In this document: positions 1 through 64,000 of the stretch, one piece after another
Layout: each line of letters opens with the position of its first letter
How positions within the stretch are numbered: the stretch's first letter is position 1
Source: Candidatus Enterousia sp.
Lineage (GTDB): Bacteria; Pseudomonadota; Alphaproteobacteria; Rs-D84
NCBI GenBank assembly: GCA_045613925.1
Contig: JAZLBV010000011.1
Span: 4,069 to 68,068, forward strand
Length of the DNA stretch: 64,000 nucleotides
Direction of reading: 5' to 3'
The notes under the pieces: model-generated
What the model saw: only the letters and a program-made list of their open reading frames with translations
Databases searched by the model: none
Told to the model about the DNA's origin: nothing
Position numbers and translations under genes: made by a program

Positions 1-48
1 AAATACAATTTCACCATTTTTTAACAAATGATAATATTGCTATTATTC

Positions 49-77
49 TTGACGGGTGTTGGTTTGGGTTTTATACT
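49..77 (+). promoter_or_regulatory. sigma70-type promoter for the lptF/G-lptD-surA-rlmN operon
   Basis: TTGACG(49-54)-17 bp-TATACT(72-77); the ATG at 85 follows 7 nt later. Confidence 0.7.
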
Positions 78-84
78 TTGAATT

Positions 85-1146
85 ATGAATATAATACGCA
101 GATATTTTATACGCCAATTGCTTGGTATTTTTATTATGTTGTTGCTTATCCTGACGGGGTTGGCCTGGATGATGCAGGTTATGGCAATGATGAAATTTTT
201 GATTGCTTATGGCGTTCGGTTATCCAGTTTTATGTATCTTATTTCGTTGATGATACCGTTCATTGTATCTATTATAATCCCGTTTGTGGCCTTTATCGCG
301 GTGATATTCGTTTACAATAAAATGATTTCCGAAAATGAAATAACCGTTATGATGTCATCTGGTTTATCACCATGGCAGGTTGCAAAACCAGCAATAAAAT
401 TTGCAGCAGTTTTAACGGTTATCCATTTGATTTTAAATATTTGGTTGGTTCCTTATAGCCAGGCGAAATTTTACAGTACTCAATGGAATTTGCGTTATGG
501 TTTGGCACATTTGAAATTGCAAGAATCTGCGTTTACTAAGTTGGCTAATGGGTTGGTGGTGTATGTTGATAATGTTTCTGGAAATGATTTGAATCAAATT
601 ATGTTGTCAGATATGCGTGATGATAAAAATCAAATGCTGATTTTCGCAGAACGTGGAAAATTGGTTTCTACGGTACACGGTTTATCTATTGTTACCAATA
701 ATGGTTCATTACAGATGCAGGGAAAAAATGGTTTTACAACCGGAACATTTGATAATTTTGATATGGATTTAAATTTAGTTGAAGATGATGCAGATGTTGC
801 TTTCAGGGTTCGTCGTATACCAACGCTGAAATTAATCCAAGATGTCATTTCGCAAGACAGTGCCGATCAACATCATTTGACATTGGTTGAATTATGCACA
901 CGTTTAATAAACCCATTTATGAATTTGATTTTGACTATTGTCTGCACTTTGATTTTATTAAAAACATCGCTTTTGCGTCGGCGCGCCAGTTTTGCGCCTG
1001 CAATGGCAGTATTGTCGATGGCGGCCATAATGGCGATGTATATGTCTGTATCAAATATGGTGAACAGTTTGACTGATGTTTGTTTATTGGCAATTGGTGT
1101 ATTTATGTTGTTATTTGGTTTAATTGGTTTATTATTAAAAAAATGA
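85..1146 (+). CDS. LptF/LptG family LPS export permease
   Basis: 3 N-terminal TM helices with E-x-x-x-M-x-S-S-G-L-S-P motif, periplasmic beta domain, 3 C-terminal TM helices; directly upstream of lptD. Confidence 0.85.
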   Translation: MNIIRRYFIRQLLGIFIMLLLILTGLAWMMQVMAMMKFLIAYGVRLSSFMYLISLMIPFIVSIIIPFVAFIAVIFVYNKMISENEITVMMSSGLSPWQVAKPAIKFAAVLTVIHLILNIWLVPYSQAKFYSTQWNLRYGLAHLKLQESAFTKLANGLVVYVDNVSGNDLNQIMLSDMRDDKNQMLIFAERGKLVSTVHGLSIVTNNGSLQMQGKNGFTTGTFDNFDMDLNLVEDDADVAFRVRRIPTLKLIQDVISQDSADQHHLTLVELCTRLINPFMNLILTIVCTLILLKTSLLRRRASFAPAMAVLSMAAIMAMYMSVSNMVNSLTDVCLLAIGVFMLLFGLIGLLLKK

Positions 1147-3176
1147 AATATTTAAAAAAATCTTGGTTGGTTTGTCTGATGATAACCGATGCTTTTGCAT
1201 TGGGTGTTAATATGGACGAAGCAAAAACCGTTAAATCAGACGAAATTGAATACAATATAAAATCCCAAGAAATAAAAACATCTGGAAATACAGAGGTTGT
1301 TAACGCATCTGGACAACGTATAAAACTTGATAGTTTGTCTTTATCTAAAAATAATTCTAAGATTGCTGCAAATGATGTGGAATTGTGGTTGGGCAGCCAT
1401 GTGTATGTAAAGGCAGAAAACATAACCCGCGACAACCAAGAAACTATCGCGCATAACGCAACATTTACAGCGTGTGATGGATGCGATGAATTTGGAAATG
1501 CCTGGGAAATTTCAGGAAACACCATCATTCACGACGCAGACGAAAAAATGTTATATTTTCACAATGCTGCATTTTGGTTATATAACGATAATATCCCTGT
1601 GTTTTGGTTGCCGTATTATGAAATGCCAGATCCGTCTGTGAAATACAAAACAGGATTTTTAACGCCAAGCTTCAATTCAACAAACGGTATGGGAACACAA
1701 TTTAATATTCCTTTTTATATCAACATATCTGATAGGCACGATTTAACACCAACTTTTTCATATCTGACAAATGAAAATCCATTATTTCAATTGGAACACA
1801 GGTTGAATCTGTCTCGTTCTGAATTCAGAACATGGGGGTCATATACACACAACAAACAGGGTGAAAATCGTTGGCATATATACAATAATGATAAAATAGA
1901 ACTGGGACAAAATGCACGCGCCACCGTATATGTGCAAAGAACATCTGATAAAACATATCTGCAGAAATATGGATTTTATGACTATCAGCCATATCTTGAT
2001 TCTGGGGCCAAAGTGGAATTGTTTGGCCAGACCAGCTACGTTGTTGCAGATACACATATATTCCAAGAATTGCGTCAACCTGTTGGAAATCAGACTTTGG
2101 TATCTGGAAACATTTTGCCAAACATTCGTGGTGTTTATCAGACGAATCCATTATTTGCAGAAACTTACATAAATTTAAGCGGTGATATATTGGGTGTATC
2201 TGGGAGTCATGCGTCGTCTCAACGTGTCATAGGCGAAGCGCAAATTGTATCACCTTGGACATTGTGGGGCGGGAATCGATTAACAGCCAGCGCATCTGCG
2301 CGGTATGATGTGTACAATTTTGATAATACCAGTATTTACGAAGGGGACTCTGTCGTAGATTCTTACAATGGTGTTAAAACCAGATTTTTACCAAGTGGTT
2401 TTATTGAATGGGGATTACCATTATTCAGTGTTGAAAATGATTGGACATATATCATTGAACCACGTGCAAGATTGACAGTTATGGAACGCACAGACAAAAA
2501 ATCTGTGTTTGCTGTTGATAATGATTCTGCGGGACGTTTTTTATCTGATACTACGCTGTTTTCAGATAACAGGTATGCGGGTCTTGATGTGTGGGAAAAT
2601 GGAAATTTTGCCGATTATGGCGCACGTTGGATGGCATTTAATGATAATCACAACATAGAAGTTTTTATGGGACAAACCTATGATTTTAATACCGTAGAAC
2701 AAGACTTTAATGACAATGGATTCAGAAATGGTTTTTCTGATTATGTTGGGCGTGTTTCATACAGCAACAACAATAATATCCAATTATCAACACGTTTTCG
2801 TTTTGACAGAACAAATATAGATCTTAATCACATAGAAAATTCTGTATATTTCGGCAAAAATAATACTTATCTGACAATGGGGCATATTTGGGATTCTCAA
2901 CCGATTGATATATATTCAACAAACGATAAAGATACTCATGAAATAATAGCTGGGGCAGGATTACAAATAACAAAAAGAATAAATATTAGTGGTAATGTAG
3001 TTTATGATATGTATGACCATACGATTCAAAGACATTCTGGTGGAATATTTTATAATCACCCTTGTTATTTCTTGTCTTTTGAATATCATAGTGATAATTC
3101 TGCAAAATATGACTATAATGGAAATACAACCTTTAAATTCAAATTTGGTATAAGTGTTGATGGTAAACACTATTAA
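1143..3176 (+). CDS. lptD: LPS-assembly outer membrane protein LptD
   Basis: Signal peptide from ATG 1143, FTAC..C..W motif, P-x-F-W-L-P-Y, KTGFLTPS, beta-barrel-like C-terminus. Confidence 0.85.
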   Translation: MKYLKKSWLVCLMITDAFALGVNMDEAKTVKSDEIEYNIKSQEIKTSGNTEVVNASGQRIKLDSLSLSKNNSKIAANDVELWLGSHVYVKAENITRDNQETIAHNATFTACDGCDEFGNAWEISGNTIIHDADEKMLYFHNAAFWLYNDNIPVFWLPYYEMPDPSVKYKTGFLTPSFNSTNGMGTQFNIPFYINISDRHDLTPTFSYLTNENPLFQLEHRLNLSRSEFRTWGSYTHNKQGENRWHIYNNDKIELGQNARATVYVQRTSDKTYLQKYGFYDYQPYLDSGAKVELFGQTSYVVADTHIFQELRQPVGNQTLVSGNILPNIRGVYQTNPLFAETYINLSGDILGVSGSHASSQRVIGEAQIVSPWTLWGGNRLTASASARYDVYNFDNTSIYEGDSVVDSYNGVKTRFLPSGFIEWGLPLFSVENDWTYIIEPRARLTVMERTDKKSVFAVDNDSAGRFLSDTTLFSDNRYAGLDVWENGNFADYGARWMAFNDNHNIEVFMGQTYDFNTVEQDFNDNGFRNGFSDYVGRVSYSNNNNIQLSTRFRFDRTNIDLNHIENSVYFGKNNTYLTMGHIWDSQPIDIYSTNDKDTHEIIAGAGLQITKRINISGNVVYDMYDHTIQRHSGGIFYNHPCYFLSFEYHSDNSAKYDYNGNTTFKFKFGISVDGKHY

Positions 3177-3191
3177 AGAAAGGAAAAATTA

Positions 3192-4013
3192 ATGAAAAAA
3201 ACGTGTATTTTTATCACTTTGTTTTTAAATATACTGTCTGCTAAGGCTGCAACGGTGGTGGCTACTGTAAACGGCAACCCAATAACAGATGCAGATATTA
3301 CTGCACGTACTGAATTAATGGCAAAACAAGGCAATGTATCCGCAACCAATCGTCGTGATGCATTTAAAAACATTGTTGATGATTATGTCAAATTAAACTA
3401 TGCGGCAAATTTTAATGTTAAACCCACAGATAAAGATGCAGATACAGAATTAAAAAAAATGAATCTGGGCGATATGAATGAAACTATGTGGGCTATGGCA
3501 CGTCTGGCGGTACGGTCAGACATTGCATGGGGCGTGGTAATGTCGCGGACTATTGTTCCAACCATAGATGTTTCACGTGAAGAAATTCAGCGTGAACGTC
3601 GTGATTTAATCCGCGAACGTGGATTACCAATTGAAATGGAAATTGTTCGCTTGGTTGATATCCCAGATGATATGACACAAAAATTAACAAAACCTAAAAA
3701 TTGCGACGCAGCTGTTAGTATGGTTGAAAAATTGGGTGGCGATCCACAAAGATTTACAGCTGTGCAGTATGAATTATCATCTGATATTCGCAACAGAATT
3801 GCCGATTTACCATCCTTGACTTGGTCGCCTGTCAAAGACAATTCTGTAATTTTAGTGTGCAGCGAAAAAAAGACAAATGAATACAAAAATCTTGATGAAA
3901 TAATTAAACAAAATGCCATTTATCGCAAAGCATCTTTTGTTTCAGATCAACAATTAAAGCAACTTCGCCGCAAAGCTGTTATTATCATAAATGACGATAG
4001 ATATAAATTATGA
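3192..4013 (+). CDS. SurA-like periplasmic chaperone
   Basis: Signal peptide, VVATVNG.PIT..DI motif of the SurA N-terminal domain; canonical position after lptD. Confidence 0.7.
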   Translation: MKKTCIFITLFLNILSAKAATVVATVNGNPITDADITARTELMAKQGNVSATNRRDAFKNIVDDYVKLNYAANFNVKPTDKDADTELKKMNLGDMNETMWAMARLAVRSDIAWGVVMSRTIVPTIDVSREEIQRERRDLIRERGLPIEMEIVRLVDIPDDMTQKLTKPKNCDAAVSMVEKLGGDPQRFTAVQYELSSDIRNRIADLPSLTWSPVKDNSVILVCSEKKTNEYKNLDEIIKQNAIYRKASFVSDQQLKQLRRKAVIIINDDRYKL

Positions 4014-5104
4014 AAACTGTACTTTTTGATTTAAACAAAACAGAACTTGAAAAATTCGTCGCTGATATGGGACTGCCACGGTTTCGCGCACAACAAATAC
4101 GCGATTGGTTAAATCGTGGGGCGCCAGATTTTGATATTATGAAGAATTTGCCTATTGAATTACGTACGAAATTAAAAGATTGCGCACAAACTTTGCCTGT
4201 AAAAATTGTAAAGCGGTTAGACAGCAGCGATAATCAAACGACTAAATTTTTATTAGAATTAAATGATGGCGAACAAATCGAATGTGTCTTGATGCGCACA
4301 ACCTATGGGAACAGTGTTTGTGTTTCTTCCCAGGCTGGTTGCGCAATGGGATGCAAATTTTGTGCCAGCACCCTGCTTGGTTTAAAGCGCAATTTGACAG
4401 TTAATGAAATGTATGCCCAGGTTTTAACCGCACAATGGGAATTACGTCGTAATCGTTTTGACAAAGAAAATGTTCATCCGAACGGCGATGCTAATAATGG
4501 CGATGTTTCCCACATAGTTGTTATGGGCACCGGTGAACCATTACAAAACACACAAAATGTTATCGGATTTCTGGAACGTGCAAATTCTGAATTAAATATA
4601 TCGTGGCGTCGTATAACTGTTTCCACGTGCGGAATTGTTCCTGGGATACAAGAACTCAGCACGTGGGGGCGTCCGATAAATCTAGCCATATCTTTGCACG
4701 CACCAGTTGATGAATTGCGTTCACAAATTATGCCTATTAATAACAAATACAAATTGATTGATGTTTTGAATGCCGCTTTTGATTTTTCAGACCAACAAAA
4801 CCGCCAATTGATGATTGAATATATATTACTGGGTAAACGCGACGAAAATGATGAAATAGTTCTTTATAATTGTTCAAATGAATATGCGGAAAAATTATCA
4901 GAACTTTTGCGTGGACATAATGTTATGGTAAATTTAATTCCGTGGAATACTGTGGACGAACGTGATTTTGCATCCATTTCTGGTAATGCAGTTCACAGAT
5001 TCCAAGATATTTTAATAAAAAACGGTATTCACACACGAATTCGCCGTGAACGTGGCGCAGATATAGGTTCTGCGTGCGGGCAATTAAGATTAAAAAAGGG
5101 GTAA
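4010..5104 (+). CDS. rlmN: 23S rRNA m2A2503 / tRNA radical SAM methyltransferase RlmN
   Basis: CVSSQAGCAMGCKFC radical SAM motif, MGTGEP, SLHAP, C-terminal ACGQL. Confidence 0.95.
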   Translation: MKTVLFDLNKTELEKFVADMGLPRFRAQQIRDWLNRGAPDFDIMKNLPIELRTKLKDCAQTLPVKIVKRLDSSDNQTTKFLLELNDGEQIECVLMRTTYGNSVCVSSQAGCAMGCKFCASTLLGLKRNLTVNEMYAQVLTAQWELRRNRFDKENVHPNGDANNGDVSHIVVMGTGEPLQNTQNVIGFLERANSELNISWRRITVSTCGIVPGIQELSTWGRPINLAISLHAPVDELRSQIMPINNKYKLIDVLNAAFDFSDQQNRQLMIEYILLGKRDENDEIVLYNCSNEYAEKLSELLRGHNVMVNLIPWNTVDERDFASISGNAVHRFQDILIKNGIHTRIRRERGADIGSACGQLRLKKG

Positions 5105-5106
5105 AA

Positions 5107-5859
5107 ATGCAATTACGTTATATAACTTGTTCGGATCCACGGGAACACAATCCAATCCAAAAAATCATAACACTTGGAAAACTGCCAAGGGCCGAAATAG
5201 CTGTTCAGTGTCATCCATCAAAAATGTCAGACGGTATGCCACGTAATGTCTGGTTTAAAGAACTATTGCATCAAGCATACGATATCCCAAAACTTAATTT
5301 AGCAATACATATAAACAATGATTGGGCAAACGATATATGTGTAAACGGAAAAATTCCTGATGAAATAATAAATTTTTTAGGTGCACGCAATTCGGCGAAA
5401 AAACCTGCTATTAAACGTATCCAGATAAATATGCCTGTCTTGACTGCAGATAACATCAATCCAGCCGCCGTGGCAAGGATAATCCATGATTTTTGCACAC
5501 GTGAATTCATATTCCAGTATAATGATAGCACAAAATCTGCGGTGGAAAAATTACACCAAACAGGTGCGAAATTTTCTCTGTTATTTGATGCTTCGGGTGG
5601 CAATGGCGTTCAACCAAAATGTTGGGAAAAACCAATTTATGAAACACATCCTATGGGATATGCTGGTGGAATATCACCAGATAATGTTATGCATAATTTA
5701 CGGCAAATTAATGCGCTGGTTCCACAAACATCATCTATTTGGATTGATGCCGAAGGTCGCCTTAAATCAAATGATTTGTATGATAATAAATTAAAATTTG
5801 ATACAAATTTGGCGCGAATATATATAATTCAGGCAAATAATTTTATAAATCAAAAATAA
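5107..5859 (+). CDS. Hypothetical TIM-barrel protein, TrpF (PRAI)-like C-terminal motifs
   Basis: LLFDASGGNG, GYAGGISPDNV and WIDAEG resemble the phosphate-binding end of ribulose-phosphate-binding barrels; N-terminus unlike canonical TrpF. Confidence 0.55.
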   Translation: MQLRYITCSDPREHNPIQKIITLGKLPRAEIAVQCHPSKMSDGMPRNVWFKELLHQAYDIPKLNLAIHINNDWANDICVNGKIPDEIINFLGARNSAKKPAIKRIQINMPVLTADNINPAAVARIIHDFCTREFIFQYNDSTKSAVEKLHQTGAKFSLLFDASGGNGVQPKCWEKPIYETHPMGYAGGISPDNVMHNLRQINALVPQTSSIWIDAEGRLKSNDLYDNKLKFDTNLARIYIIQANNFINQK

Positions 5860-5863
5860 AAAA

Positions 5864-5880
5864 TGCCGGGATAGCCGGCA
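5864..5880. terminator. Hairpin between convergent genes
   Basis: TGCCGG-gatag-CCGGCA with an upstream A-tract. Confidence 0.5.
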
Positions 5881-5888
5881 GATTAAAA

Positions 5889-6170
5889 TTATTTCTGGAT
5901 ACCCAAAGAATTCTGCAATGCAAACGTCTTTGCATTATTTAATGCCTTGTTGAAATCTATCGCTTTGATTTCAGTATTTGATTTGGGTTTAATCTGGATT
6001 TCTTTGGCGGATTTCGCTTTCTTTCTCTGTATGGTTTCAGAAACAGATTTTACTATATAACGCGTGAACATAAACAATGCAGCTGAAGCTATTACCGCAA
6101 GTACAACCGTCATTGCAGTATCAAATTTAGAGTTTTTTTGTTCGCTGTTTTCAATATTTCTTTCTGGCAT
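5889..6170 (-). CDS. Small hypothetical protein with one TM helix
   Basis: 93 aa, hydrophobic segment then Lys-rich tail; AGGGG RBS and TTGACA upstream. Confidence 0.6.
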   Translation of the reverse strand: MPERNIENSEQKNSKFDTAMTVVLAVIASAALFMFTRYIVKSVSETIQRKKAKSAKEIQIKPKSNTEIKAIDFNKALNNAKTFALQNSLGIQK

Positions 6171-6244
6171 TGATGCACCCCTATTTCGTTATATTCTGAC
6201 TCAACGGTATCACAAAAATACAAAATGTCAATATTTTTACAAAA

Positions 6245-6660
6245 AACTCCTTCGTTCTCGTCTCTAACCATCCCCAGGCACAAATAAAAAAACGCCATTG
6301 TGGCGTTAAATCTAAATGTAGGGATGTTAAAGACTCGCTCGGCAACTTACATTGCCTACGCGGCAACCGTTAGCGCTCAAACTTCTCTTCGCTCGTTTTC
6401 GCTTACTTATTGTCGAACTCCTTCGTTCTCGTCTCTAACCATCCCCAAGCACAAATAAAAAAACGCCATTGTGGCGTTTTAGAATAAATGTTGGGATGTT
6501 AAAGACTCGCTCGGCAACTTACGTTGCCTGCGCGGCAACCGTAACGATTTGATTGCGCTACGCTTATCAAATCTACTTGTTGTCGAACTCCTGCGTTCTC
6601 GTCTCTAACCATCCCCAAGCACAAATAAAAAAACGCCATTGCGGCGTTTTTTTATTTGTG
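6245..6660 (-). repeat. Tandem array (~170-171 bp period, ~2.4 units) of tRNA-Val-derived structured units
   Basis: ACTCC..CGTTCTCGTCTCTAACCATCCCCA recurs at 6246, 6417 and 6587; units share GGAGTTCGA and GAGTCT(C/T)TTAACATCC with the adjacent tRNA-Val. Confidence 0.9.
6620..6660 (-). terminator. Intrinsic terminator after tRNA-Val(TAC)
   Basis: Perfect 18-bp inverted repeat CACAAATAAAAAAACGCC / GGCGTTTTTTTATTTGTG. Confidence 0.8.
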
Positions 6661-6735
6661 GTGGATGTTAAGAGACTCGAACTCCTGACCCTCTCGGTGT
6701 AAACGAGATGCTCTAGCCAACTGAGCTAAACATCC
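6659..6735 (-). tRNA. tRNA-Val (TAC)
   Basis: Reverse complement folds as a cloverleaf; anticodon arm TCTCG-TTTACAC-CGAGA, GTTCGA T-loop, encoded CCA. Confidence 0.97.
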
Positions 6736-6785
6736 AGGAAAGCAGCGTTATAATAACCTGTTTTTTCCCTGTTGTCCAGTTTTTT

Positions 6786-7082
6786 TTAATTGAACGTAAA
6801 ACCACCTGTTACTTTAGCCATAATTTCGTCGATTAAGACATCGGCTTTTCCTTTTGCATCCCTGTATGCGGTTGCAACTAATTCAGAAACAGTTTCTGCA
6901 CCCCGCGATAATGTTTCTGAATTTATAACAACAGACACCACATCATATTTTCCTGTCATATCAACAATAACCGCACCATTATCAGCGATACCTTTAACAT
7001 GCATTTCTGAAAGAGAATCTTGGGCTTTGGCTATTTTATTTTGCAGTCCCTGGGCATTTGCCATCAATGATTCCATATCCAT
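6786..7082 (-). CDS. ybaB: YbaB/EbfC nucleoid-associated protein
   Basis: M..LM..AQ.LQ..I.KAQ..L..M.V.G.A..G.V.V...G, 98 aa. Confidence 0.85.
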   Translation of the reverse strand: MDMESLMANAQGLQNKIAKAQDSLSEMHVKGIADNGAVIVDMTGKYDVVSVVINSETLSRGAETVSELVATAYRDAKGKADVLIDEIMAKVTGGFTFN

Positions 7083-7103
7083 TTCTAATCCTTAATTCTT
7101 ATT

Positions 7104-7128
7104 AAAAAGGGCGAATTGTTCGCCCTTT
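7104..7128 (-). terminator. pnp terminator
   Basis: AAAGGGCGAA-TTG-TTCGCCCTTT, U-tract on the minus strand. Confidence 0.75.
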
Positions 7129-7140
7129 GTCATAAAGTTT

Positions 7141-9303
7141 TTATTTTATTTCTTTACCAGTTTTTTGATCGATACCAACCATTGAAAAACGTGTTTTACC
7201 GCGTTTATCAGCGCCCAGATACCGAACATAAACTTTATCACCAACATTTAATTTGGTGTCTTCTATTTTGGCGATGCGTTCACCGGTGATTTCAGAAATA
7301 TGAACCATAGATTCAAAATTCTTCAATATTTTTACGAACAAACCAAAATCTTTGATTCCAGAAATAACACCTTCATAAATTTCGCCTACCTCTGGTTCTG
7401 CGACAATTTCTTTAATGCGCGCAATTGCAGCGTCTGCGAAATCTTTAGACGAAGCCAATATCTTAACCGTGCCATCGTCTTCAAGGTCAATTTGTGTATC
7501 TGTTTCACGTGTCAAAGCCTGAATAACAGAACCACCCTTGCCTATTACTTCACGAACTTTTTCAGGATCGATTTTCATAGTATAGATTTGTGGTGCAAAT
7601 TCAGACAATTTTTTGCGTGGTTCTTTAATCGCATTTTCTATTTTACCTAAAATATGCATACGGCCGTCTTTTGCCTGGCTTAATGCGTGTTCCATAATTT
7701 CAAATGTAATAGAAGTGATTTTGATATCCATTTGCAAAGCTGTAATACCGCGATCCGTTCCAGTCACTTTGAAATCCATATCACCAAGATGGTCTTCATC
7801 ACCCAAAATATCGGTCAAAATGGCATAATCATCGCCCTCTTTTATCAACCCCATAGCAATCCCAGCCACAGGTCTTTTCATCGGAACGCCACCATCCATC
7901 ATAGCCAATGTCGCACCACAAGTGGTCGCCATAGACGAAGAACCATTAGATTCCAAAATATCAGAACAAATACGTATCACATAATCAAATTCTTTACGTG
8001 TTGGAATCATAGGATGAACCGCACGCCACGCCAAATTACCGTGCCCCAATTCACGACGTCCTGGGGATTTTAATCCCTTAGCTTCGCCAACGGAAAATCC
8101 AGGAAAATTATAATTCAATATAAATTCACGTTCGCTTTCACCATCCAAAGATTCAATCGGCAAAGCATCCTGGCCAGATCCCAGCGTTAAAGATACCAAA
8201 GCCTGGGTTTCACCACGCGTAAACAATGCAGAACCGTGTGCACGTGGCAAAACACCCAATTCAATTTCAATTGGACGCACTGTCTTGGTATCACGACCGT
8301 CGATACGTGGTTTACCAGCCAAAATATTTCCACGCATAATACGCGCAGTAATATTTTCAATAATTTCATCAGCCCAAGATTCCAACGTAGATGTCGCAGT
8401 TGTTGTATCTGGGAATAATTCTACTATACGAGTTTTTGCCGCTGCGTGAATTTGTGCCAAAGTGTCCAAACGAACCAATTTTTCTTTGATTAACAAAGCT
8501 TTTTCAATGTCATTCGAATATTGTTCGAAATCTTTTTCCATTTCGATATATTCTGGTGTTTTTTCTGGTATCGCCCAACGTTCTTTGCCAGCTTTAGCCA
8601 CCAAATCGTTAATTGCAGCAATCGCAGTCTGCTGTGCGTCAAAACCAAACTTCACAGCGCCCAACGTTGTTGCTTCGTCCAATTCACCAATTTCAGATTC
8701 CACCATCAACACACCATCTTTGGTTGCAGCAACCACCAAATCCATTTGGGAATCTTCGGTTTCTTTTTTAGATGGATTCAAGACATATTTGCCATCTTTA
8801 TAACCAACACGTGCCGCACCAATAGGCCCAAAGAATGGAACCCCAGACAAAGCCAAAGCTGCACTGGATGCAATCATTGCCAAAATATCAGGTTGATTTT
8901 TTCTATCATAAGAGAACACCTGTGCAATTATTTGAACCTTGTTTTTAAATGTTTCTGGGAACAGTGGACGGATAGGTCTGTCTATCAAACGTGCAATCAA
9001 AGTTTCATTTACGCTTGGTTTACCTTCGCGTCTATCACGAGAGCCCGGAATACGCCCAGCAGATGCAAACTTTTCCTGGTAATCAACGGTCAAAGGAAAG
9101 AAATCTTGTCCTTCTACCGCTGTTTTTTCAGCACACACTGTTGCCAAAACCATTGTTTCACCCATTGTCGCCATAACTGCGCCAGTTGCCTGTTTCGCAT
9201 AGCGACCTGTTTCTAAACGTACAGTTTCATCACCATATTTGAATTCTACCGCAATCGGGTTATTCAAAACATTTTTTTCAGATTTACTAAAAAATTTAAA
9301 CAT
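7141..9303 (-). CDS. pnp: Polyribonucleotide nucleotidyltransferase (PNPase)
   Basis: Two RNase PH domains (RLIDRPIRPLF, LGDEDHLGDMDFKV), KH and S1 domains. Confidence 0.97.
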   Translation of the reverse strand: MFKFFSKSEKNVLNNPIAVEFKYGDETVRLETGRYAKQATGAVMATMGETMVLATVCAEKTAVEGQDFFPLTVDYQEKFASAGRIPGSRDRREGKPSVNETLIARLIDRPIRPLFPETFKNKVQIIAQVFSYDRKNQPDILAMIASSAALALSGVPFFGPIGAARVGYKDGKYVLNPSKKETEDSQMDLVVAATKDGVLMVESEIGELDEATTLGAVKFGFDAQQTAIAAINDLVAKAGKERWAIPEKTPEYIEMEKDFEQYSNDIEKALLIKEKLVRLDTLAQIHAAAKTRIVELFPDTTTATSTLESWADEIIENITARIMRGNILAGKPRIDGRDTKTVRPIEIELGVLPRAHGSALFTRGETQALVSLTLGSGQDALPIESLDGESEREFILNYNFPGFSVGEAKGLKSPGRRELGHGNLAWRAVHPMIPTRKEFDYVIRICSDILESNGSSSMATTCGATLAMMDGGVPMKRPVAGIAMGLIKEGDDYAILTDILGDEDHLGDMDFKVTGTDRGITALQMDIKITSITFEIMEHALSQAKDGRMHILGKIENAIKEPRKKLSEFAPQIYTMKIDPEKVREVIGKGGSVIQALTRETDTQIDLEDDGTVKILASSKDFADAAIARIKEIVAEPEVGEIYEGVISGIKDFGLFVKILKNFESMVHISEITGERIAKIEDTKLNVGDKVYVRYLGADKRGKTRFSMVGIDQKTGKEIK

Positions 9304-9337
9304 ATAATTTTCTCCATTTATTTGTTTTTTTACAAGT

Positions 9338-9401
9338 GCAGAGACAAATTATTCGTTTTTGTATTCAAAAAAAATACAAGAAGGAACAATCTCGTCCCTG
9401 C
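9338..9401 (-). promoter_or_regulatory. Long imperfect hairpin in the pnp 5' leader
   Basis: GCAGGGACGAGA/TTTGTCTCTGC, TTGTTC/GAATAA and TTGTATT/AATACAA helices; G-U pairs form only on the minus strand. Confidence 0.65.
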
Positions 9402-9483
9402 GATTTCGTGAATTGATTATAAAGTAATTTTCTGTTTTTGCAACAAAATTACCCGATATTTATTAAAAGTTTTTATTTTGGTT

Positions 9484-11103
9484 TTATCTGACTTTTTTTA
9501 ATTTTTTTTCTACAAAAGGAACAACAACCAAACCATCGTCAGATAAATCCAGCGCACGCATATACGCCTTTTGCGCAGCATCTTTGTTGCCTTTCTTCTT
9601 ATGCATATCACCAATATGCTCGTACAAAGATGATGTAGATACAGATATCTCACCCACCCTGTCCAGCAATTCAAGCGCTGCATCCACACCTTCGCGTTTT
9701 TCAACGATAACACCTAAGATATCCCACGCTTCCACGTCAGAAGTATTTCTTTTGACCAAAGTCATTGCATAATCATAAGCATCATCCAGATTGCGATTTT
9801 GCGCCGCCCAAATACGCGCCTGTAATAATAAAACATCTGATAATAACCGGTCATCTATGTTCTGCACAGCTTTTAAATCCCTTTGTGCTTTCTTAGGCTG
9901 GTTAAACATTAAATAAATATTCGCACGATGTTTCAAGAAAAACACACGGCCTTCATCTGTTAAATTCTTTTGATTTAATGCACGATTTACGACCTTTAAT
10001 GCAGAATGTTTATCGCCGTGTTGTATATCGTTTGCTATTATCACCCTAGCCGCCGGAATAAACAAAGGATTTTTATGCACTAATTTGCGCATCATTCCTA
10101 TATCGCCGTTCTTTTCAGCAATTTTCATCTGGCCAAATAAATACAATGGGCTTTTTTTATCTATTGCATTAAAACTCTTCTCGCAATCGCCAAAATTATA
10201 AAAATAATACTGTCCAAGATAATAATTTATTGCGTCCTGATTAGTGTCTGGCGACACGACATATGCAAATTTAAGCAACATCAAAGCCAAATCTGTAAAA
10301 ATCATTATCTGTGTATGTGAAACATTTTGAACAATACTGAACACCAGATTATTTTTGTATCCTGCGTAATTAGACCAATCTGGAATATCATCATAATCAA
10401 AAACATACATACCACCAGGTTTTGCCAGAAAATCATCACGCAGAATATCCATATCTTCGGTCATATTGTTTTCTTTGTAAAAAGACATTAAATACAGATA
10501 ATCATTTATATTCATAAAGTCAGGATGAACATCTGCAAATTCCTTAGCAGCTTGTTTAACATCATTGTTTAAAACTGCGATTTGACCACGAACAAATGCT
10601 TTCCAAGAACTATTCGTTTTTAAAGAATCAACATATTTTTTGGCATCTGCGATTTTACCCTGATGTACAGATGAAAATATACGTAATGGTGCCACAAACA
10701 TAGAATCGTCTTTGGCATGGCGCGAATAAAGCGTCTTCCAATCATCTTTACCAATAAGATATGCATCATAAATTAAACGTGATGCTAAATCTTTTGAATC
10801 TTTCAACGAATCGACATTATTGGGCATTTTCCCCATAAAAAAATCACTTAACCCACGCGATTGATTTACAACATCCAGATTAACATTAACGTTTTCTAAC
10901 ATCTTAGACGCAGAATCAAAATCATTAACATATAACGCATGCTGGGCAGCCAAAAAATCCCCAAACTCTGTGTTAATCACAGCCTTTTGATTCGTATATC
11001 TATCAACAAAAAAATTGTTTATCTTTTGCCCTATAACACAAGAACAAACGACAACAGCACCAATCAAAATAGTGCCTTTGTAAAAACTTTTTATATCTTT
11101 CAT
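9484..11103 (-). CDS. TPR-repeat exported/membrane-anchored protein
   Basis: N-terminal hydrophobic anchor, GDFLAAQHA motif, C-terminal TPR helices (LYEHIGD..W-like, AY.RAL). Confidence 0.7.
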   Translation of the reverse strand: MKDIKSFYKGTILIGAVVVCSCVIGQKINNFFVDRYTNQKAVINTEFGDFLAAQHALYVNDFDSASKMLENVNVNLDVVNQSRGLSDFFMGKMPNNVDSLKDSKDLASRLIYDAYLIGKDDWKTLYSRHAKDDSMFVAPLRIFSSVHQGKIADAKKYVDSLKTNSSWKAFVRGQIAVLNNDVKQAAKEFADVHPDFMNINDYLYLMSFYKENNMTEDMDILRDDFLAKPGGMYVFDYDDIPDWSNYAGYKNNLVFSIVQNVSHTQIMIFTDLALMLLKFAYVVSPDTNQDAINYYLGQYYFYNFGDCEKSFNAIDKKSPLYLFGQMKIAEKNGDIGMMRKLVHKNPLFIPAARVIIANDIQHGDKHSALKVVNRALNQKNLTDEGRVFFLKHRANIYLMFNQPKKAQRDLKAVQNIDDRLLSDVLLLQARIWAAQNRNLDDAYDYAMTLVKRNTSDVEAWDILGVIVEKREGVDAALELLDRVGEISVSTSSLYEHIGDMHKKKGNKDAAQKAYMRALDLSDDGLVVVPFVEKKLKKVR

Positions 11104-11129
11104 AACAAAATGATGTTAGAATAAAAGTT

Positions 11130-11690
11130 ATGGATAATAAAGAAAAATTTGTAAAATACGAAAAATTATTAAAACAATGGTCTGAAAAAATGAACCTTGT
11201 CGCACCAAGCACTTTGGTCGACATTCAGCACAGACATTTTGACGACAGCGCCCAATTGGCCGATTTTATCCCAAAAAACGCAAAAATTATCGATTTAGGA
11301 AGCGGTGCAGGTTTTCCGGGTGTAGTTCTGGCAATTTTGGGTTGGAACGTCATTTGTATCGAATCAATTTCAAAAAAGGCCGGCTTTTTATCAATTTTGA
11401 AGCAAGAATTAGATTTACCAAACCTGACTATTATTAACGATAGAATAGAAAATTTTTTTGCGAAAAGGCCGGTAAATGCCGGGGATTTTATATTGACCGC
11501 ACGGGCATTTGCACCGTTGATAAAGATTTTTGATTATACACACCGAACAAATTTCCGGCTTTTTTTGCTAAAAGGCCGGGAAATCAAAACCGAAATTGCG
11601 ACTGCAAAAAAGAAATATAAATTCGATTATGAATTACACCCATCAAAAACTGGCGACGGTTTTATTATTTGCGTAAAAAACTTAAAATAA
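11130..11690 (+). CDS. rsmG: 16S rRNA m7G527 methyltransferase RsmG (GidB)
   Basis: W..KMNLVA, RHF.DS.QL, IDLGSGAGFPG, TARAFAPL; precedes parAB. Confidence 0.92.
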   Translation: MDNKEKFVKYEKLLKQWSEKMNLVAPSTLVDIQHRHFDDSAQLADFIPKNAKIIDLGSGAGFPGVVLAILGWNVICIESISKKAGFLSILKQELDLPNLTIINDRIENFFAKRPVNAGDFILTARAFAPLIKIFDYTHRTNFRLFLLKGREIKTEIATAKKKYKFDYELHPSKTGDGFIICVKNLK

Positions 11691-11808
11691 AAACATTATT
11701 TCATATGAAACAAAATACAACTTTTTGTTTTTAGTGTATTTTTATTTTATATTGACTATTTTTCTTTTATTTTATATTCTTGGTTTTGAAAGATTAAGGA
11801 AACAAAAA

Positions 11809-12588
11809 ATGGCAAAAATAATATCTTTTGCAAATCAAAAAGGCGGTGTAGGAAAAACAACAACAGCCATAAACATTGCAGCATCGTTGGCTGCTATAAA
11901 AAAACGTGTCTTGTTGATAGACTTGGATTCACAGGGAAATGCTGGTACTGGATTGGGTTTTGTTCGCGCTTCACACAAACAAAGTATTTACGGTGTATTG
12001 ATGGGAAATGCCGGTATTATTGAAAATATTTTAACCACAGCAATACCAAACATGCATATTTTACCGGCATCTGCAAAATTAGCCGGCGCAGAATTAGATA
12101 TGCTTGATATGGAACAACGCGAATACCGCCTGCGCGATGCTTTAAAAACAGTAGATAACAACTATGATTATATATTGATTGATTGCCCACCTGCCCTGGG
12201 AATTTTAACAATAAATGCACTTAGTGCATCAGATTACGTTATTATACCATTACAGTGTGAATTTTTCGCCCTGGAAGGTGTTCAACAATTACTATCAACT
12301 ATTACGGCCATACAACAAAAATGGAATTCAAAACTTGAAATTTTGGGTATGGTATTGACCATGTATGATAAGAAACTAGGCCTTACACGCGCAGTAGAAG
12401 AAGACGTCCGAAATACGTTTGGCAACAAAGTTTTCAAGACGGTTATTCCACGAAATGTACGCATTTCAGAAGCCCCCAGCCATGGTAAACCCGCCCTATT
12501 CTATGATTTCAAATCATCGGGCGCCCAGGCATATTTACGTGTCGCAACTGAAGTTGTTAACGCATTGGAACAAAAGGATATAAAATGA
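11809..12588 (+). CDS. parA: Chromosome partitioning ATPase ParA/Soj
   Basis: ANQKGGVGKTTT deviant Walker A, DLDSQGNA, DCPPALG, RNVRISEAPSHG; AAGGA RBS before ATG 11809. Confidence 0.95.
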   Translation: MAKIISFANQKGGVGKTTTAINIAASLAAIKKRVLLIDLDSQGNAGTGLGFVRASHKQSIYGVLMGNAGIIENILTTAIPNMHILPASAKLAGAELDMLDMEQREYRLRDALKTVDNNYDYILIDCPPALGILTINALSASDYVIIPLQCEFFALEGVQQLLSTITAIQQKWNSKLEILGMVLTMYDKKLGLTRAVEEDVRNTFGNKVFKTVIPRNVRISEAPSHGKPALFYDFKSSGAQAYLRVATEVVNALEQKDIK

Positions 12589-13460
12589 CATCTAAATTTT
12601 TGGGAAAATCTCTTGCACAATTAAATCAAGAAATGGGGCAAATACCGGATATTTCTGTATTAACTGGGGGTGAACGCGTGGTTGTAAAACCTATTCCATT
12701 GGTACAAATTAGCCCAAACCCTGATCAACCACGAAAAACTTTTTCAGAAGCAGAATTGCGGGATTTATCAGAATCTATACGTGAAAAAGGCGTATTGGTT
12801 CCAATTATATTGCGAACCGTTCAAAACAAACCATATGTTTATGAAATTGTCGCGGGCGAACGTCGATATCGTGCAGCACAAATGGCCGGATTAAGCGAAA
12901 TTCCGGCATTGGTAAAGACTATGACAAATCAAAACGCAATGGAAATTGCATTAATTGAAAACGTACAACGTGAAAACCTGAACCCAATAGAAGAGGCCGA
13001 AGGTTATAAAAACCTGATGGAAAAGTGCGGATACACTATTGCAGATGTATCAAAATTAATTGGAAAATCTGAAAGCTATATTCGCAACCTTACACGCATA
13101 GTTTCATTGCCTGAATCTGTCAAAGAATTGGTAAAAAGCGGTGAATTGTCGGCATCACACGCACGTACAATCGCAGTATCAGATAATCCAGAACAGCTTG
13201 CACACGATATTATAAATAATAAACTATCTGTTGCAGATGCACAAAAATGTGTAAAAGATACCAATCGTTCAAAACGTTGCCGGTCTTTCGTTAAAACAAC
13301 ATTAAACAAAGAATATGTTGAAAAAATCGAATCAAAATTGCAAAAAACTTTAAAAACACCGGTAAAATTGCGTGAAAAACGGGGTGGGGCTGGCGAAATT
13401 ATTATTTCATTCGGCAGTCGTATCCAAATGGAAGATTTAATTGAAAAACTAACAAAATAG
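12585..13460 (+). CDS. parB: Chromosome partitioning protein ParB/Spo0J
   Basis: NPDQPRKTF, GERRYRAA CTP-binding motif, IENVQRENLNPIEEA, HTH. Confidence 0.95.
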   Translation: MTSKFLGKSLAQLNQEMGQIPDISVLTGGERVVVKPIPLVQISPNPDQPRKTFSEAELRDLSESIREKGVLVPIILRTVQNKPYVYEIVAGERRYRAAQMAGLSEIPALVKTMTNQNAMEIALIENVQRENLNPIEEAEGYKNLMEKCGYTIADVSKLIGKSESYIRNLTRIVSLPESVKELVKSGELSASHARTIAVSDNPEQLAHDIINNKLSVADAQKCVKDTNRSKRCRSFVKTTLNKEYVEKIESKLQKTLKTPVKLREKRGGAGEIIISFGSRIQMEDLIEKLTK

Positions 13461-13473
13461 GATGAAAATAAAA

Positions 13474-13507
13474 ATAAAAAAATACCGGCAAATGCCGGTA
13501 TTTTTTT
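13474..13507. terminator. Bidirectional terminator parB/pal
   Basis: AAAAAAATACCGGC-AAAT-GCCGGTATTTTTTT. Confidence 0.85.
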
Positions 13508-13519
13508 ATTTTTCAACAA

Positions 13520-13936
13520 TTATTTAACTGTTGTTGTTGCATTACGATTGTATTTCCAAACATCTTCGCCAGTACCTTTGACCAATGGACGTTCTTTACC
13601 ATAAGAAATAGTGGAAATACGACGTGCATCTATACCATCATTAACCATAACTTTCTTTGCAGCGTTTGCACGACGTGCACCCAAAGCCAAGTTGTATTCT
13701 GTGGAACCACGTTCGTCGCAATTACCAGCAATTTGGATTTTTGTATCTTCGTGGTTTTTCATATACAAAGATTGGCCCAACAAGTTATCGCGTGCTTCGT
13801 CTGAAATTTCAGCAGAGTTGAAAGCAAAGAAAACACGTTGATCGTTCAAATCAGTTGGTTCAACAATACTGGAACAGCCGCAACCAGCCAACAGTCCAGC
13901 AACACCAGCCAATAAAGCAAAATTTTTTATTTTCAT
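13520..13936 (-). CDS. pal: Peptidoglycan-associated lipoprotein Pal (OmpA-like)
   Basis: Lipobox LLAGC, GNCDERGSTEYNLALGARRA, ISYGKERP. Confidence 0.9.
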   Translation of the reverse strand: MKIKNFALLAGVAGLLAGCGCSSIVEPTDLNDQRVFFAFNSAEISDEARDNLLGQSLYMKNHEDTKIQIAGNCDERGSTEYNLALGARRANAAKKVMVNDGIDARRISTISYGKERPLVKGTGEDVWKYNRNATTTVK

Positions 13937-14011
13937 GAAAATACTCCCTTGAGTTTTTGTTGCTCAGCGTTTATTGTATACTAATGAATAAAAAAAATCA
14001 AGGACAAAACG

Positions 14012-14746
14012 ATGTGGTATGATGCTTTACAAGATTTACATATGGCAGGAGTTAGGTGGGAATTATCTGAAAACACAAAAAATGTAGTAAAAAACGCGCC
14101 ACGAAATACATCAGTCCAAAACACACCATCAAAACCGGTTATTGTTCCAGCATCTGCCCCCATTACATTAGAGATTGCAAAATCTATGGCAACACGCCCG
14201 AATGATATAGAATCTCTTGTTCGTATGATTTTGGAATTTAACCACCCACTGCGTATTGGTGCAACAAATGTTGTTATACCAAACATAGCAACATCTGCAA
14301 ATGGTTTGGTTATTATTACAGACATGCCCAGTACTGATGATGATTTATCTGGGAAAATTTTGTCTGGGGCCGCAGGTGAAATGATGGATAAAATGTTGTC
14401 CGCTATTGAAATGGGTCGCGATAGTGTTTCTATTGTGCCTTTGGTTTTTTGGCGCACCCCCGGGGGAAGAAGCCCTACACGCGAAGAATTAGATTTGATT
14501 CGTCCGTTTATTGATAAAATGTTAGAAATGTTAAACCCAAAAATCGTTATAACGCTTGGAACATTGGCTTCAACCGAAATAGGGCAGATAAATTTAACCT
14601 CTAATCACGGCGCCCAAATCCAAAGCGACAAAGGTTTCACTATTATCCCTATGTATCATCCGAATTATTTGATTTTAAAACCTAGTGCCAAGCGGGATGT
14701 TTGGACTGTATTGCAAAATGTGCAAAAGATGTTGAAAAACCCTTAA
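14012..14746 (+). CDS. Uracil-DNA glycosylase family 4-like
   Basis: GAAGEMMDKML, VFWRTPGGRSPT.EE...RPF, LGTLA, MYHPNYL. Confidence 0.8.
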   Translation: MWYDALQDLHMAGVRWELSENTKNVVKNAPRNTSVQNTPSKPVIVPASAPITLEIAKSMATRPNDIESLVRMILEFNHPLRIGATNVVIPNIATSANGLVIITDMPSTDDDLSGKILSGAAGEMMDKMLSAIEMGRDSVSIVPLVFWRTPGGRSPTREELDLIRPFIDKMLEMLNPKIVITLGTLASTEIGQINLTSNHGAQIQSDKGFTIIPMYHPNYLILKPSAKRDVWTVLQNVQKMLKNP

Positions 14747-14788
14747 AAATATTTAATAATCCATAGGTATTATTAAAGGAGCACAACG

Positions 14789-15334
14789 ATTAAACCAACA
14801 AATAATAACAAAGCCCGTGATATGGGCCCACGTGTGAACGATAAAATTTTTGCTAAAACTGTCCAGGTAATAAGCCAAGATGGACAAAATCTGGGTGTTA
14901 TGAATACGGCTGATGCAATTAATATGGCATATGACCAAGATATGGATTTGGTTGAAATAAATGCATCTGCAACGCCTGTGTTGGTAAAAATTATGGATTA
15001 TGGTAAATATAAATACGAACAAAAAAAACGTGCTAATGAAGCACGCAAAAAACAAAAAATTGTTGAATTAAAAGAAGTGTGGATAACACCTGTTATTGAA
15101 GAAAATGATTTAAACATCAAACTGAAAAAAGTGTTTGAATTTTTAGCACAGGGAAACAAAGTAAAAATCGCAGTTATGACACAGGGTGATAAACGTGTAT
15201 TGGCACGCAGTCGTGAAGCTGTTCCGCAATTATTTGCACGAATTATTGAATTAATTGGCGACAAAGGAACAATGGAATCCAAATCAAAACCTGAAGAAAG
15301 AACTAAATCGATTATTATTGCACCTGTGAAATAA
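14789..15334 (+). CDS. infC: Translation initiation factor IF-3 (probable ATT start)
   Basis: PRVNDKI, DLVEI, KIMDYGKYKYEQKK; AAAGGAG RBS 7 nt before an in-frame ATT at 14789. Confidence 0.92.
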   Translation: MKPTNNNKARDMGPRVNDKIFAKTVQVISQDGQNLGVMNTADAINMAYDQDMDLVEINASATPVLVKIMDYGKYKYEQKKRANEARKKQKIVELKEVWITPVIEENDLNIKLKKVFEFLAQGNKVKIAVMTQGDKRVLARSREAVPQLFARIIELIGDKGTMESKSKPEERTKSIIIAPVK

Positions 15335-15336
15335 AT

Positions 15337-15366
15337 AAAACGCCCAAAAACAGGGCGTTTTTTATT
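15337..15366 (+). terminator. Terminator after infC
   Basis: AAAACGCCC-AAAAACA-GGGCGTTTTTT. Confidence 0.7.
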
Positions 15367-15444
15367 AAAGAAATAATTGTTTATTTGTTGCAAACAAATC
15401 TTTTATGCGGTATCTTGCAATCGATGAACCAAAGGAAATATATT

Positions 15445-15648
15445 ATGGATTCCAACAAACTTTCTTTTGAAGAAGCATATAAACAATTAACTGAATTGGT
15501 TAAAAAAATGGAATCAGGCGAAATGTCGTTGGCTGATTATGTTGCGGCATACGAACAAGGTATTAAATTAAAGGCGTATTGTGAACAATTGCTGAAAGAG
15601 GCCGAATTAAAAATTGAAACGTTAAAGGTATCAAACGCAGGTGAATAA
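15445..15648 (+). CDS. xseB: Exodeoxyribonuclease VII small subunit
   Basis: LSFEEAY.QL.ELV.KME.GE.SL...V.AYEQG..L...C...L..AE.KI. Confidence 0.9.
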   Translation: MDSNKLSFEEAYKQLTELVKKMESGEMSLADYVAAYEQGIKLKAYCEQLLKEAELKIETLKVSNAGE

Positions 15649-18163
15649 TATGGTCAAACAAAATAAACTTTCACCTGTTATGCAACAATACGTTGATATG
15701 AAATCTGAAAATCCAGATGCATTGTTGATGTTTCGTCTGGGCGATTTTTATGAGGCTTTTTTTGAAGATGCAAAAACAGTTAGTGAAACGCTTAGTTTGG
15801 TTTTGACACATCGTGGCACAGATGGTTTTGGCGAAAATGTACCTATGTGCGGGATTCCTTGGCATGCTGCAGATAATTATTTTGGTCGCTTGGTTCGTGC
15901 AGGATTCAAGGTTGCACTGGTTGAACAAATGGAAACCCCACAGCAAGCCAAGCAACGTGGACATAAGTTTATAGAAAGAAAAGTTGTTCGTGTTTTAACC
16001 GCTGGGACCATAACTGATGAAAATTTATTGGCACCAAAAATTTCTAATTTTTTAATTTCACTGGTGCCTGTATCTGTATCAAAATTTGATATTGCGGGCT
16101 GCGATATTTCAACCGGGGAAATTTTTATTGGTCAAACAGATTCTGTGTTTGACGATATGATTCGCATAAATCCTGCAGAAATAATTTACCCAGAACAAAG
16201 CGCAGAAAATACCATTATAAAGAATTTGCGTGGCATTTATAAAACCACACCTGTGTATGAAAAATTGTATGTTCGTTCAGACATAAATTTAATTGTATCA
16301 CACGTGTTTGGCGGAAATGTTAAATCTGATAATACAGAAAATATTTCTGCAATAAAATTATTAGCAGGTTATTTATTTAACACACAACGCGGGGCAAATA
16401 TATCTTTTCGGACACCATATGATTTTAAATCTGGACGGCAATTATTAATAGATTCTGCAACCTGGAAAAGTTTGGAAATAGATTCGCCTATAAACGATGG
16501 TGGCGCGTGTTTATTAGATGTTTTGGATAAAACTATAACAGCATCAGGCGCGCGAAAAATGCGTTCTTATTTGCGCACATTACCCGGGGATAAAGATGTT
16601 ATTTTATCACGCCAAGACCATATTGGACATTTATTATTAAACCATCCTTTGATGACAGAAATATCCGGTATTTTGTCGCGCACCCCAGATGTAAATCGCG
16701 CAATTTCACGATTGATGTCTGGACGTGGAACGCCACGCGATTTAAAAAACGTTTCTGAATTTTTAATGGTACTGGATGCGATAAAGGGTATCGGAACAAA
16801 GCTTGATTCTGATTTATCTGATAAATTTGTAAACATAAATACACATAACAATATTGCCAACGAATTAATGTTGGCGTTAAACGATGAATTGCCAAGTTTT
16901 TTCAGGGACGGCAATATTATTAAGCCCGGTTTTAATGTCGCACTTGATAATATGCGCAACTTGTCCAACGGTGCAATGGGGACGATTGCTGAATTACAGG
17001 CAAAATATATATCCCAAACAAACATAAATACTCTAAAAATCAAATTTAACAACATTTTGGGGTATTTTATAGAGGTTCCATCCACACGTGCTGATATGCT
17101 GATGGCACCAGAATCTGGTTTCATACATCGTCAAACTATGGCGGGAAACATGCGTTTTACAACACCGCAATTGATTGATTTAGATAACGATATACGCAGT
17201 GCATCTGAAAAGGCTGCCGCCATAGAAGCTGAAATTGTAGACAACATAATTGAAAAAATTCGTGATATATCTAATGATTTGATGAATACCGCAGATTTAA
17301 TTGCAGATTTAGATGTTTGGTTGGCACTGGCAACGTGCGCAGATTTATATTCTTGGGTGCGCCCAGAAATAACAAATGATACAGAATTTGAGATAATTGG
17401 TGGTCGTCATCCGGTAATAGAATATGTTCTGCGCGGGCGGGGTGATAACTTTGTCAAAAACGATTGTAATTTAAATGATAAATCTGTCGCATTATTAACA
17501 GGACCAAATATGGCGGGTAAATCCACATATTTACGTCAGAATGCAATTTTGGTTATTCTGGCACATTTGGGTTCTTTTGTTCCGGCTACGCGTGCCACAA
17601 TTGGGATTTGCGATCAATTATTCAGTCGAGTAGGGGCATCAGATAATTTGGCGGCAGGACAATCTACGTTTATGGTTGAAATGGTCGAAACGGCGAACAT
17701 ATTAAATCGTGCAACAAAAAAATCTTTTATAATATTTGATGAAATAGGGCGCGGTACATCAACTTTTGATGGTATGGCGATAGCTCAGGCTATTTTGGAG
17801 CACGTCAATAATCTGGGGCCACGAACTTTGTTTGCCACGCATTATCATGAATTGACCGGGTTAATAGATGATGAAAATTTAACAAATGTGTCGTGTTTGA
17901 CTATTGATGTTCGTGAACATAATAATGACATAGTATTTTTACATAAAATTATACCAGGGGTGGCGAATCGCTCATACGGAATAGCGGTTGCTAAGATGGC
18001 AGGAATGCCAAATGCTATTGTTGACCGTGCTGAACAGATTTTGGGAACATTGGAATCTAATTCACCAAATTCAACTCAAAAGACAATAGTGGATGTTAAA
18101 CCATCTGTGAAACCTGTGGTTGAAGAAAAAAAGAATAATTCGCAATTGTCTTTGTTTGGTTAA
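15641..18163 (+). CDS. mutS: DNA mismatch repair protein MutS
   Basis: SPVMQQY, FRLGDFYEAF, TGPNMAGKSTY, DEIGRGTSTFDG, FATHYHEL. Confidence 0.97.
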   Translation: MNNMVKQNKLSPVMQQYVDMKSENPDALLMFRLGDFYEAFFEDAKTVSETLSLVLTHRGTDGFGENVPMCGIPWHAADNYFGRLVRAGFKVALVEQMETPQQAKQRGHKFIERKVVRVLTAGTITDENLLAPKISNFLISLVPVSVSKFDIAGCDISTGEIFIGQTDSVFDDMIRINPAEIIYPEQSAENTIIKNLRGIYKTTPVYEKLYVRSDINLIVSHVFGGNVKSDNTENISAIKLLAGYLFNTQRGANISFRTPYDFKSGRQLLIDSATWKSLEIDSPINDGGACLLDVLDKTITASGARKMRSYLRTLPGDKDVILSRQDHIGHLLLNHPLMTEISGILSRTPDVNRAISRLMSGRGTPRDLKNVSEFLMVLDAIKGIGTKLDSDLSDKFVNINTHNNIANELMLALNDELPSFFRDGNIIKPGFNVALDNMRNLSNGAMGTIAELQAKYISQTNINTLKIKFNNILGYFIEVPSTRADMLMAPESGFIHRQTMAGNMRFTTPQLIDLDNDIRSASEKAAAIEAEIVDNIIEKIRDISNDLMNTADLIADLDVWLALATCADLYSWVRPEITNDTEFEIIGGRHPVIEYVLRGRGDNFVKNDCNLNDKSVALLTGPNMAGKSTYLRQNAILVILAHLGSFVPATRATIGICDQLFSRVGASDNLAAGQSTFMVEMVETANILNRATKKSFIIFDEIGRGTSTFDGMAIAQAILEHVNNLGPRTLFATHYHELTGLIDDENLTNVSCLTIDVREHNNDIVFLHKIIPGVANRSYGIAVAKMAGMPNAIVDRAEQILGTLESNSPNSTQKTIVDVKPSVKPVVEEKKNNSQLSLFG

Positions 18164-18167
18164 AAAA

Positions 18168-19037
18168 ATGGATGGAATTATTGTCTTAGATAAAGATTCT
18201 GGGGTGTTCAGCAGAACCGCAGGCTTTCGCATTGCAAAAATGTTTGGTGAAAAAAAATTTGGTCATATCGGAACACTGGACCCGATGGCCAGTGGTGTTT
18301 TGCCCATTGCCATTGGAAACGCAACCAAGATGATTCCTTTCATCGAAGAAATTTGCCCAAACCAAAAAGAATATTTATTCGGTTTGCGGTTTGGAATTGA
18401 AACTGATTCTTTGGATATTACCGGCAAAATCATCAAAAAGACCGGGAAAATACCAACTGATGACGATATAAAATTAGCCGTTGAAAATATACGTAAAACA
18501 ACTGAACAGGTGCCACCGGCTTTTTCTGCGATTCACATAAACGGGAAAAGGGCATATGAATTGGCACGCCAGGGCGAAACAACAGATTTACCCGCACGTC
18601 CGATAAAAATATACGAATTAGAATATACCGGTAAAAATGACGAAGAATACAATTTTCGCGTTCTTTGTTCACGTGGAACGTATGTTCGCGCTATTGTTCG
18701 CGATATTGCAACATTTTGTGGCACAATTGCAACCACTACATACATACGGCGAACGCTTTCCAATGGATTTTTGATAAAAAATGCGGTAAAACTTGATTTT
18801 TTAGAAAATCTGGTTAATAATAACGGGGCCAAGGAAGAATATTTGATGGCACCAGATTGTGCACTGGGGGACATTCCGGTAATCAATTTGGGTAATGAAG
18901 ATGCCAAATTATATAAAAATGGCGGATTCATAAAAACTGATGAAACGAACGGTTTGCGACGTGTTTATTGCGGTAAAAAATTTATCGGCATAGGGCGCAT
19001 AGAAAACGGTTTAATTCATCCAAAAAGAACTATGTAA
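18168..19037 (+). CDS. truB: tRNA pseudouridine-55 synthase TruB
   Basis: GHIGTLDPMASG, QVPPAFSAIHINGKRAYELAR, CSRGTYVR. Confidence 0.93.
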   Translation: MDGIIVLDKDSGVFSRTAGFRIAKMFGEKKFGHIGTLDPMASGVLPIAIGNATKMIPFIEEICPNQKEYLFGLRFGIETDSLDITGKIIKKTGKIPTDDDIKLAVENIRKTTEQVPPAFSAIHINGKRAYELARQGETTDLPARPIKIYELEYTGKNDEEYNFRVLCSRGTYVRAIVRDIATFCGTIATTTYIRRTLSNGFLIKNAVKLDFLENLVNNNGAKEEYLMAPDCALGDIPVINLGNEDAKLYKNGGFIKTDETNGLRRVYCGKKFIGIGRIENGLIHPKRTM

Positions 19038-19058
19038 AAAAATATAAAGGATTAACAA

Positions 19059-19331
19059 ATGTCCATAACAAAAGAAAAAAAAGGCGAATTAATCGCTGCA
19101 TTTAAAACGACAGAAAATGATAATGGTGGTTCTGCGGCTTCTCAGGTTGCTGTGTTAACAGAACGTATTCGCAATTTAACGGCGCATATGAAAAAAAATC
19201 ACAAAGACGAACATTCAAAACGTGGTTTGTTGTTGATGGTTAATCGTCGTAAAAAATTGTTGGCGTACATCAAAAAACATGATGTCGCAGAATACGAAGA
19301 ACTTATCAAGAAATTGGGTATTCGTAAATAA
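19059..19331 (+). CDS. rpsO: 30S ribosomal protein S15
   Basis: [13 protein letters not shown]...N.KD.HS.RGLL.MV.RR.KLL.Y. Confidence 0.97.
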
Positions 19332-19350
19332 CACCAATTTTATTAACACT

Positions 19351-19379
19351 AAACGGTATCGTTTGATGCCGTTTTTTTT
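19351..19379 (+). terminator. Terminator after rpsO
   Basis: AAACGGTATC-GTTT-GATGCCGTTTTTTTT. Confidence 0.75.
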
Positions 19380-20439
19380 ATTCATTGTTATCAACATAAT
19401 ATGCCGTCTCAGACAATTTTATATTATCAAGGCATTCCGATACAACGTGAAGATGATGTTTGTCAGCGTTTTTATCAAATTCCCCTTTGAAGTCATATTC
19501 GTCATCATACAAAAAATGGTTTGATTTGATTCGAACAGCCCCAGGTGCAATCTCTTTTCGTTCAAATTCAAATCGCCCCATACGTCCATCGTGTTCAAAG
19601 AACACAAAATCAATCTGTTTATTTGGGAATTTTTTATTTAAACATTTTATTGCATATTTTATATCTTTATCAGGAACCGACTTTTCCAATATTGCACGTT
19701 GTTCCCACAAAGTACTTAACCAACAAATCAATATTTTATTTGATTTAGTAAATGCATCTTGCAATCTTTCTGCGCGACGTTGCATAGTTTCAACAAAAGT
19801 CGACATATATTCTTCGATACTTTTGTTTATTGGGAAATGATGAACAAATCTTATGTGTGTACGCGTATTTACAACATTGTGATGTTCTTTGTTTCCGGTC
19901 CATTCTGATACATATTGAAAATCTTTAGGTATCATATATTCAGAAAAATCATTACAAATTGCATCTATTTTTTCGCGAAATCTGGTATCTCGATAAACCC
20001 CGGGCAAACGATTCCATTTTTCTGGCACCATCCCACCAGTCCATTCAAACGGCGTTGAAAAACGTCTTAAATTAAACATATTCAAAAAATCTGTTATAAA
20101 ACACGTGGAACCTATGGCAAAAATCAAGTCATATTCTGTACTGCGTCCTGGTAATAATTGTTTTCCATTATTATGTTGTAGCCATTGGGATTTTATTTTC
20201 AAATATTCTTGTTCTTTTATATTCGTTTCTTGGTTTGATTGTTCTGGTTCTGTGTGATTTAGTTCTTCAAACATTTTTTGTAAATTTATAATTTGTGTGT
20301 GTAAGTCTGTAATTTGGGTTTGTAAATCTGAAACTGTTATTGGCAAATTCATCCAATCCATAACCTTACGCCTTGCCATATGACGTTTATGGCGCGAAAC
20401 AAAAAACATAGCAATCACATTTGCAATAAAATGTTTCAT
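19378..20439 (-). CDS. DUF1796-like putative papain-type cysteine peptidase with N-terminal coiled coil
   Basis: IGSTC....L..FNLRRFSTPFEW and FVHHF motifs, F...MQRRAERL; AAGGGG RBS before MKHF. Confidence 0.6.
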   Translation of the reverse strand: MKHFIANVIAMFFVSRHKRHMARRKVMDWMNLPITVSDLQTQITDLHTQIINLQKMFEELNHTEPEQSNQETNIKEQEYLKIKSQWLQHNNGKQLLPGRSTEYDLIFAIGSTCFITDFLNMFNLRRFSTPFEWTGGMVPEKWNRLPGVYRDTRFREKIDAICNDFSEYMIPKDFQYVSEWTGNKEHHNVVNTRTHIRFVHHFPINKSIEEYMSTFVETMQRRAERLQDAFTKSNKILICWLSTLWEQRAILEKSVPDKDIKYAIKCLNKKFPNKQIDFVFFEHDGRMGRFEFERKEIAPGAVRIKSNHFLYDDEYDFKGEFDKNADKHHLHVVSECLDNIKLSETAYYVDNNE

Positions 20440-20483
20440 TTTAACCCCTTTGTAAACAAATACCGCCAAATAATCAGGCGGCT

Positions 20484-20604
20484 GGAGGTTAGAAACAATT
20501 CAAGATGAAATTGCGTGTTTTATTCAACATATTCAACACCCTCCAACCAAAGTTGGAGATTTAACGTCCATTTAGACGCATCTTGACAAGGGTTTCTAAG
20601 CCCC
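20484..20604 (-). ncRNA. Candidate 6S-like RNA (long irregular hairpin with central bubble)
   Basis: GGGGC.TTAGAAAC / GTTTCTAA.CTCC closing stem, TCAAGATG/CATCTTGA helix, apical CTCCAAC/GTTGGAG hairpin, downstream terminator 20463-20481. Confidence 0.5.
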
Positions 20605-20670
20605 ATCAGCAAAAACTCTTGCTGATAATGTTCATTTTATCAAAATAATATTAGTTAATAAAGAAATTAT

Positions 20671-21888
20671 TTATTCATATCTTAAACTGTCTATTGGGTT
20701 TAATTTGGCAGCTTTGATTGCAGGCATAACCCCAGATGACAGCCCCACAACAACCGCAACCGTAACAGATAAAAGCACTGGCCAGGCACTAAATGGGACA
20801 TTATAGTGCAATATAAATCGACCAACGCCTTGGGAAAGACCAACCCCCAATATTAATCCTATCATTGACCCGATAAAAGATATTAAAACCGATTCAGACA
20901 AAAATTGGATAATTATTACACGTTCGCGCGCACCAACGGCCTTACGAACACCTATTTCGCGCGTGCGTTCTACAACAGAAACCAACATCATATTCATAAT
21001 TCCTATTGACCCAACCAACAAAGATACTGCCGCTATAGCAACCAACAATAATTTCAAATAACCCGTCACAGTATCCATTGTTTCCATAATTTGTTTCATA
21101 TCTGTAATTTGAAAATCGTCTTCATCGCCGTCTTTTAATCTGTGGCGTTGACGCAGCAGGGCGTTTATTTGATCCGTCACAACTGCGTTATCTGCATCCG
21201 GATATATTTTTAATGCAATCATTGTGACCGAATCAGGAAAAGGCGAACCCTGTAATCGTTTTTTTAATGTAGTAATTGGGATAATTATCATATCATCTTG
21301 GGAACCAAAGGACGAATCACCACGTGCCTTCATTACACCTATGATTACAAAAGGCATATTTTGAATACGTATAATTTCCCCAACTGGATTATCTGGCAGA
21401 CCTAATTCGCGCGCTGTATCTGGTCCAATCACTGCATAAGTTGATGCATTTTTCACAGCCGTCATATCAAAAAATGTTCCGTTTTCAATTTCTATATCTT
21501 GGATAACTGTATAATCAGGATATGTTCCCAACATCATAGTTGACCAATTTTTATTACCATAAATTACCTGGGCAGAACCACTTTGTGCAGGGGTTATGGA
21601 CATAACATCTGGCAATTTTCGAATTTGTTCTGAATCTGTTATTGTTAAAGTATTTCGATTACCAGAACGAATACCACCGCGACGTGCTGCGCCCGCACGA
21701 ATAACTATTGTGTTTGTGCCCAGGGCTGAAAATTGATCTGTAATTGATTGTTGGACCGTTTCACCCACAGCAACCATTATCACCACAGCCATTACACCAA
21801 TAATAATACCCAATACGGTCAAAAAAGAACGCAGTTTATTCCCGCTTATGGACAACCAAGATTCTTTTAAAATGTCAGATATGGTCAT
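20671..21888 (-). CDS. MacB/FtsX-type ABC permease
   Basis: NKLRSFLTVLGIIIGV, GIMNMMLVSVVERTREIG.RKAVGA, LNPIDSLRYE. Confidence 0.92.
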   Translation of the reverse strand: MTISDILKESWLSISGNKLRSFLTVLGIIIGVMAVVIMVAVGETVQQSITDQFSALGTNTIVIRAGAARRGGIRSGNRNTLTITDSEQIRKLPDVMSITPAQSGSAQVIYGNKNWSTMMLGTYPDYTVIQDIEIENGTFFDMTAVKNASTYAVIGPDTARELGLPDNPVGEIIRIQNMPFVIIGVMKARGDSSFGSQDDMIIIPITTLKKRLQGSPFPDSVTMIALKIYPDADNAVVTDQINALLRQRHRLKDGDEDDFQITDMKQIMETMDTVTGYLKLLLVAIAAVSLLVGSIGIMNMMLVSVVERTREIGVRKAVGARERVIIIQFLSESVLISFIGSMIGLILGVGLSQGVGRFILHYNVPFSAWPVLLSVTVAVVVGLSSGVMPAIKAAKLNPIDSLRYE

Positions 21889-22631
21889 TTGTGATGTTCC
21901 TTGTCTAACTTTAATAATACGTTTTCGTTCTTGGGTACAGGGCCATTGAAAGTAATATGACCGTCATATATGTGTATAAGACGTTGTGCATATTGCGCGA
22001 TTTCAAATTCGTGTGTAATCATTACTATGGTTATTCCCATATCTCGATTTAATTCTTTGAAAAATTTTAAAATTTCATTCCCCATTTTTGAATCCAGTGA
22101 TCCAGTAGGTTCATCCGCCAAAATTAACTTAGGATTTCCTGATAAAGCGCGCGCAATTGCAACACGTTGTTTCATACCGCCCGATAATTGTGTTGGTAAA
22201 TATGATTCAAAATTTTCCAATCCAACAAGTTTTAACATCTCACGCGAACGGCGGTTTCTGTCGTCTATAGACAATCCACGATACATCAAAGGCAACATAA
22301 CATTGTCCAAGATGTTTCTTTTTGGTAATAAATTAAAATTTTGAAAAACAAATCCGATGTATTCGTTGCGGACAGTTGCTAATTCATCTGGGGTCATTGT
22401 TGTAATATCTTTGCCAGATAATTCGTATTTCCCACTGGTTGCAGAATCAAGCGCCCCGATTATATTCATACACGTTGATTTTCCAGAACCACTGGGCCCC
22501 ATAATCGCAACAAATTCCCCAATATTTATATCAAAAGTTATGTCAAATAAAACCTGTTGTTGACCGCCGATTTCAAGCGGAAAAATTTTACAGATTTTTT
22601 GCAAAGAAATTATTGGTGGTTCCGGTTTCAT
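21885..22631 (-). CDS. ABC ATP-binding subunit (MacB/LolD-like)
   Basis: GPSGSGKST, LSGGMKQRVAIARAL, ADEPTG, H-switch ITHE. Confidence 0.93.
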   Translation of the reverse strand: MKPEPPIISLQKICKIFPLEIGGQQQVLFDITFDINIGEFVAIMGPSGSGKSTCMNIIGALDSATSGKYELSGKDITTMTPDELATVRNEYIGFVFQNFNLLPKRNILDNVMLPLMYRGLSIDDRNRRSREMLKLVGLENFESYLPTQLSGGMKQRVAIARALSGNPKLILADEPTGSLDSKMGNEILKFFKELNRDMGITIVMITHEFEIAQYAQRLIHIYDGHITFNGPVPKNENVLLKLDKEHHK

Positions 22632-22634
22632 AGA

Positions 22635-23813
22635 CTACATCCTTGGTCTGCCGCCGCCAAGCGTGCTTTTGTTTGTAGAAACCTGACCTGAAAAACCAAC
22701 AACCAATTTATCGTTTTCTTTGATTTCATCCGATATTAATTGTGTTTCAGTCGGGGTGGTTAATCCTTTGGTATATGGAACAAAAATTATATCATTATCG
22801 CGCTTTATGGCCAGATGCGTTTGAGGGGTAATATTATCAGGCACTTGGTCAACCAATGTTTTATATGAACGAATCAAAAGCCCGGCATTTTTTGTTTTCC
22901 ACGCATTTTTAGCGTCTGCAATTAACACCGTAACAAATGCTGTCATTCCAGGCATTAATCGCAAATCGGAATTATCAACATTTATGACAACAGTATAAAC
23001 AACTACATTTGATACGGTTGTTGGAGACAATCTTATTTGATGAACGTTGCCTTTAAATGTTTGATTTGGATACGCATCAACAGTAAAGCTGACTGGTTGT
23101 CCTTCTTTAATCATACCAATATCTGCCTCTGATACGGCGGTTTCAATCTGCATTTTCGATAAATCTTCAGCTATTTCAAAAAGATCAGGTGTTTGGAAAG
23201 ATGCAGCCACAGTTTGACCTTTGTCTACTTTGCGTGAAATAACGGTTCCATCTACGGGTGAAGTAATTGTTGCATACCCAAGATTTGTAACGGCACGGTC
23301 ATATGAATATTGCGCTTTGTTAACTGCTTGTTTTGCTTGTTCGTGAATATTTTGAGATTTTTCCATTTCCGCGCGCGATATAAAACCGTCTGCGTATAAC
23401 AATTGATTTCGTTTATATTCAGATTCGGCGTATGCTAATTCTGATTTTGCAGAATCAAGTGATGCTTTGGCTTCGTCCACAGATGATTTCAGCACAGATG
23501 GTTCTATGGTTAATAAAATATCACCTTTGTTCACGTGCGAATTGTAATCTACAAAAATGTCTTCTATGGTGCCAGAAACCTGAGAGCCAACATTTACAGT
23601 ATTTACCGGTTGAATTTCACCAGTTGCTGTTACAGTCTGTGTTATATCTCCACGTGTTATATCAACTGTTATATAGTTTTTCTTTTTGTTTACACGTGTC
23701 GCAAGCACCCACCAAATTATTCCGCTGATAATAATGATGGATAATAAAATCCACCATTTCTTGTTCCAAACACGTCGCCAAAACGAAGTTTTTTTAATTT
23801 CCGCTTCCGTCAT
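22635..23813 (-). CDS. MacA-like periplasmic adaptor (membrane fusion protein)
   Basis: N-terminal TM, VGSQVSG, ITSPVDGTVI, V.GQTVAASFQTPDLF, VSEADIG. Confidence 0.9.
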   Translation of the reverse strand: MTEAEIKKTSFWRRVWNKKWWILLSIIIISGIIWWVLATRVNKKKNYITVDITRGDITQTVTATGEIQPVNTVNVGSQVSGTIEDIFVDYNSHVNKGDILLTIEPSVLKSSVDEAKASLDSAKSELAYAESEYKRNQLLYADGFISRAEMEKSQNIHEQAKQAVNKAQYSYDRAVTNLGYATITSPVDGTVISRKVDKGQTVAASFQTPDLFEIAEDLSKMQIETAVSEADIGMIKEGQPVSFTVDAYPNQTFKGNVHQIRLSPTTVSNVVVYTVVINVDNSDLRLMPGMTAFVTVLIADAKNAWKTKNAGLLIRSYKTLVDQVPDNITPQTHLAIKRDNDIIFVPYTKGLTTPTETQLISDEIKENDKLVVGFSGQVSTNKSTLGGGRPRM

Positions 23814-25116
23814 CTTTTATCCCAGATTTAATATCGCCTATGGCCAATGCAACTGCGGCACGTTTTATAAACAAATCATATTTTGCAGAATTATGTTGAT
23901 TACGTGCATCTGCTAATTCAGATTGTGCAGTCTGCCAATCAAGCATTGTACTGCGTCCTACTTTATACATACCAGATGTTACGCGTTCATTTTCTTTTGC
24001 AGATTTCAACAGTGTTTGGGTTTGGGTTAAAACTGTTTTGGCTGTTTTATAATTTTGGTATGCACTGAATACATCCATCATAGCATTATCTGAAACATTT
24101 TGTTGGTTATATTTCGCATTTTCATAATCTGAATTTGCAGAACGTGCATTATAGAAATTAGAAAAACCCGCAAAAATCGGCATAGAAACAGAAAAACCTA
24201 TGGTTCCATCAACTTTAAGCGACATATGTTCAAACATTCCACCAAATGTGTTGTCTTTGACACCAACAGTTCCATTAACAGAAAACGATGGTAAATTTTT
24301 AAGAAACGCACTGTTTCTGCGATGCCACGCCGCAGCAGTCTGTGCATCAGCTTTTAATAAATCAGGCCTTTTCTTTTGCGCAATCGCTATTAATTCATCA
24401 AGTTTTTCTATTTCTGCATCAGAACCGAAACTGGCCGGCATATCTTTGATTGTTATATTTTGGTCTGCTGGGAAAGAAAGTGTGTTTAACAATGTTCCTT
24501 TGGCTATTTCACGATTATTTTTCGCGCGTTCCAAAACCAATTGAGATGATGCCAAATTAGTTTCGGCTTTGTACACATCTGCTTTTGCAACCGCGCCAGA
24601 GTTATATTTTTTATCTGCTATATTTTTTGCGGTTTGCGCCACAGTCAAAGCAGATTTCGCAGATTCAACACCTGCATCTGCATTAAGCAATTCATAATAT
24701 GCGCCTATGATAGAATAAACAAAATTTTGAATCGTTTCATCATAATCAAAACCTGCAGCACGATATACAGCCAAAGTCTGGGCAAAATCAGATTCCCTTT
24801 TGCCGAAATCAAAAATCAAATATGATGCAGAAAGTGATGCGTTATATGTCCAATCTTCGTGATTTGTGTGTGAACGTTGTGCATTGTTGGTTGCTGATAC
24901 AGTTGGCAAATAATATGAATGCGCAGCATTTTTTGTATACCGCGCAGATTGCAAAGCTGCGTATGCCGCCGCAGTACGCGGATTACGGCAAAGCCCCAGA
25001 TTTATAACCTGTTGCAACGTCATTTCATTAGACGGAACTGTGCGCGTTGTTGCACAATTTGTGTCTGCGTGCGCACACCAAGGTACCATAAAAATAAAAA
25101 ACACCAACCGTTTCAT
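23794..25116 (-). CDS. TolC-family outer membrane efflux protein
   Basis: Signal peptide and two OEP repeats (YLP.VS, LIFDFG; RPDL..A, MPIFAG); first gene of the exporter operon. Confidence 0.85.
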   Translation of the reverse strand: MKRLVFFIFMVPWCAHADTNCATTRTVPSNEMTLQQVINLGLCRNPRTAAAYAALQSARYTKNAAHSYYLPTVSATNNAQRSHTNHEDWTYNASLSASYLIFDFGKRESDFAQTLAVYRAAGFDYDETIQNFVYSIIGAYYELLNADAGVESAKSALTVAQTAKNIADKKYNSGAVAKADVYKAETNLASSQLVLERAKNNREIAKGTLLNTLSFPADQNITIKDMPASFGSDAEIEKLDELIAIAQKKRPDLLKADAQTAAAWHRRNSAFLKNLPSFSVNGTVGVKDNTFGGMFEHMSLKVDGTIGFSVSMPIFAGFSNFYNARSANSDYENAKYNQQNVSDNAMMDVFSAYQNYKTAKTVLTQTQTLLKSAKENERVTSGMYKVGRSTMLDWQTAQSELADARNQHNSAKYDLFIKRAAVALAIGDIKSGIKDDGSGN

Positions 25117-25207
25117 ATCTTACCCGTTTATATAAGTATCAAGATACCATGTTTATAATGCTTAAAACATCGGAACAAATTCATCTTTGAATATTTGAAT
25201 TTTTATG

Positions 25208-25236
25208 TTGAAAAGTGATTATTTTTTGCCTAAGAT
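25208..25236 (+). promoter_or_regulatory. sigma70-type promoter for tRNA-Cys/recF
   Basis: TTGAAA-17 bp-TAAGAT. Confidence 0.55.
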
Positions 25237-25249
25237 GTTTCTGCGAAAA

Positions 25250-25323
25250 GGCCAGGTGGCAGAGTGGTTATGCAGAGGACTGCAAATCCTTGGATGCCGG
25301 TTCGATTCCGACCCTGGCCTCCA
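25250..25323 (+). tRNA. tRNA-Cys (GCA)
   Basis: GGCCAGG..CCTGGCC acceptor stem, GAGGA-CTGCAAA-TCCTT anticodon arm, CCA. Confidence 0.97.
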
Positions 25324-25333
25324 GTTTATTAAA

Positions 25334-26413
25334 ATGATAAATCAAATCACTATTACCAATTTCAGAAATCATACATCTTCCAGAATTAAAACGGGTGGTG
25401 TAAAAAATATTATTATTACTGGGTTAAATGGTGCTGGTAAAACCGCTATATTAGAGGCAATATCGTTATTATCTGGCGAACGTGGATTACGTGGTGCAGA
25501 AATGCAAATGTTGGCGCGGTTTAATGGCGATGGGGGATTTTCTGTATTTGCAACAACCGATGACGATACAGATGTTTGTGTTTTTTTGAATACTGGTGAA
25601 ACAAATCGTCGCGCAAAAATAGACAATGAAAATGTCGCGCTATCTGAATTAGCAAAAAAACTACGTATCGTTTGGCTGACCCCACGTGAAGATAGAATCT
25701 TTGTTGAATCGGCATCTGAACGCCGGGCGTTTTTTGATCATCTGGTTGCAAGTTTTGAACCATCGCATATTGGACGTATAACACGCCTTAATAAATTATT
25801 GTCAGAAAGGGCGGGGGCGTTAAAATCGTGCGCTGATAAAAATTGGATGGATGCAATTGACACCCAGATTGCTGCGACTGCGGTTGCCGTTGGGGCAGGG
25901 CGTATACGATATGCATCAGAAATAAACTATTTTTTTGAAACAGGCGCTGTGTCCGTCGACGGTATGATTGAAAAATTGATATTGGAAAACACTTTGACAA
26001 ATGCAGAAAAAATCTATTTTGAGTATCTGATGCAAAATCGCACTTTGAACGGCGATAAAATGGTGATAGACGGCGCACACAAATCTGATTTTGGCGTATT
26101 TAACAAAATACTTAGTTTACCGGCAAACATAACCAGTACCGGACAACAGAAATCTATTTTAATTGATTTAATTCTGGCGCACGCAAAATTGATACATATA
26201 AAAACAGGTCAAAATCCTTTGATTTTATTGGATGAAGCGGCCGCACATCTGGACGAAAACGCGCGTAAAAAATTATTTACAGAATTAAATAATGCCGAAG
26301 CTCAGGTTTGGGCCACAGGATTAGATAAAAATATTTTCTACGATATTCCAAACGCTGCATTTGTTGCTTGCCAAAACGGGGAAATAAGTAATATAGTTAT
26401 GCCAAGGAATTAA
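25334..26413 (+). CDS. recF: DNA replication/repair protein RecF
   Basis: ITNFRNH, GLNGAGKTAILEAISLL, STGQQK, LLDE..AHLD; the ORF-track 5' extension runs through the tRNA and is discarded. Confidence 0.92.
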   Translation: MINQITITNFRNHTSSRIKTGGVKNIIITGLNGAGKTAILEAISLLSGERGLRGAEMQMLARFNGDGGFSVFATTDDDTDVCVFLNTGETNRRAKIDNENVALSELAKKLRIVWLTPREDRIFVESASERRAFFDHLVASFEPSHIGRITRLNKLLSERAGALKSCADKNWMDAIDTQIAATAVAVGAGRIRYASEINYFFETGAVSVDGMIEKLILENTLTNAEKIYFEYLMQNRTLNGDKMVIDGAHKSDFGVFNKILSLPANITSTGQQKSILIDLILAHAKLIHIKTGQNPLILLDEAAAHLDENARKKLFTELNNAEAQVWATGLDKNIFYDIPNAAFVACQNGEISNIVMPRN

Positions 26414-26415
26414 AT

Positions 26416-26886
26416 ATGCATAAGATAGATTATCAACAATTATTAGATAACGCATTAAAATCCGTGGTTAAAGAAGCTTTAATTTATGCACAATTTAACG
26501 GATTGGGTGATGATGCAGGATTTTTTATAACCTTTAAAACGCGTGATCCTGGGGTTGTGTTGCCTGATTTTTTGCGGATGCGATATCCGGATATTATGAC
26601 AATAGTGTTACAATATTCGTATAACAATTTAAATGTTTCGGACAAAGAATTTGGCGTGCAATTGACCTTTGATGGGCGTCCATTTTTTATTCGTGTTCCG
26701 TTTTCTGCATTGGTTGAATTCAAGGATCCGTCCACAGAATTTATGTTGTCATTCCATCCGAAACAACCACAGTCCGCAAATTCAGATAAAGACATAGAAT
26801 TACCATTAGAAGAAAAACCAGGCACAGTCCCCGATGACAAACGCGTTGTATCATTAGACGAATTTAGAAAAAGAAGAAATTCATAA
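26416..26886 (+). CDS. sspB: Alphaproteobacterial-type SspB (ClpXP adaptor)
   Basis: FFITFKT.DPGV.LP..L...YP..MTIVLQY, F.V.L.F.G.P...VPF.AL..F.DPS..F.L.F, C-terminal VVSLDEFRK. Confidence 0.85.
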   Translation: MHKIDYQQLLDNALKSVVKEALIYAQFNGLGDDAGFFITFKTRDPGVVLPDFLRMRYPDIMTIVLQYSYNNLNVSDKEFGVQLTFDGRPFFIRVPFSALVEFKDPSTEFMLSFHPKQPQSANSDKDIELPLEEKPGTVPDDKRVVSLDEFRKRRNS

Positions 26887-26945
26887 AAAATACCGGCATC
26901 CGCTTCCGCTTTGCTACAGCGAGATTAGACGCCGGTGTTTTTATT
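26887..26945. terminator. Bidirectional terminator sspB/accC with an enlarged loop
   Basis: AAAATACCGGC ... GCCGGTGTTTTT closing a ~33-nt GC-rich loop. Confidence 0.65.
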
Positions 26946-28326
26946 CTTTTGTTTCTTCTTCTGGGATTTTTTCTGATTCCTTTTCAGATTCCAGAAAAGT
27001 TTCCAGCCAATGATTATCTGTCTTTAATTGGCGAACATCGGAATTATTTAACAATTTTTTCTGAAGTGGGATTGTGGTTTTTACACCCTCTATCACGAAT
27101 TCATCCAGCGCACGCTGGGCACGCATAATACACGCCGGGCGCGATTGCGCGTGGACTATTAATTTCGCAATCATAGAATCGTATGTGGGCGGAATTGTAT
27201 AACCGCTATACACTGCAGAATCAACACGAACCCCCAATCCGCCAGACGGCGCATAAAGTGATATTGTGCCTGGATTTGGAATAAACGTATCTGGATCTTC
27301 GGCATTAATACGAAATTCAATTGCGTGGCCGTGCGCAACCAGGTTTGATTGTGTGTACCCCAATTTTTCACCCGCTGCAATTCTGATTTGTTCACGAACC
27401 AAATCAATACCATAAACCATTTCCGTGACAGGATGTTCAACCTGAAGCCGCGTATTCATTTCTAAGAAATAAAATTTACCATCTTCGAACATAAATTCAA
27501 AAGTTCCCGCGTTGGTATATTTCATTTTCTTGGCCGCAGTTTTGCAAATTTCAATCATATCATCGCGTTGTTTTTGGGTTAAAATGGCCGCAGGGCATTC
27601 TTCCATAACCTTTTGATTTTTTCTTTGCAATGAACAATCGCGTTCACCAAAAATCACAACATTACCGTGTTTATCACCCAAAACCTGGAATTCAATATGA
27701 CGCGGGTGTAATAACAATTTTTCCATATAAAGAGTATCATCACCAAATGCCGATTTAGCTTCTGCCTTGACAATTGGGAAAAATTCTTTCAATTCATTTG
27801 CATTATGCACAGCGCGCATACCGCGACCACCACCACCAGATGCAGCTTTAATCATAACAGGATAACCGATTTTTTCCGCCCAAATGGTTGCATCATCCAA
27901 ATTTTTCAATGCACCGTCAGAACCCGGCACCACAGGCAAACCACATTTAATCGCAGTTTGTTTAGCGTTAACTTTGTCGCCCATCTTACGAATCATATTC
28001 GCATCAGGTCCAATCCAGATAAGTCCATGCTGTTCCACTTTGTCCACAAAATCGGCACGTTCTGATAAAAATCCATAACCCGGATGAATCGCATCTGCAT
28101 TTGTCAATAATGCAGCCGTCAAAATCGCAGATTCATTAAGATATGATTCGCTGCTTTGCGCCGGGCCGATACATACGGATTCATCCGCCAATTTCACATG
28201 CATAGCATCCCTGTCTGCAGTAGAATACACCGCAACAGTTCGTATCCCCATATCACGACACGCACGAATAACACGCAGTGCGATTTCGCCGCGATTCGCA
28301 ATTAAAACTTTCTTGATTTGTGGCAT
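26941..28326 (-). CDS. accC: Acetyl-CoA carboxylase, biotin carboxylase subunit
   Basis: ANRGEIALRV, HPGYGFLSE, GGGGRGM, EMNTRLQVEHPVTE, YDSMIAKLIV. Confidence 0.96.
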   Translation of the reverse strand: MPQIKKVLIANRGEIALRVIRACRDMGIRTVAVYSTADRDAMHVKLADESVCIGPAQSSESYLNESAILTAALLTNADAIHPGYGFLSERADFVDKVEQHGLIWIGPDANMIRKMGDKVNAKQTAIKCGLPVVPGSDGALKNLDDATIWAEKIGYPVMIKAASGGGGRGMRAVHNANELKEFFPIVKAEAKSAFGDDTLYMEKLLLHPRHIEFQVLGDKHGNVVIFGERDCSLQRKNQKVMEECPAAILTQKQRDDMIEICKTAAKKMKYTNAGTFEFMFEDGKFYFLEMNTRLQVEHPVTEMVYGIDLVREQIRIAAGEKLGYTQSNLVAHGHAIEFRINAEDPDTFIPNPGTISLYAPSGGLGVRVDSAVYSGYTIPPTYDSMIAKLIVHAQSRPACIMRAQRALDEFVIEGVKTTIPLQKKLLNNSDVRQLKTDNHWLETFLESEKESEKIPEEETKE

Positions 28327-28334
28327 AATAAAAC

Positions 28335-28763
28335 CTATTCAATTACGATAATTGGTGTATCAAATTCAACCGCAGCGCCATCCACGACCAAGATTTCTTT
28401 GACAACACCATCTATATCAGATTTAATCGGGTTAAATGTTTTCATCGCCTCTACCAATGCGACTGTATCACCCGCCTTGACAGAATCGCCAATTTTTACA
28501 AATGGCTTTGCGCCCGGTTCTGGTGCCAAATACGCAACACCAACCATTGGTGATTTAAGCGCATGTCCAGAAATTTTTTCATCGTCTTTTGTTTTTTGTT
28601 GTGAAACAAATCCCACAGGTGCAGCCACAGCCTGTTGTTTAGAAAGATGAATATGTTTACGATATAAACCCAATAACAGTTGACGTTCCAAATCTAATTC
28701 AGTTATGCCCATTTCATCCATCAATTTGGACATATTTTCAACTGTTGCACGAAAAGATGTCAT
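28335..28763 (-). CDS. accB: Biotin carboxyl carrier protein
   Basis: SPMVG, EAMKTFN biotinylation motif. Confidence 0.93.
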   Translation of the reverse strand: MTSFRATVENMSKLMDEMGITELDLERQLLLGLYRKHIHLSKQQAVAAPVGFVSQQKTKDDEKISGHALKSPMVGVAYLAPEPGAKPFVKIGDSVKAGDTVALVEAMKTFNPIKSDIDGVVKEILVVDGAAVEFDTPIIVIE

Positions 28764-28820
28764 AATTATAAATCCTTTTTACATATTTGTATATAAATTC
28801 TATCACAATGTTTTTTTATG

Positions 28821-29057
28821 TCAAGGCACAGGATCATACCCGTATCCACCACCTGGACGACAACGAGAAATTCGTTTTAACCCCAACCAACAACCACGTA
28901 TTATACCATATTTTTCAATTGACTGGCGTGTATATTCACTGCAAGTCGGTGTAAATCTGCACGTAGCACGTCCACCAACAAACGGCGATATAGCCATTTG
29001 ATAAAATCGTACCAAACCACAGCCAAATTTTGTAAAAAAACTATTTTGCACAGCCAT
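28821..29057 (-). CDS. yidD: Membrane protein insertion efficiency factor YidD
   Basis: YQ..ISP....CRF.PTCSEY....I.KYG...G.WL..KRI.RC.P.GG.GYDPVP. Confidence 0.93.
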
Positions 29058-29397
29058 TTATTTTGCGATATTTGATAATTCGGCGAAATGCACGACGCGC
29101 GGCTTCGCGTCCTTCGTCACGTGTTGCACCTAAAATATCTTTGTATATGATGAAAATGTAATCAAATTCATCAAGCATTAAATTTTCATTATAAAAAATC
29201 CAATCTCGTAATAATCGTTTAGCACGATTTCTGTCCACAGCCGCCTTAAAAACACGTTTTGGCGCAATAATACCATAACGAGGATCTTTTGGATATTTTG
29301 CCACTTTTGTTTTTAATATAAAATACGGCGAACGCGCACAAAGGTCATCGCGAGATGTAAGAAAATCTTTATAAGCACGTATAGTTTTACGTTTCAT
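29041..29397 (-). CDS. rnpA: RNase P protein component
   Basis: R.GIIA.K.V.K.AV.RNR.KR.LR RNR motif; upstream of yidD. Confidence 0.88.
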
Positions 29398-29475
29398 AGT
29401 TCTAATAATACCAAAATATATTGATTTGCAAATAAAAAAGCAAAATTTATTGCCCTGCGCACTTGATTTTTTTAA

Positions 29476-30573
<1,098 letters not shown>

Positions 30574-30590
30574 TACATTGAAATTTCTAG

Positions 30591-30618
30591 AAAAGGCCGG
30601 TAAATACCGGCCTTTTTT
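30591..30618 (+). terminator. Terminator after mreB
   Basis: AAAAGGCCGGTA-AA-TACCGGCCTTTTTT. Confidence 0.85.
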
Positions 30619-30657
30619 ATTAGTTTTTTTAAAAAATAAGTTTTTAAGTGTTTTTAT

Positions 30658-30685
30658 TTGCAAATCCAAAATTTATTGCTATAAT
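30658..30685 (+). promoter_or_regulatory. sigma70-type promoter for tRNA-Val(GAC)-metG
   Basis: TTGCAA-16 bp-TATAAT. Confidence 0.6.
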
Positions 30686-30696
30686 GCGGTTGTTTT

Positions 30697-30773
30697 GGGT
30701 GGTTAGCTCAGTTGGTTAGAGCGTTACGTTGACATCGTAAAGGTCGTTGGTTCGAGTCCAATACCACCCACCA
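30697..30773 (+). tRNA. tRNA-Val (GAC)
   Basis: GGGTGGT..ACCACCC acceptor stem, TTACG-TTGACAT-CGTAA anticodon arm, CCA. Confidence 0.97.
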
Positions 30774-30788
30774 AAAAAGATAAAGAAC

Positions 30789-30864
30789 ATGAAACGAATG
30801 CAAATTTAATTTTGATAAAAAAATAAACGGGATTCATTGGACGCCCCGTTTGCGTCCATTTTTT
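30789..30864 (+). promoter_or_regulatory. Candidate metG attenuator: leader MKRMQI plus alternative hairpins
   Basis: ATG AAA CGA ATG CAA ATT TAA (30789-30809); AAACGGG/CCCGTTT competes with the terminator TGGACGC/GCGTCCA-TTTTTT. Confidence 0.5.
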
Positions 30865-30889
30865 ATAAAAAAACCAAGGAACAAATACA

Positions 30890-32512
30890 ATGGGACAAAA
30901 ATATCTTATAACTTCTGCATTACCATATATAAACGGTGTATTACATATTGGTCATTTGGTTGGCTGTTGGTTGCCAAGTGATGTATATGCCAGATTTTGC
31001 CGTGCCCTGGGTCGTGATGTTCTTTATATAGGTGGCGCTGATGAACATGGAACACCTGCGTTGGTTGGTGCTTTAAAAGAAAATATGCCCATACTAGAAT
31101 ATACTGATAAATATTATGAAAAACATTTGCGGGCTGTATCTGATTTTAATTTGTCTTTTGATTTATATGGACGAACACATACCCAATTACAGCAAGAATT
31201 AATTCACGATTTGTTTAAACGTTTGGAAGAACGTGGTTTGATTGAAGAACGCGAAACAATTCAACCGTTTTGTGTGGATGACGATATGTTCTTGGCAGAC
31301 AGACAATTAGAAGGCACTTGTCCGAAATGTGGTTATGACAAAGCACGTGGCGACCAATGCGATAATTGCAGTGCAACATACGAAGCCGATGAATTATTAA
31401 GCCCACGGTCTGCGATTTCTGGGTCAACCAATATCGAAATGCGAAAAACAAAAAACTTGTTTTTTATGGCCTCTAAGATAGAAAAAGACTGGCGAAAATG
31501 GTTATTGGAGCATGCACCAAAATGGTCTAAGACCGCTTCGGCTATTGCACAAGGTTGGGCTAATGAAGGTTTACGCGACACATCTATTACCCGTGATTTA
31601 AAATGGGGAATTCCTGTGAACAAACCAGGGTATGAAAACAAGGTTTTTTATGTATGGTTTGATGCACCGTGGGGTTATGTTTCTATATCCCAAGCCGCAA
31701 ATAAAGATTGGGAATCTTGGTGGAAAAATCCAGATTGTTTTTATGCACAATTTATGGGCAAAGACAATGTAAAATTCCATTCTGTATTTTTCCCAGAACA
31801 ACAATTAGCAATGGATGATAATTGGAAAACTGTGGATTTATTAAAATCTTTGAATTTCTTGAATTTCGAAGGCGGAAAAATTTCTAAATCAACAGGAAAC
31901 GGAATCTTTTTAGATAATGCGCTTGATATCGCACCAAGTGATTGTTGGCGATATGCACTGATGGCGTCAGCACCCGAAACAGACGACACAGATTTCACTA
32001 TGGCGCGTTTTGTCGATATTGTGAACAAAGATTTAAATGGTTTGCTTGGTAATTTTGTATCACGTGTTTGCAAATTAAGTGCTAAAAATTTCGGTGATGT
32101 TGTACCAAATGGTGGCGATATAGATCCTGAATTAGCAAATAAAATTAATGAAAAAATTGATGAATTAACAAATGCTTTGGAAAAATGCGAATTCAGAAAA
32201 TCTATTGTTGCACTGCGTGAAATTTACGGTATTGCAAATGAATATATGACCATCAAAGAGCCGTGGGCATTGGTTAAAAATGGTGATTTAGATGGTGCCG
32301 CATCTGCGTTAAACGAATGTTTTCAACTGATTGATTTATTCGCACGTGTGTCTGCACCGTTTATCCCAGATGCTGCCAACAAAATTCAAAATATATTTGA
32401 AATAAAACACGATTTTTCATGGCCAACAAAATACGAACACAGAATACAAAATGGCGAAAAATTCGTGGTTCCAGAAAATTTGTTTAATAGGCTTGAAATA
32501 AAAGAAGATTAA
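30890..32512 (+). CDS. metG: Methionine--tRNA ligase (short form, no C-terminal tRNA-binding domain)
   Basis: TSALPYINGVLHIGH, DEHGT, Zn knuckle CPKC..CDNC, YVWFDAP, KISKS. Confidence 0.95.
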   Translation: MGQKYLITSALPYINGVLHIGHLVGCWLPSDVYARFCRALGRDVLYIGGADEHGTPALVGALKENMPILEYTDKYYEKHLRAVSDFNLSFDLYGRTHTQLQQELIHDLFKRLEERGLIEERETIQPFCVDDDMFLADRQLEGTCPKCGYDKARGDQCDNCSATYEADELLSPRSAISGSTNIEMRKTKNLFFMASKIEKDWRKWLLEHAPKWSKTASAIAQGWANEGLRDTSITRDLKWGIPVNKPGYENKVFYVWFDAPWGYVSISQAANKDWESWWKNPDCFYAQFMGKDNVKFHSVFFPEQQLAMDDNWKTVDLLKSLNFLNFEGGKISKSTGNGIFLDNALDIAPSDCWRYALMASAPETDDTDFTMARFVDIVNKDLNGLLGNFVSRVCKLSAKNFGDVVPNGGDIDPELANKINEKIDELTNALEKCEFRKSIVALREIYGIANEYMTIKEPWALVKNGDLDGAASALNECFQLIDLFARVSAPFIPDAANKIQNIFEIKHDFSWPTKYEHRIQNGEKFVVPENLFNRLEIKED

Positions 32513-32514
32513 AT

Positions 32515-32952
32515 ATGAAAAAGAAACGAAACCCAAGAATTGATATAGATTATACAGATTTTTCCTGTACACAAATTAATTTAAATGATGGTTGTGTAGA
32601 TGAATTCACAATAAAAAATTGGCGCGATTTTACTAATTATGCTAAATTATTAACAGCCCCTGTTGAAATCAAAGCGCACTATCAAAAGCATTTTATTGAT
32701 TTATGGCAGGGACGCGGAGATGAAGATTCGCCACACCCAATTATACATACAATTAACAAAAATCTGGAATTTGTGATTGTTGCTGACAAACAAGAATTCA
32801 ATGCTGTTTTTGCAAAAACAAATACTAAATACGACGGTTTGGTTGTAAACAAGAAAATACATATAATTTTACCAAAACAAACAGATACTATTGATTATAC
32901 AATTTATGCCTATTTTAATAGAATAGAGATACCAACTAGAAATGGTCGATAA
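32515..32952 (+). CDS. Hypothetical protein
   Basis: 145-aa ORF tightly packed between metG and queH; no recognised motif. Confidence 0.6.
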   Translation: MKKKRNPRIDIDYTDFSCTQINLNDGCVDEFTIKNWRDFTNYAKLLTAPVEIKAHYQKHFIDLWQGRGDEDSPHPIIHTINKNLEFVIVADKQEFNAVFAKTNTKYDGLVVNKKIHIILPKQTDTIDYTIYAYFNRIEIPTRNGR

Positions 32953-33481
32953 AATAAAATTGGTTTTAATGTCTTGTTGTGCACCATGTTCGTGCGGCGC
33001 AATTAAACAACTTGCAGACGGGGAAATTCCCGGCATAGACGATTTTATTGTCATGTTTTTTAATCCAAATATTTTTCCAGATAGCGAATATCAAAAGCGT
33101 TTACAAGAACAAATAAAATACTGTGAAAAATTGGGTGTGAAATATGTTGTTGGCGATTACAATCACGATGCTTGGCGTGATTATGTGCGCGGATTAGAAA
33201 ACGAACCCGAACGTGGTGCACGATGCAGTAAATGTTTCGCATATCGTTTTTGTTTCGCACGCGATTGGGCAATAAAAAATGGTTTTAATGCAATTGCATC
33301 TGTGTTTGGTGTATCTCGACACAAAGATCAATCTCAGGTCGATTGTGCTGCAGAAACATCCTGTGGTGATATAAAATATTTGCCAATAAAATGGGATGAA
33401 AAATTACGCAACAAAATCAACCGTGAATCTGAATTTTACAGACAAAATTATTGCGGTTGTGAATTTTCAGTGCGTAAATAG
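32942..33481 (+). CDS. queH: Epoxyqueuosine reductase QueH (DUF208)
   Basis: CCAPCS, NPNI.P..EY.KR, EPERG.RC..C...R, YRQNYCGC.FS. Confidence 0.92.
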   Translation: MVDKIKLVLMSCCAPCSCGAIKQLADGEIPGIDDFIVMFFNPNIFPDSEYQKRLQEQIKYCEKLGVKYVVGDYNHDAWRDYVRGLENEPERGARCSKCFAYRFCFARDWAIKNGFNAIASVFGVSRHKDQSQVDCAAETSCGDIKYLPIKWDEKLRNKINRESEFYRQNYCGCEFSVRK

Positions 33482-33556
33482 TAGTTTATGCATAATAATT
33501 TGATTTTTGCTTTTAATTTTCTATAATTTATGGGGTAAAATAAAAAAAGGACAAAT

Positions 33557-34432
33557 ATGTCATCTATACTTGTTTTTCCAGGCCAGGGTTCACAAACTGT
33601 CGGTATGGGGCGCGAATTGTATGAAAACAATGCAGATGCACGCGCTGTGTTTGACGAAGTGGACGATGCTTTGAATGAAAAATTATCAGATATTATTTTT
33701 AATGGGACAATGGATGATTTAACACTTACCCGCAATGTACAGCCTGCAATTATGGCAACATCTATTGCAATGTTTCGTGCAGCTAAGGTACCGCTTAGCG
33801 AATATGTTGCTGGACATTCATTGGGTGAATATACTGCACTGTGTGCGGCGGGCGCGTTGTCGTTGAAAGATACTGCAAAATTATTGCGCTTGCGTGGAGA
33901 TGCTATGCAACGCGCTGTACCGGTTGGACAGGGGTTAACCGCAGTCATTTTAGGATTGGACATAGATGTTGTTCGTGATATTTGTGCACAAACAGATTGT
34001 GATGTTGCAAATGACAACTCTCCGGGTCAGGTTGTAATTTCTGGTGCACGCGACGTTGTTGAAAAAACAATGGAAATGGCGCGTGATGCAGGGGCAAAAC
34101 GTGCTTTGCCGTTGGCATTATCTGTGCCTGTACATTGCAGAATTCAAGAACCTGCGGCAGAAGAAATGCGCGAAGCGTTGGAAAAAACAATTATAAATAA
34201 CCCAAATGCAAAATTGATTTCAAATAAAACATGCAGTCCTATATCAGATGCAAACGAAATTCGCGAAACATTGGTATATCAAATGACACATGGTGTTCGC
34301 TGGCGCGAAAGTGTGTTAGAGATGCAAAAAATTGGTATAGATGAAACGATAGAGGTTGGACCTGGGGCGGTTTTAACAGGTTTGATAAAACGTATTTGTC
34401 CCGACATGAACGCAATTAAGTTAGAGGTATAA
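33557..34432 (+). CDS. fabD: Malonyl-CoA:ACP transacylase
   Basis: FPGQGSQ, QPAI, GHSLGEY, NDNSPGQVVISG, VRW.E. Confidence 0.95.
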   Translation: MSSILVFPGQGSQTVGMGRELYENNADARAVFDEVDDALNEKLSDIIFNGTMDDLTLTRNVQPAIMATSIAMFRAAKVPLSEYVAGHSLGEYTALCAAGALSLKDTAKLLRLRGDAMQRAVPVGQGLTAVILGLDIDVVRDICAQTDCDVANDNSPGQVVISGARDVVEKTMEMARDAGAKRALPLALSVPVHCRIQEPAAEEMREALEKTIINNPNAKLISNKTCSPISDANEIRETLVYQMTHGVRWRESVLEMQKIGIDETIEVGPGAVLTGLIKRICPDMNAIKLEV

Positions 34433-34435
34433 ATA

Positions 34436-34723
34436 ATGAAAAAGAATAGACGTTCAAAAAACAAACGCGACTGGTATTACAATGGTAAAATTGCTGGTGG
34501 TTATTCATTAAACCGAAATCCGCGTGGCGTATTGTTTGAACCAGTGGAGAATATGGAAATAATTGATGCAGCCAAGGCAGCATATCATCTTGCGTTGCAT
34601 CATAAAATAGATGTTGTAATGAATTTTAATGGGGTCAAATTAAACGTCACTTGTCAAAATGGGGCAAAGCCAGAAAACATCGCCAAAAAATATTATAAAT
34701 TCTGTAATAACAAAACAAGATAA
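34436..34723 (+). CDS. Small basic hypothetical protein
   Basis: 95-aa ORF with GAGG RBS, between fabD and fabG. Confidence 0.55.
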   Translation: MKKNRRSKNKRDWYYNGKIAGGYSLNRNPRGVLFEPVENMEIIDAAKAAYHLALHHKIDVVMNFNGVKLNVTCQNGAKPENIAKKYYKFCNNKTR

Positions 34724-34742
34724 GAAAACAAAGGAAACAAAA

Positions 34743-35471
34743 ATGTTCAATTTAAAAGATAAAGTTGTTTTAATAACTGGCGCAACTGGTGGAATTGGCG
34801 GTGAAATTGCTAAACAGATGAAAAATGCGGGGGCAACAGTTGTTGTTTCTGGGCGCGGAATTGATAAGTTAAATTCTGAATTTGATGACGGTTTTATAAA
34901 AATAGCATCTGATTTATCAACAGATGGTGCAACCGAAAAATTAATTGCGGATACAATTGAACGCACAGGTCGCATAGATGTTTTAATCAACAATGCCGGA
35001 ATTACCGCAGATACATTGATGATGCGAATGTCAGATGAACAATTTGACAATGTTATAAATGTTAATTTGCGCGCAACGTTTAAATTATGTCGGGCAGTAT
35101 TGATGCCTATGATGAAACAACGTTTTGGACGTATAATAAATATGGCATCGATTATCGGTACTATTGGTGGCCCGGGTCAGGCAAATTATGCCGCATCAAA
35201 GGGCGGAATGATTGCAATGACTAAATCCATAGCGGCCGAAGTTGCTTCGCGTGGAATCACTGCAAATTGCATTGCCCCAGGTTTTATAAAAACACCTATG
35301 ACTGATGTATTGCCAGATGAATTAAAGAAAACTTATTTATCACAAATACCGGCTGGACGTTTTGGGGAACCGATTGATATTGCAAACACTTGCGTGTTTT
35401 TGGCATCCGACGAAGCGTCATATATCAATGGTCAAACAATCCACGTAAACGGCGGAATAGGGAGGTTTTAA
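34743..35471 (+). CDS. fabG: 3-oxoacyl-ACP reductase
   Basis: TGATGGIG, NNAGIT.D, YAASK, AAGGA RBS before MFNL. Confidence 0.93.
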   Translation: MFNLKDKVVLITGATGGIGGEIAKQMKNAGATVVVSGRGIDKLNSEFDDGFIKIASDLSTDGATEKLIADTIERTGRIDVLINNAGITADTLMMRMSDEQFDNVINVNLRATFKLCRAVLMPMMKQRFGRIINMASIIGTIGGPGQANYAASKGGMIAMTKSIAAEVASRGITANCIAPGFIKTPMTDVLPDELKKTYLSQIPAGRFGEPIDIANTCVFLASDEASYINGQTIHVNGGIGRF

Positions 35472-35473
35472 TT

Positions 35474-36028
35474 ATGAAACCACAAGAATTTAAAATACTA
35501 AAGACTAAAAATTTAAAATTAAAACCACTGGTTGCAACATTCAAATTTGCAAATGAATTATTTGATATTATTGATACTAACCGGGATTTTTTCAAATATA
35601 TGCCCTGGGCAGATGTAGAAAAACCAGAACAGGAATTTGTTTATTTACGCGATTCAGAAAAGGGCTGGAAAAATAATACCAAGGCCAATTATGGTTTATT
35701 TCTGCACGATAGTGAAGATTTTGTTGGCGTTTGTGGGATGTTCAACATAAATTGGGAAAACGAAAGTGGTGAAATCGGGTATTGGATGAATCCAAAATAC
35801 GCAGGCAAAGGTTTTATGAGCGAAGCTGTTAATGCTATTTCTTCTGAATTCCTGAACATAGGGTTTAAACGTATTGTAATATTGGCAAATCCGGAAAACA
35901 TTGCTTCGTGTAAAGTCGCCGAAAAATGCGGTTTTGAACGCGAAGGTATTATGCGCAGTTATGATTTTTTGCCTGTTTTGAATAAACGCGAAGATATTGT
36001 GTTATACGCGAAAATAAACGAAAAATAG
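35474..36028 (+). CDS. GNAT acetyltransferase, RimJ/RimL family
   Basis: EIGYW.NPKYAGKGFMSEA, N.ASCKVAEKCGF..EG. Confidence 0.88.
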   Translation: MKPQEFKILKTKNLKLKPLVATFKFANELFDIIDTNRDFFKYMPWADVEKPEQEFVYLRDSEKGWKNNTKANYGLFLHDSEDFVGVCGMFNINWENESGEIGYWMNPKYAGKGFMSEAVNAISSEFLNIGFKRIVILANPENIASCKVAEKCGFEREGIMRSYDFLPVLNKREDIVLYAKINEK

Positions 36029-37681
36029 ATGCAAGAATTTGATGTTATTGTTATTGGTGGTGGACACGCGGGTGTTGAAGCAGCAACCGCATCTGCGCGA
36101 CGTGGGGCAAAAACACTGTTATTAACAATGCGTGAAAGTGATATAGGTGCAATGTCGTGTAATCCATCTATTGGTGGGCCCGGAAAATCGCAAATGGTTG
36201 CCGAAATGGCCGCATTTGGGGGTGTTATGCCGTGTGCGGCGGATTCTGCAGGAATTCATTGGCGAACATTGAATGCAACGCACGGGGCGGCAACCCAGGC
36301 TTTGCGTGCACAGATTGATAGAAATTTTTATCATAATGCGGTAATGAAAATTTTAGAAAACACCGGTAATTTGACGGTAATTTTTGAAAAAGTCATCGAT
36401 TTAGATATTGAAAAAAAATCTGTTAATAAAAAATATACTGCAAAATCGTTGGTGTTAACAACCGGGACTTTTCTGTGGGGGCTTGTCACGCGCGGAAATG
36501 AAAAAATTGAATCTGGGCGTTTAATGGACGATGGAAAATATCAAGAAAATGATACGGTGATATCAAAAATTCTTAAAAAGGCCGGCTTTGAACTGTTGCG
36601 GTTAAAGACGGGAACACCTGCACGAATTTATCGCGATAGTATTGATTTTAGGGTTTGTGAAGAACAACCCGGTGATTTTCCACACGATTGGTTTGGTGTG
36701 GGGGACGATAAAAACACATATAATGACAAATGTTTCATCACGCATACGAATGAAAAAACACATGAAATTATTCGGGAAAATATAAAAAACGCACCTATGT
36801 ATAACGGCGATATCAGGGGGCTGGGTCCGCGTTATTGTCCGTCTTTGGAAGATAAAGTAATGCGTTTTCCAGAACACACTTCACACCACGTGTTCTTAGA
36901 ACCCGAAGGTTTCAACAGCGATTTAATTTATCCAAACGGTATATCAACCAGTTTTGGTTCGGATATTCAAGATATTTGGATACGGACTATTCCTGGGTTA
37001 GAAAACGCCCGCATAGCGCGATATGGATACGCGATTGAATATGATGCAATTGATGCACGAAAATTAAAAACTACACTGGAATCAAAAGATATACCAGGGC
37101 TTTTTTTTGCGGGACAAATCAATGGAACATCTGGATACGAAGAAGCTGCAGCCCAAGGTCTGGTTGCTGGGGCAAATGCCGCTGCGTATGCATTAAATGT
37201 TGCACCATTGGTTTTAGATAGAACAAATTCTATGATTGGTGTTTTGATTGATGATATAACAACATTGGGGGTTGACGAACCATATCGTATGTTCACCTCT
37301 CGGGCAGAATACAGATTAAACCTGCGCGCAGATAATGCAATATTCAGATTGGGCTATACGGCACAATCTCTGGGATTGATAGATTCAGAAACATTTGAAA
37401 AAATAAAAAACATACGTGAAAAAGTTACCATAGAAAATGACAAATTTTATGCAGGTTATATATCACGTAATGAACGCGAAATTGAAAACTATAAAAAAGA
37501 TGCCGAATTAAAAATCCCACACGATTTTGATTATAAATCTATGCCGGGTTTAACAAACGAATTGGTTGAAAAATTAACAAAAACACGTCCTGAAAATATC
37601 GCCGCTTTATCACGAATTCCGGGTATGACACCGGCTGGAATTATTGTTGTTTTACGCAAAATAAAATGTGGAAATAAATAA
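36029..37681 (+). CDS. mnmG: tRNA uridine-5-carboxymethylaminomethyl modification enzyme MnmG (GidA)
   Basis: [67 protein letters not shown]. Confidence 0.95.
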
Positions 37682-37708
37682 AAATATGTATTAAGATTCC
37701 TGCAAGTT

Positions 37709-37784
37709 GCCGGTTTAGCTCAGCTGGTAGAGCATCTCATTCGTAATGAGGGGGTCGTAGGTTCAAGTCCTATAACCGGCACCA
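37709..37784 (+). tRNA. tRNA-Thr (CGT)
   Basis: GCCGGTT..AACCGGC acceptor stem, TCTCA-TTCGTAA-TGAGG anticodon arm, CCA. Confidence 0.95.
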
Positions 37785-37793
37785 GAAAATTTC

Positions 37794-38468
37794 TTATATT
37801 TTTTTATCTGATGAATTACACCATTTTGAAACCGGACAGTTTGCACAATTTGGATGCAGAGCTTTACACGTATAACGACCATGCAGAACCATTGTATGAT
37901 TTGTTATTGCATGATATTTTTTGGGGATTATTTTAAGCAGTTTTTCTTCGACCCGTTCCGGGGTGTTATCGTTTTCATCACACCAATTAAAACGATGTGA
38001 AAGCCGGAAAACATGTGTATCAACACCTATGTTCGGCGCATTCCAAAGCACGTTCATTATAACGTTTGCCGTTTTTTGTCCCACACCTGGCAATTTCATT
38101 AATTCATGTCGCGTGTGATATTTTGTCGGAAATTTATAATTTATATCATCGCTGTTTTCATCTTTTAATTGTTGGGACAGGGCGATAATCGATTTTGCTT
38201 TATTATTAAAAAAAGATATTACTTTGATGTGTTTTTTTAATCCGTCCAATCCCAATGTCAACATTTTATCGGGCGTTGGCGCAATACGAAAAAGTTCGGG
38301 GGTAACTTCATTCACTTTTTTATCAGTGGCCTGGGCTGACAAAATCACCGCCACAGCAAATGTAAATTCATTTGTCGAATATAACTCTGACCGGATGTTC
38401 ATATTCAATGTTGGACAAACATTTTCAAAATAAACATCCGGTGTAAGAGTTATTTTTTGTTTACGCAT
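37794..38468 (-). CDS. nth: Endonuclease III
   Basis: LSAQATDKKVN, HhH LPGVGQKTANV, VDTHV.R, C-x6-C-x2-C-x5-C Fe-S motif. Confidence 0.95.
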   Translation of the reverse strand: MRKQKITLTPDVYFENVCPTLNMNIRSELYSTNEFTFAVAVILSAQATDKKVNEVTPELFRIAPTPDKMLTLGLDGLKKHIKVISFFNNKAKSIIALSQQLKDENSDDINYKFPTKYHTRHELMKLPGVGQKTANVIMNVLWNAPNIGVDTHVFRLSHRFNWCDENDNTPERVEEKLLKIIPKKYHAITNHTMVLHGRYTCKALHPNCANCPVSKWCNSSDKKI

Positions 38469-41400
38469 TTACTTTTTCAATATTTATAGATATATCGTAT
38501 TCTTCAATTTTATCAGAATATTGATTGGCATTGCCAAAGTTCATTTCAACGATTAACGCTTCGTGCATAAGGTATTTTTTATGCAACTCTATTGCATCGC
38601 GCAAGGCAGAATCCGCCGTATAGGTCAATTTTATTCTGTCTGAAACATCCAGATTCGCCGCTTTGCGTGAATCTTGGATAAAGCGTTTTACTTCATTGGC
38701 CAAACCTTCGGCAAAAAGTTCTGAATTAATCTCTATATTCAAAACTACAACCGCGGTGTTATCAGGTAATGTTGCGCCAGTTATACCTTCTTTGATAGTC
38801 AAACGATTTTCAAATTCGTCGCCATTCAAAGTATATTCGCCAACAATTAATTTATCATTTTCAATTTTATAATCACCACGTTTTACCATTGGGACTATAT
38901 CTTTCAAAGCACCACCCAGACGCGCGCCAATTTTTGGTGTGATTAAATATACAAAAGAATCAGCAACTTCATTTATATTTTCAACAAATTTGATTTCTTT
39001 GACATTTAATTCATCGCGGATAATATCGCTATATTCGCGCATATCAACATCCGCAATTGTTGCGTCTTGCAAAGGCAAACGATTACGCAATTTATATTGT
39101 TCGCGCAACTGTTTCCCAGTAGATACTATCATTTGAACACGACGCATATCGTTCACTGTTTTTGTGTCAATATCGCCAGCCGTTGGCCAATCTTCAAGAT
39201 GTACAGATTCTTTGCCTGTTAAATTTTTGAATATGTATTCAGAAATAAACGGTGCAAATGGTGCCAAAACCTTACAAAATGTCGTCAAAACATAGTGCAA
39301 TGTTTCAAATGCACTTTCATCTTCATCCCAAAAGCGGTCGCGATTACGACGAATGTACCAATTATTTAAGACGTCTAAGAATCGTACAAATTCTTTGACT
39401 GCTATATCTGGTTTGTATTCATTCAGCGCATTTGTTGTTGTGTTTATCAAATCGTTCAATTCAGACACTATGTATTTATCAAGCAAATTATCCAATTGCG
39501 GCGCACGCGATACAGTAATATTCGCAGCATTCGCATATAAAGTAAAGAAATGATATGCATTCCAAAGCGGTGTTAATATTGTTTTGATTGTATCATTAAA
39601 AACACGACCTTCTTTGTCTATGCCAACAGATTCAGCCTTCATAAAATTGCTGCCCTGGATAAACAAACGAATTGCATCTGCACCGTATGTTTCTATTTGT
39701 TCACTTGGGTCAACATAGTTATGCAAAGATTTAGAAAACTTTCTTTTTTGTTCATCGCAAATCATACCATTTGCAGACACAACCTTGAACGCAGGTTTAT
39801 CAAACAAAGCAACTGCGATAACCATCAAAGAATAAAACCATCCGCGTGTTTGATCTTGACCTTCGATAATATAATCAGCAGGGAAGGTTGCTTCGAATTT
39901 ATCTTTGTTTTCAAACGGGTAATGCAAGGATGCAAACGGCATAGAACCACTTTCCACCCAACAATCCAAAACATCAGTTATACGATGCCAACCATCTTTT
40001 GTTAAATTATCTAATGTTGGACGATGTAAATCTTTGATTTCAACACCAAAGAAATCTTGCATTTCTTTGATAGACCCAAATACTTTGTATTCACCATCTT
40101 TTTCCCAAATTGGTAATGGAACACCCCAGAATCTATTTCTTGATATTCCCCACGGACGTGCGTTTTCTATCCAGGCCAAAAATCTGTTTCCCGCAGACGT
40201 CCAATTTGTTTGTGTTTTTGTTATCTCTACCAGACGTTCCCGCACTTTTGGAACATCAATATACCAGGCATCAGTTGCACGGTATATCAATTTTTCTTTG
40301 CTGCGTGGACCAAAAGGATAACTGTGTTTGTGTTGATCTTTTTTAACCAATAAACCGTTCGCACGCAAATAATCTATGATTTTTGGATTTGCCACAAATA
40401 TATTTTCACCAGCCCAATCTTTCACAGTGTTATCAAAATTACCATAATCATCAACATTCAATATGATTGGGAATTTTGGATCTATGGCCTTAGCAACAAA
40501 ATAATCATCTTCACCATATGCCGGTGCAATATGAACAATACCCGTACCATCAGAATCACTGACATAATCACCAGGGATTATTTGATATAATAAATCACTT
40601 GTTCCTTCATAGTAATTGAATAATGGTTTATAATGCATACCGACCAATTCAGAACCCTTGACTGTTCCCAAATTTTCTGATGTTGCAAATATTTTTTCAT
40701 AAGCCTTTAATCTGGATTCAGCCAAAACATAAACATGGCCGTCATCGTGTTTCATACGAACATAAGTCATATTCGGATTTACCGCCAACGCAGAATTCGC
40801 AGGTAATGTCCAAGGTGTAGTTGTCCAGGCAATAGCTCTGTCGCCATTTTGTAATTCAAACCAAACCGTCACAGTATCATCAACAATATCTTGGTATTCG
40901 GATGATGCTTCGGAATTAGAAAGCACTGTCCCCAATTTCCAATCAAATGGATTTACTTTGAAATCTTTATAAAGTAATCCCTGGTCATATAATTGTTTTA
41001 AACCCCAGATTACAGATTCCATATAATTAGTATCCATGGTACGATATCCAAAATCGTCACCGCCATCAACCCAACGACCTATGCGTTCTATATAACGCAA
41101 CCATTCATTAGTATATGTCAAAACATCGCTTTTACACATATCACAAAAAGTAGATATACCATCATTTGCAACAATATCTTTGGCACTACGATTTTGTTTC
41201 TTTTCAACACTATTTTCAGCCGGTAATCCGTGGCAATCCCAACCAAGTTCGCGTTCAACATAATTACCACACATCGTTTGAAAACGAGAAACCATATCTT
41301 TAATCGCAGAAACACCCAAATGCCCCCAATGTGGCAAACCGTTTCCGAACGGTGGACCGTCATAAAAACTGAACGGATGCCCCTGTTTAGTCTTGTTCAA

Positions 41401-41496
41401 AGATTTATGAAATGTGTCATCTTTGCGCCAAAATTCCATTACTTCATTTTCAAGTTTTGGAAAATCAGCCTTGGTTTCTGTTTTGCGATATGTCAT
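38461..41496 (-). CDS. ileS: Isoleucine--tRNA ligase, type 2-like
   Basis: YDGPPFGNGLPHWGH, WTTTPWTLPAN, WGISRNRFWG, EGQDQTRGWF, KFSKS; long C-terminus without the type-1 Zn-finger Cys motif. Confidence 0.95.
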   Translation of the reverse strand: MTYRKTETKADFPKLENEVMEFWRKDDTFHKSLNKTKQGHPFSFYDGPPFGNGLPHWGHLGVSAIKDMVSRFQTMCGNYVERELGWDCHGLPAENSVEKKQNRSAKDIVANDGISTFCDMCKSDVLTYTNEWLRYIERIGRWVDGGDDFGYRTMDTNYMESVIWGLKQLYDQGLLYKDFKVNPFDWKLGTVLSNSEASSEYQDIVDDTVTVWFELQNGDRAIAWTTTPWTLPANSALAVNPNMTYVRMKHDDGHVYVLAESRLKAYEKIFATSENLGTVKGSELVGMHYKPLFNYYEGTSDLLYQIIPGDYVSDSDGTGIVHIAPAYGEDDYFVAKAIDPKFPIILNVDDYGNFDNTVKDWAGENIFVANPKIIDYLRANGLLVKKDQHKHSYPFGPRSKEKLIYRATDAWYIDVPKVRERLVEITKTQTNWTSAGNRFLAWIENARPWGISRNRFWGVPLPIWEKDGEYKVFGSIKEMQDFFGVEIKDLHRPTLDNLTKDGWHRITDVLDCWVESGSMPFASLHYPFENKDKFEATFPADYIIEGQDQTRGWFYSLMVIAVALFDKPAFKVVSANGMICDEQKRKFSKSLHNYVDPSEQIETYGADAIRLFIQGSNFMKAESVGIDKEGRVFNDTIKTILTPLWNAYHFFTLYANAANITVSRAPQLDNLLDKYIVSELNDLINTTTNALNEYKPDIAVKEFVRFLDVLNNWYIRRNRDRFWDEDESAFETLHYVLTTFCKVLAPFAPFISEYIFKNLTGKESVHLEDWPTAGDIDTKTVNDMRRVQMIVSTGKQLREQYKLRNRLPLQDATIADVDMREYSDIIRDELNVKEIKFVENINEVADSFVYLITPKIGARLGGALKDIVPMVKRGDYKIENDKLIVGEYTLNGDEFENRLTIKEGITGATLPDNTAVVVLNIEINSELFAEGLANEVKRFIQDSRKAANLDVSDRIKLTYTADSALRDAIELHKKYLMHEALIVEMNFGNANQYSDKIEEYDISINIEKVNA

Positions 41497-41522
41497 TGTT
41501 TTCTACCTTTTTTGTTGCATTT

Positions 41523-41569
41523 AAAAAGGGCGCTTACGCGCCCCAGCCACCGCTAAAGCGCAGCGCCTT
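41523..41569 (-). promoter_or_regulatory. ileS attenuator terminator/antiterminator
   Basis: Terminator GGGCGC-GUAA-GCGCCC-UUUUU (41543-41523); alternative UGCGCUUU(41562-41555):GGGGCGCG(41544-41537) pairing. Confidence 0.8.
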
Positions 41570-41602
41570 TTATTTAATAATAATTATTGCTTTTTGTTTC
41601 AT
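41570..41602 (-). CDS. ileS leader peptide MKQKAIIIIK
   Basis: ATG AAA CAA AAA GCA ATA ATT ATT ATT AAA TAA; four tandem Ile codons upstream of ileS. Confidence 0.85.
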   Translation of the reverse strand: MKQKAIIIIK

Positions 41603-41609
41603 AATGATA

Positions 41610-41638
41610 TTTATACAATGATTTTATTAAAAAATCAA
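41610..41638 (-). promoter_or_regulatory. ileS promoter
   Basis: TTGATT-17 bp-TATAAA, 7 nt before the leader ATG. Confidence 0.65.
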
Positions 41639-41654
41639 GTTGTGATTATAATTT

Positions 41655-44003
41655 TTATGCGCGCAATTTCGCACCACATTTTGTTTCAACATTTGCAATA
41701 ATCGTATTTTGGATTTTCAATAAATCTTCATCCGTCATATTTTGTTCTGGATAAATAGTTATTGTAAATGCCACTGATTTTTTACCGTCGCCCATATCAA
41801 ACGAATCAAATATAACCGCATTTGATATACGCGAATCACAAGATAATGCCGTTGATATTATCTTTTGTGATTCATAATCTTTGTCAACTACAAACGCAAA
41901 ATCACGTGTAATCGGCATAAAATCCGTCATTGGGATTTTTTTATACTTTAATTTCTTTGGCAATAATTCAATGTCTTCAACAATTGCAACCATCACAGGT
42001 GTTTTTATATGCAATTTTTTCGCTATTGACGGATGTAATTCACCAAATTGTGCCAAAACACGTGGCCCCTGGGTAATCGCTCCGTATTTATACGGGTGCG
42101 CCCAAAGAGGCGGATTTTTTGTATCTATGTTGAATTTTTGTGAACCAAGCAAAGATAAAACATCCGCTTTAACATCAAAAACATCAACATTACGATTGCG
42201 TTTCTGCCAATGTTTTGGCGATGTAGCACCGGTTCTGACTATGCAAATAGAGTTATGTTGTTCACCCGGTTTATCACCATCAAACACTGTTCCTAATTCA
42301 AACATATTCATATCTGGAAATCCGCGTTTTTCATTTTTTGCAACCGCAATCAATAAATTTTCCAACAAATTATTTCGTGCAGTATCTAAATCAACAATGA
42401 TTGGATTGGCAATTTTGATTATTGATTTTGTCGTTAACATCTCTTCGATTTTTGAATTGCCAAAACCAAAAGTGATTGCTTCGTTTAATCCACGATTTGC
42501 TAATTTTTCTTTTAATGATAAATTCATATCATTATGCACAATATTCGTTTTGTTTTCTGGTAATGAATCAAAACCTATTTTTTCATAACCATAGATACGA
42601 ATTAAATCAGAAACTATGTTTTCAGGAATCACTACATCCACACGCTGTGGATTTGGTATTATAACCCAATTACCATTTTTGTCGTCTGTGATTTTATATT
42701 GTAATTTTTCAAGTATTTCACGTTGTGTTTTTTCATCTAAATCAATACCTGTTTTTTGTTTGAAATAAGATGGTTTATACACGACGGATTCTGGTGTATA
42801 GGATGCACGACCTGCAACTGATACATTTACAATTTTACCGCCACACGCATCCATTATTATTTTGGCAGCATAGGCCAAGGCGCGTGCGGTTCCATCTGGA
42901 TTAATACCACGTTCATATCTGTACGAAGAATCAGTTGATATACCGTGTCTTTTTGATGATTTACGTACGAACACAGGGTCAAAATACGCTGATTCCAAGA
43001 TAATATTTTTTGTGTTATCGTTTGTCATACCACGCGCACCACCAATTACACCGGCCAAAGCCAAAACACCAGCATCATCTGCGATAACCAAATCTTTGTC
43101 GCAAAGTTCGTGTTCATTTCCGAACAGGTCTGTGAATTTTTCTTTATCTTTGGCCATACGAACAGTTATGTCGCCCTTGATTTCATCAGCATCAAAACAA
43201 TGCATAGGTTGTGCCAAATCATAGCAAATGTAATTAGTAGCATCCACCGGTGCATTTTTTGGATTAATGTCTGCAGAACGTAATCTGTTTTGAATTTTTT
43301 TATCTGACGGTGCGTTTTTAATTCCGTGTATTTCGCAGAAACGATATGTTTTGCACGCATCAGGCGCCAATAAATTCACTTTGCGATAATTTTCTTTTGA
43401 ATCAGATCTTTTTTCTTCTCTATCTGCTATAGTTTCATCAATATTGTTTGCAATATATTTTCCGGCACCCGCAGCGGCCAAATCCAAAGCAATTCCACGC
43501 ACAGATAAATAATCTGGACGATTTGGGGTAATAGATGTTTCCAATACCGCAGACGCAGAATCCTGCATAGCAGATATAGGTTGACCGATAGCTTCTTCTT
43601 TTTCGTTTAATTCGATAATACCGTCATCATCGGTTCCTATGCCCATTTCAGCAGCGCTGCACATCATACCATTTGATTCAACACCACGTAATTTTCCAGG
43701 TTGAATTACAAAATCGCCGATTTTACAGCCCGGCAATGCCAGCGCAGAAACCAATCCAACACGTGCATTTGGCGCACCACATACAACCTGGCGTAATTTA
43801 CCAGAACCATCATCCACTTTTAACACATGTAAATGATCACTGTCTGGATGCTGGGCACATTCGACAATTTTTGCGGCAATTGGCAATATAGGCAATGATA
43901 AATCTTCAACCTCTAACCCAATCGCGTTTAATTTATCAGCAATTTGTTCTGGGGTTAAATCTGTATCAAGATATTCTTTTAACCATTCATAAGACCATTT
44001 CAT
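41655..44003 (-). CDS. pheT: Phenylalanine--tRNA ligase beta subunit
   Basis: MKWSYEWL, HPDSDHL, VVCGAPN, RGVES.GM.CS, ITPNRPD, RYERG, C-terminal FDX-ACB (RDFAFVV). Confidence 0.95.
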   Translation of the reverse strand: MKWSYEWLKEYLDTDLTPEQIADKLNAIGLEVEDLSLPILPIAAKIVECAQHPDSDHLHVLKVDDGSGKLRQVVCGAPNARVGLVSALALPGCKIGDFVIQPGKLRGVESNGMMCSAAEMGIGTDDDGIIELNEKEEAIGQPISAMQDSASAVLETSITPNRPDYLSVRGIALDLAAAGAGKYIANNIDETIADREEKRSDSKENYRKVNLLAPDACKTYRFCEIHGIKNAPSDKKIQNRLRSADINPKNAPVDATNYICYDLAQPMHCFDADEIKGDITVRMAKDKEKFTDLFGNEHELCDKDLVIADDAGVLALAGVIGGARGMTNDNTKNIILESAYFDPVFVRKSSKRHGISTDSSYRYERGINPDGTARALAYAAKIIMDACGGKIVNVSVAGRASYTPESVVYKPSYFKQKTGIDLDEKTQREILEKLQYKITDDKNGNWVIIPNPQRVDVVIPENIVSDLIRIYGYEKIGFDSLPENKTNIVHNDMNLSLKEKLANRGLNEAITFGFGNSKIEEMLTTKSIIKIANPIIVDLDTARNNLLENLLIAVAKNEKRGFPDMNMFELGTVFDGDKPGEQHNSICIVRTGATSPKHWQKRNRNVDVFDVKADVLSLLGSQKFNIDTKNPPLWAHPYKYGAITQGPRVLAQFGELHPSIAKKLHIKTPVMVAIVEDIELLPKKLKYKKIPMTDFMPITRDFAFVVDKDYESQKIISTALSCDSRISNAVIFDSFDMGDGKKSVAFTITIYPEQNMTDEDLLKIQNTIIANVETKCGAKLRA

Positions 44004-44020
44004 TGTTTTTACCCCTTTAA

Positions 44021-44965
44021 TTAAAAACCACTATTTTTTAACCAACGAATATCGCCGTCATATATTGGGCGTATATCATTCAAACCATATTTTAACATTG
44101 CCATTCTGTCCCAACCAAAACCAAATGCAAAACCCTGATATTCATCTGGATTTATATTACAGTTTTTTAGAACATTTGGGTGAACCATTCCGGCACCACA
44201 TATTTCAAGCCATTTTCCGTTATCCCATTTCATATCAAATTCAACCGATGGTTCTGTGAATGGAAAGTACGACGGACGTATACGTAATTCTATGTCGCGT
44301 TCAAAAAACTTTGACAGCAGCGCACGCAATGTCCCGATTAAATCAGACATTGTTATGTTTTTATCAACATATAATGCCTCCATCTGACCAAACATAGGTG
44401 CGTGCGTCGCATCCCATTCTTTGCGGTATGTAGCCCCAATTGCAAATATCTTAATCGGAGCACCCATTTTTTCCATAGCACGAATTTGTATTGCAGATGT
44501 CTGTGTCCGCATAACATTGCCATTTTCAAGAAAGAAAGTATCTTGCATATCGCGTGCAGGGTGATAATCCGGTGTATTCAAAGCAGTAAAATTATGCCAA
44601 TCATCTTCGATTTCGGGGCCAGTCCAAAGTGTAAAACCAAAAGACTCCATTACGGCAGATAATTCCTTTAACGCTTGTGTCATTGGGTGCAAGGTTCCGC
44701 GATTTTCGGGTTCTGTATCCAATGTCACATCAACATATTCCGTTGCCAATTTTGCGTTTAACGCCGCGTTTTCAAGTTCAGTTTGTTTATCTTTGAATAA
44801 TTGACGTAATTCAGAATTTTCAGCATTTACAACCGCACGTTCTTCATTGGAAAGCGCAGCCATATTTTTCAATTTGGCCGTCATCGTGCCATTCTTACCA
44901 AATGTTTCGGTATATAAAACCTGTAATTCTTCAAGCGATGACACGTTTTTTATTTTATCTTTCAT
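44021..44965 (-). CDS. pheS: Phenylalanine--tRNA ligase alpha subunit
   Basis: HPARDMQDTF, RTQTS..QIR, RPSYFPFTEPS, GAGMVHP, GFAFGFG.DR. Confidence 0.96.
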   Translation of the reverse strand: MKDKIKNVSSLEELQVLYTETFGKNGTMTAKLKNMAALSNEERAVVNAENSELRQLFKDKQTELENAALNAKLATEYVDVTLDTEPENRGTLHPMTQALKELSAVMESFGFTLWTGPEIEDDWHNFTALNTPDYHPARDMQDTFFLENGNVMRTQTSAIQIRAMEKMGAPIKIFAIGATYRKEWDATHAPMFGQMEALYVDKNITMSDLIGTLRALLSKFFERDIELRIRPSYFPFTEPSVEFDMKWDNGKWLEICGAGMVHPNVLKNCNINPDEYQGFAFGFGWDRMAMLKYGLNDIRPIYDGDIRWLKNSGF

Positions 44966-44994
44966 TTTTACCCCGTTTTTCACGTTTATACACT

Positions 44995-45058
44995 AAAAAA
45001 TAAGACCGTAATACTTTACGGTCTTATATTCTGACAAAACAAAACATTGCCGTAAAGC
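44995..45058 (-). promoter_or_regulatory. Terminator between rplT and pheS with overlapping mini-ORF MFCFVRI (PheM-like candidate)
   Basis: 12-bp stem ATAAGACCGTAA/TTACGGTCTTAT plus U-tract; ORF 45047-45024 has 2 Phe codons; alternative 9-bp pairing GCTTTACGG/CCGTAAAGT. Confidence 0.55.
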
Positions 45059-45059
45059 A

Positions 45060-45428
45060 TTATTTAGCGGTTTCGGCAATAAATCGTTTTGCTGTTTCAA
45101 TCAAACTATTAAAGTTTTTATCAGCATCGTACGCCATTTGGGCCAAAACTTTGCGGTCCAAAGTAATACCTGCTTTTTTCAAACCGTTCATAAATTGACT
45201 ATATGTCAAACCATTTGGACGAACCGCAGCATTGATACGAACAATCCAAAGAGAGCGAAAATCACGTTTCTTTTGACGACGATCGCGATATGCATACTGT
45301 CCAGCCTTTTCGGTTTTTTCACGTGCAGCACGATACGTTGAATGATGACGACCAAGATAACCCTTAGCCCGTTCAAGTATCTTGTTATGTTTTTGTTTAA
45401 CGGTTGTTCCACGTTTTACCCTTGCCAT
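45060..45428 (-). CDS. rplT: 50S ribosomal protein L20
   Basis: [37 protein letters not shown]. Confidence 0.97.
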
Positions 45429-45441
45429 AATATGCCCCCTT

Positions 45442-45645
45442 TTATTTCAATCCGTATGGAGCCAAGATTTTCGCCTGACCCATCATATTTTCGTTTAAAT
45501 ACTGTGGCTTTGTCCCAGCGTTATTTGCACGCTTTGATTTATGCGACAGACATTTATGGTGAGCATTTCTAGCAACGCGAACCTTTCCGGTTGCAGTCAT
45601 AGAAGCACGTTTTTTTAAATAAGATTTTGTTTTTAATTTTGGCAT
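45442..45645 (-). CDS. rpmI: 50S ribosomal protein L35
   Basis: MPKLKTK...KR..T.TGKV; upstream of rplT. Confidence 0.9.
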
Positions 45646-45736
45646 TTTTAATCCTTTTTTTTATAATCCTCGTGGCAATGCCTGCCATTTCGGTTGCTGT
45701 TATTCTGACACATAAAAAAGAAAAATCAAGTTTTTA

Positions 45737-45765
45737 TTGAATATTAAAATTTTTGCGGTTAAAGT
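45737..45765 (+). promoter_or_regulatory. mreC operon promoter
   Basis: TTGAAT-17 bp-TAAAGT, 7 nt before ATG 45773. Confidence 0.6.
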
Positions 45766-45772
45766 ACTTTTC

Positions 45773-46594
45773 ATGACCAAGGACAAATTATCTTATAAAT
45801 TAACAAAAATTATAAAATCTGTATTAGCGGCACTGGCGGTGCCTGTTTTTGTTATTTATATCATTGTCGCAAAGCCTGATTATACCATTATGAACGGGTT
45901 GGCGTATGTTGTATTACCCGTGGCAAATTGGGTTGGTGATATTATAACCTGGCCGGTGCGCGTTGTTGGTCAGGGTGTAGATTGGGTACGCGAAACAGCA
46001 AAAATACGGTCTGAAAACGAAGAATTAAGGAAGAAATTGGATACAGCATTGGCAAATAAATATGCCTGTGATATCGCGATGGCGGAAAATCAAAAGCTTG
46101 AAAATGAAATAGGCGTAAAAAATGCATCGCCATACAAAACAGTTGTTGCAGATGTGCAATTTAATGATTCTGTATTTCATCATAATACATTTTTAATAAA
46201 TCGTGGAAAAAAAGATGGTTTGGCTCGCGGGATGGTGGTTGTTTCTTTTGATAATCGATTAATTGGAATGATTGTTGATTGTGGCTCTGAATTTTGCCGT
46301 GTACGTGGTCTGTGTGATGCAGATTCTAATATTGCTGTGCGTGTTGCAGGCAGTGATATTTCCGGGTTTTTACAGGGAAATGGAAAAACGCGTGCTTCTA
46401 TTGGCTTTTTCAGCGATCCACAATTTGTGGCAAGGCCCGGATTAAAGATTATAACAAGTAATATAAGTGGGATTTTGCCATCTGGTGTGTATATAGGCGA
46501 TATGATTAATGAAACCTATGTTGATGTTTTACCGGCAAATAAGTATTCACGGGTTTTGGTTTTGAAATATAACGGTTCGGGTTCGTATAATTGA
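45773..46594 (+). CDS. mreC: Rod shape-determining protein MreC
   Basis: N-terminal TM, coiled coil (ENEELR..L), INRGKKDG...GM.V, L.G; upstream of mreD/mrdA. Confidence 0.85.
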   Translation: MTKDKLSYKLTKIIKSVLAALAVPVFVIYIIVAKPDYTIMNGLAYVVLPVANWVGDIITWPVRVVGQGVDWVRETAKIRSENEELRKKLDTALANKYACDIAMAENQKLENEIGVKNASPYKTVVADVQFNDSVFHHNTFLINRGKKDGLARGMVVVSFDNRLIGMIVDCGSEFCRVRGLCDADSNIAVRVAGSDISGFLQGNGKTRASIGFFSDPQFVARPGLKIITSNISGILPSGVYIGDMINETYVDVLPANKYSRVLVLKYNGSGSYN

Positions 46595-47043
46595 TGAATA
46601 ATTTTATTGTTCTTTTTCGACATATTGCGCCATTTTTAATAACTTTATTTTTATGGCGTTTAAATGTTCAGTTTTGGAATCCTGGGGGGATATTGGCATT
46701 GATACCCGTGTTTTATTATACATTTGTTCGACCAATTAATTGGTTTGCTGGGTTTGGTTTATTGGTTTGTTTTTTGATAGATTACAGATGTAATTTGTCT
46801 TTGTTTTGGACATCTATGTTTTGTTTGTTTTATGCTATAAATGGGTTTCAAAATTATGTAGAAATAGAACATGTTGATAAAAATGCGCTTTATATTTTTA
46901 TGCTTTTTATTGGTTCTGGTATTTTTTTATTGATATTTTCAGCATTAACCTGGATGAATTTTATAAATAATATTTGGATGTTTATTTGGTTGTCGGTTTT
47001 GTATATTCCTATAACATCTTTGGACAGATGGATAAAACGATGA
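46591..47043 (+). CDS. mreD: MreD-like integral membrane protein
   Basis: 150 aa, ~5 TM helices, between mreC and mrdA; assigned mainly by synteny. Confidence 0.6.
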   Translation: MMNNFIVLFRHIAPFLITLFLWRLNVQFWNPGGILALIPVFYYTFVRPINWFAGFGLLVCFLIDYRCNLSLFWTSMFCLFYAINGFQNYVEIEHVDKNALYIFMLFIGSGIFLLIFSALTWMNFINNIWMFIWLSVLYIPITSLDRWIKR

Positions 47044-48806
47044 TAGATACCGAAGTGGCACGCACTTTTGATCGACGCAGCGCACTGTTTTTAACAGGCG
47101 GTGTGGTATTGACATCTGTTCTGGTGCTGCGTATGTTGCAAATGCAGATTTTTAATTACAAAGAATATTCACGCAAAAGCGAAAACAATTCGTTCAGAAT
47201 TCAGGCTATTATGCCACAGCGCGGAAATATTTTATCAGAATCAGGAACAATCATCTCACGTGATGCGCCTATTTATAGAATCTATATTATTCCCGAAGAA
47301 TCTGACGACATAGAATCGCTGGTTGACACAGTTGCAAAGGATTTAAACCTTAGAAAAAAAACTGTCGACAGAATATGGCGCGATATAAAAAAACAAAAAG
47401 CTTTTCAACCTGTTTTGATAAGTGAAAATTCCAATTGGAATACACTTGCAAAATTAGCAGCTAAAAATATTTCTGGAATTCATATAAACGAAGGTTTTTC
47501 ACGTGTATACGAAATGGGACCTGCTGGGGCCCAGGTGTTTGGGTATGTAGGTGCACCGAAAAAACCTGTTCCTAATGCGCCATTTTTCACAACTGGTATA
47601 AATGGTTTAGAAAAAAAATTTAATGATGATATTGCAGGCGAAATGGGGCAAACAGTATTAATAACCAATGCAATCGGTCGTATAACAGGTGAAGATAAAA
47701 CTCAATATATTTCACCTGTAAATGGTCCAGATATTAAAACAACTATTCGGGAAGACATTCAAAAAACATTGTATGATGCCCTGGCAATGAATCGTGCAGG
47801 GTGTGGTGTTGTTTTAGATATTGAAAATGGCGCAATACTTGCGATGGCATCTACACCTAGTTTTGATCCAAATAATTTCAAAACAGATGACGGCGAAGAA
47901 TATATATCATCGCTTTTAACAGATGTCGCTAAACCTTTTATGAACAAAACAATAGAAGGATTATATCCGCCCGGATCTACATTTAAAATTGTTGTTGCGC
48001 TGGCCGCTTTGGAAAGTGGTGCAATAACTGTAAATGAAAAGATTTTCTGTCCTGGGTATTGGGAATATGGTAATCATAAATATCATTGTTGGGAAAAACA
48101 CGGGCATGGGTATGTTGATTTATACGGTGCGTTAAAACATTCTTGCGACGTATATTTTTATCAGGTTGCTTTGCGCATAGGTATTGATGCAATAAAACAA
48201 ATGGCGTTAAAATTGGGTTTAAATCAAAAATATATGGATGATATATTGGCGCACGAAATGCCTGGGGTTATACCTGATAGGCGTTGGAAGGAAAAAAATA
48301 TTGGTGCTCCGTGGGTTCATGGGGATACTGTTATTTCTGGGATTGGTCAGGGATTTATTTTAACAAATTGTTTACAATTGGCAGTTATGATAGCACGCGT
48401 GGCGTCTAATAAAGAAGTTGTTCCACATCTTATTTATTCTGAAGAAAAACCAAAATTTAAGAATTTAGGTATTTTGGATAAAAACATTAAACACGTTTTA
48501 AATGGTTTGGAACAGGTTACACAAAAGGGTGGCACCGCATCAGGCAGTGCGATAAACGTAAACGGCAAAAAAATGGGTGGCAAAACAGGAACATCTCAGG
48601 TAAGAAATATTTCTAAATCTGAACGCGCCAGTGGCGTGTTAACAAACGAACAATTAAAATGGAATTTGCGTAATCACGGGTTATTTGTTGGTTATGCTCC
48701 GACGAACGCCCCAAAATACGCCGTATGCGTAATTATGGAACACGCAGGTGGCAGCGGACCTGCTGCGCGCGCAACCGCCAGTATAATGAAGGAATTATTA
48801 AAATAA
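47040..48806 (+). CDS. mrdA: Penicillin-binding protein 2
   Basis: P.RG.I, YPPGSTFK (SxxK), SCD (SxN variant), GKTGTSQ, HGLFVGYAP. Confidence 0.92.
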   Translation: MIDTEVARTFDRRSALFLTGGVVLTSVLVLRMLQMQIFNYKEYSRKSENNSFRIQAIMPQRGNILSESGTIISRDAPIYRIYIIPEESDDIESLVDTVAKDLNLRKKTVDRIWRDIKKQKAFQPVLISENSNWNTLAKLAAKNISGIHINEGFSRVYEMGPAGAQVFGYVGAPKKPVPNAPFFTTGINGLEKKFNDDIAGEMGQTVLITNAIGRITGEDKTQYISPVNGPDIKTTIREDIQKTLYDALAMNRAGCGVVLDIENGAILAMASTPSFDPNNFKTDDGEEYISSLLTDVAKPFMNKTIEGLYPPGSTFKIVVALAALESGAITVNEKIFCPGYWEYGNHKYHCWEKHGHGYVDLYGALKHSCDVYFYQVALRIGIDAIKQMALKLGLNQKYMDDILAHEMPGVIPDRRWKEKNIGAPWVHGDTVISGIGQGFILTNCLQLAVMIARVASNKEVVPHLIYSEEKPKFKNLGILDKNIKHVLNGLEQVTQKGGTASGSAINVNGKKMGGKTGTSQVRNISKSERASGVLTNEQLKWNLRNHGLFVGYAPTNAPKYAVCVIMEHAGGSGPAARATASIMKELLK

Positions 48807-48807
48807 A

Positions 48808-49950
48808 ATGACAACAACACGTGTTTCAAATGCAAATATGATGACGTTTAGTGAAAAACTATCACGTTTTTCGTGGGTGTTATTTATTCCTATGTGTATA
48901 GTGTTGGCTTTGTCTTTGGTTGTGCTTTATTCTGCAGGTGGTGGTTCTTGGACCCCGTTTGCGATGTCGCAACTATTAAAAATTGTTTTTGGCATGGTAA
49001 TCTTTTTTGCTGTGGCATTTTCTAATATAAAAACGTGGATAAAATCTGCATACTTTATATATGCAATCGCTTTGATTTTAATTGTTTTGGTTACGTTTAT
49101 TGGTGATGTTGGTATGGGTGCACAAAGGTGGCTATCTGTGGGGGGAATAAACATACAACCATCTGAATTTATCAAAATAGCACTGGTTTTGGCTTTGGCG
49201 CGGTATTTTGCGTGGCAAAACAGCGTTGAATTGACACAATTCAAAAATTATCTGGTTCCTATTGCGTTGTTGTTGGTACCTTTTGTTTTGATTTGTGCAC
49301 AACCTGATTTAGGAACAGGTATTTCATTAGCGTTAATTACAGTTGGGATGTTTTATATTGTTGGTGCAAATAAAAAATGGTTTTTAATAGCAGGCATATT
49401 GGCCTTGATGGCGGCACCTGCAGTTTGGTATGGTGCAATGCATGATTATCAACGTGGCCGAATTATAACATTTTTAAATCCTGAAATGGATTCACGTGGG
49501 GCAGGATATCAGATAAACCAGGCAAAAATTGCATTTGGTTCGGGCGGAATAATTGGCAAAGGCTATCTATCTGGTACCCAGGCGCAACAATCATTTCTGC
49601 CAGAAAAGCAGACAGATTTCATATTTACTATGTTGGGTGAAGAATTTGGGTTCATTGGTGCGTTTTTATTATTGGTAATATACAGTTTTATTGTGGTTGT
49701 TCTTTTTTGGTCGGCAAAAACATGCAGAAATAGATTTGGACAATTAATCTGTTTCGGTTTTATGTTGAACTTTTTTATTTATTACTCTATAAATATTTCT
49801 ATGGTATTGGGATTGATGCCAACAGTTGGTGTTCCGTTGCCATTAATGTCTTTTGGTGGAAGCAGTTTGATATCTTTGCTGTTTGGATTCGGTTTATGTC
49901 AAAATGCACATATCCACAAAGATCAACAATTATCGTCCAAAGGGTTTTAA
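48808..49950 (+). CDS. rodA: Rod shape-determining protein RodA (SEDS)
   Basis: GAQRW, QPSEF.K, QPDLGT, GYQ..Q..IAFGSGG..GKG, LPE.QTDFIF, GVPLP..SFGGSS. Confidence 0.94.
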   Translation: MTTTRVSNANMMTFSEKLSRFSWVLFIPMCIVLALSLVVLYSAGGGSWTPFAMSQLLKIVFGMVIFFAVAFSNIKTWIKSAYFIYAIALILIVLVTFIGDVGMGAQRWLSVGGINIQPSEFIKIALVLALARYFAWQNSVELTQFKNYLVPIALLLVPFVLICAQPDLGTGISLALITVGMFYIVGANKKWFLIAGILALMAAPAVWYGAMHDYQRGRIITFLNPEMDSRGAGYQINQAKIAFGSGGIIGKGYLSGTQAQQSFLPEKQTDFIFTMLGEEFGFIGAFLLLVIYSFIVVVLFWSAKTCRNRFGQLICFGFMLNFFIYYSINISMVLGLMPTVGVPLPLMSFGGSSLISLLFGFGLCQNAHIHKDQQLSSKGF

Positions 49951-49953
49951 AAA

Positions 49954-52200
49954 ATGAATTTATTAATCGTAGAATCTCCATCAAAAGCAAAAACTATTGA
50001 AAAATATCTTGGCAAAGACTGGCGTGTTGTTGCATCTGTTGGGCATGTGCGTGATTTAGTTCCAGAAAGCGGCAGTGTTGATACTGAACACGATTTTAAA
50101 CCAAAATGGCAAATTATGCCCGGTAAAGAAAAACAATTAAAAATTATTATAGATGAATTAAAAAAAGCAGATGCAATATATCTTGCATCCGATCCTGACC
50201 GCGAAGGGGAAGCTATTGCGTGGCACATAAACGATATATTGACATCGCGCGATGTGTTAAAAAATAAAAAAGTATATCGTGTTGCGTTTCACGAAATTAC
50301 AAAAAATGCGGTTATAGAAGCAATTAAAAATCCACGTGAAATTGATGATAATTTAGTGGATGCTTATCTGGTTCGGCGTATTCTGGATTATTTAATCGGT
50401 TTTGGTATATCACCGCTTTTGTGGCGACGCAATCTGGGGAAATCTGCCGGACGCGTACAAAGTGTTGCTGTGAAATTAGTTGTTGAACGCGAAAAAGAAA
50501 TTGAAAATTTCAAACCTGTTGAATATTGGAGTGTTGCTGCCAAGTGCGGGTTTAATAAAAATGAATTTGATGCTGCGCTGGTAAAATTCAATGGTGAAAA
50601 AATTGAAAAAATGACCATAGAAAATAAAGATATGGTCGATAAAATTGCATCAAGTATAAAAACCCCAACGCTTGGTGTTGTGGCCAATATAGATAAAAAG
50701 AAAGTCCAACGACGTCCATCTGCACCGTTTACAACATCTACTTTGCAACAAGAAGCTGCGCGTAAATTGAATTTTTCATCAAAGCGGACTATGGCGACTG
50801 CACAAAAGTTATATGAACAAGGTTTTATCACATATATGCGAACTGATGCTACTAATTTATCAAACGAAGCTATTAGTGAAATTCGCGAATACATAAACAA
50901 AGAATATGGAAATAATTTTGTTCCAAGTAATCCTAATATTTATATTACAAAATCTAAAAATGCACAAGAAGCACACGAAGCAATTCGTCCTACACATTTT
51001 ATCAATAATGATGTTCAACTGTCTGGAGATGAATTAAAATTATATAATTTGATTTGGAAAAGAACCATTGCGTGCCAAATGTCTAATGCACAATTTGATT
51101 CTGTATCTGTTGATATAGATGTTAAAAATTCTGTATTCCATTGTGTTGGAACTACACGGACATTTGATGGATTTATGAAAGTTTATATTGAAGATATAGA
51201 CGAAGAAAAAGAAGACAAAGAAATAAAATTACCACCATTAAATATTAATGATGAAATAGAAATAAAATCTTTAAATTGCGAACAACACTTTACTCAACCA
51301 CCTGCACGTTTTACAGAAGCATCGCTGGTAAAAAAACTTGAAGAGCTTGGTATTGGGCGTCCATCCACGTATGCAACTATTATGTCTACGATTGTCGACA
51401 GAAAATATGTTGAGCAAGATAAACAACACCGTTTTCATCCAACTGTATCCGGATGGGTGTTGGTATCTTATTTATCTGAATATTTCAAAGATTTGGTTGA
51501 TGTGAATTTTACTGCGAAAACAGAAGACACTTTGGATGATGTATCAAATGGAAATCAAAATAAATTATCTGCTTTGAATTCTTTCTGGACACCAACAAAC
51601 AAAACTATTGATTCTGTGCGTGGAATCAAGACAGCCGATATTATTGATAACATAAATAAATTTATGCATCAACATTTATTCAAAGAAACAGATGATAAAT
51701 GTCCAAAATGTGGTGGAATTTTGGGTATAAAATTATCTAAATATGGGCCATTTATTGGATGCAGTAATTATCCGACGTGTAATTATACTGTGAAATTATC
51801 TGATGATGTTATGGAAAACAAAACAGAAAATAATGATGAAACACCAAAAGAAAAAGATTTAGGTGAAAATATTATTTTCAAAATTGGAAAATATGGGCCA
51901 TATGTTACAGATGGTCAAAAAAACGCATCTGCAAAAAAATATGATATAAATACTATTACTTTAGAAATAGCCAAAGAATTATTGGCAAATGATAAAAAGA
52001 AAATAGAACCTGTTATTATCGGGAAAAATCCATCTACTGATAAACCAATATATTATTATCCAGATGGTCGGTATGGACCTTATTTATCATCTAATCGTGT
52101 AAATGTTTCAGTCAAAGAACAACCAAATTTAGACGAAGCAATTGAATTAATAAATAACAAAAATACAAATAAAAAATCTTTTTCAAAAAGGTCAAAATAA
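49954..52200 (+). CDS. topA: DNA topoisomerase I
   Basis: IVESPSKAKTI, DPDREGEAI, SAGRVQS, ITYMRTD, one C4 Zn ribbon, C-terminal GRYGPY-type repeats. Confidence 0.96.
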   Translation: MNLLIVESPSKAKTIEKYLGKDWRVVASVGHVRDLVPESGSVDTEHDFKPKWQIMPGKEKQLKIIIDELKKADAIYLASDPDREGEAIAWHINDILTSRDVLKNKKVYRVAFHEITKNAVIEAIKNPREIDDNLVDAYLVRRILDYLIGFGISPLLWRRNLGKSAGRVQSVAVKLVVEREKEIENFKPVEYWSVAAKCGFNKNEFDAALVKFNGEKIEKMTIENKDMVDKIASSIKTPTLGVVANIDKKKVQRRPSAPFTTSTLQQEAARKLNFSSKRTMATAQKLYEQGFITYMRTDATNLSNEAISEIREYINKEYGNNFVPSNPNIYITKSKNAQEAHEAIRPTHFINNDVQLSGDELKLYNLIWKRTIACQMSNAQFDSVSVDIDVKNSVFHCVGTTRTFDGFMKVYIEDIDEEKEDKEIKLPPLNINDEIEIKSLNCEQHFTQPPARFTEASLVKKLEELGIGRPSTYATIMSTIVDRKYVEQDKQHRFHPTVSGWVLVSYLSEYFKDLVDVNFTAKTEDTLDDVSNGNQNKLSALNSFWTPTNKTIDSVRGIKTADIIDNINKFMHQHLFKETDDKCPKCGGILGIKLSKYGPFIGCSNYPTCNYTVKLSDDVMENKTENNDETPKEKDLGENIIFKIGKYGPYVTDGQKNASAKKYDINTITLEIAKELLANDKKKIEPVIIGKNPSTDKPIYYYPDGRYGPYLSSNRVNVSVKEQPNLDEAIELINNKNTNKKSFSKRSK

Positions 52201-53820
52201 TTGTCAAAATTTGATAATTCCTTTACCGATGAATTAAGACAACGCTTGTCGATTGTAGACGTTGTTTCTCGCCGTATACCGCTTGTTAAACGTGGTCAAA
52301 ATTATTGGGGTTGTTGCCCGTTTCATAATGAAAAAACACCTTCGTTTGCGGTATCAGAAGATAAAGGTTTTTATCATTGTTTTGGTTGTGGTGAACACGG
52401 TGATATTATTTCATTTGTTATGAAATCTGAAAATGTTGATTTTAAAACAGCTATATCTGAATTGGCAGATATGGCGGGTGTAAAAATGCCAGAGATAAAA
52501 CAAAAATCGCAACAACAAATTGAAAATGAAGAACATTATATAAAAATCACTGATGCGGCAGCAAAAATTTATCAAGATTTGTTATATGGTGAATCTGGAA
52601 AAATTGCTTTGGATTATATAAAACGGCGCGGATTTAGCGATGAAATGATAAAAAAATATCGTATAGGTTATGCGCCCAAAAACAATACTATTTCAGCAAA
52701 ATTTTCAAATATAAACCAAGATAAACTTATTGCCACAGGGCTTGTCCGTCTTGGAAATTACGGTCCATATGATTTTTTTCGTGATAAATTGATGTTTCCT
52801 ATATTTAATGCACATAATCAAATTGTTGCTTTTTCTGGACGTTCTTTGGACGGTAGTGAGCCAAAATATATAAATACTGCTGATACAGAATTATTTCATA
52901 AACGTCAAACTATATTTGGTTTTAATTTCGCACGCGATGCAATACATCGTCAAAATCGCAGTATTGTTGTAGAGGGTCAAATTGATGCTATACAAATGCA
53001 AAATCATGGATTCCCAGAAACTGTTGCACCACTTGGTACCGCTTTGACAGAAGATCATATTGCAATGCTTTGTAAATCAAATCGAAATATTGTGTTTTGT
53101 TTTGACGGTGATAATGCAGGACAAAAAGCCGCTATACGGGCTGCTATGCTGGTTTTGCCGTTTTTACGTGAAACAAGCGATGTTAAATTTGCTTTTGTTA
53201 GTGGTGGTAAAGATCCAGATGAAATATTAAAAACAGCTGGTGAATCTGCTATGCACAAAATCATAGATAACGCAGAACCTTTGGTTGATTTCTTATGGGA
53301 TGTTGTAAATAAAAATTATCTGGTTAATACACCTGGTGGACGTACACAGGCTGAAAAATATCTGAAAGATTGTGTATCAAAAATTCAAGATAAAATATTT
53401 CAAAATGAAATTGAACAAGAGTATAACAATCGCAAATTTAATCAATGGCATAAATGGAAACAACAAAAATATACACCAATCATTGAAATGCCTGATACAG
53501 ATGTGATGACTATAAATATTATAAAATCTATTGTTCAAACATATCCTACAATTTCTGAAAAATATGTTGATTTCCTGGCATCACTTGGTATTTCGTTCGA
53601 TGAAAATGCGCAAAAAACGGATTTAAGTTCAGATGCTGCTGAAAAATTCATAGTTTCTTTTAAATTGCAAAAATATCTAAAAAAATTAGAGGATGAAAAA
53701 CAACAAATTTTATCAAATGCATTGAAAAACAATATTGATTGTTCAGAAAACCTGGCTGAAATTAATAATAAAATAAATCAAGCCAGGGAAAAATTAGAAC
53801 TTTTGTTGGATATAAAATAA
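52201..53820 (+). CDS. dnaG: DNA primase (TTG start)
   Basis: CHC2 CPFHNEKTPSF..CFGC, FRDKLMFPI, PKYIN, VEGQID, FDGD.AG..A, KDPD. Confidence 0.95.
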   Translation: MSKFDNSFTDELRQRLSIVDVVSRRIPLVKRGQNYWGCCPFHNEKTPSFAVSEDKGFYHCFGCGEHGDIISFVMKSENVDFKTAISELADMAGVKMPEIKQKSQQQIENEEHYIKITDAAAKIYQDLLYGESGKIALDYIKRRGFSDEMIKKYRIGYAPKNNTISAKFSNINQDKLIATGLVRLGNYGPYDFFRDKLMFPIFNAHNQIVAFSGRSLDGSEPKYINTADTELFHKRQTIFGFNFARDAIHRQNRSIVVEGQIDAIQMQNHGFPETVAPLGTALTEDHIAMLCKSNRNIVFCFDGDNAGQKAAIRAAMLVLPFLRETSDVKFAFVSGGKDPDEILKTAGESAMHKIIDNAEPLVDFLWDVVNKNYLVNTPGGRTQAEKYLKDCVSKIQDKIFQNEIEQEYNNRKFNQWHKWKQQKYTPIIEMPDTDVMTINIIKSIVQTYPTISEKYVDFLASLGISFDENAQKTDLSSDAAEKFIVSFKLQKYLKKLEDEKQQILSNALKNNIDCSENLAEINNKINQAREKLELLLDIK

Positions 53821-53821
53821 A

Positions 53822-54385
53822 TCAAAGCGTATTTATATTTACCAATTTTTCTATGTTTTTTGCCACATTTTTTGATAAGTTTTTATGTTTTAATATACAA
53901 TATAGTGCAAATATAGCGACACCTATAAACACATATGTTTCTTCAGGTTGAATTAAATTATACACAAATTTACTATGACCCTGGATATACAAAGTTCCCA
54001 ACGCAAGCGCAAGCATAACATACGATGAATATTTCCCTGTCGCAAATAATATACGTGCCATTTCTGTATTTCTGGAAATCTTTTTCAAAACATTTATTTG
54101 TTTATCGTTCAGATTTTGGGTTAAACCTGTTTTTTCAGCGTTTTGAAAGGTGTTTAATCCATTACCTTTGTAATAAGACACAATTGAACAAGATGATAAT
54201 GCCAATTTTTGTAAGCAATTTATATATTCGCATTTTTCATCATTTGTTAATTCTTTATCACTTTTGATTTCAGTTGCAAGTTCATTAATATCACGGATTT
54301 GCGATAAAACATCTTCTGCAGACTGACCAATATCAGCATATTTTCCACAATTTCTTTTTGGAATTTTTCTTAAAATTTTTGCCAT
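53822..54385 (-). CDS. Hypothetical protein with two C-terminal TM helices
   Basis: 187 aa, AAGGG RBS; no recognised family. Confidence 0.6.
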   Translation of the reverse strand: MAKILRKIPKRNCGKYADIGQSAEDVLSQIRDINELATEIKSDKELTNDEKCEYINCLQKLALSSCSIVSYYKGNGLNTFQNAEKTGLTQNLNDKQINVLKKISRNTEMARILFATGKYSSYVMLALALGTLYIQGHSKFVYNLIQPEETYVFIGVAIFALYCILKHKNLSKNVAKNIEKLVNINTL

Positions 54386-54454
54386 TATTTTAACCCTTGG
54401 TATTTTTGTATAAATTTATCACATATTTTTATTTTGTCAAATTAAATATAAATC

Positions 54455-54506
54455 AAAAAATTACCGGCCTTTTTGAAATTTTTTATCGAAAAGGCCGGTA
54501 TTTTTT
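54455..54506 (-). terminator. Inverted repeat downstream of ychF
   Basis: TACCGGCCTTTT ... AAAAGGCCGGTA 12-bp arms flanked by A/T tracts. Confidence 0.65.
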
Positions 54507-54512
54507 AATATT

Positions 54513-55592
54513 TTAAACATTGAACAGGAAATGGCAAATATCACCTTCTTGCATAATATATTCTTTGCCAACAAGACGCATTTTGCCGGCTTCTTTAACT
54601 GCAACTTCACCACCGTATTGAATATAATCATTTGGTGATATAATTTCTGCACGTATAAACCCGCGTTCAAAATCAGTATGAATTTTGCCAGCTGCCTGTG
54701 GTGCGGTCATACCTTTGGTAATTGTCCAAGCATGCGCTTCTTTTGGTCCAACTGTATAAAATGTTTGAAGCCCCAATGTATCATATCCTGTATGTATAAC
54801 CTGGTCCAGACCAGATTGTGATAACCCCAGTTCATTCAAAAACATTTTTCGTTCATCTATATCGATAATCTGCGCAATCTCCATTTCTATCTTTGACGAT
54901 ATTATTAACACAGGTGCAGTCTTAGAAAATTTTTCACGAACCATATCGGAATATTTATTACCGGTGCTTGCAGCTGATTCTTCGACATTACATACATAAA
55001 TTACCGGTTTTTTTGTTAATAAATTAAATGGTGTTGCATCAACATCTTGGTCGCGGGCCGGTATAGATTGTTCAAGACCCTGTTTTATTTTGATTGCAGC
55101 ATCTAACAAGACGGCTGCATTTTTATCCTGTCCATGAACCTTTTTTTCAAGTTTTTTTATTTGATTATCCAAACTTTCTATATCAGCCAACATTAATTCT
55201 GTTTCTATGGTTTCTATATCAGATAATGGGTCTATGCGGCCGTTCACATGAACTATATCATCATTTTCAAAACAACGAACAACGTGAATTATTGCATCTG
55301 TTTCAAGAATATTTGATAAAAATTTATTACCAAGACCTTCACCGCTAGATGCACCTTTGACAAGGCCAGCTATATCAACAATTTCAAGTTGTGTTGGAAT
55401 AATACGATCTGCACCAGCAATAGATGCCAATTTCAAAAGTGTTTCATCAGGAACAACTACGCGGCCTGTATTTGGTTCAATAGTGCAAAACGGATAGTTT
55501 TGTGCATCCGCAGCAGCACTTTGTGTCAATGCATTAAATAAAGTAGATTTTCCAACATTTGGCAATCCAACTATACCACAATTAAATCCCAT
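54513..55592 (-). CDS. ychF: Redox-regulated ATPase YchF (Obg family)
   Basis: GIVGLPNVGKSTLFNALT, NYPFCTIEPN, DIAGLV.GAS.GEGLGN.FL, GKIHTDF.RGFIRAE. Confidence 0.96.
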   Translation of the reverse strand: MGFNCGIVGLPNVGKSTLFNALTQSAAADAQNYPFCTIEPNTGRVVVPDETLLKLASIAGADRIIPTQLEIVDIAGLVKGASSGEGLGNKFLSNILETDAIIHVVRCFENDDIVHVNGRIDPLSDIETIETELMLADIESLDNQIKKLEKKVHGQDKNAAVLLDAAIKIKQGLEQSIPARDQDVDATPFNLLTKKPVIYVCNVEESAASTGNKYSDMVREKFSKTAPVLIISSKIEMEIAQIIDIDERKMFLNELGLSQSGLDQVIHTGYDTLGLQTFYTVGPKEAHAWTITKGMTAPQAAGKIHTDFERGFIRAEIISPNDYIQYGGEVAVKEAGKMRLVGKEYIMQEGDICHFLFNV

Positions 55593-55667
55593 ATTTTTTC
55601 ACCAATTTTTTGTTTGTTTTTTATTTATTATATTTTATTATGAATATATATTAATTCAGGATTAAAT

Positions 55668-56366
55668 ATGTCATACCTTTGGCAAGAATTCAATATAAAA
55701 ACTTTCCCGGCGGAAACTTTGGTTTTTCGTGATGGTGTTTTTTATGATGATTTATCTGATTATGAAAATGGATATTTTGATTCTGAAAAAAATTTAATAA
55801 TTATAAATAAAACTCCAAAATTGCCGGTACATATTATATATATTGGTGAAATTGCCGGGAATTTTGATATAAATGTTGATTTATCTGCACAAAATACTAA
55901 TGTTTTTTTAACAGCAAAAATAATTAACAAAAAGCCGGCCTTTTTGAACATTTTTATCAAAAACACCGGAAAAAATAGTGTATTAAAAGGACAAATTATA
56001 GCACAAAATTATAATTTGCTGAAAATAGAAGAAAAAGCACAACATTTTTGCGAAAATACCGGTATTTTCTTAAAAAATCGCATTTTGGCACATAAAAATT
56101 CAGATACAGAATTAAATGGCTATGCGATTATAGATAAAAATTTACCAAATTGTGATTCTGATGTGTCTTTTTCTGTTATGGCTGATAAAGATGCAAAAAT
56201 AAAAATGAAGCCGACACAATATATAAAATCAGTTCCAAATTCTGCAAAACATTCAGCGTCTTTATATACCCCTACAGAAAATCAAATAAATTATTTACGT
56301 GAATCTGGACTTTCTGGGGTTGAAGTCAAAGATCTTTTACAAGAGGCGTTTTTAAGCCAAGAATAA
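55668..56366 (+). CDS. SufB/SufD-like beta-helix protein (short)
   Basis: C-terminal P....H.AS......QI.YL...G motif typical of SufBD; only 232 aa. Confidence 0.55.
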   Translation: MSYLWQEFNIKTFPAETLVFRDGVFYDDLSDYENGYFDSEKNLIIINKTPKLPVHIIYIGEIAGNFDINVDLSAQNTNVFLTAKIINKKPAFLNIFIKNTGKNSVLKGQIIAQNYNLLKIEEKAQHFCENTGIFLKNRILAHKNSDTELNGYAIIDKNLPNCDSDVSFSVMADKDAKIKMKPTQYIKSVPNSAKHSASLYTPTENQINYLRESGLSGVEVKDLLQEAFLSQE

Positions 56367-56373
56367 AAAAAAA

Positions 56374-56390
56374 TACCCATGAAATGGGTA
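56374..56390 (-). terminator. rpmJ terminator
   Basis: TACCCAT-GAA-ATGGGTA; U-tract on the minus strand. Confidence 0.6.
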
Positions 56391-56413
56391 TAAAAACATC
56401 ATCCAATCGGATT

Positions 56414-56548
56414 TTATTTTCTTTTAAATCCTTGCTTTGCCTTTAACTTAGGATTAGAAGGATCAATCAAAATAACCTGTTTTCCACGGCGAATCTGTTT
56501 AATATTACCACGTTTTTTCCAGGCCTTTAACGAACTTAAAAATTTCAT
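56414..56548 (-). CDS. rpmJ: 50S ribosomal protein L36, Cys-free type B (absent from the ORF track)
   Basis: MKFLSSLKAWKKRGNIKQIRRGKQVILIDPSNPKLKAKQGFKRK; AAGGA RBS. Confidence 0.88.
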   Translation of the reverse strand: MKFLSSLKAWKKRGNIKQIRRGKQVILIDPSNPKLKAKQGFKRK

Positions 56549-56599
56549 ATCAAAATCCTTTTTGCTTTGTGCATTATAAACAAGTTTTAGAAAAAATCA

Positions 56600-56838
56600 A
56601 ATATTTATTATATTTTATTGTTTTTATTGTACCTGTTTATTGTATTAAAAACGTTTTTAAACTTTTTTTAAACAAGTTTTCAACAAAAAAATCTTTATTT
56701 TCTGGTATTTTTAGAGAAATTGTTGAAAATGTTATAATTATAAATATTGTGTTGAAAAATACAGATTTTTTAATATTTTCAACAATTTTTAATGTTTTTA
56801 CTTTTATGCTTGTTGAAAAAAGTTGAAATTGTTATAAT
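56600..56838. promoter_or_regulatory. AT-rich intergenic region with five TTTTCAACA boxes (candidate oriC or operator array) and virB3 promoter
   Basis: Boxes at 56677(+), 56721(-), 56750(-), 56776(+), 56811(-); TTTATTGT x3 at 56614-56643; TTGTTG-17-TATAAT at 56810-56838. Confidence 0.6.
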
Positions 56839-56859
56839 TGAAATAACCAGGAGAGGATT

Positions 56860-57156
56860 TTGAAACAAAAAGTTTTAAAAGCTTTGGCAAATCCGCCGCG
56901 CATATTTTATGTGCCTTATTCGTTAGCGCTTTTGAATTTTTTTGTTTGGTTTTTAACTTTTGTGGTTTCTATGGTGGTTTTTCTGATATTTACAGGAAAT
57001 ATTCCTATGTCTTTGCCACTTGTTTTTTTGGGTGTTTTATCTTTTTTTCATGCACTTTTGGGTGTTTATGCAAAAAAAGATTATCAAATTGCCCAAATTT
57101 TAATTGCAAGTTTTCAAGTTTTTAAAAATAAAATACCAAGAAGATTAGTGTCATAA
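56860..57156 (+). CDS. virB3: VirB3-like type IV secretion membrane protein (TTG start)
   Basis: 98 aa, KALANPPRIFYVPY resembling the VirB3 (A)L.RP..F.GVP motif, two TM helices, immediately before virB4. Confidence 0.75.
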   Translation: MKQKVLKALANPPRIFYVPYSLALLNFFVWFLTFVVSMVVFLIFTGNIPMSLPLVFLGVLSFFHALLGVYAKKDYQIAQILIASFQVFKNKIPRRLVS

Positions 57157-57158
57157 AA

Positions 57159-59570
57159 ATGGAAGAATTATTTAATTATTTTGCCGGTAATACAAATTCT
57201 ATGACTTTGATTTTTGTCATAGTTGCTATGTCTGTATTATTGGTTTTTATTGTGTTTTTGATGTATATTCCGGCGTTGACTAAAAAGATTTTGCCAAAAT
57301 TTGGTTATGCGAAATATTCTGATTATTTACCTTTTACCAGTGTTTATGATGATAACAGTATTGGAATCAGGGATGGTTCTTTGGTTCGGGTATATAAAAT
57401 TGCTGGTAAACAGACCAGTATGATGGATGAAAAAAATCGTGAAAAACTGCTTGATTTGCGGGCGCAATTATTTAATCAAATTCAAGATCCTGATGTTCAT
57501 TTACGCTTTTTTAGTATTCGTGATAGGGCGGATGAAAAAACCAATTATGAATTTCATCAACCTGTATTACAAAAAATATATGATAAATGGAATAACCAGG
57601 GGTTAAAGATATTTATTAATAGTTATTATGTTGTTATTTCTGTCAAAGGTCAAAATAATCGTGAAAAATTAAATCAATATTGTAATTATATTGAATCTAT
57701 ATTGTCTGCGTATGATCCAAAATTATTAAAACATAATGGTGTTGATAACATAGCAACATTTTTTGGTCGCATTTTATCACCTGTTAGTAAACCTGTGTTA
57801 AAAAGATGTGATGGTGATATTGCAAGTTTAGTTGCTGTGGATGATGTAGAATTTTTGAAAAATGGGATTATAAAGTATTCCAGCGGTAATAAAGCATATT
57901 ATGCAGCTGCGTTGTCTTTTAAAGTTGCACCAGATTATTTAGATGAAGAATTTTTTAATTCTGTTTTAACAATTCAAAACGAAATGATTTGTATGAATGG
58001 TTTTCATATTTTAAGACCAAATGATGTAGAAGCTTTGATTCGTCAACATCGTTCGACTATGACAGAAGAAAATCAATTATCAACAATAGAGCAAATAAGT
58101 GAAGCCCAGATATCTTTGGATGAAAATATAACAGGGGCACAGACTTTGGTTGATTATTATCCGTTGTTTATGTTGTTTGGATATAATCTGGATGAACTTG
58201 ATGATAGTATATCTGAATTTAAAAAGATTTGTGCATCGTTTGGTGTTGCACCTGTGGTTGAAAATTTTGCAGCCAAAGTTTCATTTTTTGCACAAATCCC
58301 TGGTTTTGATATTTTCCCACGCAGTTTTAAGATGTTGTCAAAGACTGCCGCTGTAAGTATACCTTTGTCTACTATGCCAACGGGTATAAAAAATAGTGAT
58401 TGGGGTCCGGGACCTTTGGTTGTATTTCCAACCGCGCAAGGTACACCATATCAATTTCAATTCCATGTTTCTGATAAACCGGCGGCGGTGGGACATACTT
58501 TGACAATTGGGCCAACTGGTGGTGGTAAGACAACTTTGTTCTCGTTCTTGATTGCTCAGTCATTAAGACATCAAAAGTTGAAAGCGTTTTTCTTTGACAG
58601 AAATAAAGGTGCAGAAGTATTTACTTTGGCCGTGGATGGAAAATATATAACTATGAATGGCAAAGAAAAAGATTCTAAAAAAGATGTATTTTTAACACAT
58701 TTGAATCCATTAAAAATGCCTGATACAGCTGCAAATCGTGCGTTTTTAAGACGTTGGTTGTCTATGATAACTGGGCAAAATGATGTTTTATCTAATGATG
58801 AAATTGCGCGTGCTGTGTCTGTTAATTTTGATTATTTATCAAATAAAGATAGATTATTAAAAAATCTTTACGAAAGTTGTTTTTCTTCGAATGGAACCAT
58901 GCGTGGTGAATTAAGAAAATGGGTAGATCCATTGCAATATGGTGATATTTTTAATGAAAATGAAGATACTTTGGATTTAAATTCTCGGTTAACCACTTTT
59001 GATTTTACTGAGATTTTACAAGATGAAGTTTTAGCGCCTGCGGTTATATCTTATATATTACATAGAATTAATAATATAACTGTGTCTGGGGGAAATCCAT
59101 CGTTGATTATGATTGATGAAACAGCGCCTATGTTAGAAAACAAAATGTTCCGCGATAGTTTTGTTGCAGGATTACAAGAAGGTCGTAAGAATCGCCAGGC
59201 CTATATGGTTGCTTTTCAGCGTGCAAATGTTTTAGATAAACTTGGGATAGGTGATGTTGTTCGTGGCCAGACCCAGACTGTGTTATTCTTCCGTAATCCG
59301 GCGGCAGATGTTTCTGATTATGAAAAATGGAATTTGAATCCTTTGGAAATGGCATTTATTCAGGGCAAAGCATATCCAAATCTTAAACGTGCTGTGTTGT
59401 TATTACGTCGTGTTAATAATGAATCTGTTATTTTAAATACAGAATTAGGCGGGCTTGGTAATTTATTACGGTTGTTTGAATCTGGGCGTAAATCTGTGCT
59501 TTTGGCAGAAGAATTATACAAAAACTATGGCGATAGTTTTGTTTCGGAATATCTTAAAAAACAGGGATAA
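57159..59570 (+). CDS. virB4: VirB4 family type IV secretion ATPase
   Basis: 803 aa, GHTL.IGPTGGGKTTL Walker A, FFDRNKG, IMIDE Walker B, GRK, LN..E. Confidence 0.9.
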   Translation: MEELFNYFAGNTNSMTLIFVIVAMSVLLVFIVFLMYIPALTKKILPKFGYAKYSDYLPFTSVYDDNSIGIRDGSLVRVYKIAGKQTSMMDEKNREKLLDLRAQLFNQIQDPDVHLRFFSIRDRADEKTNYEFHQPVLQKIYDKWNNQGLKIFINSYYVVISVKGQNNREKLNQYCNYIESILSAYDPKLLKHNGVDNIATFFGRILSPVSKPVLKRCDGDIASLVAVDDVEFLKNGIIKYSSGNKAYYAAALSFKVAPDYLDEEFFNSVLTIQNEMICMNGFHILRPNDVEALIRQHRSTMTEENQLSTIEQISEAQISLDENITGAQTLVDYYPLFMLFGYNLDELDDSISEFKKICASFGVAPVVENFAAKVSFFAQIPGFDIFPRSFKMLSKTAAVSIPLSTMPTGIKNSDWGPGPLVVFPTAQGTPYQFQFHVSDKPAAVGHTLTIGPTGGGKTTLFSFLIAQSLRHQKLKAFFFDRNKGAEVFTLAVDGKYITMNGKEKDSKKDVFLTHLNPLKMPDTAANRAFLRRWLSMITGQNDVLSNDEIARAVSVNFDYLSNKDRLLKNLYESCFSSNGTMRGELRKWVDPLQYGDIFNENEDTLDLNSRLTTFDFTEILQDEVLAPAVISYILHRINNITVSGGNPSLIMIDETAPMLENKMFRDSFVAGLQEGRKNRQAYMVAFQRANVLDKLGIGDVVRGQTQTVLFFRNPAADVSDYEKWNLNPLEMAFIQGKAYPNLKRAVLLLRRVNNESVILNTELGGLGNLLRLFESGRKSVLLAEELYKNYGDSFVSEYLKKQG

Positions 59571-59577
59571 TTTTGCT

Positions 59578-60240
59578 GTGTTTAATAAGATTTTTATTAT
59601 CATAGTTTGTTTGTTTTCATTTTCTGTTATGGCGGATGATAATTGTCTGCGGTTTAGATATGATGTAGATATTAATATAAAAAATAATACAGACAATAAT
59701 GTTGTTGTTGAAAAATCTGCTGAAAATCTGGTTGGTCGCTTGGGGTATACTGTTTCAAATATTACGTATAGTTATCAGTTGTTAATGGTGCCTGTTCGGG
59801 TGGAAAATGGGTATTGTTTGTCTTTGCGGTCAATAGATATAGATGTTTCGCCAAAGTTTAATATTGTATTAGATAAACGTTTAAAAGAAAATTCTTGTGC
59901 TTATAAAATTGTTTATCAACACGAACAAGACCATAAAGATGTTTATGAAAAAATATTAAAAGATAATATTGATAATATAAAATCTGCGGTTATAGAGGCA
60001 ACTAAATCTGTAAAACCTGTATTTTTAAAAAATATAGATAAAGCGAACGATGTGGAAATAGAAATATCAAATAAATTAGAAAAATATTCTGAAGTTGAAA
60101 AAATCAAAGAAAAAATCAAAAATTTAACAGATGAAGAAAATAAAAAAATAGACACACGTGGAGATGACTATAAAATTTGGAAATGCAAAGATTTCTTTGA
60201 TGAAATGAAGGAATTTTATGGTTCTATGACCATAGATTAA
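59578..60240 (+). CDS. Secreted HExxH protein, DUF922-like (start uncertain, GTG)
   Basis: Signal-peptide-like N-terminus, C.Y..VY.HEQDH, four conserved Cys; paralog of the next gene. Confidence 0.6.
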   Translation: MFNKIFIIIVCLFSFSVMADDNCLRFRYDVDINIKNNTDNNVVVEKSAENLVGRLGYTVSNITYSYQLLMVPVRVENGYCLSLRSIDIDVSPKFNIVLDKRLKENSCAYKIVYQHEQDHKDVYEKILKDNIDNIKSAVIEATKSVKPVFLKNIDKANDVEIEISNKLEKYSEVEKIKEKIKNLTDEENKKIDTRGDDYKIWKCKDFFDEMKEFYGSMTID

Positions 60241-60244
60241 AGAT

Positions 60245-60862
60245 ATGTATAAATTTATTTTATTATTTTTTCAAATGTTTTTGTTTGTTTCAATGGCTGG
60301 CGCTGTTGATGATTGTTTAGGGTATAAATTAACACCTAATATTTCTGTGCGTGTGCCGATGTGGGAAAAAAATGTTGTGCAACCACTTCAAAAAATGGAT
60401 GTTTTGCACGGTAATGTTATTGCTACGATGGTTGATAATTATGAAATAAATACAGATATTACTTCTATTGAAGATGGTTTTTGTGTTGCGTTAAAAGGTG
60501 TTGATGCAATAGTTGGATATACTGATTTTTTGGTGCAAATCGATATTTCACATCGTCCAAATTCTTGTTCATATAATGCTATTTTATCACACGAAGATGA
60601 ACATATACGTGCATATTTATCAATCATAGATGATAATTATGATTTAATAAAAAAATCTTTGATGTCAGCAGCAAATTCTATTACACCGATTTTTGTTGAA
60701 AAACAATCTGATATAGAATTTGCTATTGATAATTTAAATGAACAGATTCAAACACATCCTGATATAATTTTATTGAAACAACAAATTAAAGCAGCCGAAG
60801 AAATACGTAATAAACATGTTGATCAAACTGATAATGGTCGACAATTAAAAGATTGTTTCTAA
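60245..60862 (+). CDS. Secreted HExxH protein, DUF922-like
   Basis: Signal peptide, CSYNAILSHEDEH, same Cys pattern. Confidence 0.65.
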   Translation: MYKFILLFFQMFLFVSMAGAVDDCLGYKLTPNISVRVPMWEKNVVQPLQKMDVLHGNVIATMVDNYEINTDITSIEDGFCVALKGVDAIVGYTDFLVQIDISHRPNSCSYNAILSHEDEHIRAYLSIIDDNYDLIKKSLMSAANSITPIFVEKQSDIEFAIDNLNEQIQTHPDIILLKQQIKAAEEIRNKHVDQTDNGRQLKDCF

Positions 60863-60863
60863 T

Positions 60864-61562
60864 TTATCCGAAATAAACCCAAATTGCAAATGGTGCGATG
60901 ACCGCTGTCATAAGACCAGAAATTACTATACCAAGTGAACTAAATGAACCTTCTATTTTACCCATTTCCATTGCTTTGACTGTACCGGCAGCGTGTGAAG
61001 CATTACCGATTGCCAATCCGCGTGATATAGGATTTTTTAATTTCATCCATTTACATAATTTATCACTTACTGATGCACCAAGAATACCTGTGATTATAAC
61101 CGCAGATACGGTCAAAGATACCATACCACCCAATTTTTGTGTAATACCTATTGCCAGTGCTGTGGTGACAGATATAGAAACCAATGAACGTGCTATAATG
61201 TCTGAAAGACCAAGCAGTATGACAAGTATGCTTATAGATAATACAGAACCAATAACCCCAATTAACATAGCAAATAAAATTGACCAGATGTGTTTTTTCA
61301 ATAATGGTAATTGACGATACATAGGAACCGCAAAACATACCGTCACAGGTGTTAAAAAATATGTCAGATATTTCGCACTTTCGTTATATGTTTTATATGG
61401 AATATTAAATGACAATAACACAATAATAACAAATATAGTTGCTAAGAATAATGGTGTTGTGAACGGATTTTTCCAATATTTATTTATTATGCTGGCCATA
61501 ACAAAAAGCGCAATTGTTATTGCAGCACCAAAATATGTAGAATTTGTAATTAAATCTAGCAT
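60864..61562 (-). CDS. lrgB: LrgB/CidB family membrane protein
   Basis: LTP.TV.FAVP.YRQ, S.TTA.A.GI, RGLAIG.A.HA.GT..A.E. Confidence 0.9.
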   Translation of the reverse strand: MLDLITNSTYFGAAITIALFVMASIINKYWKNPFTTPLFLATIFVIIVLLSFNIPYKTYNESAKYLTYFLTPVTVCFAVPMYRQLPLLKKHIWSILFAMLIGVIGSVLSISILVILLGLSDIIARSLVSISVTTALAIGITQKLGGMVSLTVSAVIITGILGASVSDKLCKWMKLKNPISRGLAIGNASHAAGTVKAMEMGKIEGSFSSLGIVISGLMTAVIAPFAIWVYFG

Positions 61563-61918
61563 TTTTTACGTTTTCCCCTATGTTCCAGGAAATAATCTGC
61601 GGTTTTCCCGGTTAAAACCATTGTTACAAAATATGCAGCAACCAGTAAAAACACCAGATAATACCAAATGTCGGAAATATCAGCCCAGATATCTATGACT
61701 GCTACTGCGGGCGCAACAAAAAACAAAGCCATTATACTATGAAACCAATCTGCAATATCTGCCACCCATTTTAATTTTATTATGTGTAAACAAAGCGCAA
61801 GAAATAAAAGCAATAATCCATAAATACTGCCGGCAATAGGCAGATTTATAAAATGTTCGCAGATTTCACCTAAGAATACGAACAATAATATAATCATAAA
61901 TTGAACAAGATATTTCAT
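61556..61918 (-). CDS. lrgA: CidA/LrgA family holin-like protein
   Basis: QF.IIL...F.GE, LPI.GSI.G..LLF.AL, M.LFFV.PAV. Confidence 0.88.
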   Translation of the reverse strand: MKYLVQFMIILLFVFLGEICEHFINLPIAGSIYGLLLLFLALCLHIIKLKWVADIADWFHSIMALFFVAPAVAVIDIWADISDIWYYLVFLLVAAYFVTMVLTGKTADYFLEHRGKRKKC

Positions 61919-61982
61919 AATCTCTCTCTGTTGAGTTTGATTATATAAAAATAAAATAATTTTTGGAATATAAAAATTCGAA

Positions 61983-62492
61983 TTATCGCAATTTATATTT
62001 GATGTTTTTGTATATATTCAATAATGTCCACGCGCTTAACATAACATCCATAAGCGCAGATGGGTAGGCGCCTACGTAAAAATCGTGCACAAACCAAAGC
62101 ATCAAATTTATTATCAGCGCAAAACGTATTTGTTGTTCATTTCGTGTTAAATGTAAAAATATAGTATATATTACAGATGCAGCCATTGGAAATAATCCAA
62201 TAATTCCGCGATTGTTGGCTATCAGTCCAAACATAATGCATAATATTACTAAGACAATTGTTATTTTCTTTGATAGTTTGTTTTTATAGGCCAAAATATC
62301 GCGAATCAATGCTATTGAATTTGTTGTTAATGCAGAATATGTAATCAAGGCTATGTTAGATAAAATGCAAAAAACAACCTCTAAAATTTGCCACATCAAA
62401 AGTGATGCTGTTGTTTTTTTAAATACTGAAACACCCAGGCAAATTGCTGCAATCAGTGAAAATATATTCCCAAGTATAAAATACGTCTGCAT
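61983..62492 (-). CDS. YgjV-family inner membrane protein
   Basis: Multi-TM, GN..S..A, IRF...NL..W..HD..V.AY. Confidence 0.65.
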   Translation of the reverse strand: MQTYFILGNIFSLIAAICLGVSVFKKTTASLLMWQILEVVFCILSNIALITYSALTTNSIALIRDILAYKNKLSKKITIVLVILCIMFGLIANNRGIIGLFPMAASVIYTIFLHLTRNEQQIRFALIINLMLWFVHDFYVGAYPSALMDVMLSAWTLLNIYKNIKYKLR

Positions 62493-62627
62493 AAAAACTC
62501 CATTCTATATAATCTGGGGATAAATATAAAAACTACAGTTAAAAAAATCTAGATAAAAATTATATATCTACAATTTTAATATCATATAAAAAATACAAAG
62601 ATTTAGCGGTATTACATAAGATTTAAA

Positions 62628-62656
62628 TTGTATTTAATCAAAAATTTTGCTATCAT
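62628..62656 (+). promoter_or_regulatory. sigma70-type promoter
   Basis: TTGTAT-17 bp-TATCAT upstream of the ORF at 62678. Confidence 0.55.
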
Positions 62657-62677
62657 ATCTGAGGTGAGAGAAAATTT

Positions 62678-63877
62678 ATGAAGAAAATCTTGTTAATATT
62701 GTTTTTTGGATACACTGTATCGGTTTTAGCACGTACAGAGCCTATACCGTATTATTTTAGTGATGAATTAAAAAATGCTATCTCTAATTGCACACCATAT
62801 TCAGAGGATATATATAAAAAAAATCCTGATATGAGAGAACAGGCAGAATCTTTTGCAAAGGTGCTTTTTGATAAAATAGATTTATCTGAATCAAGAATGA
62901 TTTTAAGTGTTCAAGGTCCTAAAGAAGACAAATGTCAAATAATTATAAAATCGGATTATGAATTTCCTGTGGCTTTGGAACAAGAATGTTTTTTATCACA
63001 TGATATGCAAAAAAGATTATTAGATGCAATGAATGATAAATCAACAGAAACAAAAACAAGAAAAATTACGAACAATGGTTTTTATATGACTATGACGGCC
63101 AGAGAATTTGATTTAACATTTTCAGAAATACAAAATAATTTTTGTAAAGAAATAGAACACAGCTCAGCAGAAGAAGAACAAAAAATGAAAGAACTTCAGC
63201 ATAAAATGACGAGTTTTTCTGATAAATTCAAAAATTCATTGAAAAATTGTTCTCCAGATAAAGATACTTTTAGTATGTTTGGCATCAAAGTTAGCGAAAT
63301 AGAAATAAAAGGAAATGATCAAGGAAAATGCCATATAGTTTCTCAGGGATTTCATATTTTGCTTAATGATGATGAATTATCTTTGTCCAGCTTTGATGAA
63401 TTATACAACCTATTGACAGATGAGACAAGGGTTGTTTACCATCCATCATATAAATACAAAGGTGTACTTTTTGCCCTAAACGAATGTGAACAAAAAAAAT
63501 CTTTTGATTATGGAAATGACACGATAACTCTTGGTAAAGATAAAATAAAAATTCTGCATGGTGTCAGCAGTTCTTATAAAAACAATGTATGTCAAGTACG
63601 AGTTTCTCTAATAATAACCAAAAACAACAAAAAAGAAGATTACTCACTACTTTGTGATATACAAGAAAACGATATATCATCATATACAAAACCATATTCT
63701 AAATTGATAGAACAATTTGCACCAAAAACTATAAAAAAGGATAATACCACCATCTATCAGGCAGGAACACAGAATGACTATGTCTCAGCAGCAGACAGGG
63801 AAATATTTGTAAAAATGTACAAAGCTGGTATATGTAAAAAACTAAACAAAAAAGATGATGTATCTATGGTGCCCTAA
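62678..63877 (+). CDS. Secreted hypothetical protein with internally repeated Cys-paired modules
   Basis: Signal peptide; YFSDELKNAISNCTP...GPKEDKCQI repeated as SFSDKFKNSLKNCSP...GNDQGKCHI. Confidence 0.7.
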   Translation: MKKILLILFFGYTVSVLARTEPIPYYFSDELKNAISNCTPYSEDIYKKNPDMREQAESFAKVLFDKIDLSESRMILSVQGPKEDKCQIIIKSDYEFPVALEQECFLSHDMQKRLLDAMNDKSTETKTRKITNNGFYMTMTAREFDLTFSEIQNNFCKEIEHSSAEEEQKMKELQHKMTSFSDKFKNSLKNCSPDKDTFSMFGIKVSEIEIKGNDQGKCHIVSQGFHILLNDDELSLSSFDELYNLLTDETRVVYHPSYKYKGVLFALNECEQKKSFDYGNDTITLGKDKIKILHGVSSSYKNNVCQVRVSLIITKNNKKEDYSLLCDIQENDISSYTKPYSKLIEQFAPKTIKKDNTTIYQAGTQNDYVSAADREIFVKMYKAGICKKLNKKDDVSMVP

Positions 63878-63940
63878 GCAAGAATCGGACTTGCGACTCG
63901 TCCTTACCAAGGACGTGTTTTACCACTAGACTATTAGGGC
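63867..63940 (-). tRNA. tRNA-Thr (GGT)
   Basis: Reverse complement GCCCTAA..TTAGGGC acceptor stem, CGTCC-TTGGTAA-GGACG anticodon arm, CCA. Confidence 0.95.
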
Positions 63941-64000
63941 AACTGTTCCCAATTATAACGAGAAACACGCAAAAATCAACATTATTTTTGTTGTGCGTTC

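Follow-up and report, generated by a model that had tools for sequence, protein, structure and literature searches.

Palindromes between parAB and a candidate oriC

The window analyzed here is a 64,000-nt stretch of a contig from the 870-kb genome of Candidatus Enterousia, a gut alphaproteobacterium. Within it, the ~50 kb from parAB to the likely replication origin harbor a very unusual concentration of AAAA-NN-CCGG-NN-TTTT palindromes, a family of about 20-25 loci that is degenerate at 4 of the 16 positions and in which many members are half-sites only (Table 1). Where sites are paired, the distance between the partners varies (21 bp and 31 bp). The two densest clusters are found in rsmG, beside parAB, and in the ychF/sufD-like region, beside the candidate oriC. 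The gene calls of the original prediction, that is, rsmG around the site at 11374, a macA-like gene around 22876, and a sufD-like gene around 55929 and 56053, hold. The rsmG product matches GidB (1.4e-37), and the sufD-like gene, which encodes 232 aa with a weak match to the SufBD core (5.9e-8), retains its open frame in relatives.

The 311 bp that separate rpmJ (-) from virB3 (+) contain five TTTTCAACA boxes, the sole such cluster in the genome, which sits at the GC-skew turn. The placement of oriC is a candidate one, based on the box cluster and on a GC skew that is confounded by gene orientation. The site clusters abut parAB and this array, in agreement with the predicted position of the hits next to the candidate origin, and in some relatives, CCGG palindromes are present between the boxes themselves.

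Table 1 Family members and neighboring features in the window (window coordinates)
Position	Strand	Feature	Location and remarks
5860..5885	.	Terminator-like hairpin AAAATGCCGGGATAGCCGGCA	End of gene 5074-5859; leftmost family member
11374..11389	.	Exact 16-mer AAAAGGCCGGCTTTTT	Inside rsmG, codons AAA AAG GCC GGC TTT TTA
11463..11478	.	Half-site AAAAGGCCGGTAAATG	rsmG; reading frame differs from that of the 11374 site
11549..11585	.	Site pair AAATTTCCGGCTTTTT + AAAAGGCCGGGAAATC, 21 bp apart	rsmG; conserved across the genus
11697..11712	.	parS-derived palindrome TATTTCATATGAAACA	Between rsmG and parA promoter; not a CCGG-family member
12585..13460	+	parB	Domains ParB_N, HTH_ParB, ParB_C
13353..13368	.	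Half-site AAAACACCGGTAAAAT	Inside parB; common only to closest relative
13479..13504	.	Genuine bidirectional terminator AAAATACCGGCAAATGCCGGTATTTT	After parB; -23.9 kcal/mol (13470-13515)
16659..16674	.	Near site AAATATCCGGTATTTT	mutS; this genome only
18436..18525	.	Half-sites AAAAGACCGG (18436) + CCGGCTTTTT (18516)	truB
22876..22891	.	Exact 16-mer AAAAGCCCGGCATTTT	HlyD/MacA-type membrane-fusion gene; this genome only
26887..26941	.	Two half-sites	Convergent intergenic gap sspB/accC
30591..30616	.	Genuine terminator AAAAGGCCGGTAAATACCGGCCTTTT	After mreB; -20.9 kcal/mol (30585-30622)
35575..36591	.	Three half-sites (35575, 36357, 36576)	GNAT gene and mnmG
46356..46371	.	Half-site ATATTTCCGGGTTTTT	mreC; arose by synonymous TCT/TCA->TCC and GGT->GGG
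54458..54504	.	Two sites, AAATTACCGGCCTTTT + exact AAAAGGCCGGTATTTT, 31 bp apart	Gap downstream of ychF
54998..55013	.	Near site AAATTACCGGTTTTTT	ychF; arose by synonymous CCT->CCG plus Ser->Lys change
55929..55975	.	Site A (exact AAAAAGCCGGCCTTTT) + half-site AAAACACCGG 31 bp downstream	sufD-like gene
56053..56068	.	Site B, perfect palindrome AAAATACCGGTATTTT	sufD-like gene; present in 4/8 species
56677..56819	.	Candidate oriC, five TTTTCAACA boxes	Right-hand domain boundary

Enrichment in one domain, independent of codon usage and protein sequence

The enrichment of the family, its confinement to this domain, and its independence of codon usage and amino acid sequence are evident from several counts, and the family is present in relatives. 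The exact 16-mer AAAANNCCGGNNTTTT occurs five times in the window, at 11374, 22876, 54489, 55929, and 56053, exactly where it had been reported, and the rough estimate of fewer than 0.1 exact matches per window agrees with dinucleotide-preserving shuffles, which yield a mean of 0.08 and reach five in 0 of 100 cases. The near matches described at 11463, 11549, 11570, 13479, 30591, 36576, 54458, and 54998 are present as well, and the signal turns out to be stronger than originally reported. The window holds five of the six exact copies in the genome and all nine copies of AAAAGGCCGG, and the half-site AAAANNCCGG is found 31 times in the window vs 52 times in the remaining 806 kb, which makes it the most window-enriched among 65,536 X4-NN-Y4 words (binomial p 9e-15; 3e-7 for the runner-up). 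The predicted clustering at rsmG-parAB and at 54.4-56.1 kb is real; on contig C11, the sites end at window position ~56.1 kb, and the next 92 kb contain only 3 half-sites.

Chance, base composition, or coding constraint (peptides of the Lys-Lys-Pro-Ala-Phe type), combined with post hoc choice of the pattern, is a highly improbable source of this excess. The pattern was, indeed, picked after the window had been read, several sites coincide with the codons of conserved peptides (for example, KGREI in RsmG and KKPAF in the sufD-like protein), and the amino acid content of the domain lifts the shuffle expectation about 2.7-fold. However, synonymous-codon shuffling within genes gives 6.7±2.4 half-sites in the coding sequences of the domain vs 20 observed, a count attained in 0 of 100-200 shuffles, and 0.5 full sites vs 4 observed, whereas outside the domain, the excess is absent (38 observed vs 38.3 expected). 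The coding excess survives the codon-preserving comparison across the genome that had been proposed along with the prediction. The control cores GGCC, GCGC, and CGCG and reversed flanks show no excess in the domain; GC3 and codon usage are equal inside and outside it. Sites are found on both strands and in all three reading frames, and synonymous changes (GCA->GCC, TCT->TCC, CCT->CCG) made sites in this lineage; the 36576 site AAAAGGCCGGCTTTGA, for example, arose by GCA->GCC and AAA->AAG relative to relatives. Together, the word ranking, the synonymous shuffles, the control cores, and replication in the closest relative effectively refute this explanation.

In that relative (G031), 25 half-sites lie in the 52-kb syntenic interval, compared to 0.087 per kb elsewhere, as do 8 of the 10 copies of AAAAGGCCGG. 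The pattern is weaker in G002, G007, and G013 (2-4-fold regional and CDS excess), and genes of G013 that have been relocated from the ori-parAB interval show background density. Only in G000 and G031 does the domain stand out strongly from the rest of the genome; in more distant relatives, the excess is milder, partly genome-wide, and largely carried by terminators. The dinucleotides flanking the core form lineage ‘dialects’: G000 and G031 favor GG, and G002, G007, and, less clearly, G009 favor CA.

Turnover of most sites proceeds at the neutral rate. The closest relative (L001/G031) also has the 11374 site, which is missing from G002, G007, G009, and L002; at the position of the 22876 core, relatives carry CCTG or CCAG; and in the sspB/accC gap, they have a CCGG-stem terminator. 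In three relatives, CCGG is conserved at 32% of the family sites vs 28% of other CCGGs, that is, not more often, so that purifying selection is evident only for the old core in rsmG and the sufD-like gene. In rsmG, the CCGG of the 11463 site is kept in all relatives; in the sufD-like gene, 8/8 species use CCG for the Pro codon of site A, whereas other Pro codons vary freely.

Terminators, possibly copied tracts, and the probable ParB site

A minority of the copies (13479, 30591, 54458/54489, and 5860) are also ordinary intrinsic terminators on a CCGG stem. The standard terminator of the genus, AAAA-NA-CCGGC-AAAT-GCCGG-TN-TTTT, also given as AAAA-[CT]A-CCGGC-AAAT-GCCGG-T[GA]-TTTT, resembles the family in its A-tract, CCGG stem, and T-tract, and collapse of its loop gives the 16-mer: with one CCGG and the loop removed, it is exactly AAAANNCCGGNNTTTT. 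The 13479 terminator is of the genus-wide type, with a half-site on both arms; the stem at 30591 moved to the GG dialect via changes on both arms; and the 54458/54489 pair forms the ychF terminator on the minus strand, a hairpin (-25.2 kcal/mol) with a trailing U-run, and relatives have a similar pair at unchanged spacing. The suggestion that the copies are terminator by-products is thus correct for 4-5 loci but fails for the rest of about 22. Unlike the genus terminators, most family members are intragenic and have no loop or no partner arm. The isolated 16-mers, whose weak folding (-0.2 to -3.4 kcal/mol) does not surpass that of shuffles, are therefore not terminators.

It is quite unlikely that the family acts at the level of RNA or single strands, with pairs of CCGG half-sites forming hairpins that would terminate, attenuate, or insulate transcription or mark RNA processing, for instance, between rsmG and parAB or after ychF, and with isolated 16-mers as decayed or nascent arms. 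Apart from the terminators after parB, mreB, and ychF and their relation to the 16-mer, strong hairpins are predicted in rsmG (the 11549/11570 pair, 13 bp, 11543-11591, -17 kcal/mol, z -3.6) and for the A/A+31 pair of the sufD-like gene (-10.6 kcal/mol, z -2.0). However, the majority of the members, isolated 16-mers and single half-sites, do not outdo shuffles in folding; most lie in genes that are essential and would suffer from termination; the CCGG of site A persists in species whose hairpin partner has lost it; a sense/antisense bias is absent (8 AAAANNCCGG vs 5 CCGGNNTTTT on the sense strand); and the regional confinement is left unexplained. The main rival, which we consider somewhat unlikely, is local sequence homogenization, whereby CCGG-stem tracts of terminators would be copied nearby by template switching or short-patch ectopic conversion and would also enter coding DNA where the protein tolerates them, resulting in a regional, lineage-specific family that is a non-functional by-product without a binding protein. 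Relatives, indeed, hold many near-identical CCGG-stem terminators; 16 nt of the 11463 site recur in the left arm of the 30591 terminator, and the flank of this site follows the terminator dialect of each lineage; 45/64 positions agree between the ychF 3' pair and the A/A+31 pair of the sufD-like gene; and 20 site pairs share at least 13 contiguous bases, compared to 4.7 under a position-independent (PWM) model. Copying, as opposed to independent selection, is hinted at by two identities of 19-22 nt between unrelated places, namely, an inverted 19-nt match of the 16659 site, in a variable MutS segment, to parB (12639-12658), and a 22-nt repeat common to truB and the parB 3' flank in L001. The neutral turnover is also compatible with copying. 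We know of no mechanism, however, that copies 10-20-nt tracts over kilobases and yet is confined to one 50-kb interval. Neither the position of the two densest, oldest clusters (parAB and the candidate oriC) nor the invariant CCG codon at site A is accounted for, the genes with sites have no indels, and terminators elsewhere in the genome are accompanied by no excess.

The original prediction interpreted the palindromes as sites of a divergent ParB. Its premises, a real DNA-level motif family adjoining the origin and a divergent ParB, stand. In the recognition helix, KSESYIRNLTR, Arg173 is absent and position 177 has newly become Arg; residue 201 is Ser. The specificity residues R173/T179/A184/G201 of Caulobacter read E/L/S/S. 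The role of the palindromes as a non-canonical centromere loading this ParB is very unlikely. In its favor, ParB is the only one in the genome, Arg173 is missing in 19/19 genomes of the genus, canonical parS is found in 0/19 of these genomes (9/12 in sister genera), and the family consists of 16-bp palindromes clustered at parAB and toward the origin, with the central CCGG of the Noc site; furthermore, residue 173 is E in GG-dialect and V or T in CA-dialect genomes, although these points are few and phylogenetically confounded. However, a parS-derived palindrome, TATTTCA[CT]ATGAAA[CT]A (TATTTCAYATGAAAYA), is conserved within 1 kb of parA, on its upstream side, in virtually all genomes of the genus, and its copy at 11697..11712 is probably the true ParB site. 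Arg173 reads the G at parS core position 1 (PMC7383237), and this palindrome carries precisely the G->A change at that position expected from the loss of Arg173. Across the order, Arg173 and canonical parS covary perfectly, in accord with the same rule (both in 7/7 genomes, neither in 22/22). ParB still has the residues in contact with the TTTC core (G170, K171, S172, N178, R204), whereas in the CCGG motif, A-tracts take the place of the parS T-tracts. The motif is also degenerate and includes many half-sites. C at core position 6 would require R201, here S201, and the K/R at 179/184 needed for NBS-type recognition are missing too. Judging from these sequence features, the divergent ParB most likely uses the parS-derived site next to parA rather than the CCGG motif.

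A candidate binding-site array in the origin domain

Among known systems, parS arrays (TGTTTCACGTGAAACA; Caulobacter, Myxococcus, Corynebacterium) likewise consist of 16-bp palindromes at parAB and near the origin, often intragenic, but their half-sites are unrelated in sequence to those of the CCGG family. The Noc sites of Firmicutes (TATTTCCCGGGAAATA) share the central CCGG but have TTTC/GAAA flanks, cover the whole chromosome except for the terminus, and are bound by Noc, a paralogue of ParB that has Q173/K179/K184/R201. Uptake sequences (DUS/USS) of Neisseriaceae and Pasteurellaceae also reside in coding DNA in all frames, form inverted pairs in terminators, and show lineage dialects; these, however, number hundreds to thousands genome-wide, compared to about 25 loci within 50 kb here. 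An uptake-sequence-like motif is rejected, with no k-mer over-represented genome-wide and only 83 half-sites.

The RacA-ram system of Bacillus subtilis, with the consensus TGACGCCGGCGTCA and 25 regions located from -412 to +200 kb around oriC (PMC4914108), is similar in concept to the putative array described here. Both consist of short palindromes, a few dozen in number and built on a GCCGGC-type core, that are origin-proximal, clustered, largely intragenic, and separate from parS, co-existing with ParB-parS. The differences are the A4/T4 flanks vs TGAC/GTCA in ram, a domain that is ten times smaller and one-sided, the many half-sites, and the non-sporulating, alphaproteobacterial lineage.

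A search of the domain for a genus-specific regulator as a candidate binder yielded none; orf187, beside the hot spot, encodes a membrane protein. The explanation that we tentatively favor is an origin-domain array of candidate binding sites for a dimeric DNA-binding protein other than ParB, with a logic like that of RacA-ram or of multi-copy parS arrays. Under this proposal, about 20-25 A4-N2-CCGG-N2-T4 palindromes and half-palindromes would be kept or generated at the DNA level from rsmG-parAB to the candidate oriC (~45-50 kb), and the preferred flanking dinucleotide would drift among lineages. Many weak sites may act collectively, and the putative protein recognizing them would mark or organize the origin domain, so that the array would work in the manner of a centromere or an origin anchor.

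A regional family of CCGG palindromes

The source assembly of this gut alphaproteobacterium of the Candidatus Enterousia group (870 kb in 19 contigs, 95% complete) contains six exact copies of the 16-mer AAAANNCCGGNNTTTT, five of which lie in the window, at 11374, 22876, 54489, 55929 and 56053, exactly as originally predicted. The near matches listed in that prediction were all found in the window sequence, its gene calls (rsmG, parA, parB, an HlyD/MacA-type gene, ychF and a 232-aa weakly SufD-like gene) are correct, and its estimate of rarity is borne out by dinucleotide-preserving shuffles, in which 0.08 exact copies are expected per window. The 16-mer belongs to a family of palindromes and half-sites of the type A4-N2-CCGG-N2-T4 (hereafter, the CCGG family), which includes the palindromic forms AAAAGGCCGGCTTTTT and AAAATACCGGTATTTT and the half-site form AAAANNCC. 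Counted on both strands, the half-site AAAANNCCGG occurs 83 times in the genome, with 31 copies in the window, which makes up 7.4% of the genome, and 52 outside it, and all nine copies of AAAAGGCCGG fall in the window. Sites on contig C11, of which the window covers 4069-68068, span window positions 5860-56068, and just three are present in the following 92 kb. The even spread considered in the prediction was not observed, with 37% of the half-sites located within 7% of the genome, and both anticipated clusters are real, one at 11.3-13.5 kb (rsmG-parAB) and the other, at 54.4-56.1 kb, adjoining a box array and the turn of the GC skew. The post hoc choice of pattern was allowed for by comparing all 65,536 X4-NN-Y4 words between the window and the remaining genome; AAAANNCCGG is the extreme outlier (binomial p 9e-15; runner-up 3e-7). 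In the domain extending over about 50 kb from rsmG-parAB to the candidate oriC, 17.5% of the CCGGs have A or T, as in the motif, at no fewer than six of the eight flanking positions, compared to 2.9% elsewhere, and such CCGGs located outside the domain do not cluster anywhere.

Most of these sites are embedded in genes, and coding constraint was controlled for by the codon-preserving shuffle proposed with the prediction, whereby synonymous codons are permuted within each gene, retaining the protein and the codon usage of the gene. The domain coding sequences contain 20 half-sites, compared to 6.7±2.4 in 100 shuffles (maximum, 14), and four full sites, compared to 0.5, whereas in the other 766 genes, observation and expectation coincide (38 vs 38.3±6.3). 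No domain excess was detected for control motifs with GGCC, GCGC or CGCG cores or with TTTT..CCGG flanks, and plain CCGG is not depleted in the domain coding sequences (99 observed, 83 expected); outside the domain, it is depleted by about 13% (1047 vs 1204±25 in synonymous shuffles). Family sites occupy all three frames and both strands, and the three AAAAGGCCGG copies in rsmG are each in a different frame. The palindrome observation is confirmed and robust: the signal is at the DNA level and restricted to one region, and the oldest and densest parts of the family adjoin parAB and the candidate origin. Horizontal transfer or a chimeric contig was rejected as the source, given that codon usage, GC3 and GC content are equal inside and outside the domain, and identity to relatives is similar too. 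A drive by CCGG methylation or very-short-patch repair was likewise rejected because there is no match in this genome to the C5-methyltransferase family (PF00145), which was not detected in most of the genus either.

Features of the domain and its boundary (window coordinates)
Feature	Position	Strand	Remarks
Terminator, probable	5860		leftmost family site
parS-derived palindrome	11697-11712		adjoins parA
parB	12585-13460		three usual domains
Terminator after parB	13479		within -21 to -25 kcal/mol
Terminator after mreB	30591		within -21 to -25 kcal/mol
rpmI	45429-45650	minus	L35-like, upstream of rplT, below usual ORF cut-off
orf187	53822-54385	minus	187 aa, inserted between dnaG and ychF, beside hot spot
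Terminator after ychF	54458/54489 pair		within -21 to -25 kcal/mol
rpmJ	56414-56548	minus	L36-like, Cys-less, 44 aa, below usual ORF cut-off
Five TTTTCAACA boxes	56677-56819	both	rpmJ-virB3 gap

ParB and its candidate site

The palindromes were originally proposed to be the binding sites of a divergent ParB. This reading is not supported although both of its premises hold. When aligned to Caulobacter ParB (6T1F), the Enterousia protein has E, L, S and S at positions 173, 179, 184 and 201 and retains G170, K171, S172, N178 and R204; the ParBs of the genus share a new Arg/Lys177 and Ser201, and across 19 genus genomes, residue 173 is E, A, T, V or D, never Arg. Canonical parS, with at most one mismatch, is absent in all 19 of these genomes and present in 9 of the 12 genomes of other genera. 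R173 and canonical parS co-vary without exception within the order: the latter is found in 7 of the 7 aligned genomes with R173 and in none of the 22 without it (19 of the genus, plus three in which the residue is Q, twice, or L, once). Published work assigns the reading of G at core position 1 to R173, which never varies among parS-specific variants; a Gln at 173 favors A there, C at position 6 is read by R201, and parS-type sites go with G, S, T or C at residue 201 (PMC7383237).

All relatives examined carry a parS-derived palindrome, TATTTCA[CT]ATGAAA[CT]A (forms TATTTCACATGAAATA and TATTTCAYATGAAAYA), in the stretch that separates rsmG from the parA promoter. It has A at positions 1 and 6 and an intact TTTC core, and each genome has one or two copies, none farther than about 1 kb from parA. 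Judging from the sequence, this is the obvious candidate for the ParB site. Under the published specificity rules, the ParB residues fit a parS variant with A at positions 1 and 6, such as the one at 11697, and not a CCGG core (PMC7383237). The half-site AAAANNCC is opposite in A/T polarity to the parS half-site TGTTTCAC, and the best parS-like sequences lie elsewhere; with A-tracts at the T-tract positions of parS, the CCGG motif would require a wholly different ParB interface. Given the reversed tracts and a ParB that lacks K/R at 179 and 184 as well as R201, which serve Noc in recognizing a C-rich core, binding of the CCGG family by ParB appears improbable.

Two further observations pertain to parS. 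The sequence TGTTTCACGTGAAG occurs twice (window position 3569 and C2:17295), matching canonical parS at 14 of 16 positions, with one half degenerate; these copies are possibly remnants of the ancestral parS. In two genomes of a sister genus (G023 and G030; loci L063 and L064), residue 173 of ParB is Gln, as in Noc, and canonical parS is absent; no ParB site was found within 1.5 kb of parB in these genomes. The genus would represent a natural switch of ParB-parS specificity, in which the loss of Arg173 accompanies a G to A change at parS position 1, and the co-variation of R173 and parS tests in nature the ParB/Noc specificity rules that were derived in vitro.

Terminators, site turnover and conservation among relatives

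The alternative that the palindromes are by-products of terminators accounts for 4-5 of the approximately 22 loci; 13479, 30591 and the 54458/54489 pair fold strongly. The genus has a stereotyped terminator, AAAA-[CT]A-CCGGC-AAAT-GCCGG-T[GA]-TTTT, which occurs often and throughout the genome in more distant relatives. Folding energies are -17 kcal/mol for the pair inside rsmG and -10.6 kcal/mol for the pair in the sufD-like gene, formed by the 16-mer at 55929 (site A) and a half-site 31 bp downstream, whereas the isolated 16-mers in coding sequences (11374, 22876 and 56053) reach only -0.2 to -3.4 kcal/mol, no better than shuffles. The number of terminators in the window is ordinary, and most of these, as well as those elsewhere in the genome, use other stems. 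A near-identical 26-nt terminator, AAAA[CT]ACCGGCAAATGCCGGT[GA]TTTT, is present in many copies per genome in G002, G003, G007, G009 and G013 (for example, at 16070, 34763 and 46876 of G002 contig C5), a recurrence that resembles a repeat family; in the present genome, it is largely replaced by other stems outside the origin domain.

The 16-mer exceeds its reversed control about tenfold in the genus (58 vs 6 in this genome and 18 others), with no such excess in 12 genomes from other genera of the order (8 vs 2). The genus matches gather at two homologous places, the 3' half of rsmG and the dnaG/ychF/sufD-like/rpmJ-virB3 region. In three species with syntenic contigs that are 75-78% identical in nucleotide sequence, the regional enrichment is 2-4-fold, and coding sequences show a 2-fold excess over synonymous shuffles. 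The strong domain contrast recurs in the closest relative (G031, JAZROV01), whose ParB is 87% identical: its interval between rsmG and the sufD-like gene (52 kb) contains 25 half-sites, vs 0.087 per kb elsewhere, and 8 of its 10 AAAAGGCCGG copies. In G013, a rearrangement displaced macAB-recF-accBC-mreB-metG-mnmG by about 30-55 kb beyond parAB; the displaced genes have the background site density, whereas their counterparts here carry nine half-sites, which hints that position rather than gene identity matters.

The sites fall into two age classes, an old core kept in all compared species, namely, four CCGGs in rsmG and site A, and many lineage-specific gains. Gains via synonymous changes are seen in mnmG (GCA to GCC), mreC (TCT/TCA to TCC and GGT to GGG) and ychF (CCT to CCG). 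Across the whole family, CCGGs are conserved to much the same degree as CCGGs that do not belong to it (32% vs 28%) and, therefore, most of the sites turn over. The Pro codon of site A is an invariant CCG in 8 of 8 species, whereas other conserved Pro codons vary freely. At its two free positions, the motif shows lineage-specific preferences, or dialects: GG in this genome and G031, CA in G002 and G007 (less clearly in G009) and AG in G012; the rsmG site at 11463 tracks the dialect of the terminators in each genome.

The main rival explanation is non-functional local homogenisation originating from terminators with CCGG stems. Long words common to different sites speak for it: 20 site pairs share at least 13 contiguous bases, compared to 4.7 under a position-independent model. 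An exact inverted match of 19 nt, CAAATACCGGATATTTCTG, connects a conserved part of parB (12639-12658) to a variable part of mutS (~16655-16673) 4 kb away, where the sequence of the relatives is unrelated, suggestive of a possible templated multi-base replacement in mutS; locus L001 of the closest relative contains a 22-nt exact repeat, GCCAAATCGTTAAAAAGGCCGG, at 10904-10925 and 15922-15943, just after parB and inside truB. Neutral turnover of the sites also favors homogenisation. However, no mechanism is known that would confine such a process to one region, and the invariant CCG codon is left unaccounted for. The family does not resemble REP/MITE-like mobile repeats, which are imperfect palindromes located between genes, 20-40 bp long or longer, that include conserved full-length copies; here, most copies lie in coding sequences without indels, and the shared length is usually 10-16 nt. 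The suggested uptake-sequence-like motif was rejected: DUS and USS are present genome-wide in hundreds to thousands of copies and are the top over-represented k-mer, whereas here there are 83 half-sites per 870 kb, and a maximal-order Markov analysis detected no over-represented 6-12-mer. An A-AAA-AAG heptamer, as in a dnaX-type frameshift site, is present in rsmG, but other family members differ in frame and spacing.

The candidate origin and a putative origin-domain array

At its right end, the domain is bounded by a 311-bp gap between rpmJ and virB3-virB4 that contains the only cluster of TTTTCAACA boxes in the genome, a candidate oriC or operator array that is kept in six relatives. CCGG palindromes sit between the boxes in G002, G007 and G011; in this genome, the between-box positions have decayed to CTGG and ACAG. 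An 85-aa ORF (56569-56826) that overlaps the array is frameshifted in L005 and probably spurious, and the neighboring orf98 and orf803, considered as an ArsR regulator and a metal ATPase, turned out to be VirB3 and VirB4. The expected link to the GC skew stands in part: in three genomes, the cumulative skew turns within about 10 kb of the box gap; the minimum itself falls where gene orientation switches (rplT/rpmI-mreC). An origin at this minimum, near 45.5 kb, was rejected because the gap there holds rpmI and rplT. The neighborhood includes rnpA, recF, mnmG, rsmG, parAB, dnaG and topA, a gene set typical of origin regions, and dnaA is on another contig. The origin assignment at the box gap is plausible and provisional.

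In Bacillus subtilis, RacA recognizes ram, a palindrome TGACGCCGGCGTCA found in 25 origin-proximal regions and distinct from parS (PMC4914108). By analogy, this would be the nearest precedent for the CCGG array, with its RCCGGY core and about 22 loci in about 50 kb abutting the candidate oriC (a provisional origin). Arrays of the RacA-ram type involve a dedicated wHTH/coiled-coil protein, RacA, and a polar anchor. The Noc system combines an TATTTCCCGGGAAATA-type palindrome (NBS) with a Noc paralogue carrying Q173/K179/K184/R201; the CCGG family has only the central CCGG in common with NBS and is regional, unlike the chromosome-wide Noc sites, and the single ParB-family gene of this genome lacks the Noc residues. 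The array resembles parS arrays in its clustering near parAB and the candidate oriC but differs in the half-site and in the ParB residues. We class the CCGG family among origin-proximal centromere-like site arrays, of which, to our knowledge, none besides parS has been described in Alphaproteobacteria.

No candidate reader protein was found. orf187 was rejected as the binding protein: its product matches no protein family and is predicted to have two membrane helices, and all seven syntenic relatives lack the gene, with dnaG directly adjoining ychF; the sole MerR-type HTH gene, a potential RacA-like protein, is conserved across the whole order rather than specific to the genus.

The simplest functional reading, offered tentatively, is an origin-domain array of putative protein-binding sites. 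Under this scenario, a dimeric DNA-binding protein would bind an array of weak recognition sites and mark the origin domain, with sites gained partly via synonymous changes and the consensus drifting by lineage. More doubtful is the fuller proposition that this genome-reduced gut genus, with its rewired ParB-parS, also possesses a second, ParB-independent centromere-like system, an evolving A4-N2-CCGG-N2-T4 array that fills the parAB-oriC interval, largely in synonymous positions of housekeeping genes, and is read by a putative origin-domain protein with a specificity that drifts among species (the GG, CA and AG dialects). The organization of origin domains is poorly known beyond a few model bacteria. 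If a protein reads these sites, they would represent a new chromosome-organizing or anchoring system in a lineage with tiny genomes that is probably host- or partner-dependent, and a clear case of regulatory information residing in synonymous codon positions.

Follow-up and report, generated by a model that had tools for sequence, protein, structure and literature searches.

The ParB–parS pair is held to be among the most conserved protein–DNA codes in bacteria. Two DNA-reading residues of ParB, R173 and G201 in Caulobacter, are reported as absolutely conserved in published surveys, and the first of these forms hydrogen bonds with guanine 1 of parS (Jalal et al. 2020, PMC7383237, in which parS is numbered T0 G1 T2 T3 T4 C5 A6 C7). 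The locus described here has neither residue, and it raises the question of which DNA such a ParB would read. It comes from Candidatus Enterousia, an alphaproteobacterium of gut and rumen that is uncultured and has a reduced genome (PMC12306168), and lies in a window of 64,000 nucleotides, the whole stretch of DNA that was analysed. The window belongs to a 95%-complete assembly of 870 kb in 19 contigs, where parB is the only gene with an HTH_ParB domain. From the sequences compared, it is probable that the recognition helix of this ParB has been rewired, with loading most likely at a relaxed derivative of parS and no new centromere. The protein and its DNA site appear to have drifted together. 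The features discussed below are collected in Table 1.

Table 1. Features of the rsmG-parA-parB locus (window coordinates), and the ParBs without R173 in three other Rs-D84 genomes (genome, contig and position)
Feature	Position	Strand	Remark
rsmG (gidB)	11130..11690	+	Gene 1 of the usual rsmG-parA-parB order
parS-derived palindrome TATTTCATATGAAACA	11697..11712	no strand	Between the rsmG stop (11690) and the parA start (11809)
Promoter-like TTGACT-17-TATTCT, parAB	11752..11780	+	Consensus match only
parA, Walker-type partition ATPase	11809..12588	+	AAGGAA ribosome-binding site precedes the ATG
parB	12585..13460	+	291 aa; ParB_N (CTPase), HTH_ParB and ParB_C domains
QPR motif of ParB	12726-12734	+	Intact
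GERRYRA CTP-binding motif, G91-A97	12855..12875	+	Intact in ParB
ENVQR motif of ParB	12957-12971	+	Intact
Recognition-helix block G160-S174, GKSESYIRNLTRIVS	13062..13106	+	ParB
E163 codon	13071-13073	+	Aligned with Caulobacter R173
R167 codon	13083-13085	+	Aligned with Caulobacter A177
S191-H-A-R194	13155..13166	+	Equivalent to Caulobacter G201-R204
Two-way intrinsic terminator	13470..13513	no strand	Between parB and a convergent pal-like gene
G029 ParB, GKSQSYVSN	G029:C40:9122-9850 (L036)		
G036 ParB, GKTQGHVSN	G036:C7:1282-1866 (L037)		
G025 ParB, SKSLAYISN	G025:C5:169325-169921 (L038)		

The parB reading frame described in the initial annotation is present. Its recognition region has the sequence GKSESYIRNLTRIVSLP...ELSASHAR, and residues 91-97 preserve GERRYRA. 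The gene stands last in its operon, with the parA stop overlapping its start. Pfam finds ParB_N (PF02195, 112 bits), HTH_ParB (PF17762, 92.5 bits) and ParB_C (PF23552, 28.1 bits with a cut-off of 23.8), and the NCBIfam ParB/RepB/Spo0J model TIGR00180 is passed at 191 bits (cut-off 58). GERR and the residues E125, N126 and R129 are invariant across 150 diverse ParBs. The N-terminal LG(R/K)GL peptide of ParB stimulates ParA; a peptide of this type reads FLGKSLAQL here and GLGRGLADL across most of the genus. An AF2 model of the protein (mean pLDDT 80.8) places helices at 152-159 and at 163-174 and a C-terminal domain of helix-strand-strand-helix form at 242-290, and Foldseek ranks 6T1F, a complex of Caulobacter ParB with parS, first among its PDB matches (target-normalised TM-score 0.78-0.81). 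By alignment to 6T1F the helix at 163-174 is the recognition helix of the HTH; in the model E163 is its first residue and R167 lies one turn in.

These properties are shared with the canonical ParB and Spo0J proteins that use the parS TGTTNCACGTGAAACA, e.g. those of Caulobacter (6T1F, 6S6H), Thermus (Spo0J, 1VZ0) and Myxococcus (7BNK): the three-domain architecture, the CTP motifs, the HTH fold and the rsmG-parA-parB operon are common to all. Because of this architecture and gene context we class the protein as a chromosomal ParB. It is likely to be a working one, a CTP-dependent clamp that partners ParA, with the clamp function predicted from these conserved parts. It departs from the literature in two features that are treated as defining, namely R173/G201 and a canonical parS.

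In order to place the DNA-reading residues, we aligned the protein formally with Caulobacter ParB. The phmmer search of all PDB chains gives an alignment to 6T1F (E 1.3e-50) that is gapless through the HTH region, with ligkSEsyirnLtrivSlp...elsaShar here and tigkSRshvanTmrllAlp...eltaGhar in 6T1F. E163 pairs with R173, L169 with T179, S174 with A184, S191 with G201 and I152 with Q162. The initial annotation read E/L/S/S at the equivalents of R173, T179, A184 and G201; the formal alignment bears this reading out, with Glu and not Arg at the 173-equivalent. The set was also rightly said to match neither the parS-type residues nor the Q/K/K/R of Noc. Not every canonical contact has gone, since G170, K171, S172, N178 and R204 are all retained. 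Beyond the loss of R173, the departures from canonical ParBs across Enterousia are Gly201 to Ser, Gln162 to Ile, Leu or Met, and Ala177 to Arg or Lys.

The four residues had been put forward together as switched, and this part of the claim needs to be narrowed. A phmmer search of 1.84 billion cluster representatives, with the best 149 aligned, gives R at 173 in 141 and G at 201 in 136 of these diverse ParBs, and positions 179 and 184 are highly variable among them; the same two positions are described as naturally variable in PMC7383237. The mutant library of that study has R173 in every parS-specific variant and tolerates C, S or T at 201. Relatives from the same order that carry R173 together with a perfect parS also have one or other of S and T there. 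Therefore only the change at 173 is informative, and G201S, T179L and A184S are set aside as specificity switches. We also play down the replacement of Q162 by I, L or M as a second lost contact, as His occurs at this position in three relatives with R173 and perfect parS (G028, G032 and G033) and in 13 of the 149 representatives.

The loss of R173 extends through the whole lineage. None of 25 Enterousia species has Arg at 163 (13 have Glu, three Asp, four Ala, four Val and one Thr), and neither does any of the 120 closest metagenomic homologues (E73/A22/V21/T2/I1/G1). The latter are the best 120 of 7,710 homologues at E<=1e-20, all of them at least 79% identical and with strongly conserved columns. 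An absence on this scale is not a sequencing quirk. Among the 120, the entropy at position 163 is 1.54 bits, with 160-162 and 164-169 invariant, which indicates that constraint on the side chain at 163 has been lifted in a helix that is otherwise under strong constraint. Within the closest clade, too, the position varies (E, A, V, T, V), and such free variation argues against a new specific contact made by Glu.

Another residue of the helix has changed along with it, an Arg gain that is absent from the residue set considered earlier. At position 167, equivalent to Caulobacter A177, 23 of the 25 genus species have Arg and two have Lys, and the Arg is invariant in the 120 closest homologues. In the alignment of the best 149 representatives, position 177 is Ala in 103, Thr in 24, Ser in 14, Gly in two and Val in one. 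A basic residue is found there in only five, none of them among the 141 with R173; they are five of the eight representatives that lack it, and all five share the recognition-helix type of the ParB studied here (SYIRN or SYLKN). Positions 163 and 167, in an i/i+4 relation, share one face of the helix. Across these alignments the changes at E163 and R167 are coupled.

Our sample of the order Rs-D84 covers 41 genomes, including 25 from Enterousia and 11 read as R173-bearing. Each of the 11 R173-bearing genomes has between one and eight palindromic parS (perfect in nine genomes, with one central mismatch in two), and usually one of these lies within about 1 kb upstream of parB. No canonical parS is present at <=1 mismatch in the 870-kb genome, and no perfect one in the 25 Enterousia genomes.

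The initial annotation had suggested that this ParB recognises a different centromere, with AAAAGGCCGGTATTTT as the candidate. Words like AAAAGGCCGGTATTTT are indeed over-represented, with nine copies at <=2 mismatches in the window and 0.17 expected, and this excess is what would favour the use of an unrelated centromere. Both the exact and the one-mismatch copies, together with that at 13489-13504, form arms of hairpins with a GC stem, which lie between A and T runs at gene ends (e.g. 13470-13513, at -29 kcal/mol; 30590-30620; 54455-54506); the remaining two-mismatch copies have no strong hairpin. These hairpins are intrinsic terminators, and as arms of terminators the AAAAGGCCGGTATTTT words are rejected as a centromere. 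The near-identical stem that the terminators share explains the excess. Also against an unrelated centromere are the unchanged G160, K161, S162, N168 and R194, and the presence of a parS derivative at the ancestral parS position, which is described below. A switch of this kind is thus very improbable. As a separate observation, the terminators of the window form a family with a near-identical stem (..ACCGGC/GCCGGT.. or GGCCGG), which comprises the three hairpins above and a further one at 55929-55975.

What does occupy the place where the relatives have parS is TATTTCATATGAAACA, a three-mismatch derivative of the canonical site. It lies 7 bp past the rsmG stop, 97 bp ahead of the parA ATG and 40 bp upstream of the promoter-like element, and it is the sole match to the 12-bp core TTTCAYRTGAAA in the 870-kb assembly. 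We searched for such sites in parB loci with flanks of about 1.5 kb, using the pattern TTTCANNTGAAA. This is found about 885 bp upstream of parB, i.e. upstream of parA, in 23 of the 24 assessable genomes of the genus. Fourteen of these have two copies, the second as a rule some 110 bp farther upstream, and the four closest species have just one site in each genome. In one Enterousia genome, G012, no parS-like site lies beside parAB. A distant member of the clade, whose I173/K177 ParB shares 51% identity, carries TATTTCACGTGAAACC within rsmG, 440 bp ahead of parA. For the second sites we also observe that a conserved CCGGT/CCGGC word (e.g. TTGCCGGTAATTTCA..) precedes about 10 of the 14 (loci L006-L025), with its complement following the site in a few genomes; the second site may overlap the terminator hairpin of rsmG.

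Aligned, the sites of the genus read T-R-TTTCA-Y-R-TGAAA-Y-A, with flanks that cannot be aligned. At the same place upstream of parA, the outgroups have TGTTTCACGTGAAACA, or TGTTTCACATGAAACA in one genome, and Enterousia has TRTTTCAYRTGAAAYA. The base at position 1, which R173 reads in canonical systems, is A in 55 and G in 19 of 74 genus half-sites and never C or T, as against G in all eight outgroup half-sites. Position 7 is T in 51 and C in 23. Position 0 is more mixed (T48/A21/C4/G1), and two bases further out the flank is A17/C9/G26/T22. The search pattern fixed positions 2-6, leaving the purine-only position 1 and the pyrimidine-only position 7 free to vary. In common with canonical parS, then, the site has TTTCA/TGAAA arms at the ancestral position; it differs in having A or G at position 1 and a YR centre. 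The suggestion of a different centromere is right in that the likely centromere departs from canonical parS at the base read by R173, but what we find is a close derivative of parS at the ancestral position and not a foreign sequence. A search by eye, genome by genome, for a relation between the class of residue 163 (acidic or A/V/T) and the base at position 1 revealed no pattern.

How much weight can such a short site bear? By base composition about 0.7 matches to the 12-bp core are expected per genome; there is one here and there are 50 in the 25 genomes. The count is unremarkable, and the case therefore rests on position and conservation: 37 of the 50 matches fall within a short interval ahead of parA, where the ancestral parS lies, and are conserved amid scrambled flanks. 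The reversed pattern, used as a control, occurs once in 25 genomes, although it may itself be an under-represented word. When two mismatches are allowed, the variant consensus has 23 matches in its own genome and the reversed control five, so a few weaker secondary sites are possible. A de novo search of the genome for recurrent near-palindromic 16-mers returned nothing recurrent, and the centromere is thus not one that can be found by copy number here.

Several further places in the genome resemble parS in part. TGTTGCACGTGGAACT, on another contig and outside the window (G000 C16:13932-13947), lies inside an open frame (..NIVARGTFE..), and three other genomes of the genus carry this C16 sequence as TGTTGCACGTGGAACA. 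With position 4 left free in each arm it is a parS of canonical type. It may represent a leftover, a secondary site or just conserved coding sequence. The places at window 3569-3584 and at G000 C2:17295-17310 (TGTTTCACGTGAAGAA and TGTTTCACGTGAAGTA) have one good parS arm each and share the 14-mer TGTTTCACGTGAAG, and C4:620 and C5:6475 share TGTTTCGTRTGAAAYA. These are possible weak secondary sites of ParB.

An alternative is that specificity has not changed at all: canonical parS would still be preferred, the loss of R173 would merely cost affinity, and the sites of this reduced genome would have decayed under AT pressure. The genome is 37% GC, the TTTCA..TGAAA core is intact and G is still found at position 1 in 26% of half-sites. 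The parS binders in the PMC7383237 library are always R173, suggesting that the residue has no easy replacement. However, it would be odd for perfect sites to remain the best ones when none of the 25 genus genomes has one. Position 163 is free to vary and R167 is fixed, which points to a compensated rather than a crippled interface. The absence of transversions at positions 1 and 7, amid scrambled flanks, implies that selection still acts on the variant sequence, even if the purine-only position 1 could partly reflect G-to-A transitions as the easiest path. We therefore regard unchanged specificity as unlikely.

A further alternative concerns the job of the protein. ParB could be mainly a local regulator that binds an operator of parAB, in the manner of KorB, or could be in the course of being lost, and in neither case would it be a centromere clamp. 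In the closest clade each genome has one site, which here stands 40 bp ahead of a promoter-like element, and one family of the order is without any ParB (G027). SMC (TIGR02168) was found in none of the 41 Rs-D84 genomes searched (best score 44 bits, cut-off 567, controls detected), which removes one classical job of ParB-parS across the order. Enterousia differs from canonical systems on both counts: its genomes have only one or two sites each, and there is no SMC for ParB to load. Against this, ParA is retained next to ParB, and conservation extends to the GERRxRA, QPR and ENxQR motifs and to the domain of C-terminal dimerisation. The protein has 7,710 homologues at the threshold given above, with conserved columns in the best 120. 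Nor need a single site be too few, since PMC4368675 reports one parS to be sufficient in Pseudomonas aeruginosa. We consider a regulatory or decaying ParB quite improbable. ParAB is kept in 39 of the 41 genomes, without a condensin to load, and with SMC absent the loading of SMC cannot explain why ParB-parS is retained here.

As for the position of the locus in the chromosome, the cumulative GC skew of contig C11 is flat and at its minimum at about 14-34 kb, beyond which it climbs steadily up to the end of the contig at 152 kb. The parS-like site lies at 15.8 kb of this contig, and dnaA is on contig C14. The skew fits an origin-proximal parAB, and the origin may lie close, though the indication is weak.

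We return to the reading that we prefer, that of a rewired helix at a relaxed parS derivative. R173 has been lost, leaving E163 and its free-to-vary equivalents, and a basic residue (R167, or Lys in a few relatives) has been gained one turn on, where other ParBs have Ala, Ser or Thr. The predicted loading site is T-R-TTTCA-Y-R-TGAAA-Y-A, with a purine, mostly A, at position 1 and the central CG turned into YR. In this genome loading would take place at the single TATTTCATATGAAACA, upstream of the parAB promoter, and we infer from position and conservation that ParB binds it. Dimers of ParB would contact the site through the unchanged residues G160, K161, S162, N168 and R194. Since Arg would no longer read guanine 1, AT pressure could have moved position 1 towards A, still within the purines; its reading seems to be relaxed, not re-specified. 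R167 may make up for the lost affinity through the DNA backbone, or may touch the N7 of the purine. CTP bound in the intact GERRxRA pocket would then close the clamp, which would slide off the site, and ParA would act on the ParB complex through the N-terminal LGK peptide.

A more specific version of this scheme is a natural 'arginine relocation'. Here the basic residue at 177 would replace the two-point contact of R173 with G, either by accepting any purine via N7 or by adding affinity for the backbone, and TGTTTCAC would have become TRTTTCAY without a gene duplication. We put this forward tentatively, as a possibility with rather less than an even chance of being right.

Noc is a known protein of the ParB family with similar changes. 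The Noc proteins of Bacillus and Geobacillus, which bind the NBS TATTTCCCGGGAAATA (6Y93, 7OL9, 7NFU), likewise lack Arg at 173 and have adenine at position 1 of their site. Noc has the set Q173/K179/K184/R201, in place of the E/L/S/S of the Enterousia ParB, and the NBS has C at position 6, in place of A in the Enterousia site. The Noc model TIGR04285 is failed, with 204.3 bits and a cut-off of 315; the NBS at <=2 mismatches does not occur in the assembly; and the Enterousia protein is the sole ParB paralogue of its genome and is paired with ParA. With the wrong residue set, a score below the cut-off, no NBS sites and no second paralogue, Enterousia ParB is not Noc.

The engineered intermediates between ParB and Noc and the one-hybrid library (PMC7383237) offer another comparison. 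In these, residue 173 sets the reading of base 1 and residue 201 tolerates S, T or C, both of which match what is seen in Enterousia. The library varied only 173, 179, 184 and 201, leaving 177 unexplored, and the combination of a non-Arg 173 with Arg 177 thus lies outside its sequence space. A search of the literature on natural non-canonical chromosomal parS and on Enterousia ParB returned nothing on this case.

Rs-D84 has lost R173 at least three times. Apart from Enterousia, ParBs without this residue are found in G029 and G036, which have Q, and in G025, which has L (Table 1). The Q173 of the first two is a residue of the Noc type. All three genomes are like Enterousia in belonging to this order, in lacking a perfect parS and in lacking SMC, as is the case throughout the order. 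Unlike Enterousia they have Ser at 177, and no parS-like palindrome is found beside parAB. These losses look like separate events with another outcome, possibly decay.

Enterousia thus presents a large and abundant gut lineage without both R173 and G201, with a matching change at the base that R173 reads and, in addition, a coupled substitution at 177, a position outside published mutational scans. This makes it a natural test case for how a single-copy and normally important DNA-binding protein and its site change together. There are practical consequences as well: pipelines that look for parS at <=1 mismatch will report 'no parS' for Enterousia genomes, and the variant ParB/parS pair could serve for DNA labelling without cross-reaction with the canonical one. 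If the relocation of the arginine is true, it would mean that chromosomal systems present in single copy allow the 'invariant' code of ParB and parS to drift, and that such drift may come easier where SMC loading is not needed.

Follow-up and report, generated by a model that had tools for sequence, protein, structure and literature searches.

The question raised by this locus is whether the synthetase genes it carries share a common regulatory design. The 64,000-nucleotide stretch of DNA that was analysed (the window) comes from Candidatus Enterousia (Alphaproteobacteria, order Rs-D84), an uncultured gut bacterium with a genome of 0.87 Mb. Pfam matches identify metG (30890–32512) on the + strand and ileS (38461–41496), pheT (41655–44003), pheS (44021–44965) and rplT (45060–45428) on the − strand. 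An initial annotation proposed that minimal attenuators of 6–10 codons, each a mini-ORF containing codons for the cognate amino acid followed by a terminator with an alternative pairing, systematically control the synthetases of this lineage. Comparison of related genomes suggests that this idea is partly supported, but that the control is not systematic. We consider it probable that three synthetase loci in the window are preceded by cis-acting terminator/antiterminator switches and that two of these would be read through a tiny translated leader. The ileS switch is the most certain of the three.

A scan of the region yields 17 terminator-like sites versus 14.9 in shuffled sequences, which is no excess, and the argument therefore rests on the position and conservation of the sites rather than on their number. 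The three top-ranked hairpins on the relevant strands are located at 30838–30858 (followed by T6), 41544–41527 (T5) and 45027–45000 (T6), and each is preceded by one of the metG, ileS and pheS mini-ORFs. All three hairpins have canonical GC stems with T5–T6 directly 3′, lie 25–34 nt from the start codons with the Shine–Dalgarno sequences outside the hairpins, and are found in all relatives carrying these elements. The complementarity required for the alternative pairing is also kept in relatives for all three elements; the extent of the support differs from one to another. No Rfam cis-regulator, T-box included, matches the window at the gathering score or the interval 30500–45800 at E ≤ 5, and the T-box core AGGGUGGNACCGCG, Stem I and specifier loop are absent from all three elements in the Rfam search.

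The ileS element, on the − strand, opens with a promoter (TTGATT-17-TATAAA, 41610–41638) and has 7 nt between the −10 box and the ATG of the leader ORF MKQKAIIIIK* (41602–41570, with Ile codons ATA ATT ATT ATT). Downstream, an antiterminator helix (41537–41562) pairs UGCGCUUUAGC (41562–41552) with GCUGGGGCGCG (41547–41537), the latter strand taking in the 5′ arm of the intrinsic terminator (GGGGCGC-GTAA-GCGCCC + T5, 41523–41544). The terminator ends 27 nt before the ileS ATG (41496), and no promoter-like box was found between the two in the window sequence. The four-Ile mini-ORF, terminator and alternative pairing are thus where the initial annotation had placed them, and the leader is a constant feature of the genus: the pattern MxxxxIIIIK*, with 3–5 (usually four) tandem Ile codons, occurs in 24/24 congeneric genomes, whether the preceding gene is pheT, tRNA-Thr(CGU), as in other species, or something else. 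Across these genomes the start codon is ATG in 23 and GTG in one, codons 2–5 vary, and frame and length are kept, as are, without variation, the Ile run, the Lys-stop and the downstream RNA. The ATG lies 7–10 nt past the −10 box in 15/23 species, and the mRNA is for that reason probably leaderless.

The ileS antiterminator is recovered as the RNAalifold consensus structure, with 95.7% of cells paired and little sequence variation. Given this degree of conservation, covariation does not attain significance (29/500 shuffles score as high), but in one species (L011) the three strands change together at a single position, giving UACGC, GCGUA and ACGCC for the antiterminator, 5′ arm and 3′ arm. All 24 species have the hairpin and T-run (−7 to −19 kcal/mol), and the distance from the first base of the stop codon to the start of the antiterminator strand is 9–12 nt in every one. 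The case for an Ile-sensing attenuator, drawn from these alignments and predicted folds, is convincing. Transcription could begin at the promoter preceding the leader, and the UGCGC... strand after the leader stop could pair with the 5′ arm of the terminator. When Ile-tRNA is plentiful, the ribosome would quickly reach the stop codon, where its footprint (∼13 nt past the A site) would cover the start of the antiterminator, so that the terminator would fold and transcription would halt. When Ile-tRNA is scarce, a ribosome stalled on the Ile codons would leave the antiterminator strand free to capture the 5′ arm, and polymerase would read into ileS. Masking 13–16 nt from the leader stop gives the terminator as the minimum-energy fold in 20/24 species. 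Two points count against the scheme. A footprint from the first Ile codons reaches no RNA helix, and without a ribosome the equilibrium fold is terminator-compatible in about half of the species, either as hairpin A plus the terminator or as a long hairpin adjoining the U-tract, and the outcome thus depends on folding kinetics. The synonymous sites of the Ile codons are nearly invariant, which could also be read as a constraint at the level of RNA.

On the + strand, the metG element follows a tRNA-Val(GAC) gene (30697–30773; ARAGORN and Rfam), as it does in most related loci, and the promoter of this gene (TTGCAA-16-TATAAT, 30658–30685) is the only one visible in a promoter scan that could feed the leader; no other was found between the metG terminator and metG. 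The mini-ORF (ATG AAA CGA ATG CAA ATT TAA, MKRMQI*) occupies 30789–30809, and a strand AAACGGG (the ‘ACGGG box’, 30825–30831) is complementary to CCCGTTT (30845–30851) inside the intrinsic terminator (TGGACGC-CCCGTTT-GCGTCCA + T6, 30838–30864), which ends 25 nt before the metG ATG (30890). Here, too, the annotated internal Met codon, terminator and alternative pairing are all in place. A leader of the form M(K/M)RM(Q/Y/H)(I/N/K)* together with the ACGGG box and the terminator recurs in 20/33 Enterousia loci; the other 13 species lack it and have in its place a promoter of metG's own. In the 20 leaders the core CGA-ATG (Arg-Met) is invariant, the internal Met codon is always present, as one codon only, and the start takes the forms ATG-CGA-ATG, ATG-AAA-CGA-ATG or ATG-ATG-CGA-ATG with the stop always in frame. 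Indels occur solely in steps of three, and most substitutions fall at third codon positions.

The metG terminator folds in all 20 leaders, and CGGG and CCCG are invariant throughout, so the ACGGG/CCCGU pairing never varies and shows no covariation. A Met sensor is plausible on this evidence, and it is probable that the switch is read through its tiny leader as at ileS. In the mechanism that we propose, an ORF of 5–6 codons with an M-R-M core would be translated on the tRNA-Val transcript while the ACGGG box competes for CCCGU of the terminator; the signal would be either a drop in initiation by fMet-tRNA or a ribosome stalled at the internal AUG. The box begins 19–22 nt past the leader stop, outside the footprint of a ribosome positioned there, and a candidate region-1 pairing (AAUCUU/GGGAUU) is confined to one clade.

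The third element, between rplT and pheS on the − strand, is of a different kind. The annotated mini-ORF with two Phe codons (MFCFVRI*, 45047–45024), the terminator and the pairing all exist in the window, and the pairings are conserved; the ORF is not. An ATG is found at its site in 3/21 aligned species (the window genome and its close relatives L069 and L070, of which L069 reads a different frame), and the 21 species share no conserved start, frame or stop. A Phe-codon leader was accordingly rejected for pheS, the ATG being absent in 18/21 species. The conserved features are instead an intrinsic terminator (ATAAGACCGTAA-AGTA-TTACGGTCTTAT + T6, 44995–45027), ∼30 nt before the pheS ATG (44965), and an alternative pairing of GCTTTACGGC (45058–45049) with ACCGTAAAG (45022–45014) that engages the 5′ arm and loop of the terminator at −10 to −15 kcal/mol in most species. 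For the terminator, 99.3% of cells are paired, three pairs show compensatory changes and the covariation score is matched by 0/500 shuffles; for the antiterminator, the corresponding figures are 83.4%, one pair (GC:15 / UA:5) and 9/500. About six of the nine proposed antiterminator pairs are well kept and the outer three poorly. A single column of the terminator shows covariation in two directions, CG:15 / AU:6 against its 3′ partner and GC:15 / UA:5 against the upstream strand. On these predicted pairings, the pheS element would be a conserved RNA switch without a conserved reading frame.

In the window GCTTTACGGC starts 2 nt past the rplT stop codon (45062–45060), and the distance is 1–4 nt in all species aligned. 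Because the strand adjoins this stop codon, we infer that a ribosome finishing rplT would mask it and favour termination. The mini-ORF shares bases with a conserved extended −10 promoter-like box, TTTTGTnATAAT (45036–45028), in which the TGT-nATAAT columns hardly vary across 21/21 species; this embedded promoter would probably give basal pheST transcription starting inside the 5′ arm of the terminator. The 5′ strand of the antiterminator, which overlaps a −35-like TTTACG, is also a plausible −35 box.

How far the design extends beyond the window was addressed by a survey of 18 synthetase loci in the genome. Leaders rich in the cognate amino acid precede thrS and hisS in addition to ileS and metG, whereas 11/18 loci (valS, leuS, alaS, argS, cysS, gltX, tyrS, glyS, proS, serS and lysS) lack a leader plus terminator, and the proposal of systematic control fails on this count. 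Judged by comparative analysis, leader ORFs with cognate codons before synthetase genes are nevertheless real and conserved in the lineage. For thrS, all 29 usable loci have 4–8 Thr codons with runs of 3–7 Thr; all four synonymous Thr codons are used, the run varies from 3 to 7 in frame, and the leader also occurs in other families of the order Rs-D84. An HH pair or more is found at hisS in 27/30. The leader ATG lies 6–10 nt past a TTGnnn-16/17-TAnnnT promoter in 15/23 (ileS), 27/29 (thrS) and 22/22 processed (hisS) cases. When residues are ranked by enrichment in the upstream mini-ORFs, the cognate one comes first for Ile, Thr, His and Phe, that is, in 4/18 loci compared with a chance expectation of about one. 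The annotated size of 6–10 codons holds for the ORFs in the window, but the thrS and hisS leaders have 10–25. Downstream of both leaders is a promoter-like box (TTGCGN-17-TATAAT; TGATATAAT) that is strongly conserved, and their hairpins have poor U-tracts. No Trp leader was found at Enterousia trpS. The annotation was right that the window holds no T-box, but wrong in extending this to the lineage, because aspS carries a minimal T-box; upstream of that gene, outside the window, is the only place in the genome where the core AGGGUGGNACCGCG occurs.

Could the three elements be ordinary terminators of the upstream units (tRNA-Val; pheT and the ileS promoter region; rplT), with mini-ORFs that arise by chance in AT-rich DNA and regulate nothing? 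The intergenic DNA of this genome does abound in short ORFs containing runs of I, K, L, F or N, terminator-like sites are no more frequent than in shuffles, the metG and pheS terminators do follow a tRNA gene and rplT, respectively, and the pheS mini-ORF is not conserved. We nonetheless regard this explanation as very unlikely: the ileS ORF persists across 24/24 species irrespective of the upstream gene, the association with the cognate amino acid recurs at thrS and hisS, and a strict genome scan for a promoter, ATG, short ORF and GC hairpin returns merely 6 sites, among which thrS is the sole clear leader. Moreover, with no promoter between terminator and gene at ileS and metG, a terminator that worked efficiently and unconditionally would shut off essential genes. 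A different possibility is that the leaders act as RNA, unread by ribosomes, with the fold selected by a protein (for example the synthetase, as E. coli ThrRS acts on its own mRNA) or by uncharged tRNA; what look like codons would in that case be determinants of binding. This would account for the invariance of AUAAUUAUUAUUAAAUAA and AUGCGAAUG at the nucleotide level, down to synonymous positions and the rare CGA codon, and would sit well with the tRNA-sensing T-box at aspS and with a metG geometry that misfits a simple footprint model. It is difficult to reconcile, however, with several features: (i) the start codon, length and frame of the ileS leader are kept while codons 2–5 vary freely; (ii) where a promoter is present, the ileS start lies 7–10 nt past the −10 box; (iii) metG indels come in multiples of three only and (iv) thrS leaders draw on four synonymous Thr codons in runs of changing length. 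The leaders also match neither the T-box core nor another Rfam family, and we think direct RNA recognition improbable.

Two further alternatives concern what the conserved elements do. The pheST block may be a plain promoter (−35 TTGGCG, 17 nt, TGT-CATAAT) with transcripts that start inside the rplT terminator, in which case the complementarity would be functionless and pheST constitutive. The extended −10 is nearly invariant in the 21 species and 17 nt from a −35-like hexamer, and the antiterminator is poorly maintained at its three outer pairs, so this alternative deserves some weight, but on balance it seems unlikely. The window's clade has T at position 3 of the −35 (TTTACG), which makes a worse promoter, and that T exactly matches the terminator-arm A that covaries with its own 3′ partner; the duplex energies rival those of the terminators, and the rplT stop always lies 1–4 nt upstream of the strand. 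Alternatively, leader ORFs might act mainly on downstream translation or mRNA stability, through ribosome standby, re-initiation or unmasking of a Shine–Dalgarno sequence, and not on termination. At thrS and hisS the conserved promoter-like box would bypass the terminator and the U-tracts are poor, and at metG the AAGGA-type Shine–Dalgarno sequence has a complement in the AAUCUU that follows the leader stop. The ileS, metG and pheS hairpins, however, are canonical GC stems followed by T5–T6 and exclude the Shine–Dalgarno sequences, and we give this account little credence. Terminator/antiterminator switching remains our preferred reading for all three.

Enterousia lacks amino-acid biosynthesis (PMC12306168), which leaves synthetase genes as the only obvious targets for sensors of this type. 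The leaders at thrS and hisS and the aspS T-box, taken with the window elements, indicate that the lineage has a partial, not a complete, set of protein-free charging sensors. A more speculative extension, which we put forward tentatively, is that Enterousia/Rs-D84, as amino-acid auxotrophs with genomes <1 Mb, keep a compact protein-free network of tRNA-charging sensors acting only on synthetase genes. In such a network, ileS, thrS and hisS would be governed by leaderless leader ORFs with cognate codons, metG by a Met sensor of five codons linked to a tRNA, pheST by a switch gated by the ribosome terminating on rplT and aspS by a minimal, probably translational T-box. To our knowledge, the T-box class is otherwise almost absent from Alphaproteobacteria. 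The metG sensor, if true, would be an unusual methionine-sensing leader peptide that reads the supply of initiator and elongator Met-tRNA.

Control of synthetase genes by leaders is itself of a known kind. In E. coli pheST a synthetase operon has, as is predicted here, a terminator/antiterminator pair between rplT and pheS, and a ribosome on a short ORF decides the fold of the RNA, the principle also proposed for the Enterousia leaders. That ORF, pheM, has 14 codons, five of them for Phe; the Enterousia rplT–pheS gap, by contrast, has no conserved ORF, the nearest translated element is rplT itself, and the clear leader peptides belong to ileS, metG, thrS and hisS. The classical attenuators (trpL, thrL, hisL, leuL and ilvL) combine, as the present elements would, a short ORF, tandem cognate codons and mutually exclusive helices without a protein regulator. 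The Enterousia elements differ from them in acting on synthetase genes, in a host without amino-acid biosynthesis, in the brevity of the window ORFs (6–10 codons), which are apparently leaderless or tRNA-linked, and in having no clear 1:2 pause hairpin. Rfam leader models gave no match, apart from sub-threshold Thr_leader matches on the mreB terminator.

Nor is E. coli pheST, which the initial annotation named as the best documented case, the only published relative. In Caulobacter crescentus, ribosome profiling identified translated leader CDSs in front of both ileS (CCNA_03934) and trpS (Schrader et al. 2014, PMC4117421); that study does not analyse their mechanism. A His leader has been predicted for Bacillus hisS paralogs (PMC2965389). 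Caulobacter is also an alphaproteobacterium in which leaderless mRNAs are common and small ORFs lie directly before synthetase genes, ileS included; the likeness is one of position, and it does not extend to trpS. T-box riboswitches serve the same purpose, sensing the charging of one tRNA and controlling the cognate synthetase gene via an antiterminator, but the three window elements would sense through translation. In mycobacteria, leaderless polycysteine short ORFs are described as Cys-responsive attenuators (bioRxiv 10.1101/834739). As portrayed there, they lack a 5′ leader, are rich in one amino acid and control downstream genes, as the present leaders would, and differ in phylum, amino acid and target genes.

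E. coli pyrBI, which senses UTP through polymerase pausing, offers a last parallel. At thrS and hisS, and at ileS of another Rs-D84 family, the leader ORF passes through a GC hairpin, and the ribosome itself could thus block hairpin formation. Unlike in pyrBI, the cognate-codon runs adjoin the 5′ arm of the hairpin, an arrangement seen at thrS and hisS outside the window and not at the window's ileS and metG.

The short open reading frames (ORFs) upstream of the three synthetase loci in the window (metG, 30789–30809, forward strand; ileS, 41602–41570, and pheS, 45047–45024, both reverse strand) are where the initial annotation placed them, as are the intrinsic terminators and their alternative pairings. 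Pfam identifies the genes concerned as metG (30890–32512, forward strand), ileS (38461–41496, reverse strand, a long form with a DUF5915 tail), pheT (41655–44003, reverse strand) and pheS (44021–44965, reverse strand). In a terminator scan of the region, the three hairpins (30838–30864, 41544–41523 and 45027–44995, respectively) outrank all other terminator-like sites on the relevant strand, and there is no overall surplus of such sites in the region relative to shuffled sequences (17 versus 14.9). The only Rfam families above threshold in the window are tRNAs, and a permissive scan of positions 30500–45800 places no T-box, L20 leader or amino-acid leader on the three elements. One sub-threshold match, to cow-rumen-4 RNA (30587–30647, forward strand; 33.4 bits against a cut-off of 48.5, E = 0.027), probably reflects only the hairpin of the strong mreB terminator at 30588–30619, which it overlaps. 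The observation is thus partly confirmed, and its interpretation as a shared design of cognate-codon leaders is partly supported: such leaders are found at ileS in 24 of 24 congeners and at metG in 20 of 33 loci, but the Phe mini-ORF of pheS is not conserved. The mechanisms considered here are all predictions from sequence.

The genome containing the window spans 0.87 Mb over 19 contigs, with a completeness of about 95%. Relatives identified by a MetRS search are metagenome-assembled genomes of rumen, horse and chicken gut origin that carry the name Candidatus Enterousia or 'Alphaproteobacteria bacterium'. Enterousia belongs to the uncultured order Rs-D84, with genomes below 1 Mb that lack amino-acid biosynthesis pathways (PMC12306168); we found no literature on regulation in this genus. 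Signature motifs, verified with NCBIfam, locate 18 synthetase loci in the genome and reveal no AsnRS or GlnRS gene. We also note that its LysRS is of the class I type and that the N-terminal extension seen in ThrRS of several other Rs-D84 families is missing from its 577-aa ThrRS.

For ileS, the comparison covered 24 congeneric species plus 16 genomes from other families of the order. A leader of 9–11 codons with the form MxxxxIIIIK-stop precedes the gene in every congeneric genome, irrespective of the upstream neighbor. The block ATA ATT ATT ATT AAA TAA is nearly invariant, codons 2–5 vary and the RNA downstream is conserved. The leader mRNA is probably leaderless, because in 15 of 23 species the ATG lies 7–10 nt past the −10 box of a TTGnnn–17–TAnnnT promoter and has no Shine–Dalgarno sequence. 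In several species (loci L008, L010, L012 and L024) the leader lies directly 3′ of tRNA-Thr(CGU), at a distance of 15–25 nt and with no intervening promoter or terminator.

For the ileS element, RNAalifold gives the antiterminator as the consensus structure in preference to the terminator: UGCGCUUUGGC pairs with GCUGGGGCGCA, including the terminator 5′ arm, and 95.7% of alignment cells keep the pairing. Covariation is not significant (29 of 500 shuffles), the element varying too little. In the sole informative species (L011), the same position is altered in three strands (UACGC, GCGUA and ACGCC), as predicted for an arm common to both helices. The antiterminator strand starts 9–12 nt past the first base of the leader stop codon in all species, and in 20 of 24 species the terminator becomes the minimum-energy fold once 13–16 nt from the stop are masked to mimic a terminating ribosome. 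Unmasked folds are mixed: an upstream hairpin forms together with the terminator in about half of the species and, in the remainder, the antiterminator is lengthened by a GGCGC/GCGCC pairing. Because the unmasked equilibrium fold is ambiguous, the decision must be kinetic. We infer that this element is very likely an attenuator sensing Ile-tRNA, where the antiterminator would be masked by a ribosome at the stop codon but left free when the ribosome stalls on the Ile codons.

Leaders of a different construction precede thrS and hisS. The thrS leader ORF, apparently on a leaderless mRNA, is conserved in all 29 usable loci (among L096, on contig C14 of the genome containing the window, and L097–L125), as in MFYRLFVFTTTTTTTPLGV and MNLFKSFFTTTTTTPLGV, each followed by a stop codon, and recurs in at least two further families of Rs-D84 (L174–L176 and L183–L184). 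It carries 4–8 Thr codons, with all four synonymous codons in use, and reads into an ACCCC–loop–GGGGU hairpin whose 5′ arm starts in the last Thr codon; the stop lies just past the hairpin. A second helix downstream could be taken for a true terminator, a reading that we disfavor given that its U-tract is not adjacent and that the block is a better fit to a promoter-like TTGCGN–17–TATAAT box, with a covarying hairpin in its spacer (GCGG/CCGC, GCGA/UCGC and GCAC/GUGC). The hisS leader ends in ...(L/F)HHA... and has 1–4 His codons in 30 of 30 loci (L126, on contig C18 of the same genome, and L127–L155). Its hairpin begins at the second His codon (CACGCCC–loop–GGGUGUG) and shows compensatory variants (CGCCC/GGGCG, CACGCCAC/GUGGCGUG and CACGCU/AGCGUG). 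An invariant, promoter-like extended −10 box, TGATATAAT, follows the leader, and 3′ of this box lie a second covarying hairpin and an UUUUCCAUA motif complementary to the Shine–Dalgarno sequence. For both genes the leader ATG is 6–10 nt past a consensus promoter, and the promoter-like boxes after the leaders leave several mechanisms possible.

In one ileS locus from another Rs-D84 family (L026), a different Ile-containing leader is found, MFQINQEIIFRIPVWGN followed by a stop codon. Here an AUC Ile codon adjoins a CCCC–GUUU–GGGG hairpin that the ORF enters, a module shared with the thrS and hisS leaders. Ile sensing upstream of ileS may thus have arisen, or been remodeled, more than once in the order.

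The metG element is present in 20 of 33 Enterousia loci. Its ORF takes the forms ATG-CGA-ATG-TAY-AAW-TAA, ATG-AAA-CGA-ATG-CAA-ATT-TAA and ATG-ATG-CGA-ATG-.... These differ in length by whole codons only, retain an in-frame stop in every case and have most of their substitutions at third positions. At 19–22 nt past the leader stop comes an invariant (A/G)CGGGA box, and the terminator downstream of the box has a complementary CCCGU in its 5′ arm or loop. The remaining 13 loci lack the leader and have a plain tRNA-Val terminator, then a TTGATT...TATAAT promoter before metG. Leader-bearing species have no space for a promoter after the terminator, so that metG depends on read-through of the tRNA-Val transcript. 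In the window, tRNA-Val(GAC) (30697–30773) is immediately 5′ of the leader, the pair spanning 30697–30809. The leader mRNAs of metG and of the four tRNA-Thr-linked ileS loci seem to originate from joint transcripts with a tRNA, from which tRNA processing would free them.

How the metG element would work is less evident. A classical four-region design, with AAUCUU after the stop pairing with GGGAUU of the box, is at odds with the finding of this pairing in one clade only. A T-box-like reading, suggested by UGGA in the antiterminator loop, is likewise rejected, the motif being absent from other clades and Rfam giving no match. We regard a Met sensor as the best reading of the element, at somewhat better than even chances. 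MetRS charges both initiator and elongator tRNA, and a shortage could therefore be reported by reduced initiation or by stalling at the CGA-AUG pair. The single internal Met codon is a weak point; the box is out of reach of a ribosome at the stop, and among the 20 leaders box and partner show no covariation. Per-sequence folds were used for this element; RNAalifold with MAFFT gave zero pairs, the ACGGG box being misaligned by one column between clades.

For pheST, the initial reading as a Phe leader is rejected because the ORF is not conserved. Across 21 aligned species it is the RNA between rplT (45060–45428, reverse strand; Pfam) and pheS that is conserved, and not the ORF: an ATG at the mini-ORF site occurs only in the window genome and its close relatives L069, where it is in a different frame, and L070, and most species have AAGG, AGGG or GGGG in its place. 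The terminator has strong support, with 99.3% of alignment cells paired and three compensatory pairs (0 of 500 shuffles). A strand of sequence CUUUACGGC or CUUGGCGG, beginning 1–4 nt past the rplT stop, pairs with the terminator 5′ arm and loop in a duplex of −10 to −15 kcal/mol, 83.4% of cells being paired overall. One compensatory pair is notable: a single terminator column covaries with two partners, its 3′ counterpart (CG:15 / AU:6) and the upstream strand (GC:15 / UA:5). This stretch of DNA also matches a promoter (−35 TTGGCG, 17 nt, near-invariant TGT-nATAAT) whose predicted start falls within the terminator 5′ arm. These features make it reasonably likely that the element is an RNA switch gated by rplT translation. 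A basal promoter would be built into it, the antiterminator would pass part of the rpmI-rplT transcription on to pheST, and a ribosome terminating at the rplT stop would cover the antiterminator. In our reading, the signal would be coupling or translation rate and would not be specific to Phe.

The absence of T-boxes, proposed for the lineage, holds for the window in the Rfam scans but not for the lineage, since aspS has one. Among 41 genomes of the genus, the Rfam T-box model gives sub-threshold matches in 27 (24–39 bits, cut-off 93), and in each of the 18 loci retrieved the match is located some 70 nt upstream of aspS (C11:90861–91128 in the genome containing the window, at about 110–380 of locus L156; relatives L157–L173). 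An invariant core, AGGGUGGCACCGCG, lies within an antiterminator of canonical form whose UGGC bulge we take to fit a G73 discriminator. Stem I is minimal, with a covarying 3-bp stem (GCG:CGC, GUG:CAC, AUG:CAU) and a 9-nt loop containing GAC and/or AAC. Downstream, a GGUGCC/GGCACC relay toward the Shine–Dalgarno sequence suggests translational control. A T-box-like match is found in 1 of 150 other alphaproteobacterial genera, also before aspS, in a 1.1-Mb genome (L190). T-boxes are thus otherwise almost absent from the Alphaproteobacteria, and the aspS element amends the assumption that this class is free of them.

Ribosome-mediated attenuation is classical, with Escherichia coli pheST as the textbook synthetase case. 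Lopatovskaya et al. (2010) reportedly surveyed attenuation of amino-acid and aminoacyl-tRNA operons, and earlier predictions of similar elements are possible. The Enterousia elements are new families of a known kind. Translated leader coding sequences precede ileS and trpS in Caulobacter, as seen by ribosome profiling (PMC4117421), and a His leader has been predicted before Bacillus hisS paralogs by Naville and Gautheret (PMC2965389). Unusual features here are the very short leader ORFs, apparently leaderless or tRNA-linked, the restriction to synthetase genes in an auxotroph and a possible Met sensor. If these readings are correct, an organism devoid of amino-acid synthesis still gauges the charging of individual tRNAs and adjusts the matching synthetase, using sensing devices of 60–90 nt and no regulator gene. 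The ileS, thrS, hisS and metG elements would then constitute several new, very small leader families suited to Rfam-style models and as compact amino-acid sensors, and would offer a test case for the coupling of a leaderless 6–10-codon ORF to RNA polymerase. Tiny ORFs upstream of synthetase genes in reduced genomes, which gene callers ignore, merit checking in annotation.

Contrary to the initial suggestion, cognate leaders do not extend to all synthetase genes: no leader plus terminator was found at 11 loci (valS, leuS, alaS, argS, cysS, gltX, tyrS, glyS, proS, serS and lysS). When residue enrichment in upstream mini-ORFs is ranked at each of the 18 loci, the cognate amino acid comes first in four cases (Ile, Thr, His and Phe), against roughly one expected by chance. 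A genome-wide list of mini-ORFs with amino-acid runs is far too noisy in this AT-rich genome, and a strict scan (promoter, ATG, ORF and GC-hairpin) is too narrow, finding thrS and missing ileS (−10 TATAAA) and hisS. Two further candidates, a leuS mini-ORF (TTG TTG CTT GAT TAA) and a trpS palindrome, were rejected as leaders for want of a terminator and of cognate enrichment. Upstream of trpS there is only this AT-rich palindrome and no Trp-containing ORF. The palindrome is perfect, TTTCTAATGCAT-tttttg-ATGCATTAttAGAAA, lies just 5′ of the trpS Shine–Dalgarno sequence (about C4:29700–29768) and may serve as an operator or form an RNA hairpin.

Follow-up and report, generated by a model that had tools for sequence, protein, structure and literature searches.

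The ileS locus and its upstream element

The host Candidatus Enterousia is an uncultured gut alphaproteobacterium. Its assembly (GCA_045613925.1) comprises 0.87 Mb in 19 contigs, the genome size being approximately 0.9 Mb, and the window, i.e., the whole stretch of DNA that was analyzed, covers 64,000 nucleotides of contig JAZLBV010000011.1. Enterousia is a member of the reduced-genome order Rs-D84 and the host organism was described as being without most biosynthesis (PMC12306168). The gene ileS is located on the minus strand and its product was identified as isoleucine--tRNA ligase (IleRS) by profile search, matching TIGR00392 with 746 bits (cut-off 621). The enzyme also aligns over its full length to the MupA and MupB models with approximately 595 bits, which is far under the cut-offs of these models, and it is therefore type-2-like, showing a MupA/B-like architecture, and not a Mup enzyme. 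The end of ileS is overlapped by the start of nth at 38468, and on its upstream side pheT ends at 41655. Between pheT and ileS lies a compact element of approximately 115 nt from promoter through terminator, which contains a short leader ORF and three predicted helices (P1, P2 and P3). The promoter hexamers, their spacer, the leader start codon and the leader ORF were read directly from the sequence. The features, all on the minus strand, are the following:

41633..41638, minus strand: -35 hexamer TTGATT of the leader promoter, followed by a spacer of 17 nt to the -10 hexamer
41610..41615, minus strand: -10 hexamer TATAAA, 7 nt (TATCATT) 5' of the leader ATG
41602-41600, minus strand: leader start codon ATG
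41570..41602, minus strand: leader ORF MKQKAIIIIK-stop, 10 codons
41576..41587, minus strand: four Ile codons AUA AUU AUU AUU, putative sensor
41545..41568, minus strand: P1, predicted anti-antiterminator hairpin; 5' arm 41568-41560, loop GCUUUA, 3' arm 41553-41545
41537..41562, minus strand: P2, predicted antiterminator; 5' arm UGCGCUUUAGC 41562-41552, loop GGUG, 3' arm GCUGGGGCGCG 41547-41537
41523..41543, minus strand: P3, predicted intrinsic terminator; GGGCGC 41543-41538, loop GUAA, GCGCCC 41533-41528, U5 41527-41523
41529..41567, minus strand: predicted outer helix, GGCGCU (41567-41562) with AGCGCC (41534-41529), stacked on P2 and specific to the window
approximately 41509-41506, minus strand: Shine-Dalgarno sequence AAGG of ileS
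38461..41496, minus strand: ileS, 1011 aa, ATG at 41496, TIGR00392 match

The codons of the leader ORF are ATG AAA CAA AAA GCA ATA ATT ATT ATT AAA TAA. Segment 2 of the element, UGCGCUUU, begins at 41562, the eighth nucleotide past the leader stop codon, and the ileS ATG follows 26 nt past the U-tract. P3 was also picked up by a terminator scan. The original prediction for this DNA, made from the letters of the sequence, had named the promoter, the spacing to the ATG, the leader ORF at 41602-41570, segment 2 and the terminator, and all of these are exact to the base. The pairings of segments 2 and 3 and of segments 3 and 4 had also been recognized correctly, but the conserved helix P1 and the outer helix of the window had been overlooked.

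Distribution of the element

The ileS locus was compared in 36 species of the genus, the IleRS sequences of which are 69-89% identical, and in 24 genomes from five other families of Rs-D84. The element is found directly upstream of ileS in all 36 Enterousia species and always with the same layout, consisting of the start codon, three to six variable codons, three to five Ile codons, a codon for K, R, Q or E, the stop codon, a GC-rich core and the terminator, the latter with a GC stem of 5-7 bp and a tract of five to seven U residues. The K/R/Q/E codon in front of the leader stop codon is missing only in one of the 36 species, L035. The element is absent in the 24 genomes of the five other Rs-D84 families. 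When public genomes were scanned for the pattern, at least 120 records matched, and almost all of them carry the name Candidatus Enterousia or are Alphaproteobacteria MAGs of human and animal gut origin. Among these matches were 80 further species-level genomes, and in 78 of them segment 3 ends 32-56 nt 5' of the ileS start. Conservation in relatives had been suggested earlier as a check of the element, and the same arrangement was thus recovered upstream of ileS throughout the genus sample and in nearly all of the further genomes. In the 870-kb host assembly no second copy of such an element is present.

The gene upstream of the element varies among the species of the genus and is pheT, tRNA-Thr(CGU) in either orientation, or an unrelated gene. 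As the upstream neighbor differs among species, the comparison indicates that the element belongs to ileS and not to the upstream gene. On the downstream side, the distance from the U-tract to the ileS ATG amounts to only 18-32 nt in all 36 species and includes the Shine-Dalgarno sequence, so that transcription of ileS must pass through the terminator. In a further reading, the hairpin would simply serve to terminate pheST, and the spacer would contain an AT-rich mini-ORF by chance: pheT in the window does end at 41655 without a terminator of its own ahead of the element, but the element tracks ileS and lies elsewhere behind tRNA-Thr, unrelated or divergent genes, it has its own conserved promoter, there is no space for another ileS promoter and mini-ORFs encoding IIII occur just four times genome-wide, and with the element conserved across differing upstream contexts this reading was rejected as having practically no chance of being correct.

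The leader ORF and its isoleucine codons

The leader ORF follows the pattern M-x(3-6)-I(3-5)-[KRQE]-stop throughout the genus. Among the 11,646 short ATG-ORFs (3-15 codons) of the 870-kb assembly only four encode IIII, and since one of these is located at this very position, the leader arrangement upstream of ileS exceeds chance. In every species of the genus the Ile run shares its frame with the start and the stop codon, and all differences in leader length are multiples of three, with five Ile codons in L010 and three in L031 and L035. Substitutions within the Ile run are all synonymous, changing ATT to ATA or ATC, and the N-terminal residues are free to vary, as seen from approximately 58 peptide variants in the 78 further genomes. 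From the kept frame, the in-frame insertions and deletions and the exclusively synonymous changes of the Ile codons we infer that the leader ORF is translated.

The Ile run is furthermore conserved at the level of the codons. Codon identity at Ile positions 1-4 is 1.00, 0.93, 1.00 and 0.70, compared to a mean pairwise identity of 0.48 at 18 invariant Ile columns of ileS itself, none of which is monomorphic. The first Ile codon is AUA in 30 of 30 species, the second is AUU in 29 of 30 and the third is AUU in 30 of 30, at a genome-wide usage of 0.50 for ATT, 0.35 for ATA and 0.15 for ATC. This invariance of AUA-AUU-AUU goes beyond what a simple attenuation model needs. The host genome contains three CAU tRNAs, and the order with AUA first and AUU next may mean that the lysidine-dependent minor tRNA-Ile2 and the major tRNA-Ile1 are monitored separately.

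Promoter and 5' end of the leader transcript

A promoter was found in 28 species of the genus, in most of which the pattern of TTGNNN or TGGAAA, a spacer of 17 nt and TANNNT is kept. The -10 hexamer is separated from the start codon by 7 nt in 19 of the promoter matches and by 8 nt in eight, so that, with the start codon reassigned in two species, the spacing of 7-8 nt holds in nearly all promoter-bearing species. The bases between the -10 box and the start codon are variable and contain no conserved Shine-Dalgarno sequence. Judging by the spacing of the -10 hexamer and the start codon, the leader transcript is probably leaderless or carries a leader of just 1-2 nt. The remaining eight of the 36 species are without this promoter and in these the 3' end of tRNA-Thr(CGU) precedes the ORF by 9-14 nt (by 45 nt in L010). 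The earlier suggestion of a probably leaderless peptide therefore fits the promoter-bearing species but it does not extend to the eight species which use tRNA-Thr instead.

Mutually exclusive RNA structures

Three helices are predicted in the RNA downstream of the leader ORF. In the consensus, P1 is formed by pairing of GGCACUGC with GCGGUGGCU, starting 1-3 nt past the stop codon, and P2 by pairing of UGCGCUUUGGC with GCUGGGGCGC(A/G). P1 is predicted in all 36 species. The fraction of paired cells was scored on an unbiased MAFFT alignment and the z-scores were calculated against dinucleotide shuffles:

P1: 80.8% paired cells, mean dG -12.0 kcal/mol, mean z -2.3
P2: 94.8% paired cells, mean dG -15.1 kcal/mol, mean z -3.35
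P3: 98.3% paired cells, mean dG -11.5 kcal/mol, mean z -3.06

Slid controls reached 63% paired cells or less. P2 has nucleotides in common with P1 as well as with P3, the sequence GGGCGC being used by P2 and P3. As P1 overlaps with P2 and P2 overlaps with P3, either P1 together with P3 or P2 can form, and never all three. The combination of P1 and P3 (approximately -23.5 kcal/mol) constitutes the minimum-free-energy (MFE) structure in most species. For the window itself the predicted MFE structure is P2 with the outer helix, at -27.5 kcal/mol versus -25.2 kcal/mol for P1 and P3. This outer helix, GGCGCU:AGCGCC, abuts the U-tract; it is not conserved in most other species and was for this reason kept out of the general mechanism.

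Covariation is scarce due to the almost invariant sequence, and in the alignments of P1, P2 and P3 the shuffle controls were mostly not surpassed. One species, L013, shows a matched change of G>A, C>U and G>A in segments 2, 3 and 4, by which the C-G pair of P3 is replaced by U-A in a compensatory manner. RNAalifold applied to the MAFFT alignment returned P3 plus a stub of 3 bp and nothing more. As covariation is largely uninformative here, the support for the helices was taken from the pairing percentages compared to the slid controls, from the folds of the individual species and from the z-scores against the shuffles.

Ribosome position and proposed mechanism

Ribosome coverage was modeled by masking, with the covered nucleotides counted from the last Ile codon and the RNA cut before segment 4. 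In these folds P2 forms fully with up to 14 nt covered and its GC core is lost at 15-17 nt, the coverage by a ribosome whose A site holds the stop codon. The barrier for refolding of P1 into P2 along the direct path decreases from 13.8 kcal/mol without coverage to 10.4 kcal/mol with 10 nt and 7.8 kcal/mol with 12 nt covered. In every species of the genus, 14-17 nt separate the GCGC of segment 2 from the last Ile codon. This spacing is also kept in L035, which is without the Lys codon and in which the distance from stop codon to structure is 14 nt, compared to 8-10 nt in the other species. P1 begins 6-9 nt past the last Ile codon and its 5' arm is located wholly 3' of the stop codon. Therefore, ribosomes stalled on Ile codons 1-2 miss P1, and the model in consequence needs the last Ile codon or codons to be decisive and probably also pausing of the polymerase. 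It had been proposed that a ribosome at the stop codon occludes segment 2; the loss of the P2 core at 15-17 nt agrees with this, but the effect is marginal in seven of the 36 species, in which a truncated P2 is still the MFE structure under a mask of 13 nt at the stop codon.

The element is most likely a classical ribosome-mediated, i.e., leader-peptide dependent, transcription attenuator that senses Ile-tRNA and adjusts the transcription of ileS. The Ile-codon-dependent attenuator for ileS that had been put forward in the original prediction is strongly supported by the linkage to ileS, by the synonymous and in-frame changes of the Ile codons, by the mutually exclusive helices and by the spacing of 18-32 nt to the ileS start codon. 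In such a mechanism, transcription would start at the AUG or 1-2 nt ahead of it or, in some species, the ORF would be transcribed behind a co-transcribed tRNA-Thr, and a ribosome would translate the leader ORF while RNA polymerase synthesizes the next approximately 80 nt. With plentiful Ile-tRNA the ribosome would reach the stop codon, cover the start of the 5' arm of P2 and then depart, upon which P1 and P3 would fold and the transcript would end 26 nt before ileS. With scarce Ile-tRNA the ribosome would linger on the Ile codons, the last one or two of them being decisive, so that its leading edge would open the base of P1 and leave the 5' arm of P2 free. P2 would then capture GGGCGC, the formation of P3 would be blocked and the polymerase would continue into ileS. 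If the leader is not translated at all, P1 and P3 would form and transcription would terminate. In this scheme the transcription start, the ribosome positions, any pausing of the polymerase and the direction of the response are putative. As judged from the sequence, a low level of charged tRNA-Ile most likely results in more IleRS. The original prediction had extended this to induction by IleRS inhibitors such as mupirocin, which for an enzyme of MupA/B-like architecture is at most a conjecture.

If confirmed as an Ile-tRNA sensor, the proposed combination of an apparently leaderless ORF of 10 codons and a three-helix switch, which is conserved in more than 100 uncultured gut species, would be a very small natural example, and it would show how a host-associated bacterium with a genome of approximately 0.9 Mb keeps its tRNA charging balanced. 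For the annotation of Enterousia MAGs it would provide the rule that an overlooked small ORF is to be expected in front of ileS and that ileS is not to be treated as constitutively expressed. Due to its small size the element is suited for tests of how the position of a ribosome sets the folding of an RNA.

Alternative explanations

An extra role in trans, which would be compatible with attenuation, was considered for the products of the element, with either the terminated leader RNA of approximately 80 nt or the peptide of 10 residues acting elsewhere in the cell. There is a precedent in an alphaproteobacterium, as in Sinorhizobium meliloti the attenuator products rnTrpL and peTrpL act in trans (PMC6614838, PMC7298713), and the conservation of the nucleotides is stronger than the simple model needs. 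Against a function of the peptide, its N-terminal half is not conserved, and altogether such an additional role appears improbable.

The same folds were also read with the inverse logic. A ribosome that has moved past the Ile codons and resides on the Lys or stop codon would melt P1 in favor of P2, so that efficient translation would turn ileS on, and stalls on the early Ile codons would keep P1 and P3 formed and ileS off; the element would then report general translation capacity and not shortage. This reading draws on the finding that ribosomes reach the 5' arm of P1 only when located on the last Ile codon or further 3', on the Lys or stop codon, and on the seven species mentioned above in which the truncated P2 persists under the 13-nt stop mask. 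However, the GC core of P2 is gone when 15-17 nt are covered, and L035 has kept the distance from Ile run to structure although its stop codon is displaced. Positive feedback on a synthetase would moreover be self-defeating, as less charged tRNA would lead to less enzyme, which makes it biologically implausible, and it would leave unexplained why Ile codons specifically are conserved. The inverse logic is therefore regarded as very unlikely, and induction of ileS upon shortage of charged tRNA-Ile is the preferred reading.

A switch operating independently of translation, in which the conserved core GCGCUUUGGCGGUGGCUGGGGCGC binds a protein such as IleRS, a tRNA or a ligand and the mini-ORF is incidental, is rated as highly improbable. 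It would account for the very high conservation of the core nucleotides with little covariation and for the Ile codons being conserved at the nucleotide level past coding needs. Near-invariance of the core is, however, also expected if each base takes part in two of the three helices that compete, and an incidental ORF would not be expected to keep frame, start and stop codon, to tolerate only in-frame insertions and deletions and to change its Ile codons only synonymously. Direct reading of the sequence revealed no obvious mimic of an anticodon loop in any of the loops, and the element matches no Rfam family, the T-box included. In a cmscan search of 41200-42000 up to E<=10 only chance-level matches to sRNAs with at most 19.4 bits were obtained and no T-box. 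Amino-acid leader families of Rfam (Thr, Leu, His, Trp, Phe and others) were likewise not among the matches for 41200-42000 up to E=10, so a T-box or another known RNA family was rejected, with no Rfam match at E<=1. The likeness of the attenuator proposed here to the Rfam amino-acid leaders is one of mechanism and not of sequence family.

Relation to known systems

The attenuator of E. coli pheST is the textbook example for the control of a synthetase gene by a leader peptide. Its leader peptide, pheM, has 14 codons of which five encode Phe, and it is not leaderless. By analogy, the pheST/pheM attenuator appears to be the closest mechanistic relative of the ileS element. Both are connected to a synthetase gene or operon, contain a short ORF with cognate codons and a terminator/antiterminator switch, and would serve the homeostasis of charged tRNA; they differ in the gene and the amino acid concerned and in the longer leader of pheM, and they show no sequence similarity. 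Sensing of Ile-tRNA by Ile codons is known from the leaders of the enterobacterial operons ilvGMEDA and ilvBN (ilvL and ivbL) and thr (thrL). The ileS element would share with these the sensing of Ile-tRNA and the logic of 1:2, 2:3 and 3:4 pairings. However, ilvL, ivbL and thrL control biosynthetic operons and have Ile mixed with Val, Leu or Thr codons, whereas the ileS leader comprises a pure Ile4 run within 10 codons and has a synthetase gene as its target. An ilv leader was also reported for Caulobacter (PMC4117421).

In the same study, an "ileS leader CDS" of Caulobacter crescentus, CCNA_03934, was named as a negative control (PMC4117421). CCNA_03934 is annotated as a small translated ORF ahead of ileS, and by its name it would be comparable to the leader ORF described here, which likewise belongs to an alphaproteobacterium; no sequence, mechanism or regulation of CCNA_03934 was found in the literature searched. 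In Firmicutes and Actinobacteria, ileS is controlled by T-box riboswitches (PMC1262725, PMC7583486), and for Streptomyces leader-peptide attenuators were predicted for trpS and leuS (PMC1262725). The ileS T-boxes and the Enterousia element have the gene and the signal, i.e., charging of tRNA-Ile, in common, and many T-boxes also use a terminator/antiterminator switch. In contrast, a T-box senses the tRNA by direct RNA-tRNA pairing without translation, whereas the Enterousia element would use a translated ORF, and it contains neither a specifier nor a T-box motif. In the literature searched, no description of a leader-peptide attenuator for ileS was found, the hits being limited to T-box control and CCNA_03934. 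The ileS element would thus represent a textbook mechanism on a gene for which that literature does not describe it, leaving the known principle unchanged.

Similar arrangements at other genes and in other families

Within the genus, two further synthetase loci were noted. The gene metG is preceded by a mini-ORF of the M-R-M type together with an alternative helix and a terminator in 11 of the 26 genus genomes that could be resolved. At pheST, a pairing of CUUGGCGG...CCGUCAAG competes with the terminator after rplT in 29 of 29 genus genomes, among which a start codon of the Phe mini-ORF is not conserved. Based on the M-R-M mini-ORF and switch at metG and the conserved switch after rplT at pheST, a genus-wide system might be envisaged, in which these T-box-less gut alphaproteobacteria with reduced genomes control several synthetase genes by miniature ORFs with cognate codons, which are leaderless or released from tRNA precursors; this extension is tentative and considered rather doubtful.

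Among 60 other alphaproteobacterial families sampled there is no general enrichment of Ile-rich ORFs ahead of ileS: upstream ORFs with at least four Ile within six residues were found in four cases, versus one in the reverse-complement controls. Only G129, G107 (together with G109) and possibly G140 resemble analogues in this sample. In G129, the ORF before ileS encodes MKYLKINSVIIIKI*, is near-leaderless and has a terminator behind it. The upstream ORFs of G107 (MSDIRSISIIISIIIP) and G109 (...SFDIIP) both end with Ile-Ile-Pro-stop, and in G109 the codons for Ile-Ile-Pro-stop make up the 5' arm of a hairpin, behind which a U-tract lies.

Codon conservation in the ileS leader and tRNA-Ile genes

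The 10-codon open reading frame upstream of ileS, which carries four Ile codons, was compared at the codon level with its counterparts in relatives.

41576-41587, minus strand: Ile codons of the ileS leader

The identity of these codons is fixed within the genus Enterousia, the first being AUA in 30 of 30 species and the next being AUU in 29 of 30 and then in 30 of 30. At invariant Ile positions within ileS itself the codons are mixed, with a pairwise identity of 0.48. The fixed order of codons in the leader may reflect a separate sensing of the AUA-reading tRNA-Ile2. ARAGORN identified 46 tRNA genes in the whole assembly holding the window (G000), three of them with the anticodon CAU, and did not find tRNA-Ile(GAU) in its 19 contigs; this gene probably lies in an rRNA operon that is absent from the assembly.

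Leaders linked to tRNA-Thr(CGU)

Eight species of the genus (ileS loci L010, L012, L014, L016, L017, L018, L026, and L033) lack a separate promoter for the leader ORF, which starts 9-14 nt past the CCA end of tRNA-Thr(CGU), or 45 nt in L010. The absence of a promoter and this close position behind the tRNA gene imply that these leaders would be co-transcribed with tRNA-Thr(CGU) and freed by tRNA 3' processing.

Candidate switches upstream of pheS and metG

The interval between rplT and pheS was analyzed for pairing across genus genomes.

About 45058-44990, minus strand: candidate pairing switch between rplT and pheS

The segment CUUUACGG, which is conserved, is able to pair with a terminator's 5' arm, CCGUAAAG, and the conserved GUUUUGUUUUGU is situated between the two partners; relatives carry CUUGGCGG in place of CUUUACGG and CCGUCAAG in place of CCGUAAAG. 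The pairing shows co-variation over 29 genus genomes. In the same genomes the start codon of the Phe mini-ORF, MFCFVRI* in the window, is not conserved, and sensing of Phe via a separate leader peptide ahead of pheS is therefore doubtful.

30789-30864, plus strand: mini-ORF and switch upstream of metG (30890-32512)

The mini-ORF, MKRMQI*, is located 15 nt past tRNA-Val, and 3' of it an AAACGGG/CCCGTTT pairing is in competition with a terminator, TGGACGC/GCGTCCA-T6. Of the 26 genus genomes resolved, 11 conserve this switch before metG together with an ORF of the M-R-M-x-x-stop type, the remainder having a plain promoter or terminator instead.

ileS leaders in other genomes

Two matches of the pattern scan, L086 and L106, stem from records titled Paludibacteraceae and Muribaculaceae MAGs, i.e., bins named as Bacteroidota. 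As their IleRS are Enterousia-like (79% and 65% identity, respectively) at a GC content of about 40-42%, these contigs are probably mis-binned.

ileS leaders of a different kind were observed in other alphaproteobacterial families (L185 in G107, L180 in G109, L037 in G045, and L057 in G041). The ORF ahead of ileS terminates in Ile-Ile-Pro-stop in both G107 and G109. In G109, AUUAUCCCC-UAG-GGGGAUGAU folds into a hairpin with AUUUUU directly after it, so that the Ile and Pro codons constitute the 5' arm and the stop codon lies in the loop; the G107 counterpart is the similar AUUAUCCCUUAGGGGAU. Related ORFs containing ..II..RIP.. occur in the two genomes of Rs-D84 f6, G045 and G041, with an AUCCCC..GGGGA hairpin within the ORF itself. 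A putative attenuator analogous to that of Enterousia precedes ileS in another family of the Alphaproteobacteria (L206, G129), comprising TTGAAT-17-TATATT, an ATG 6 nt downstream, the leader peptide MKYLKINSVIIIKI*, a hairpin spanning its stop codon and then a terminator, CCGGGCA-AAG-UGUCCGG-U7; the start codon of ileS follows about 24 nt past the U-tract.
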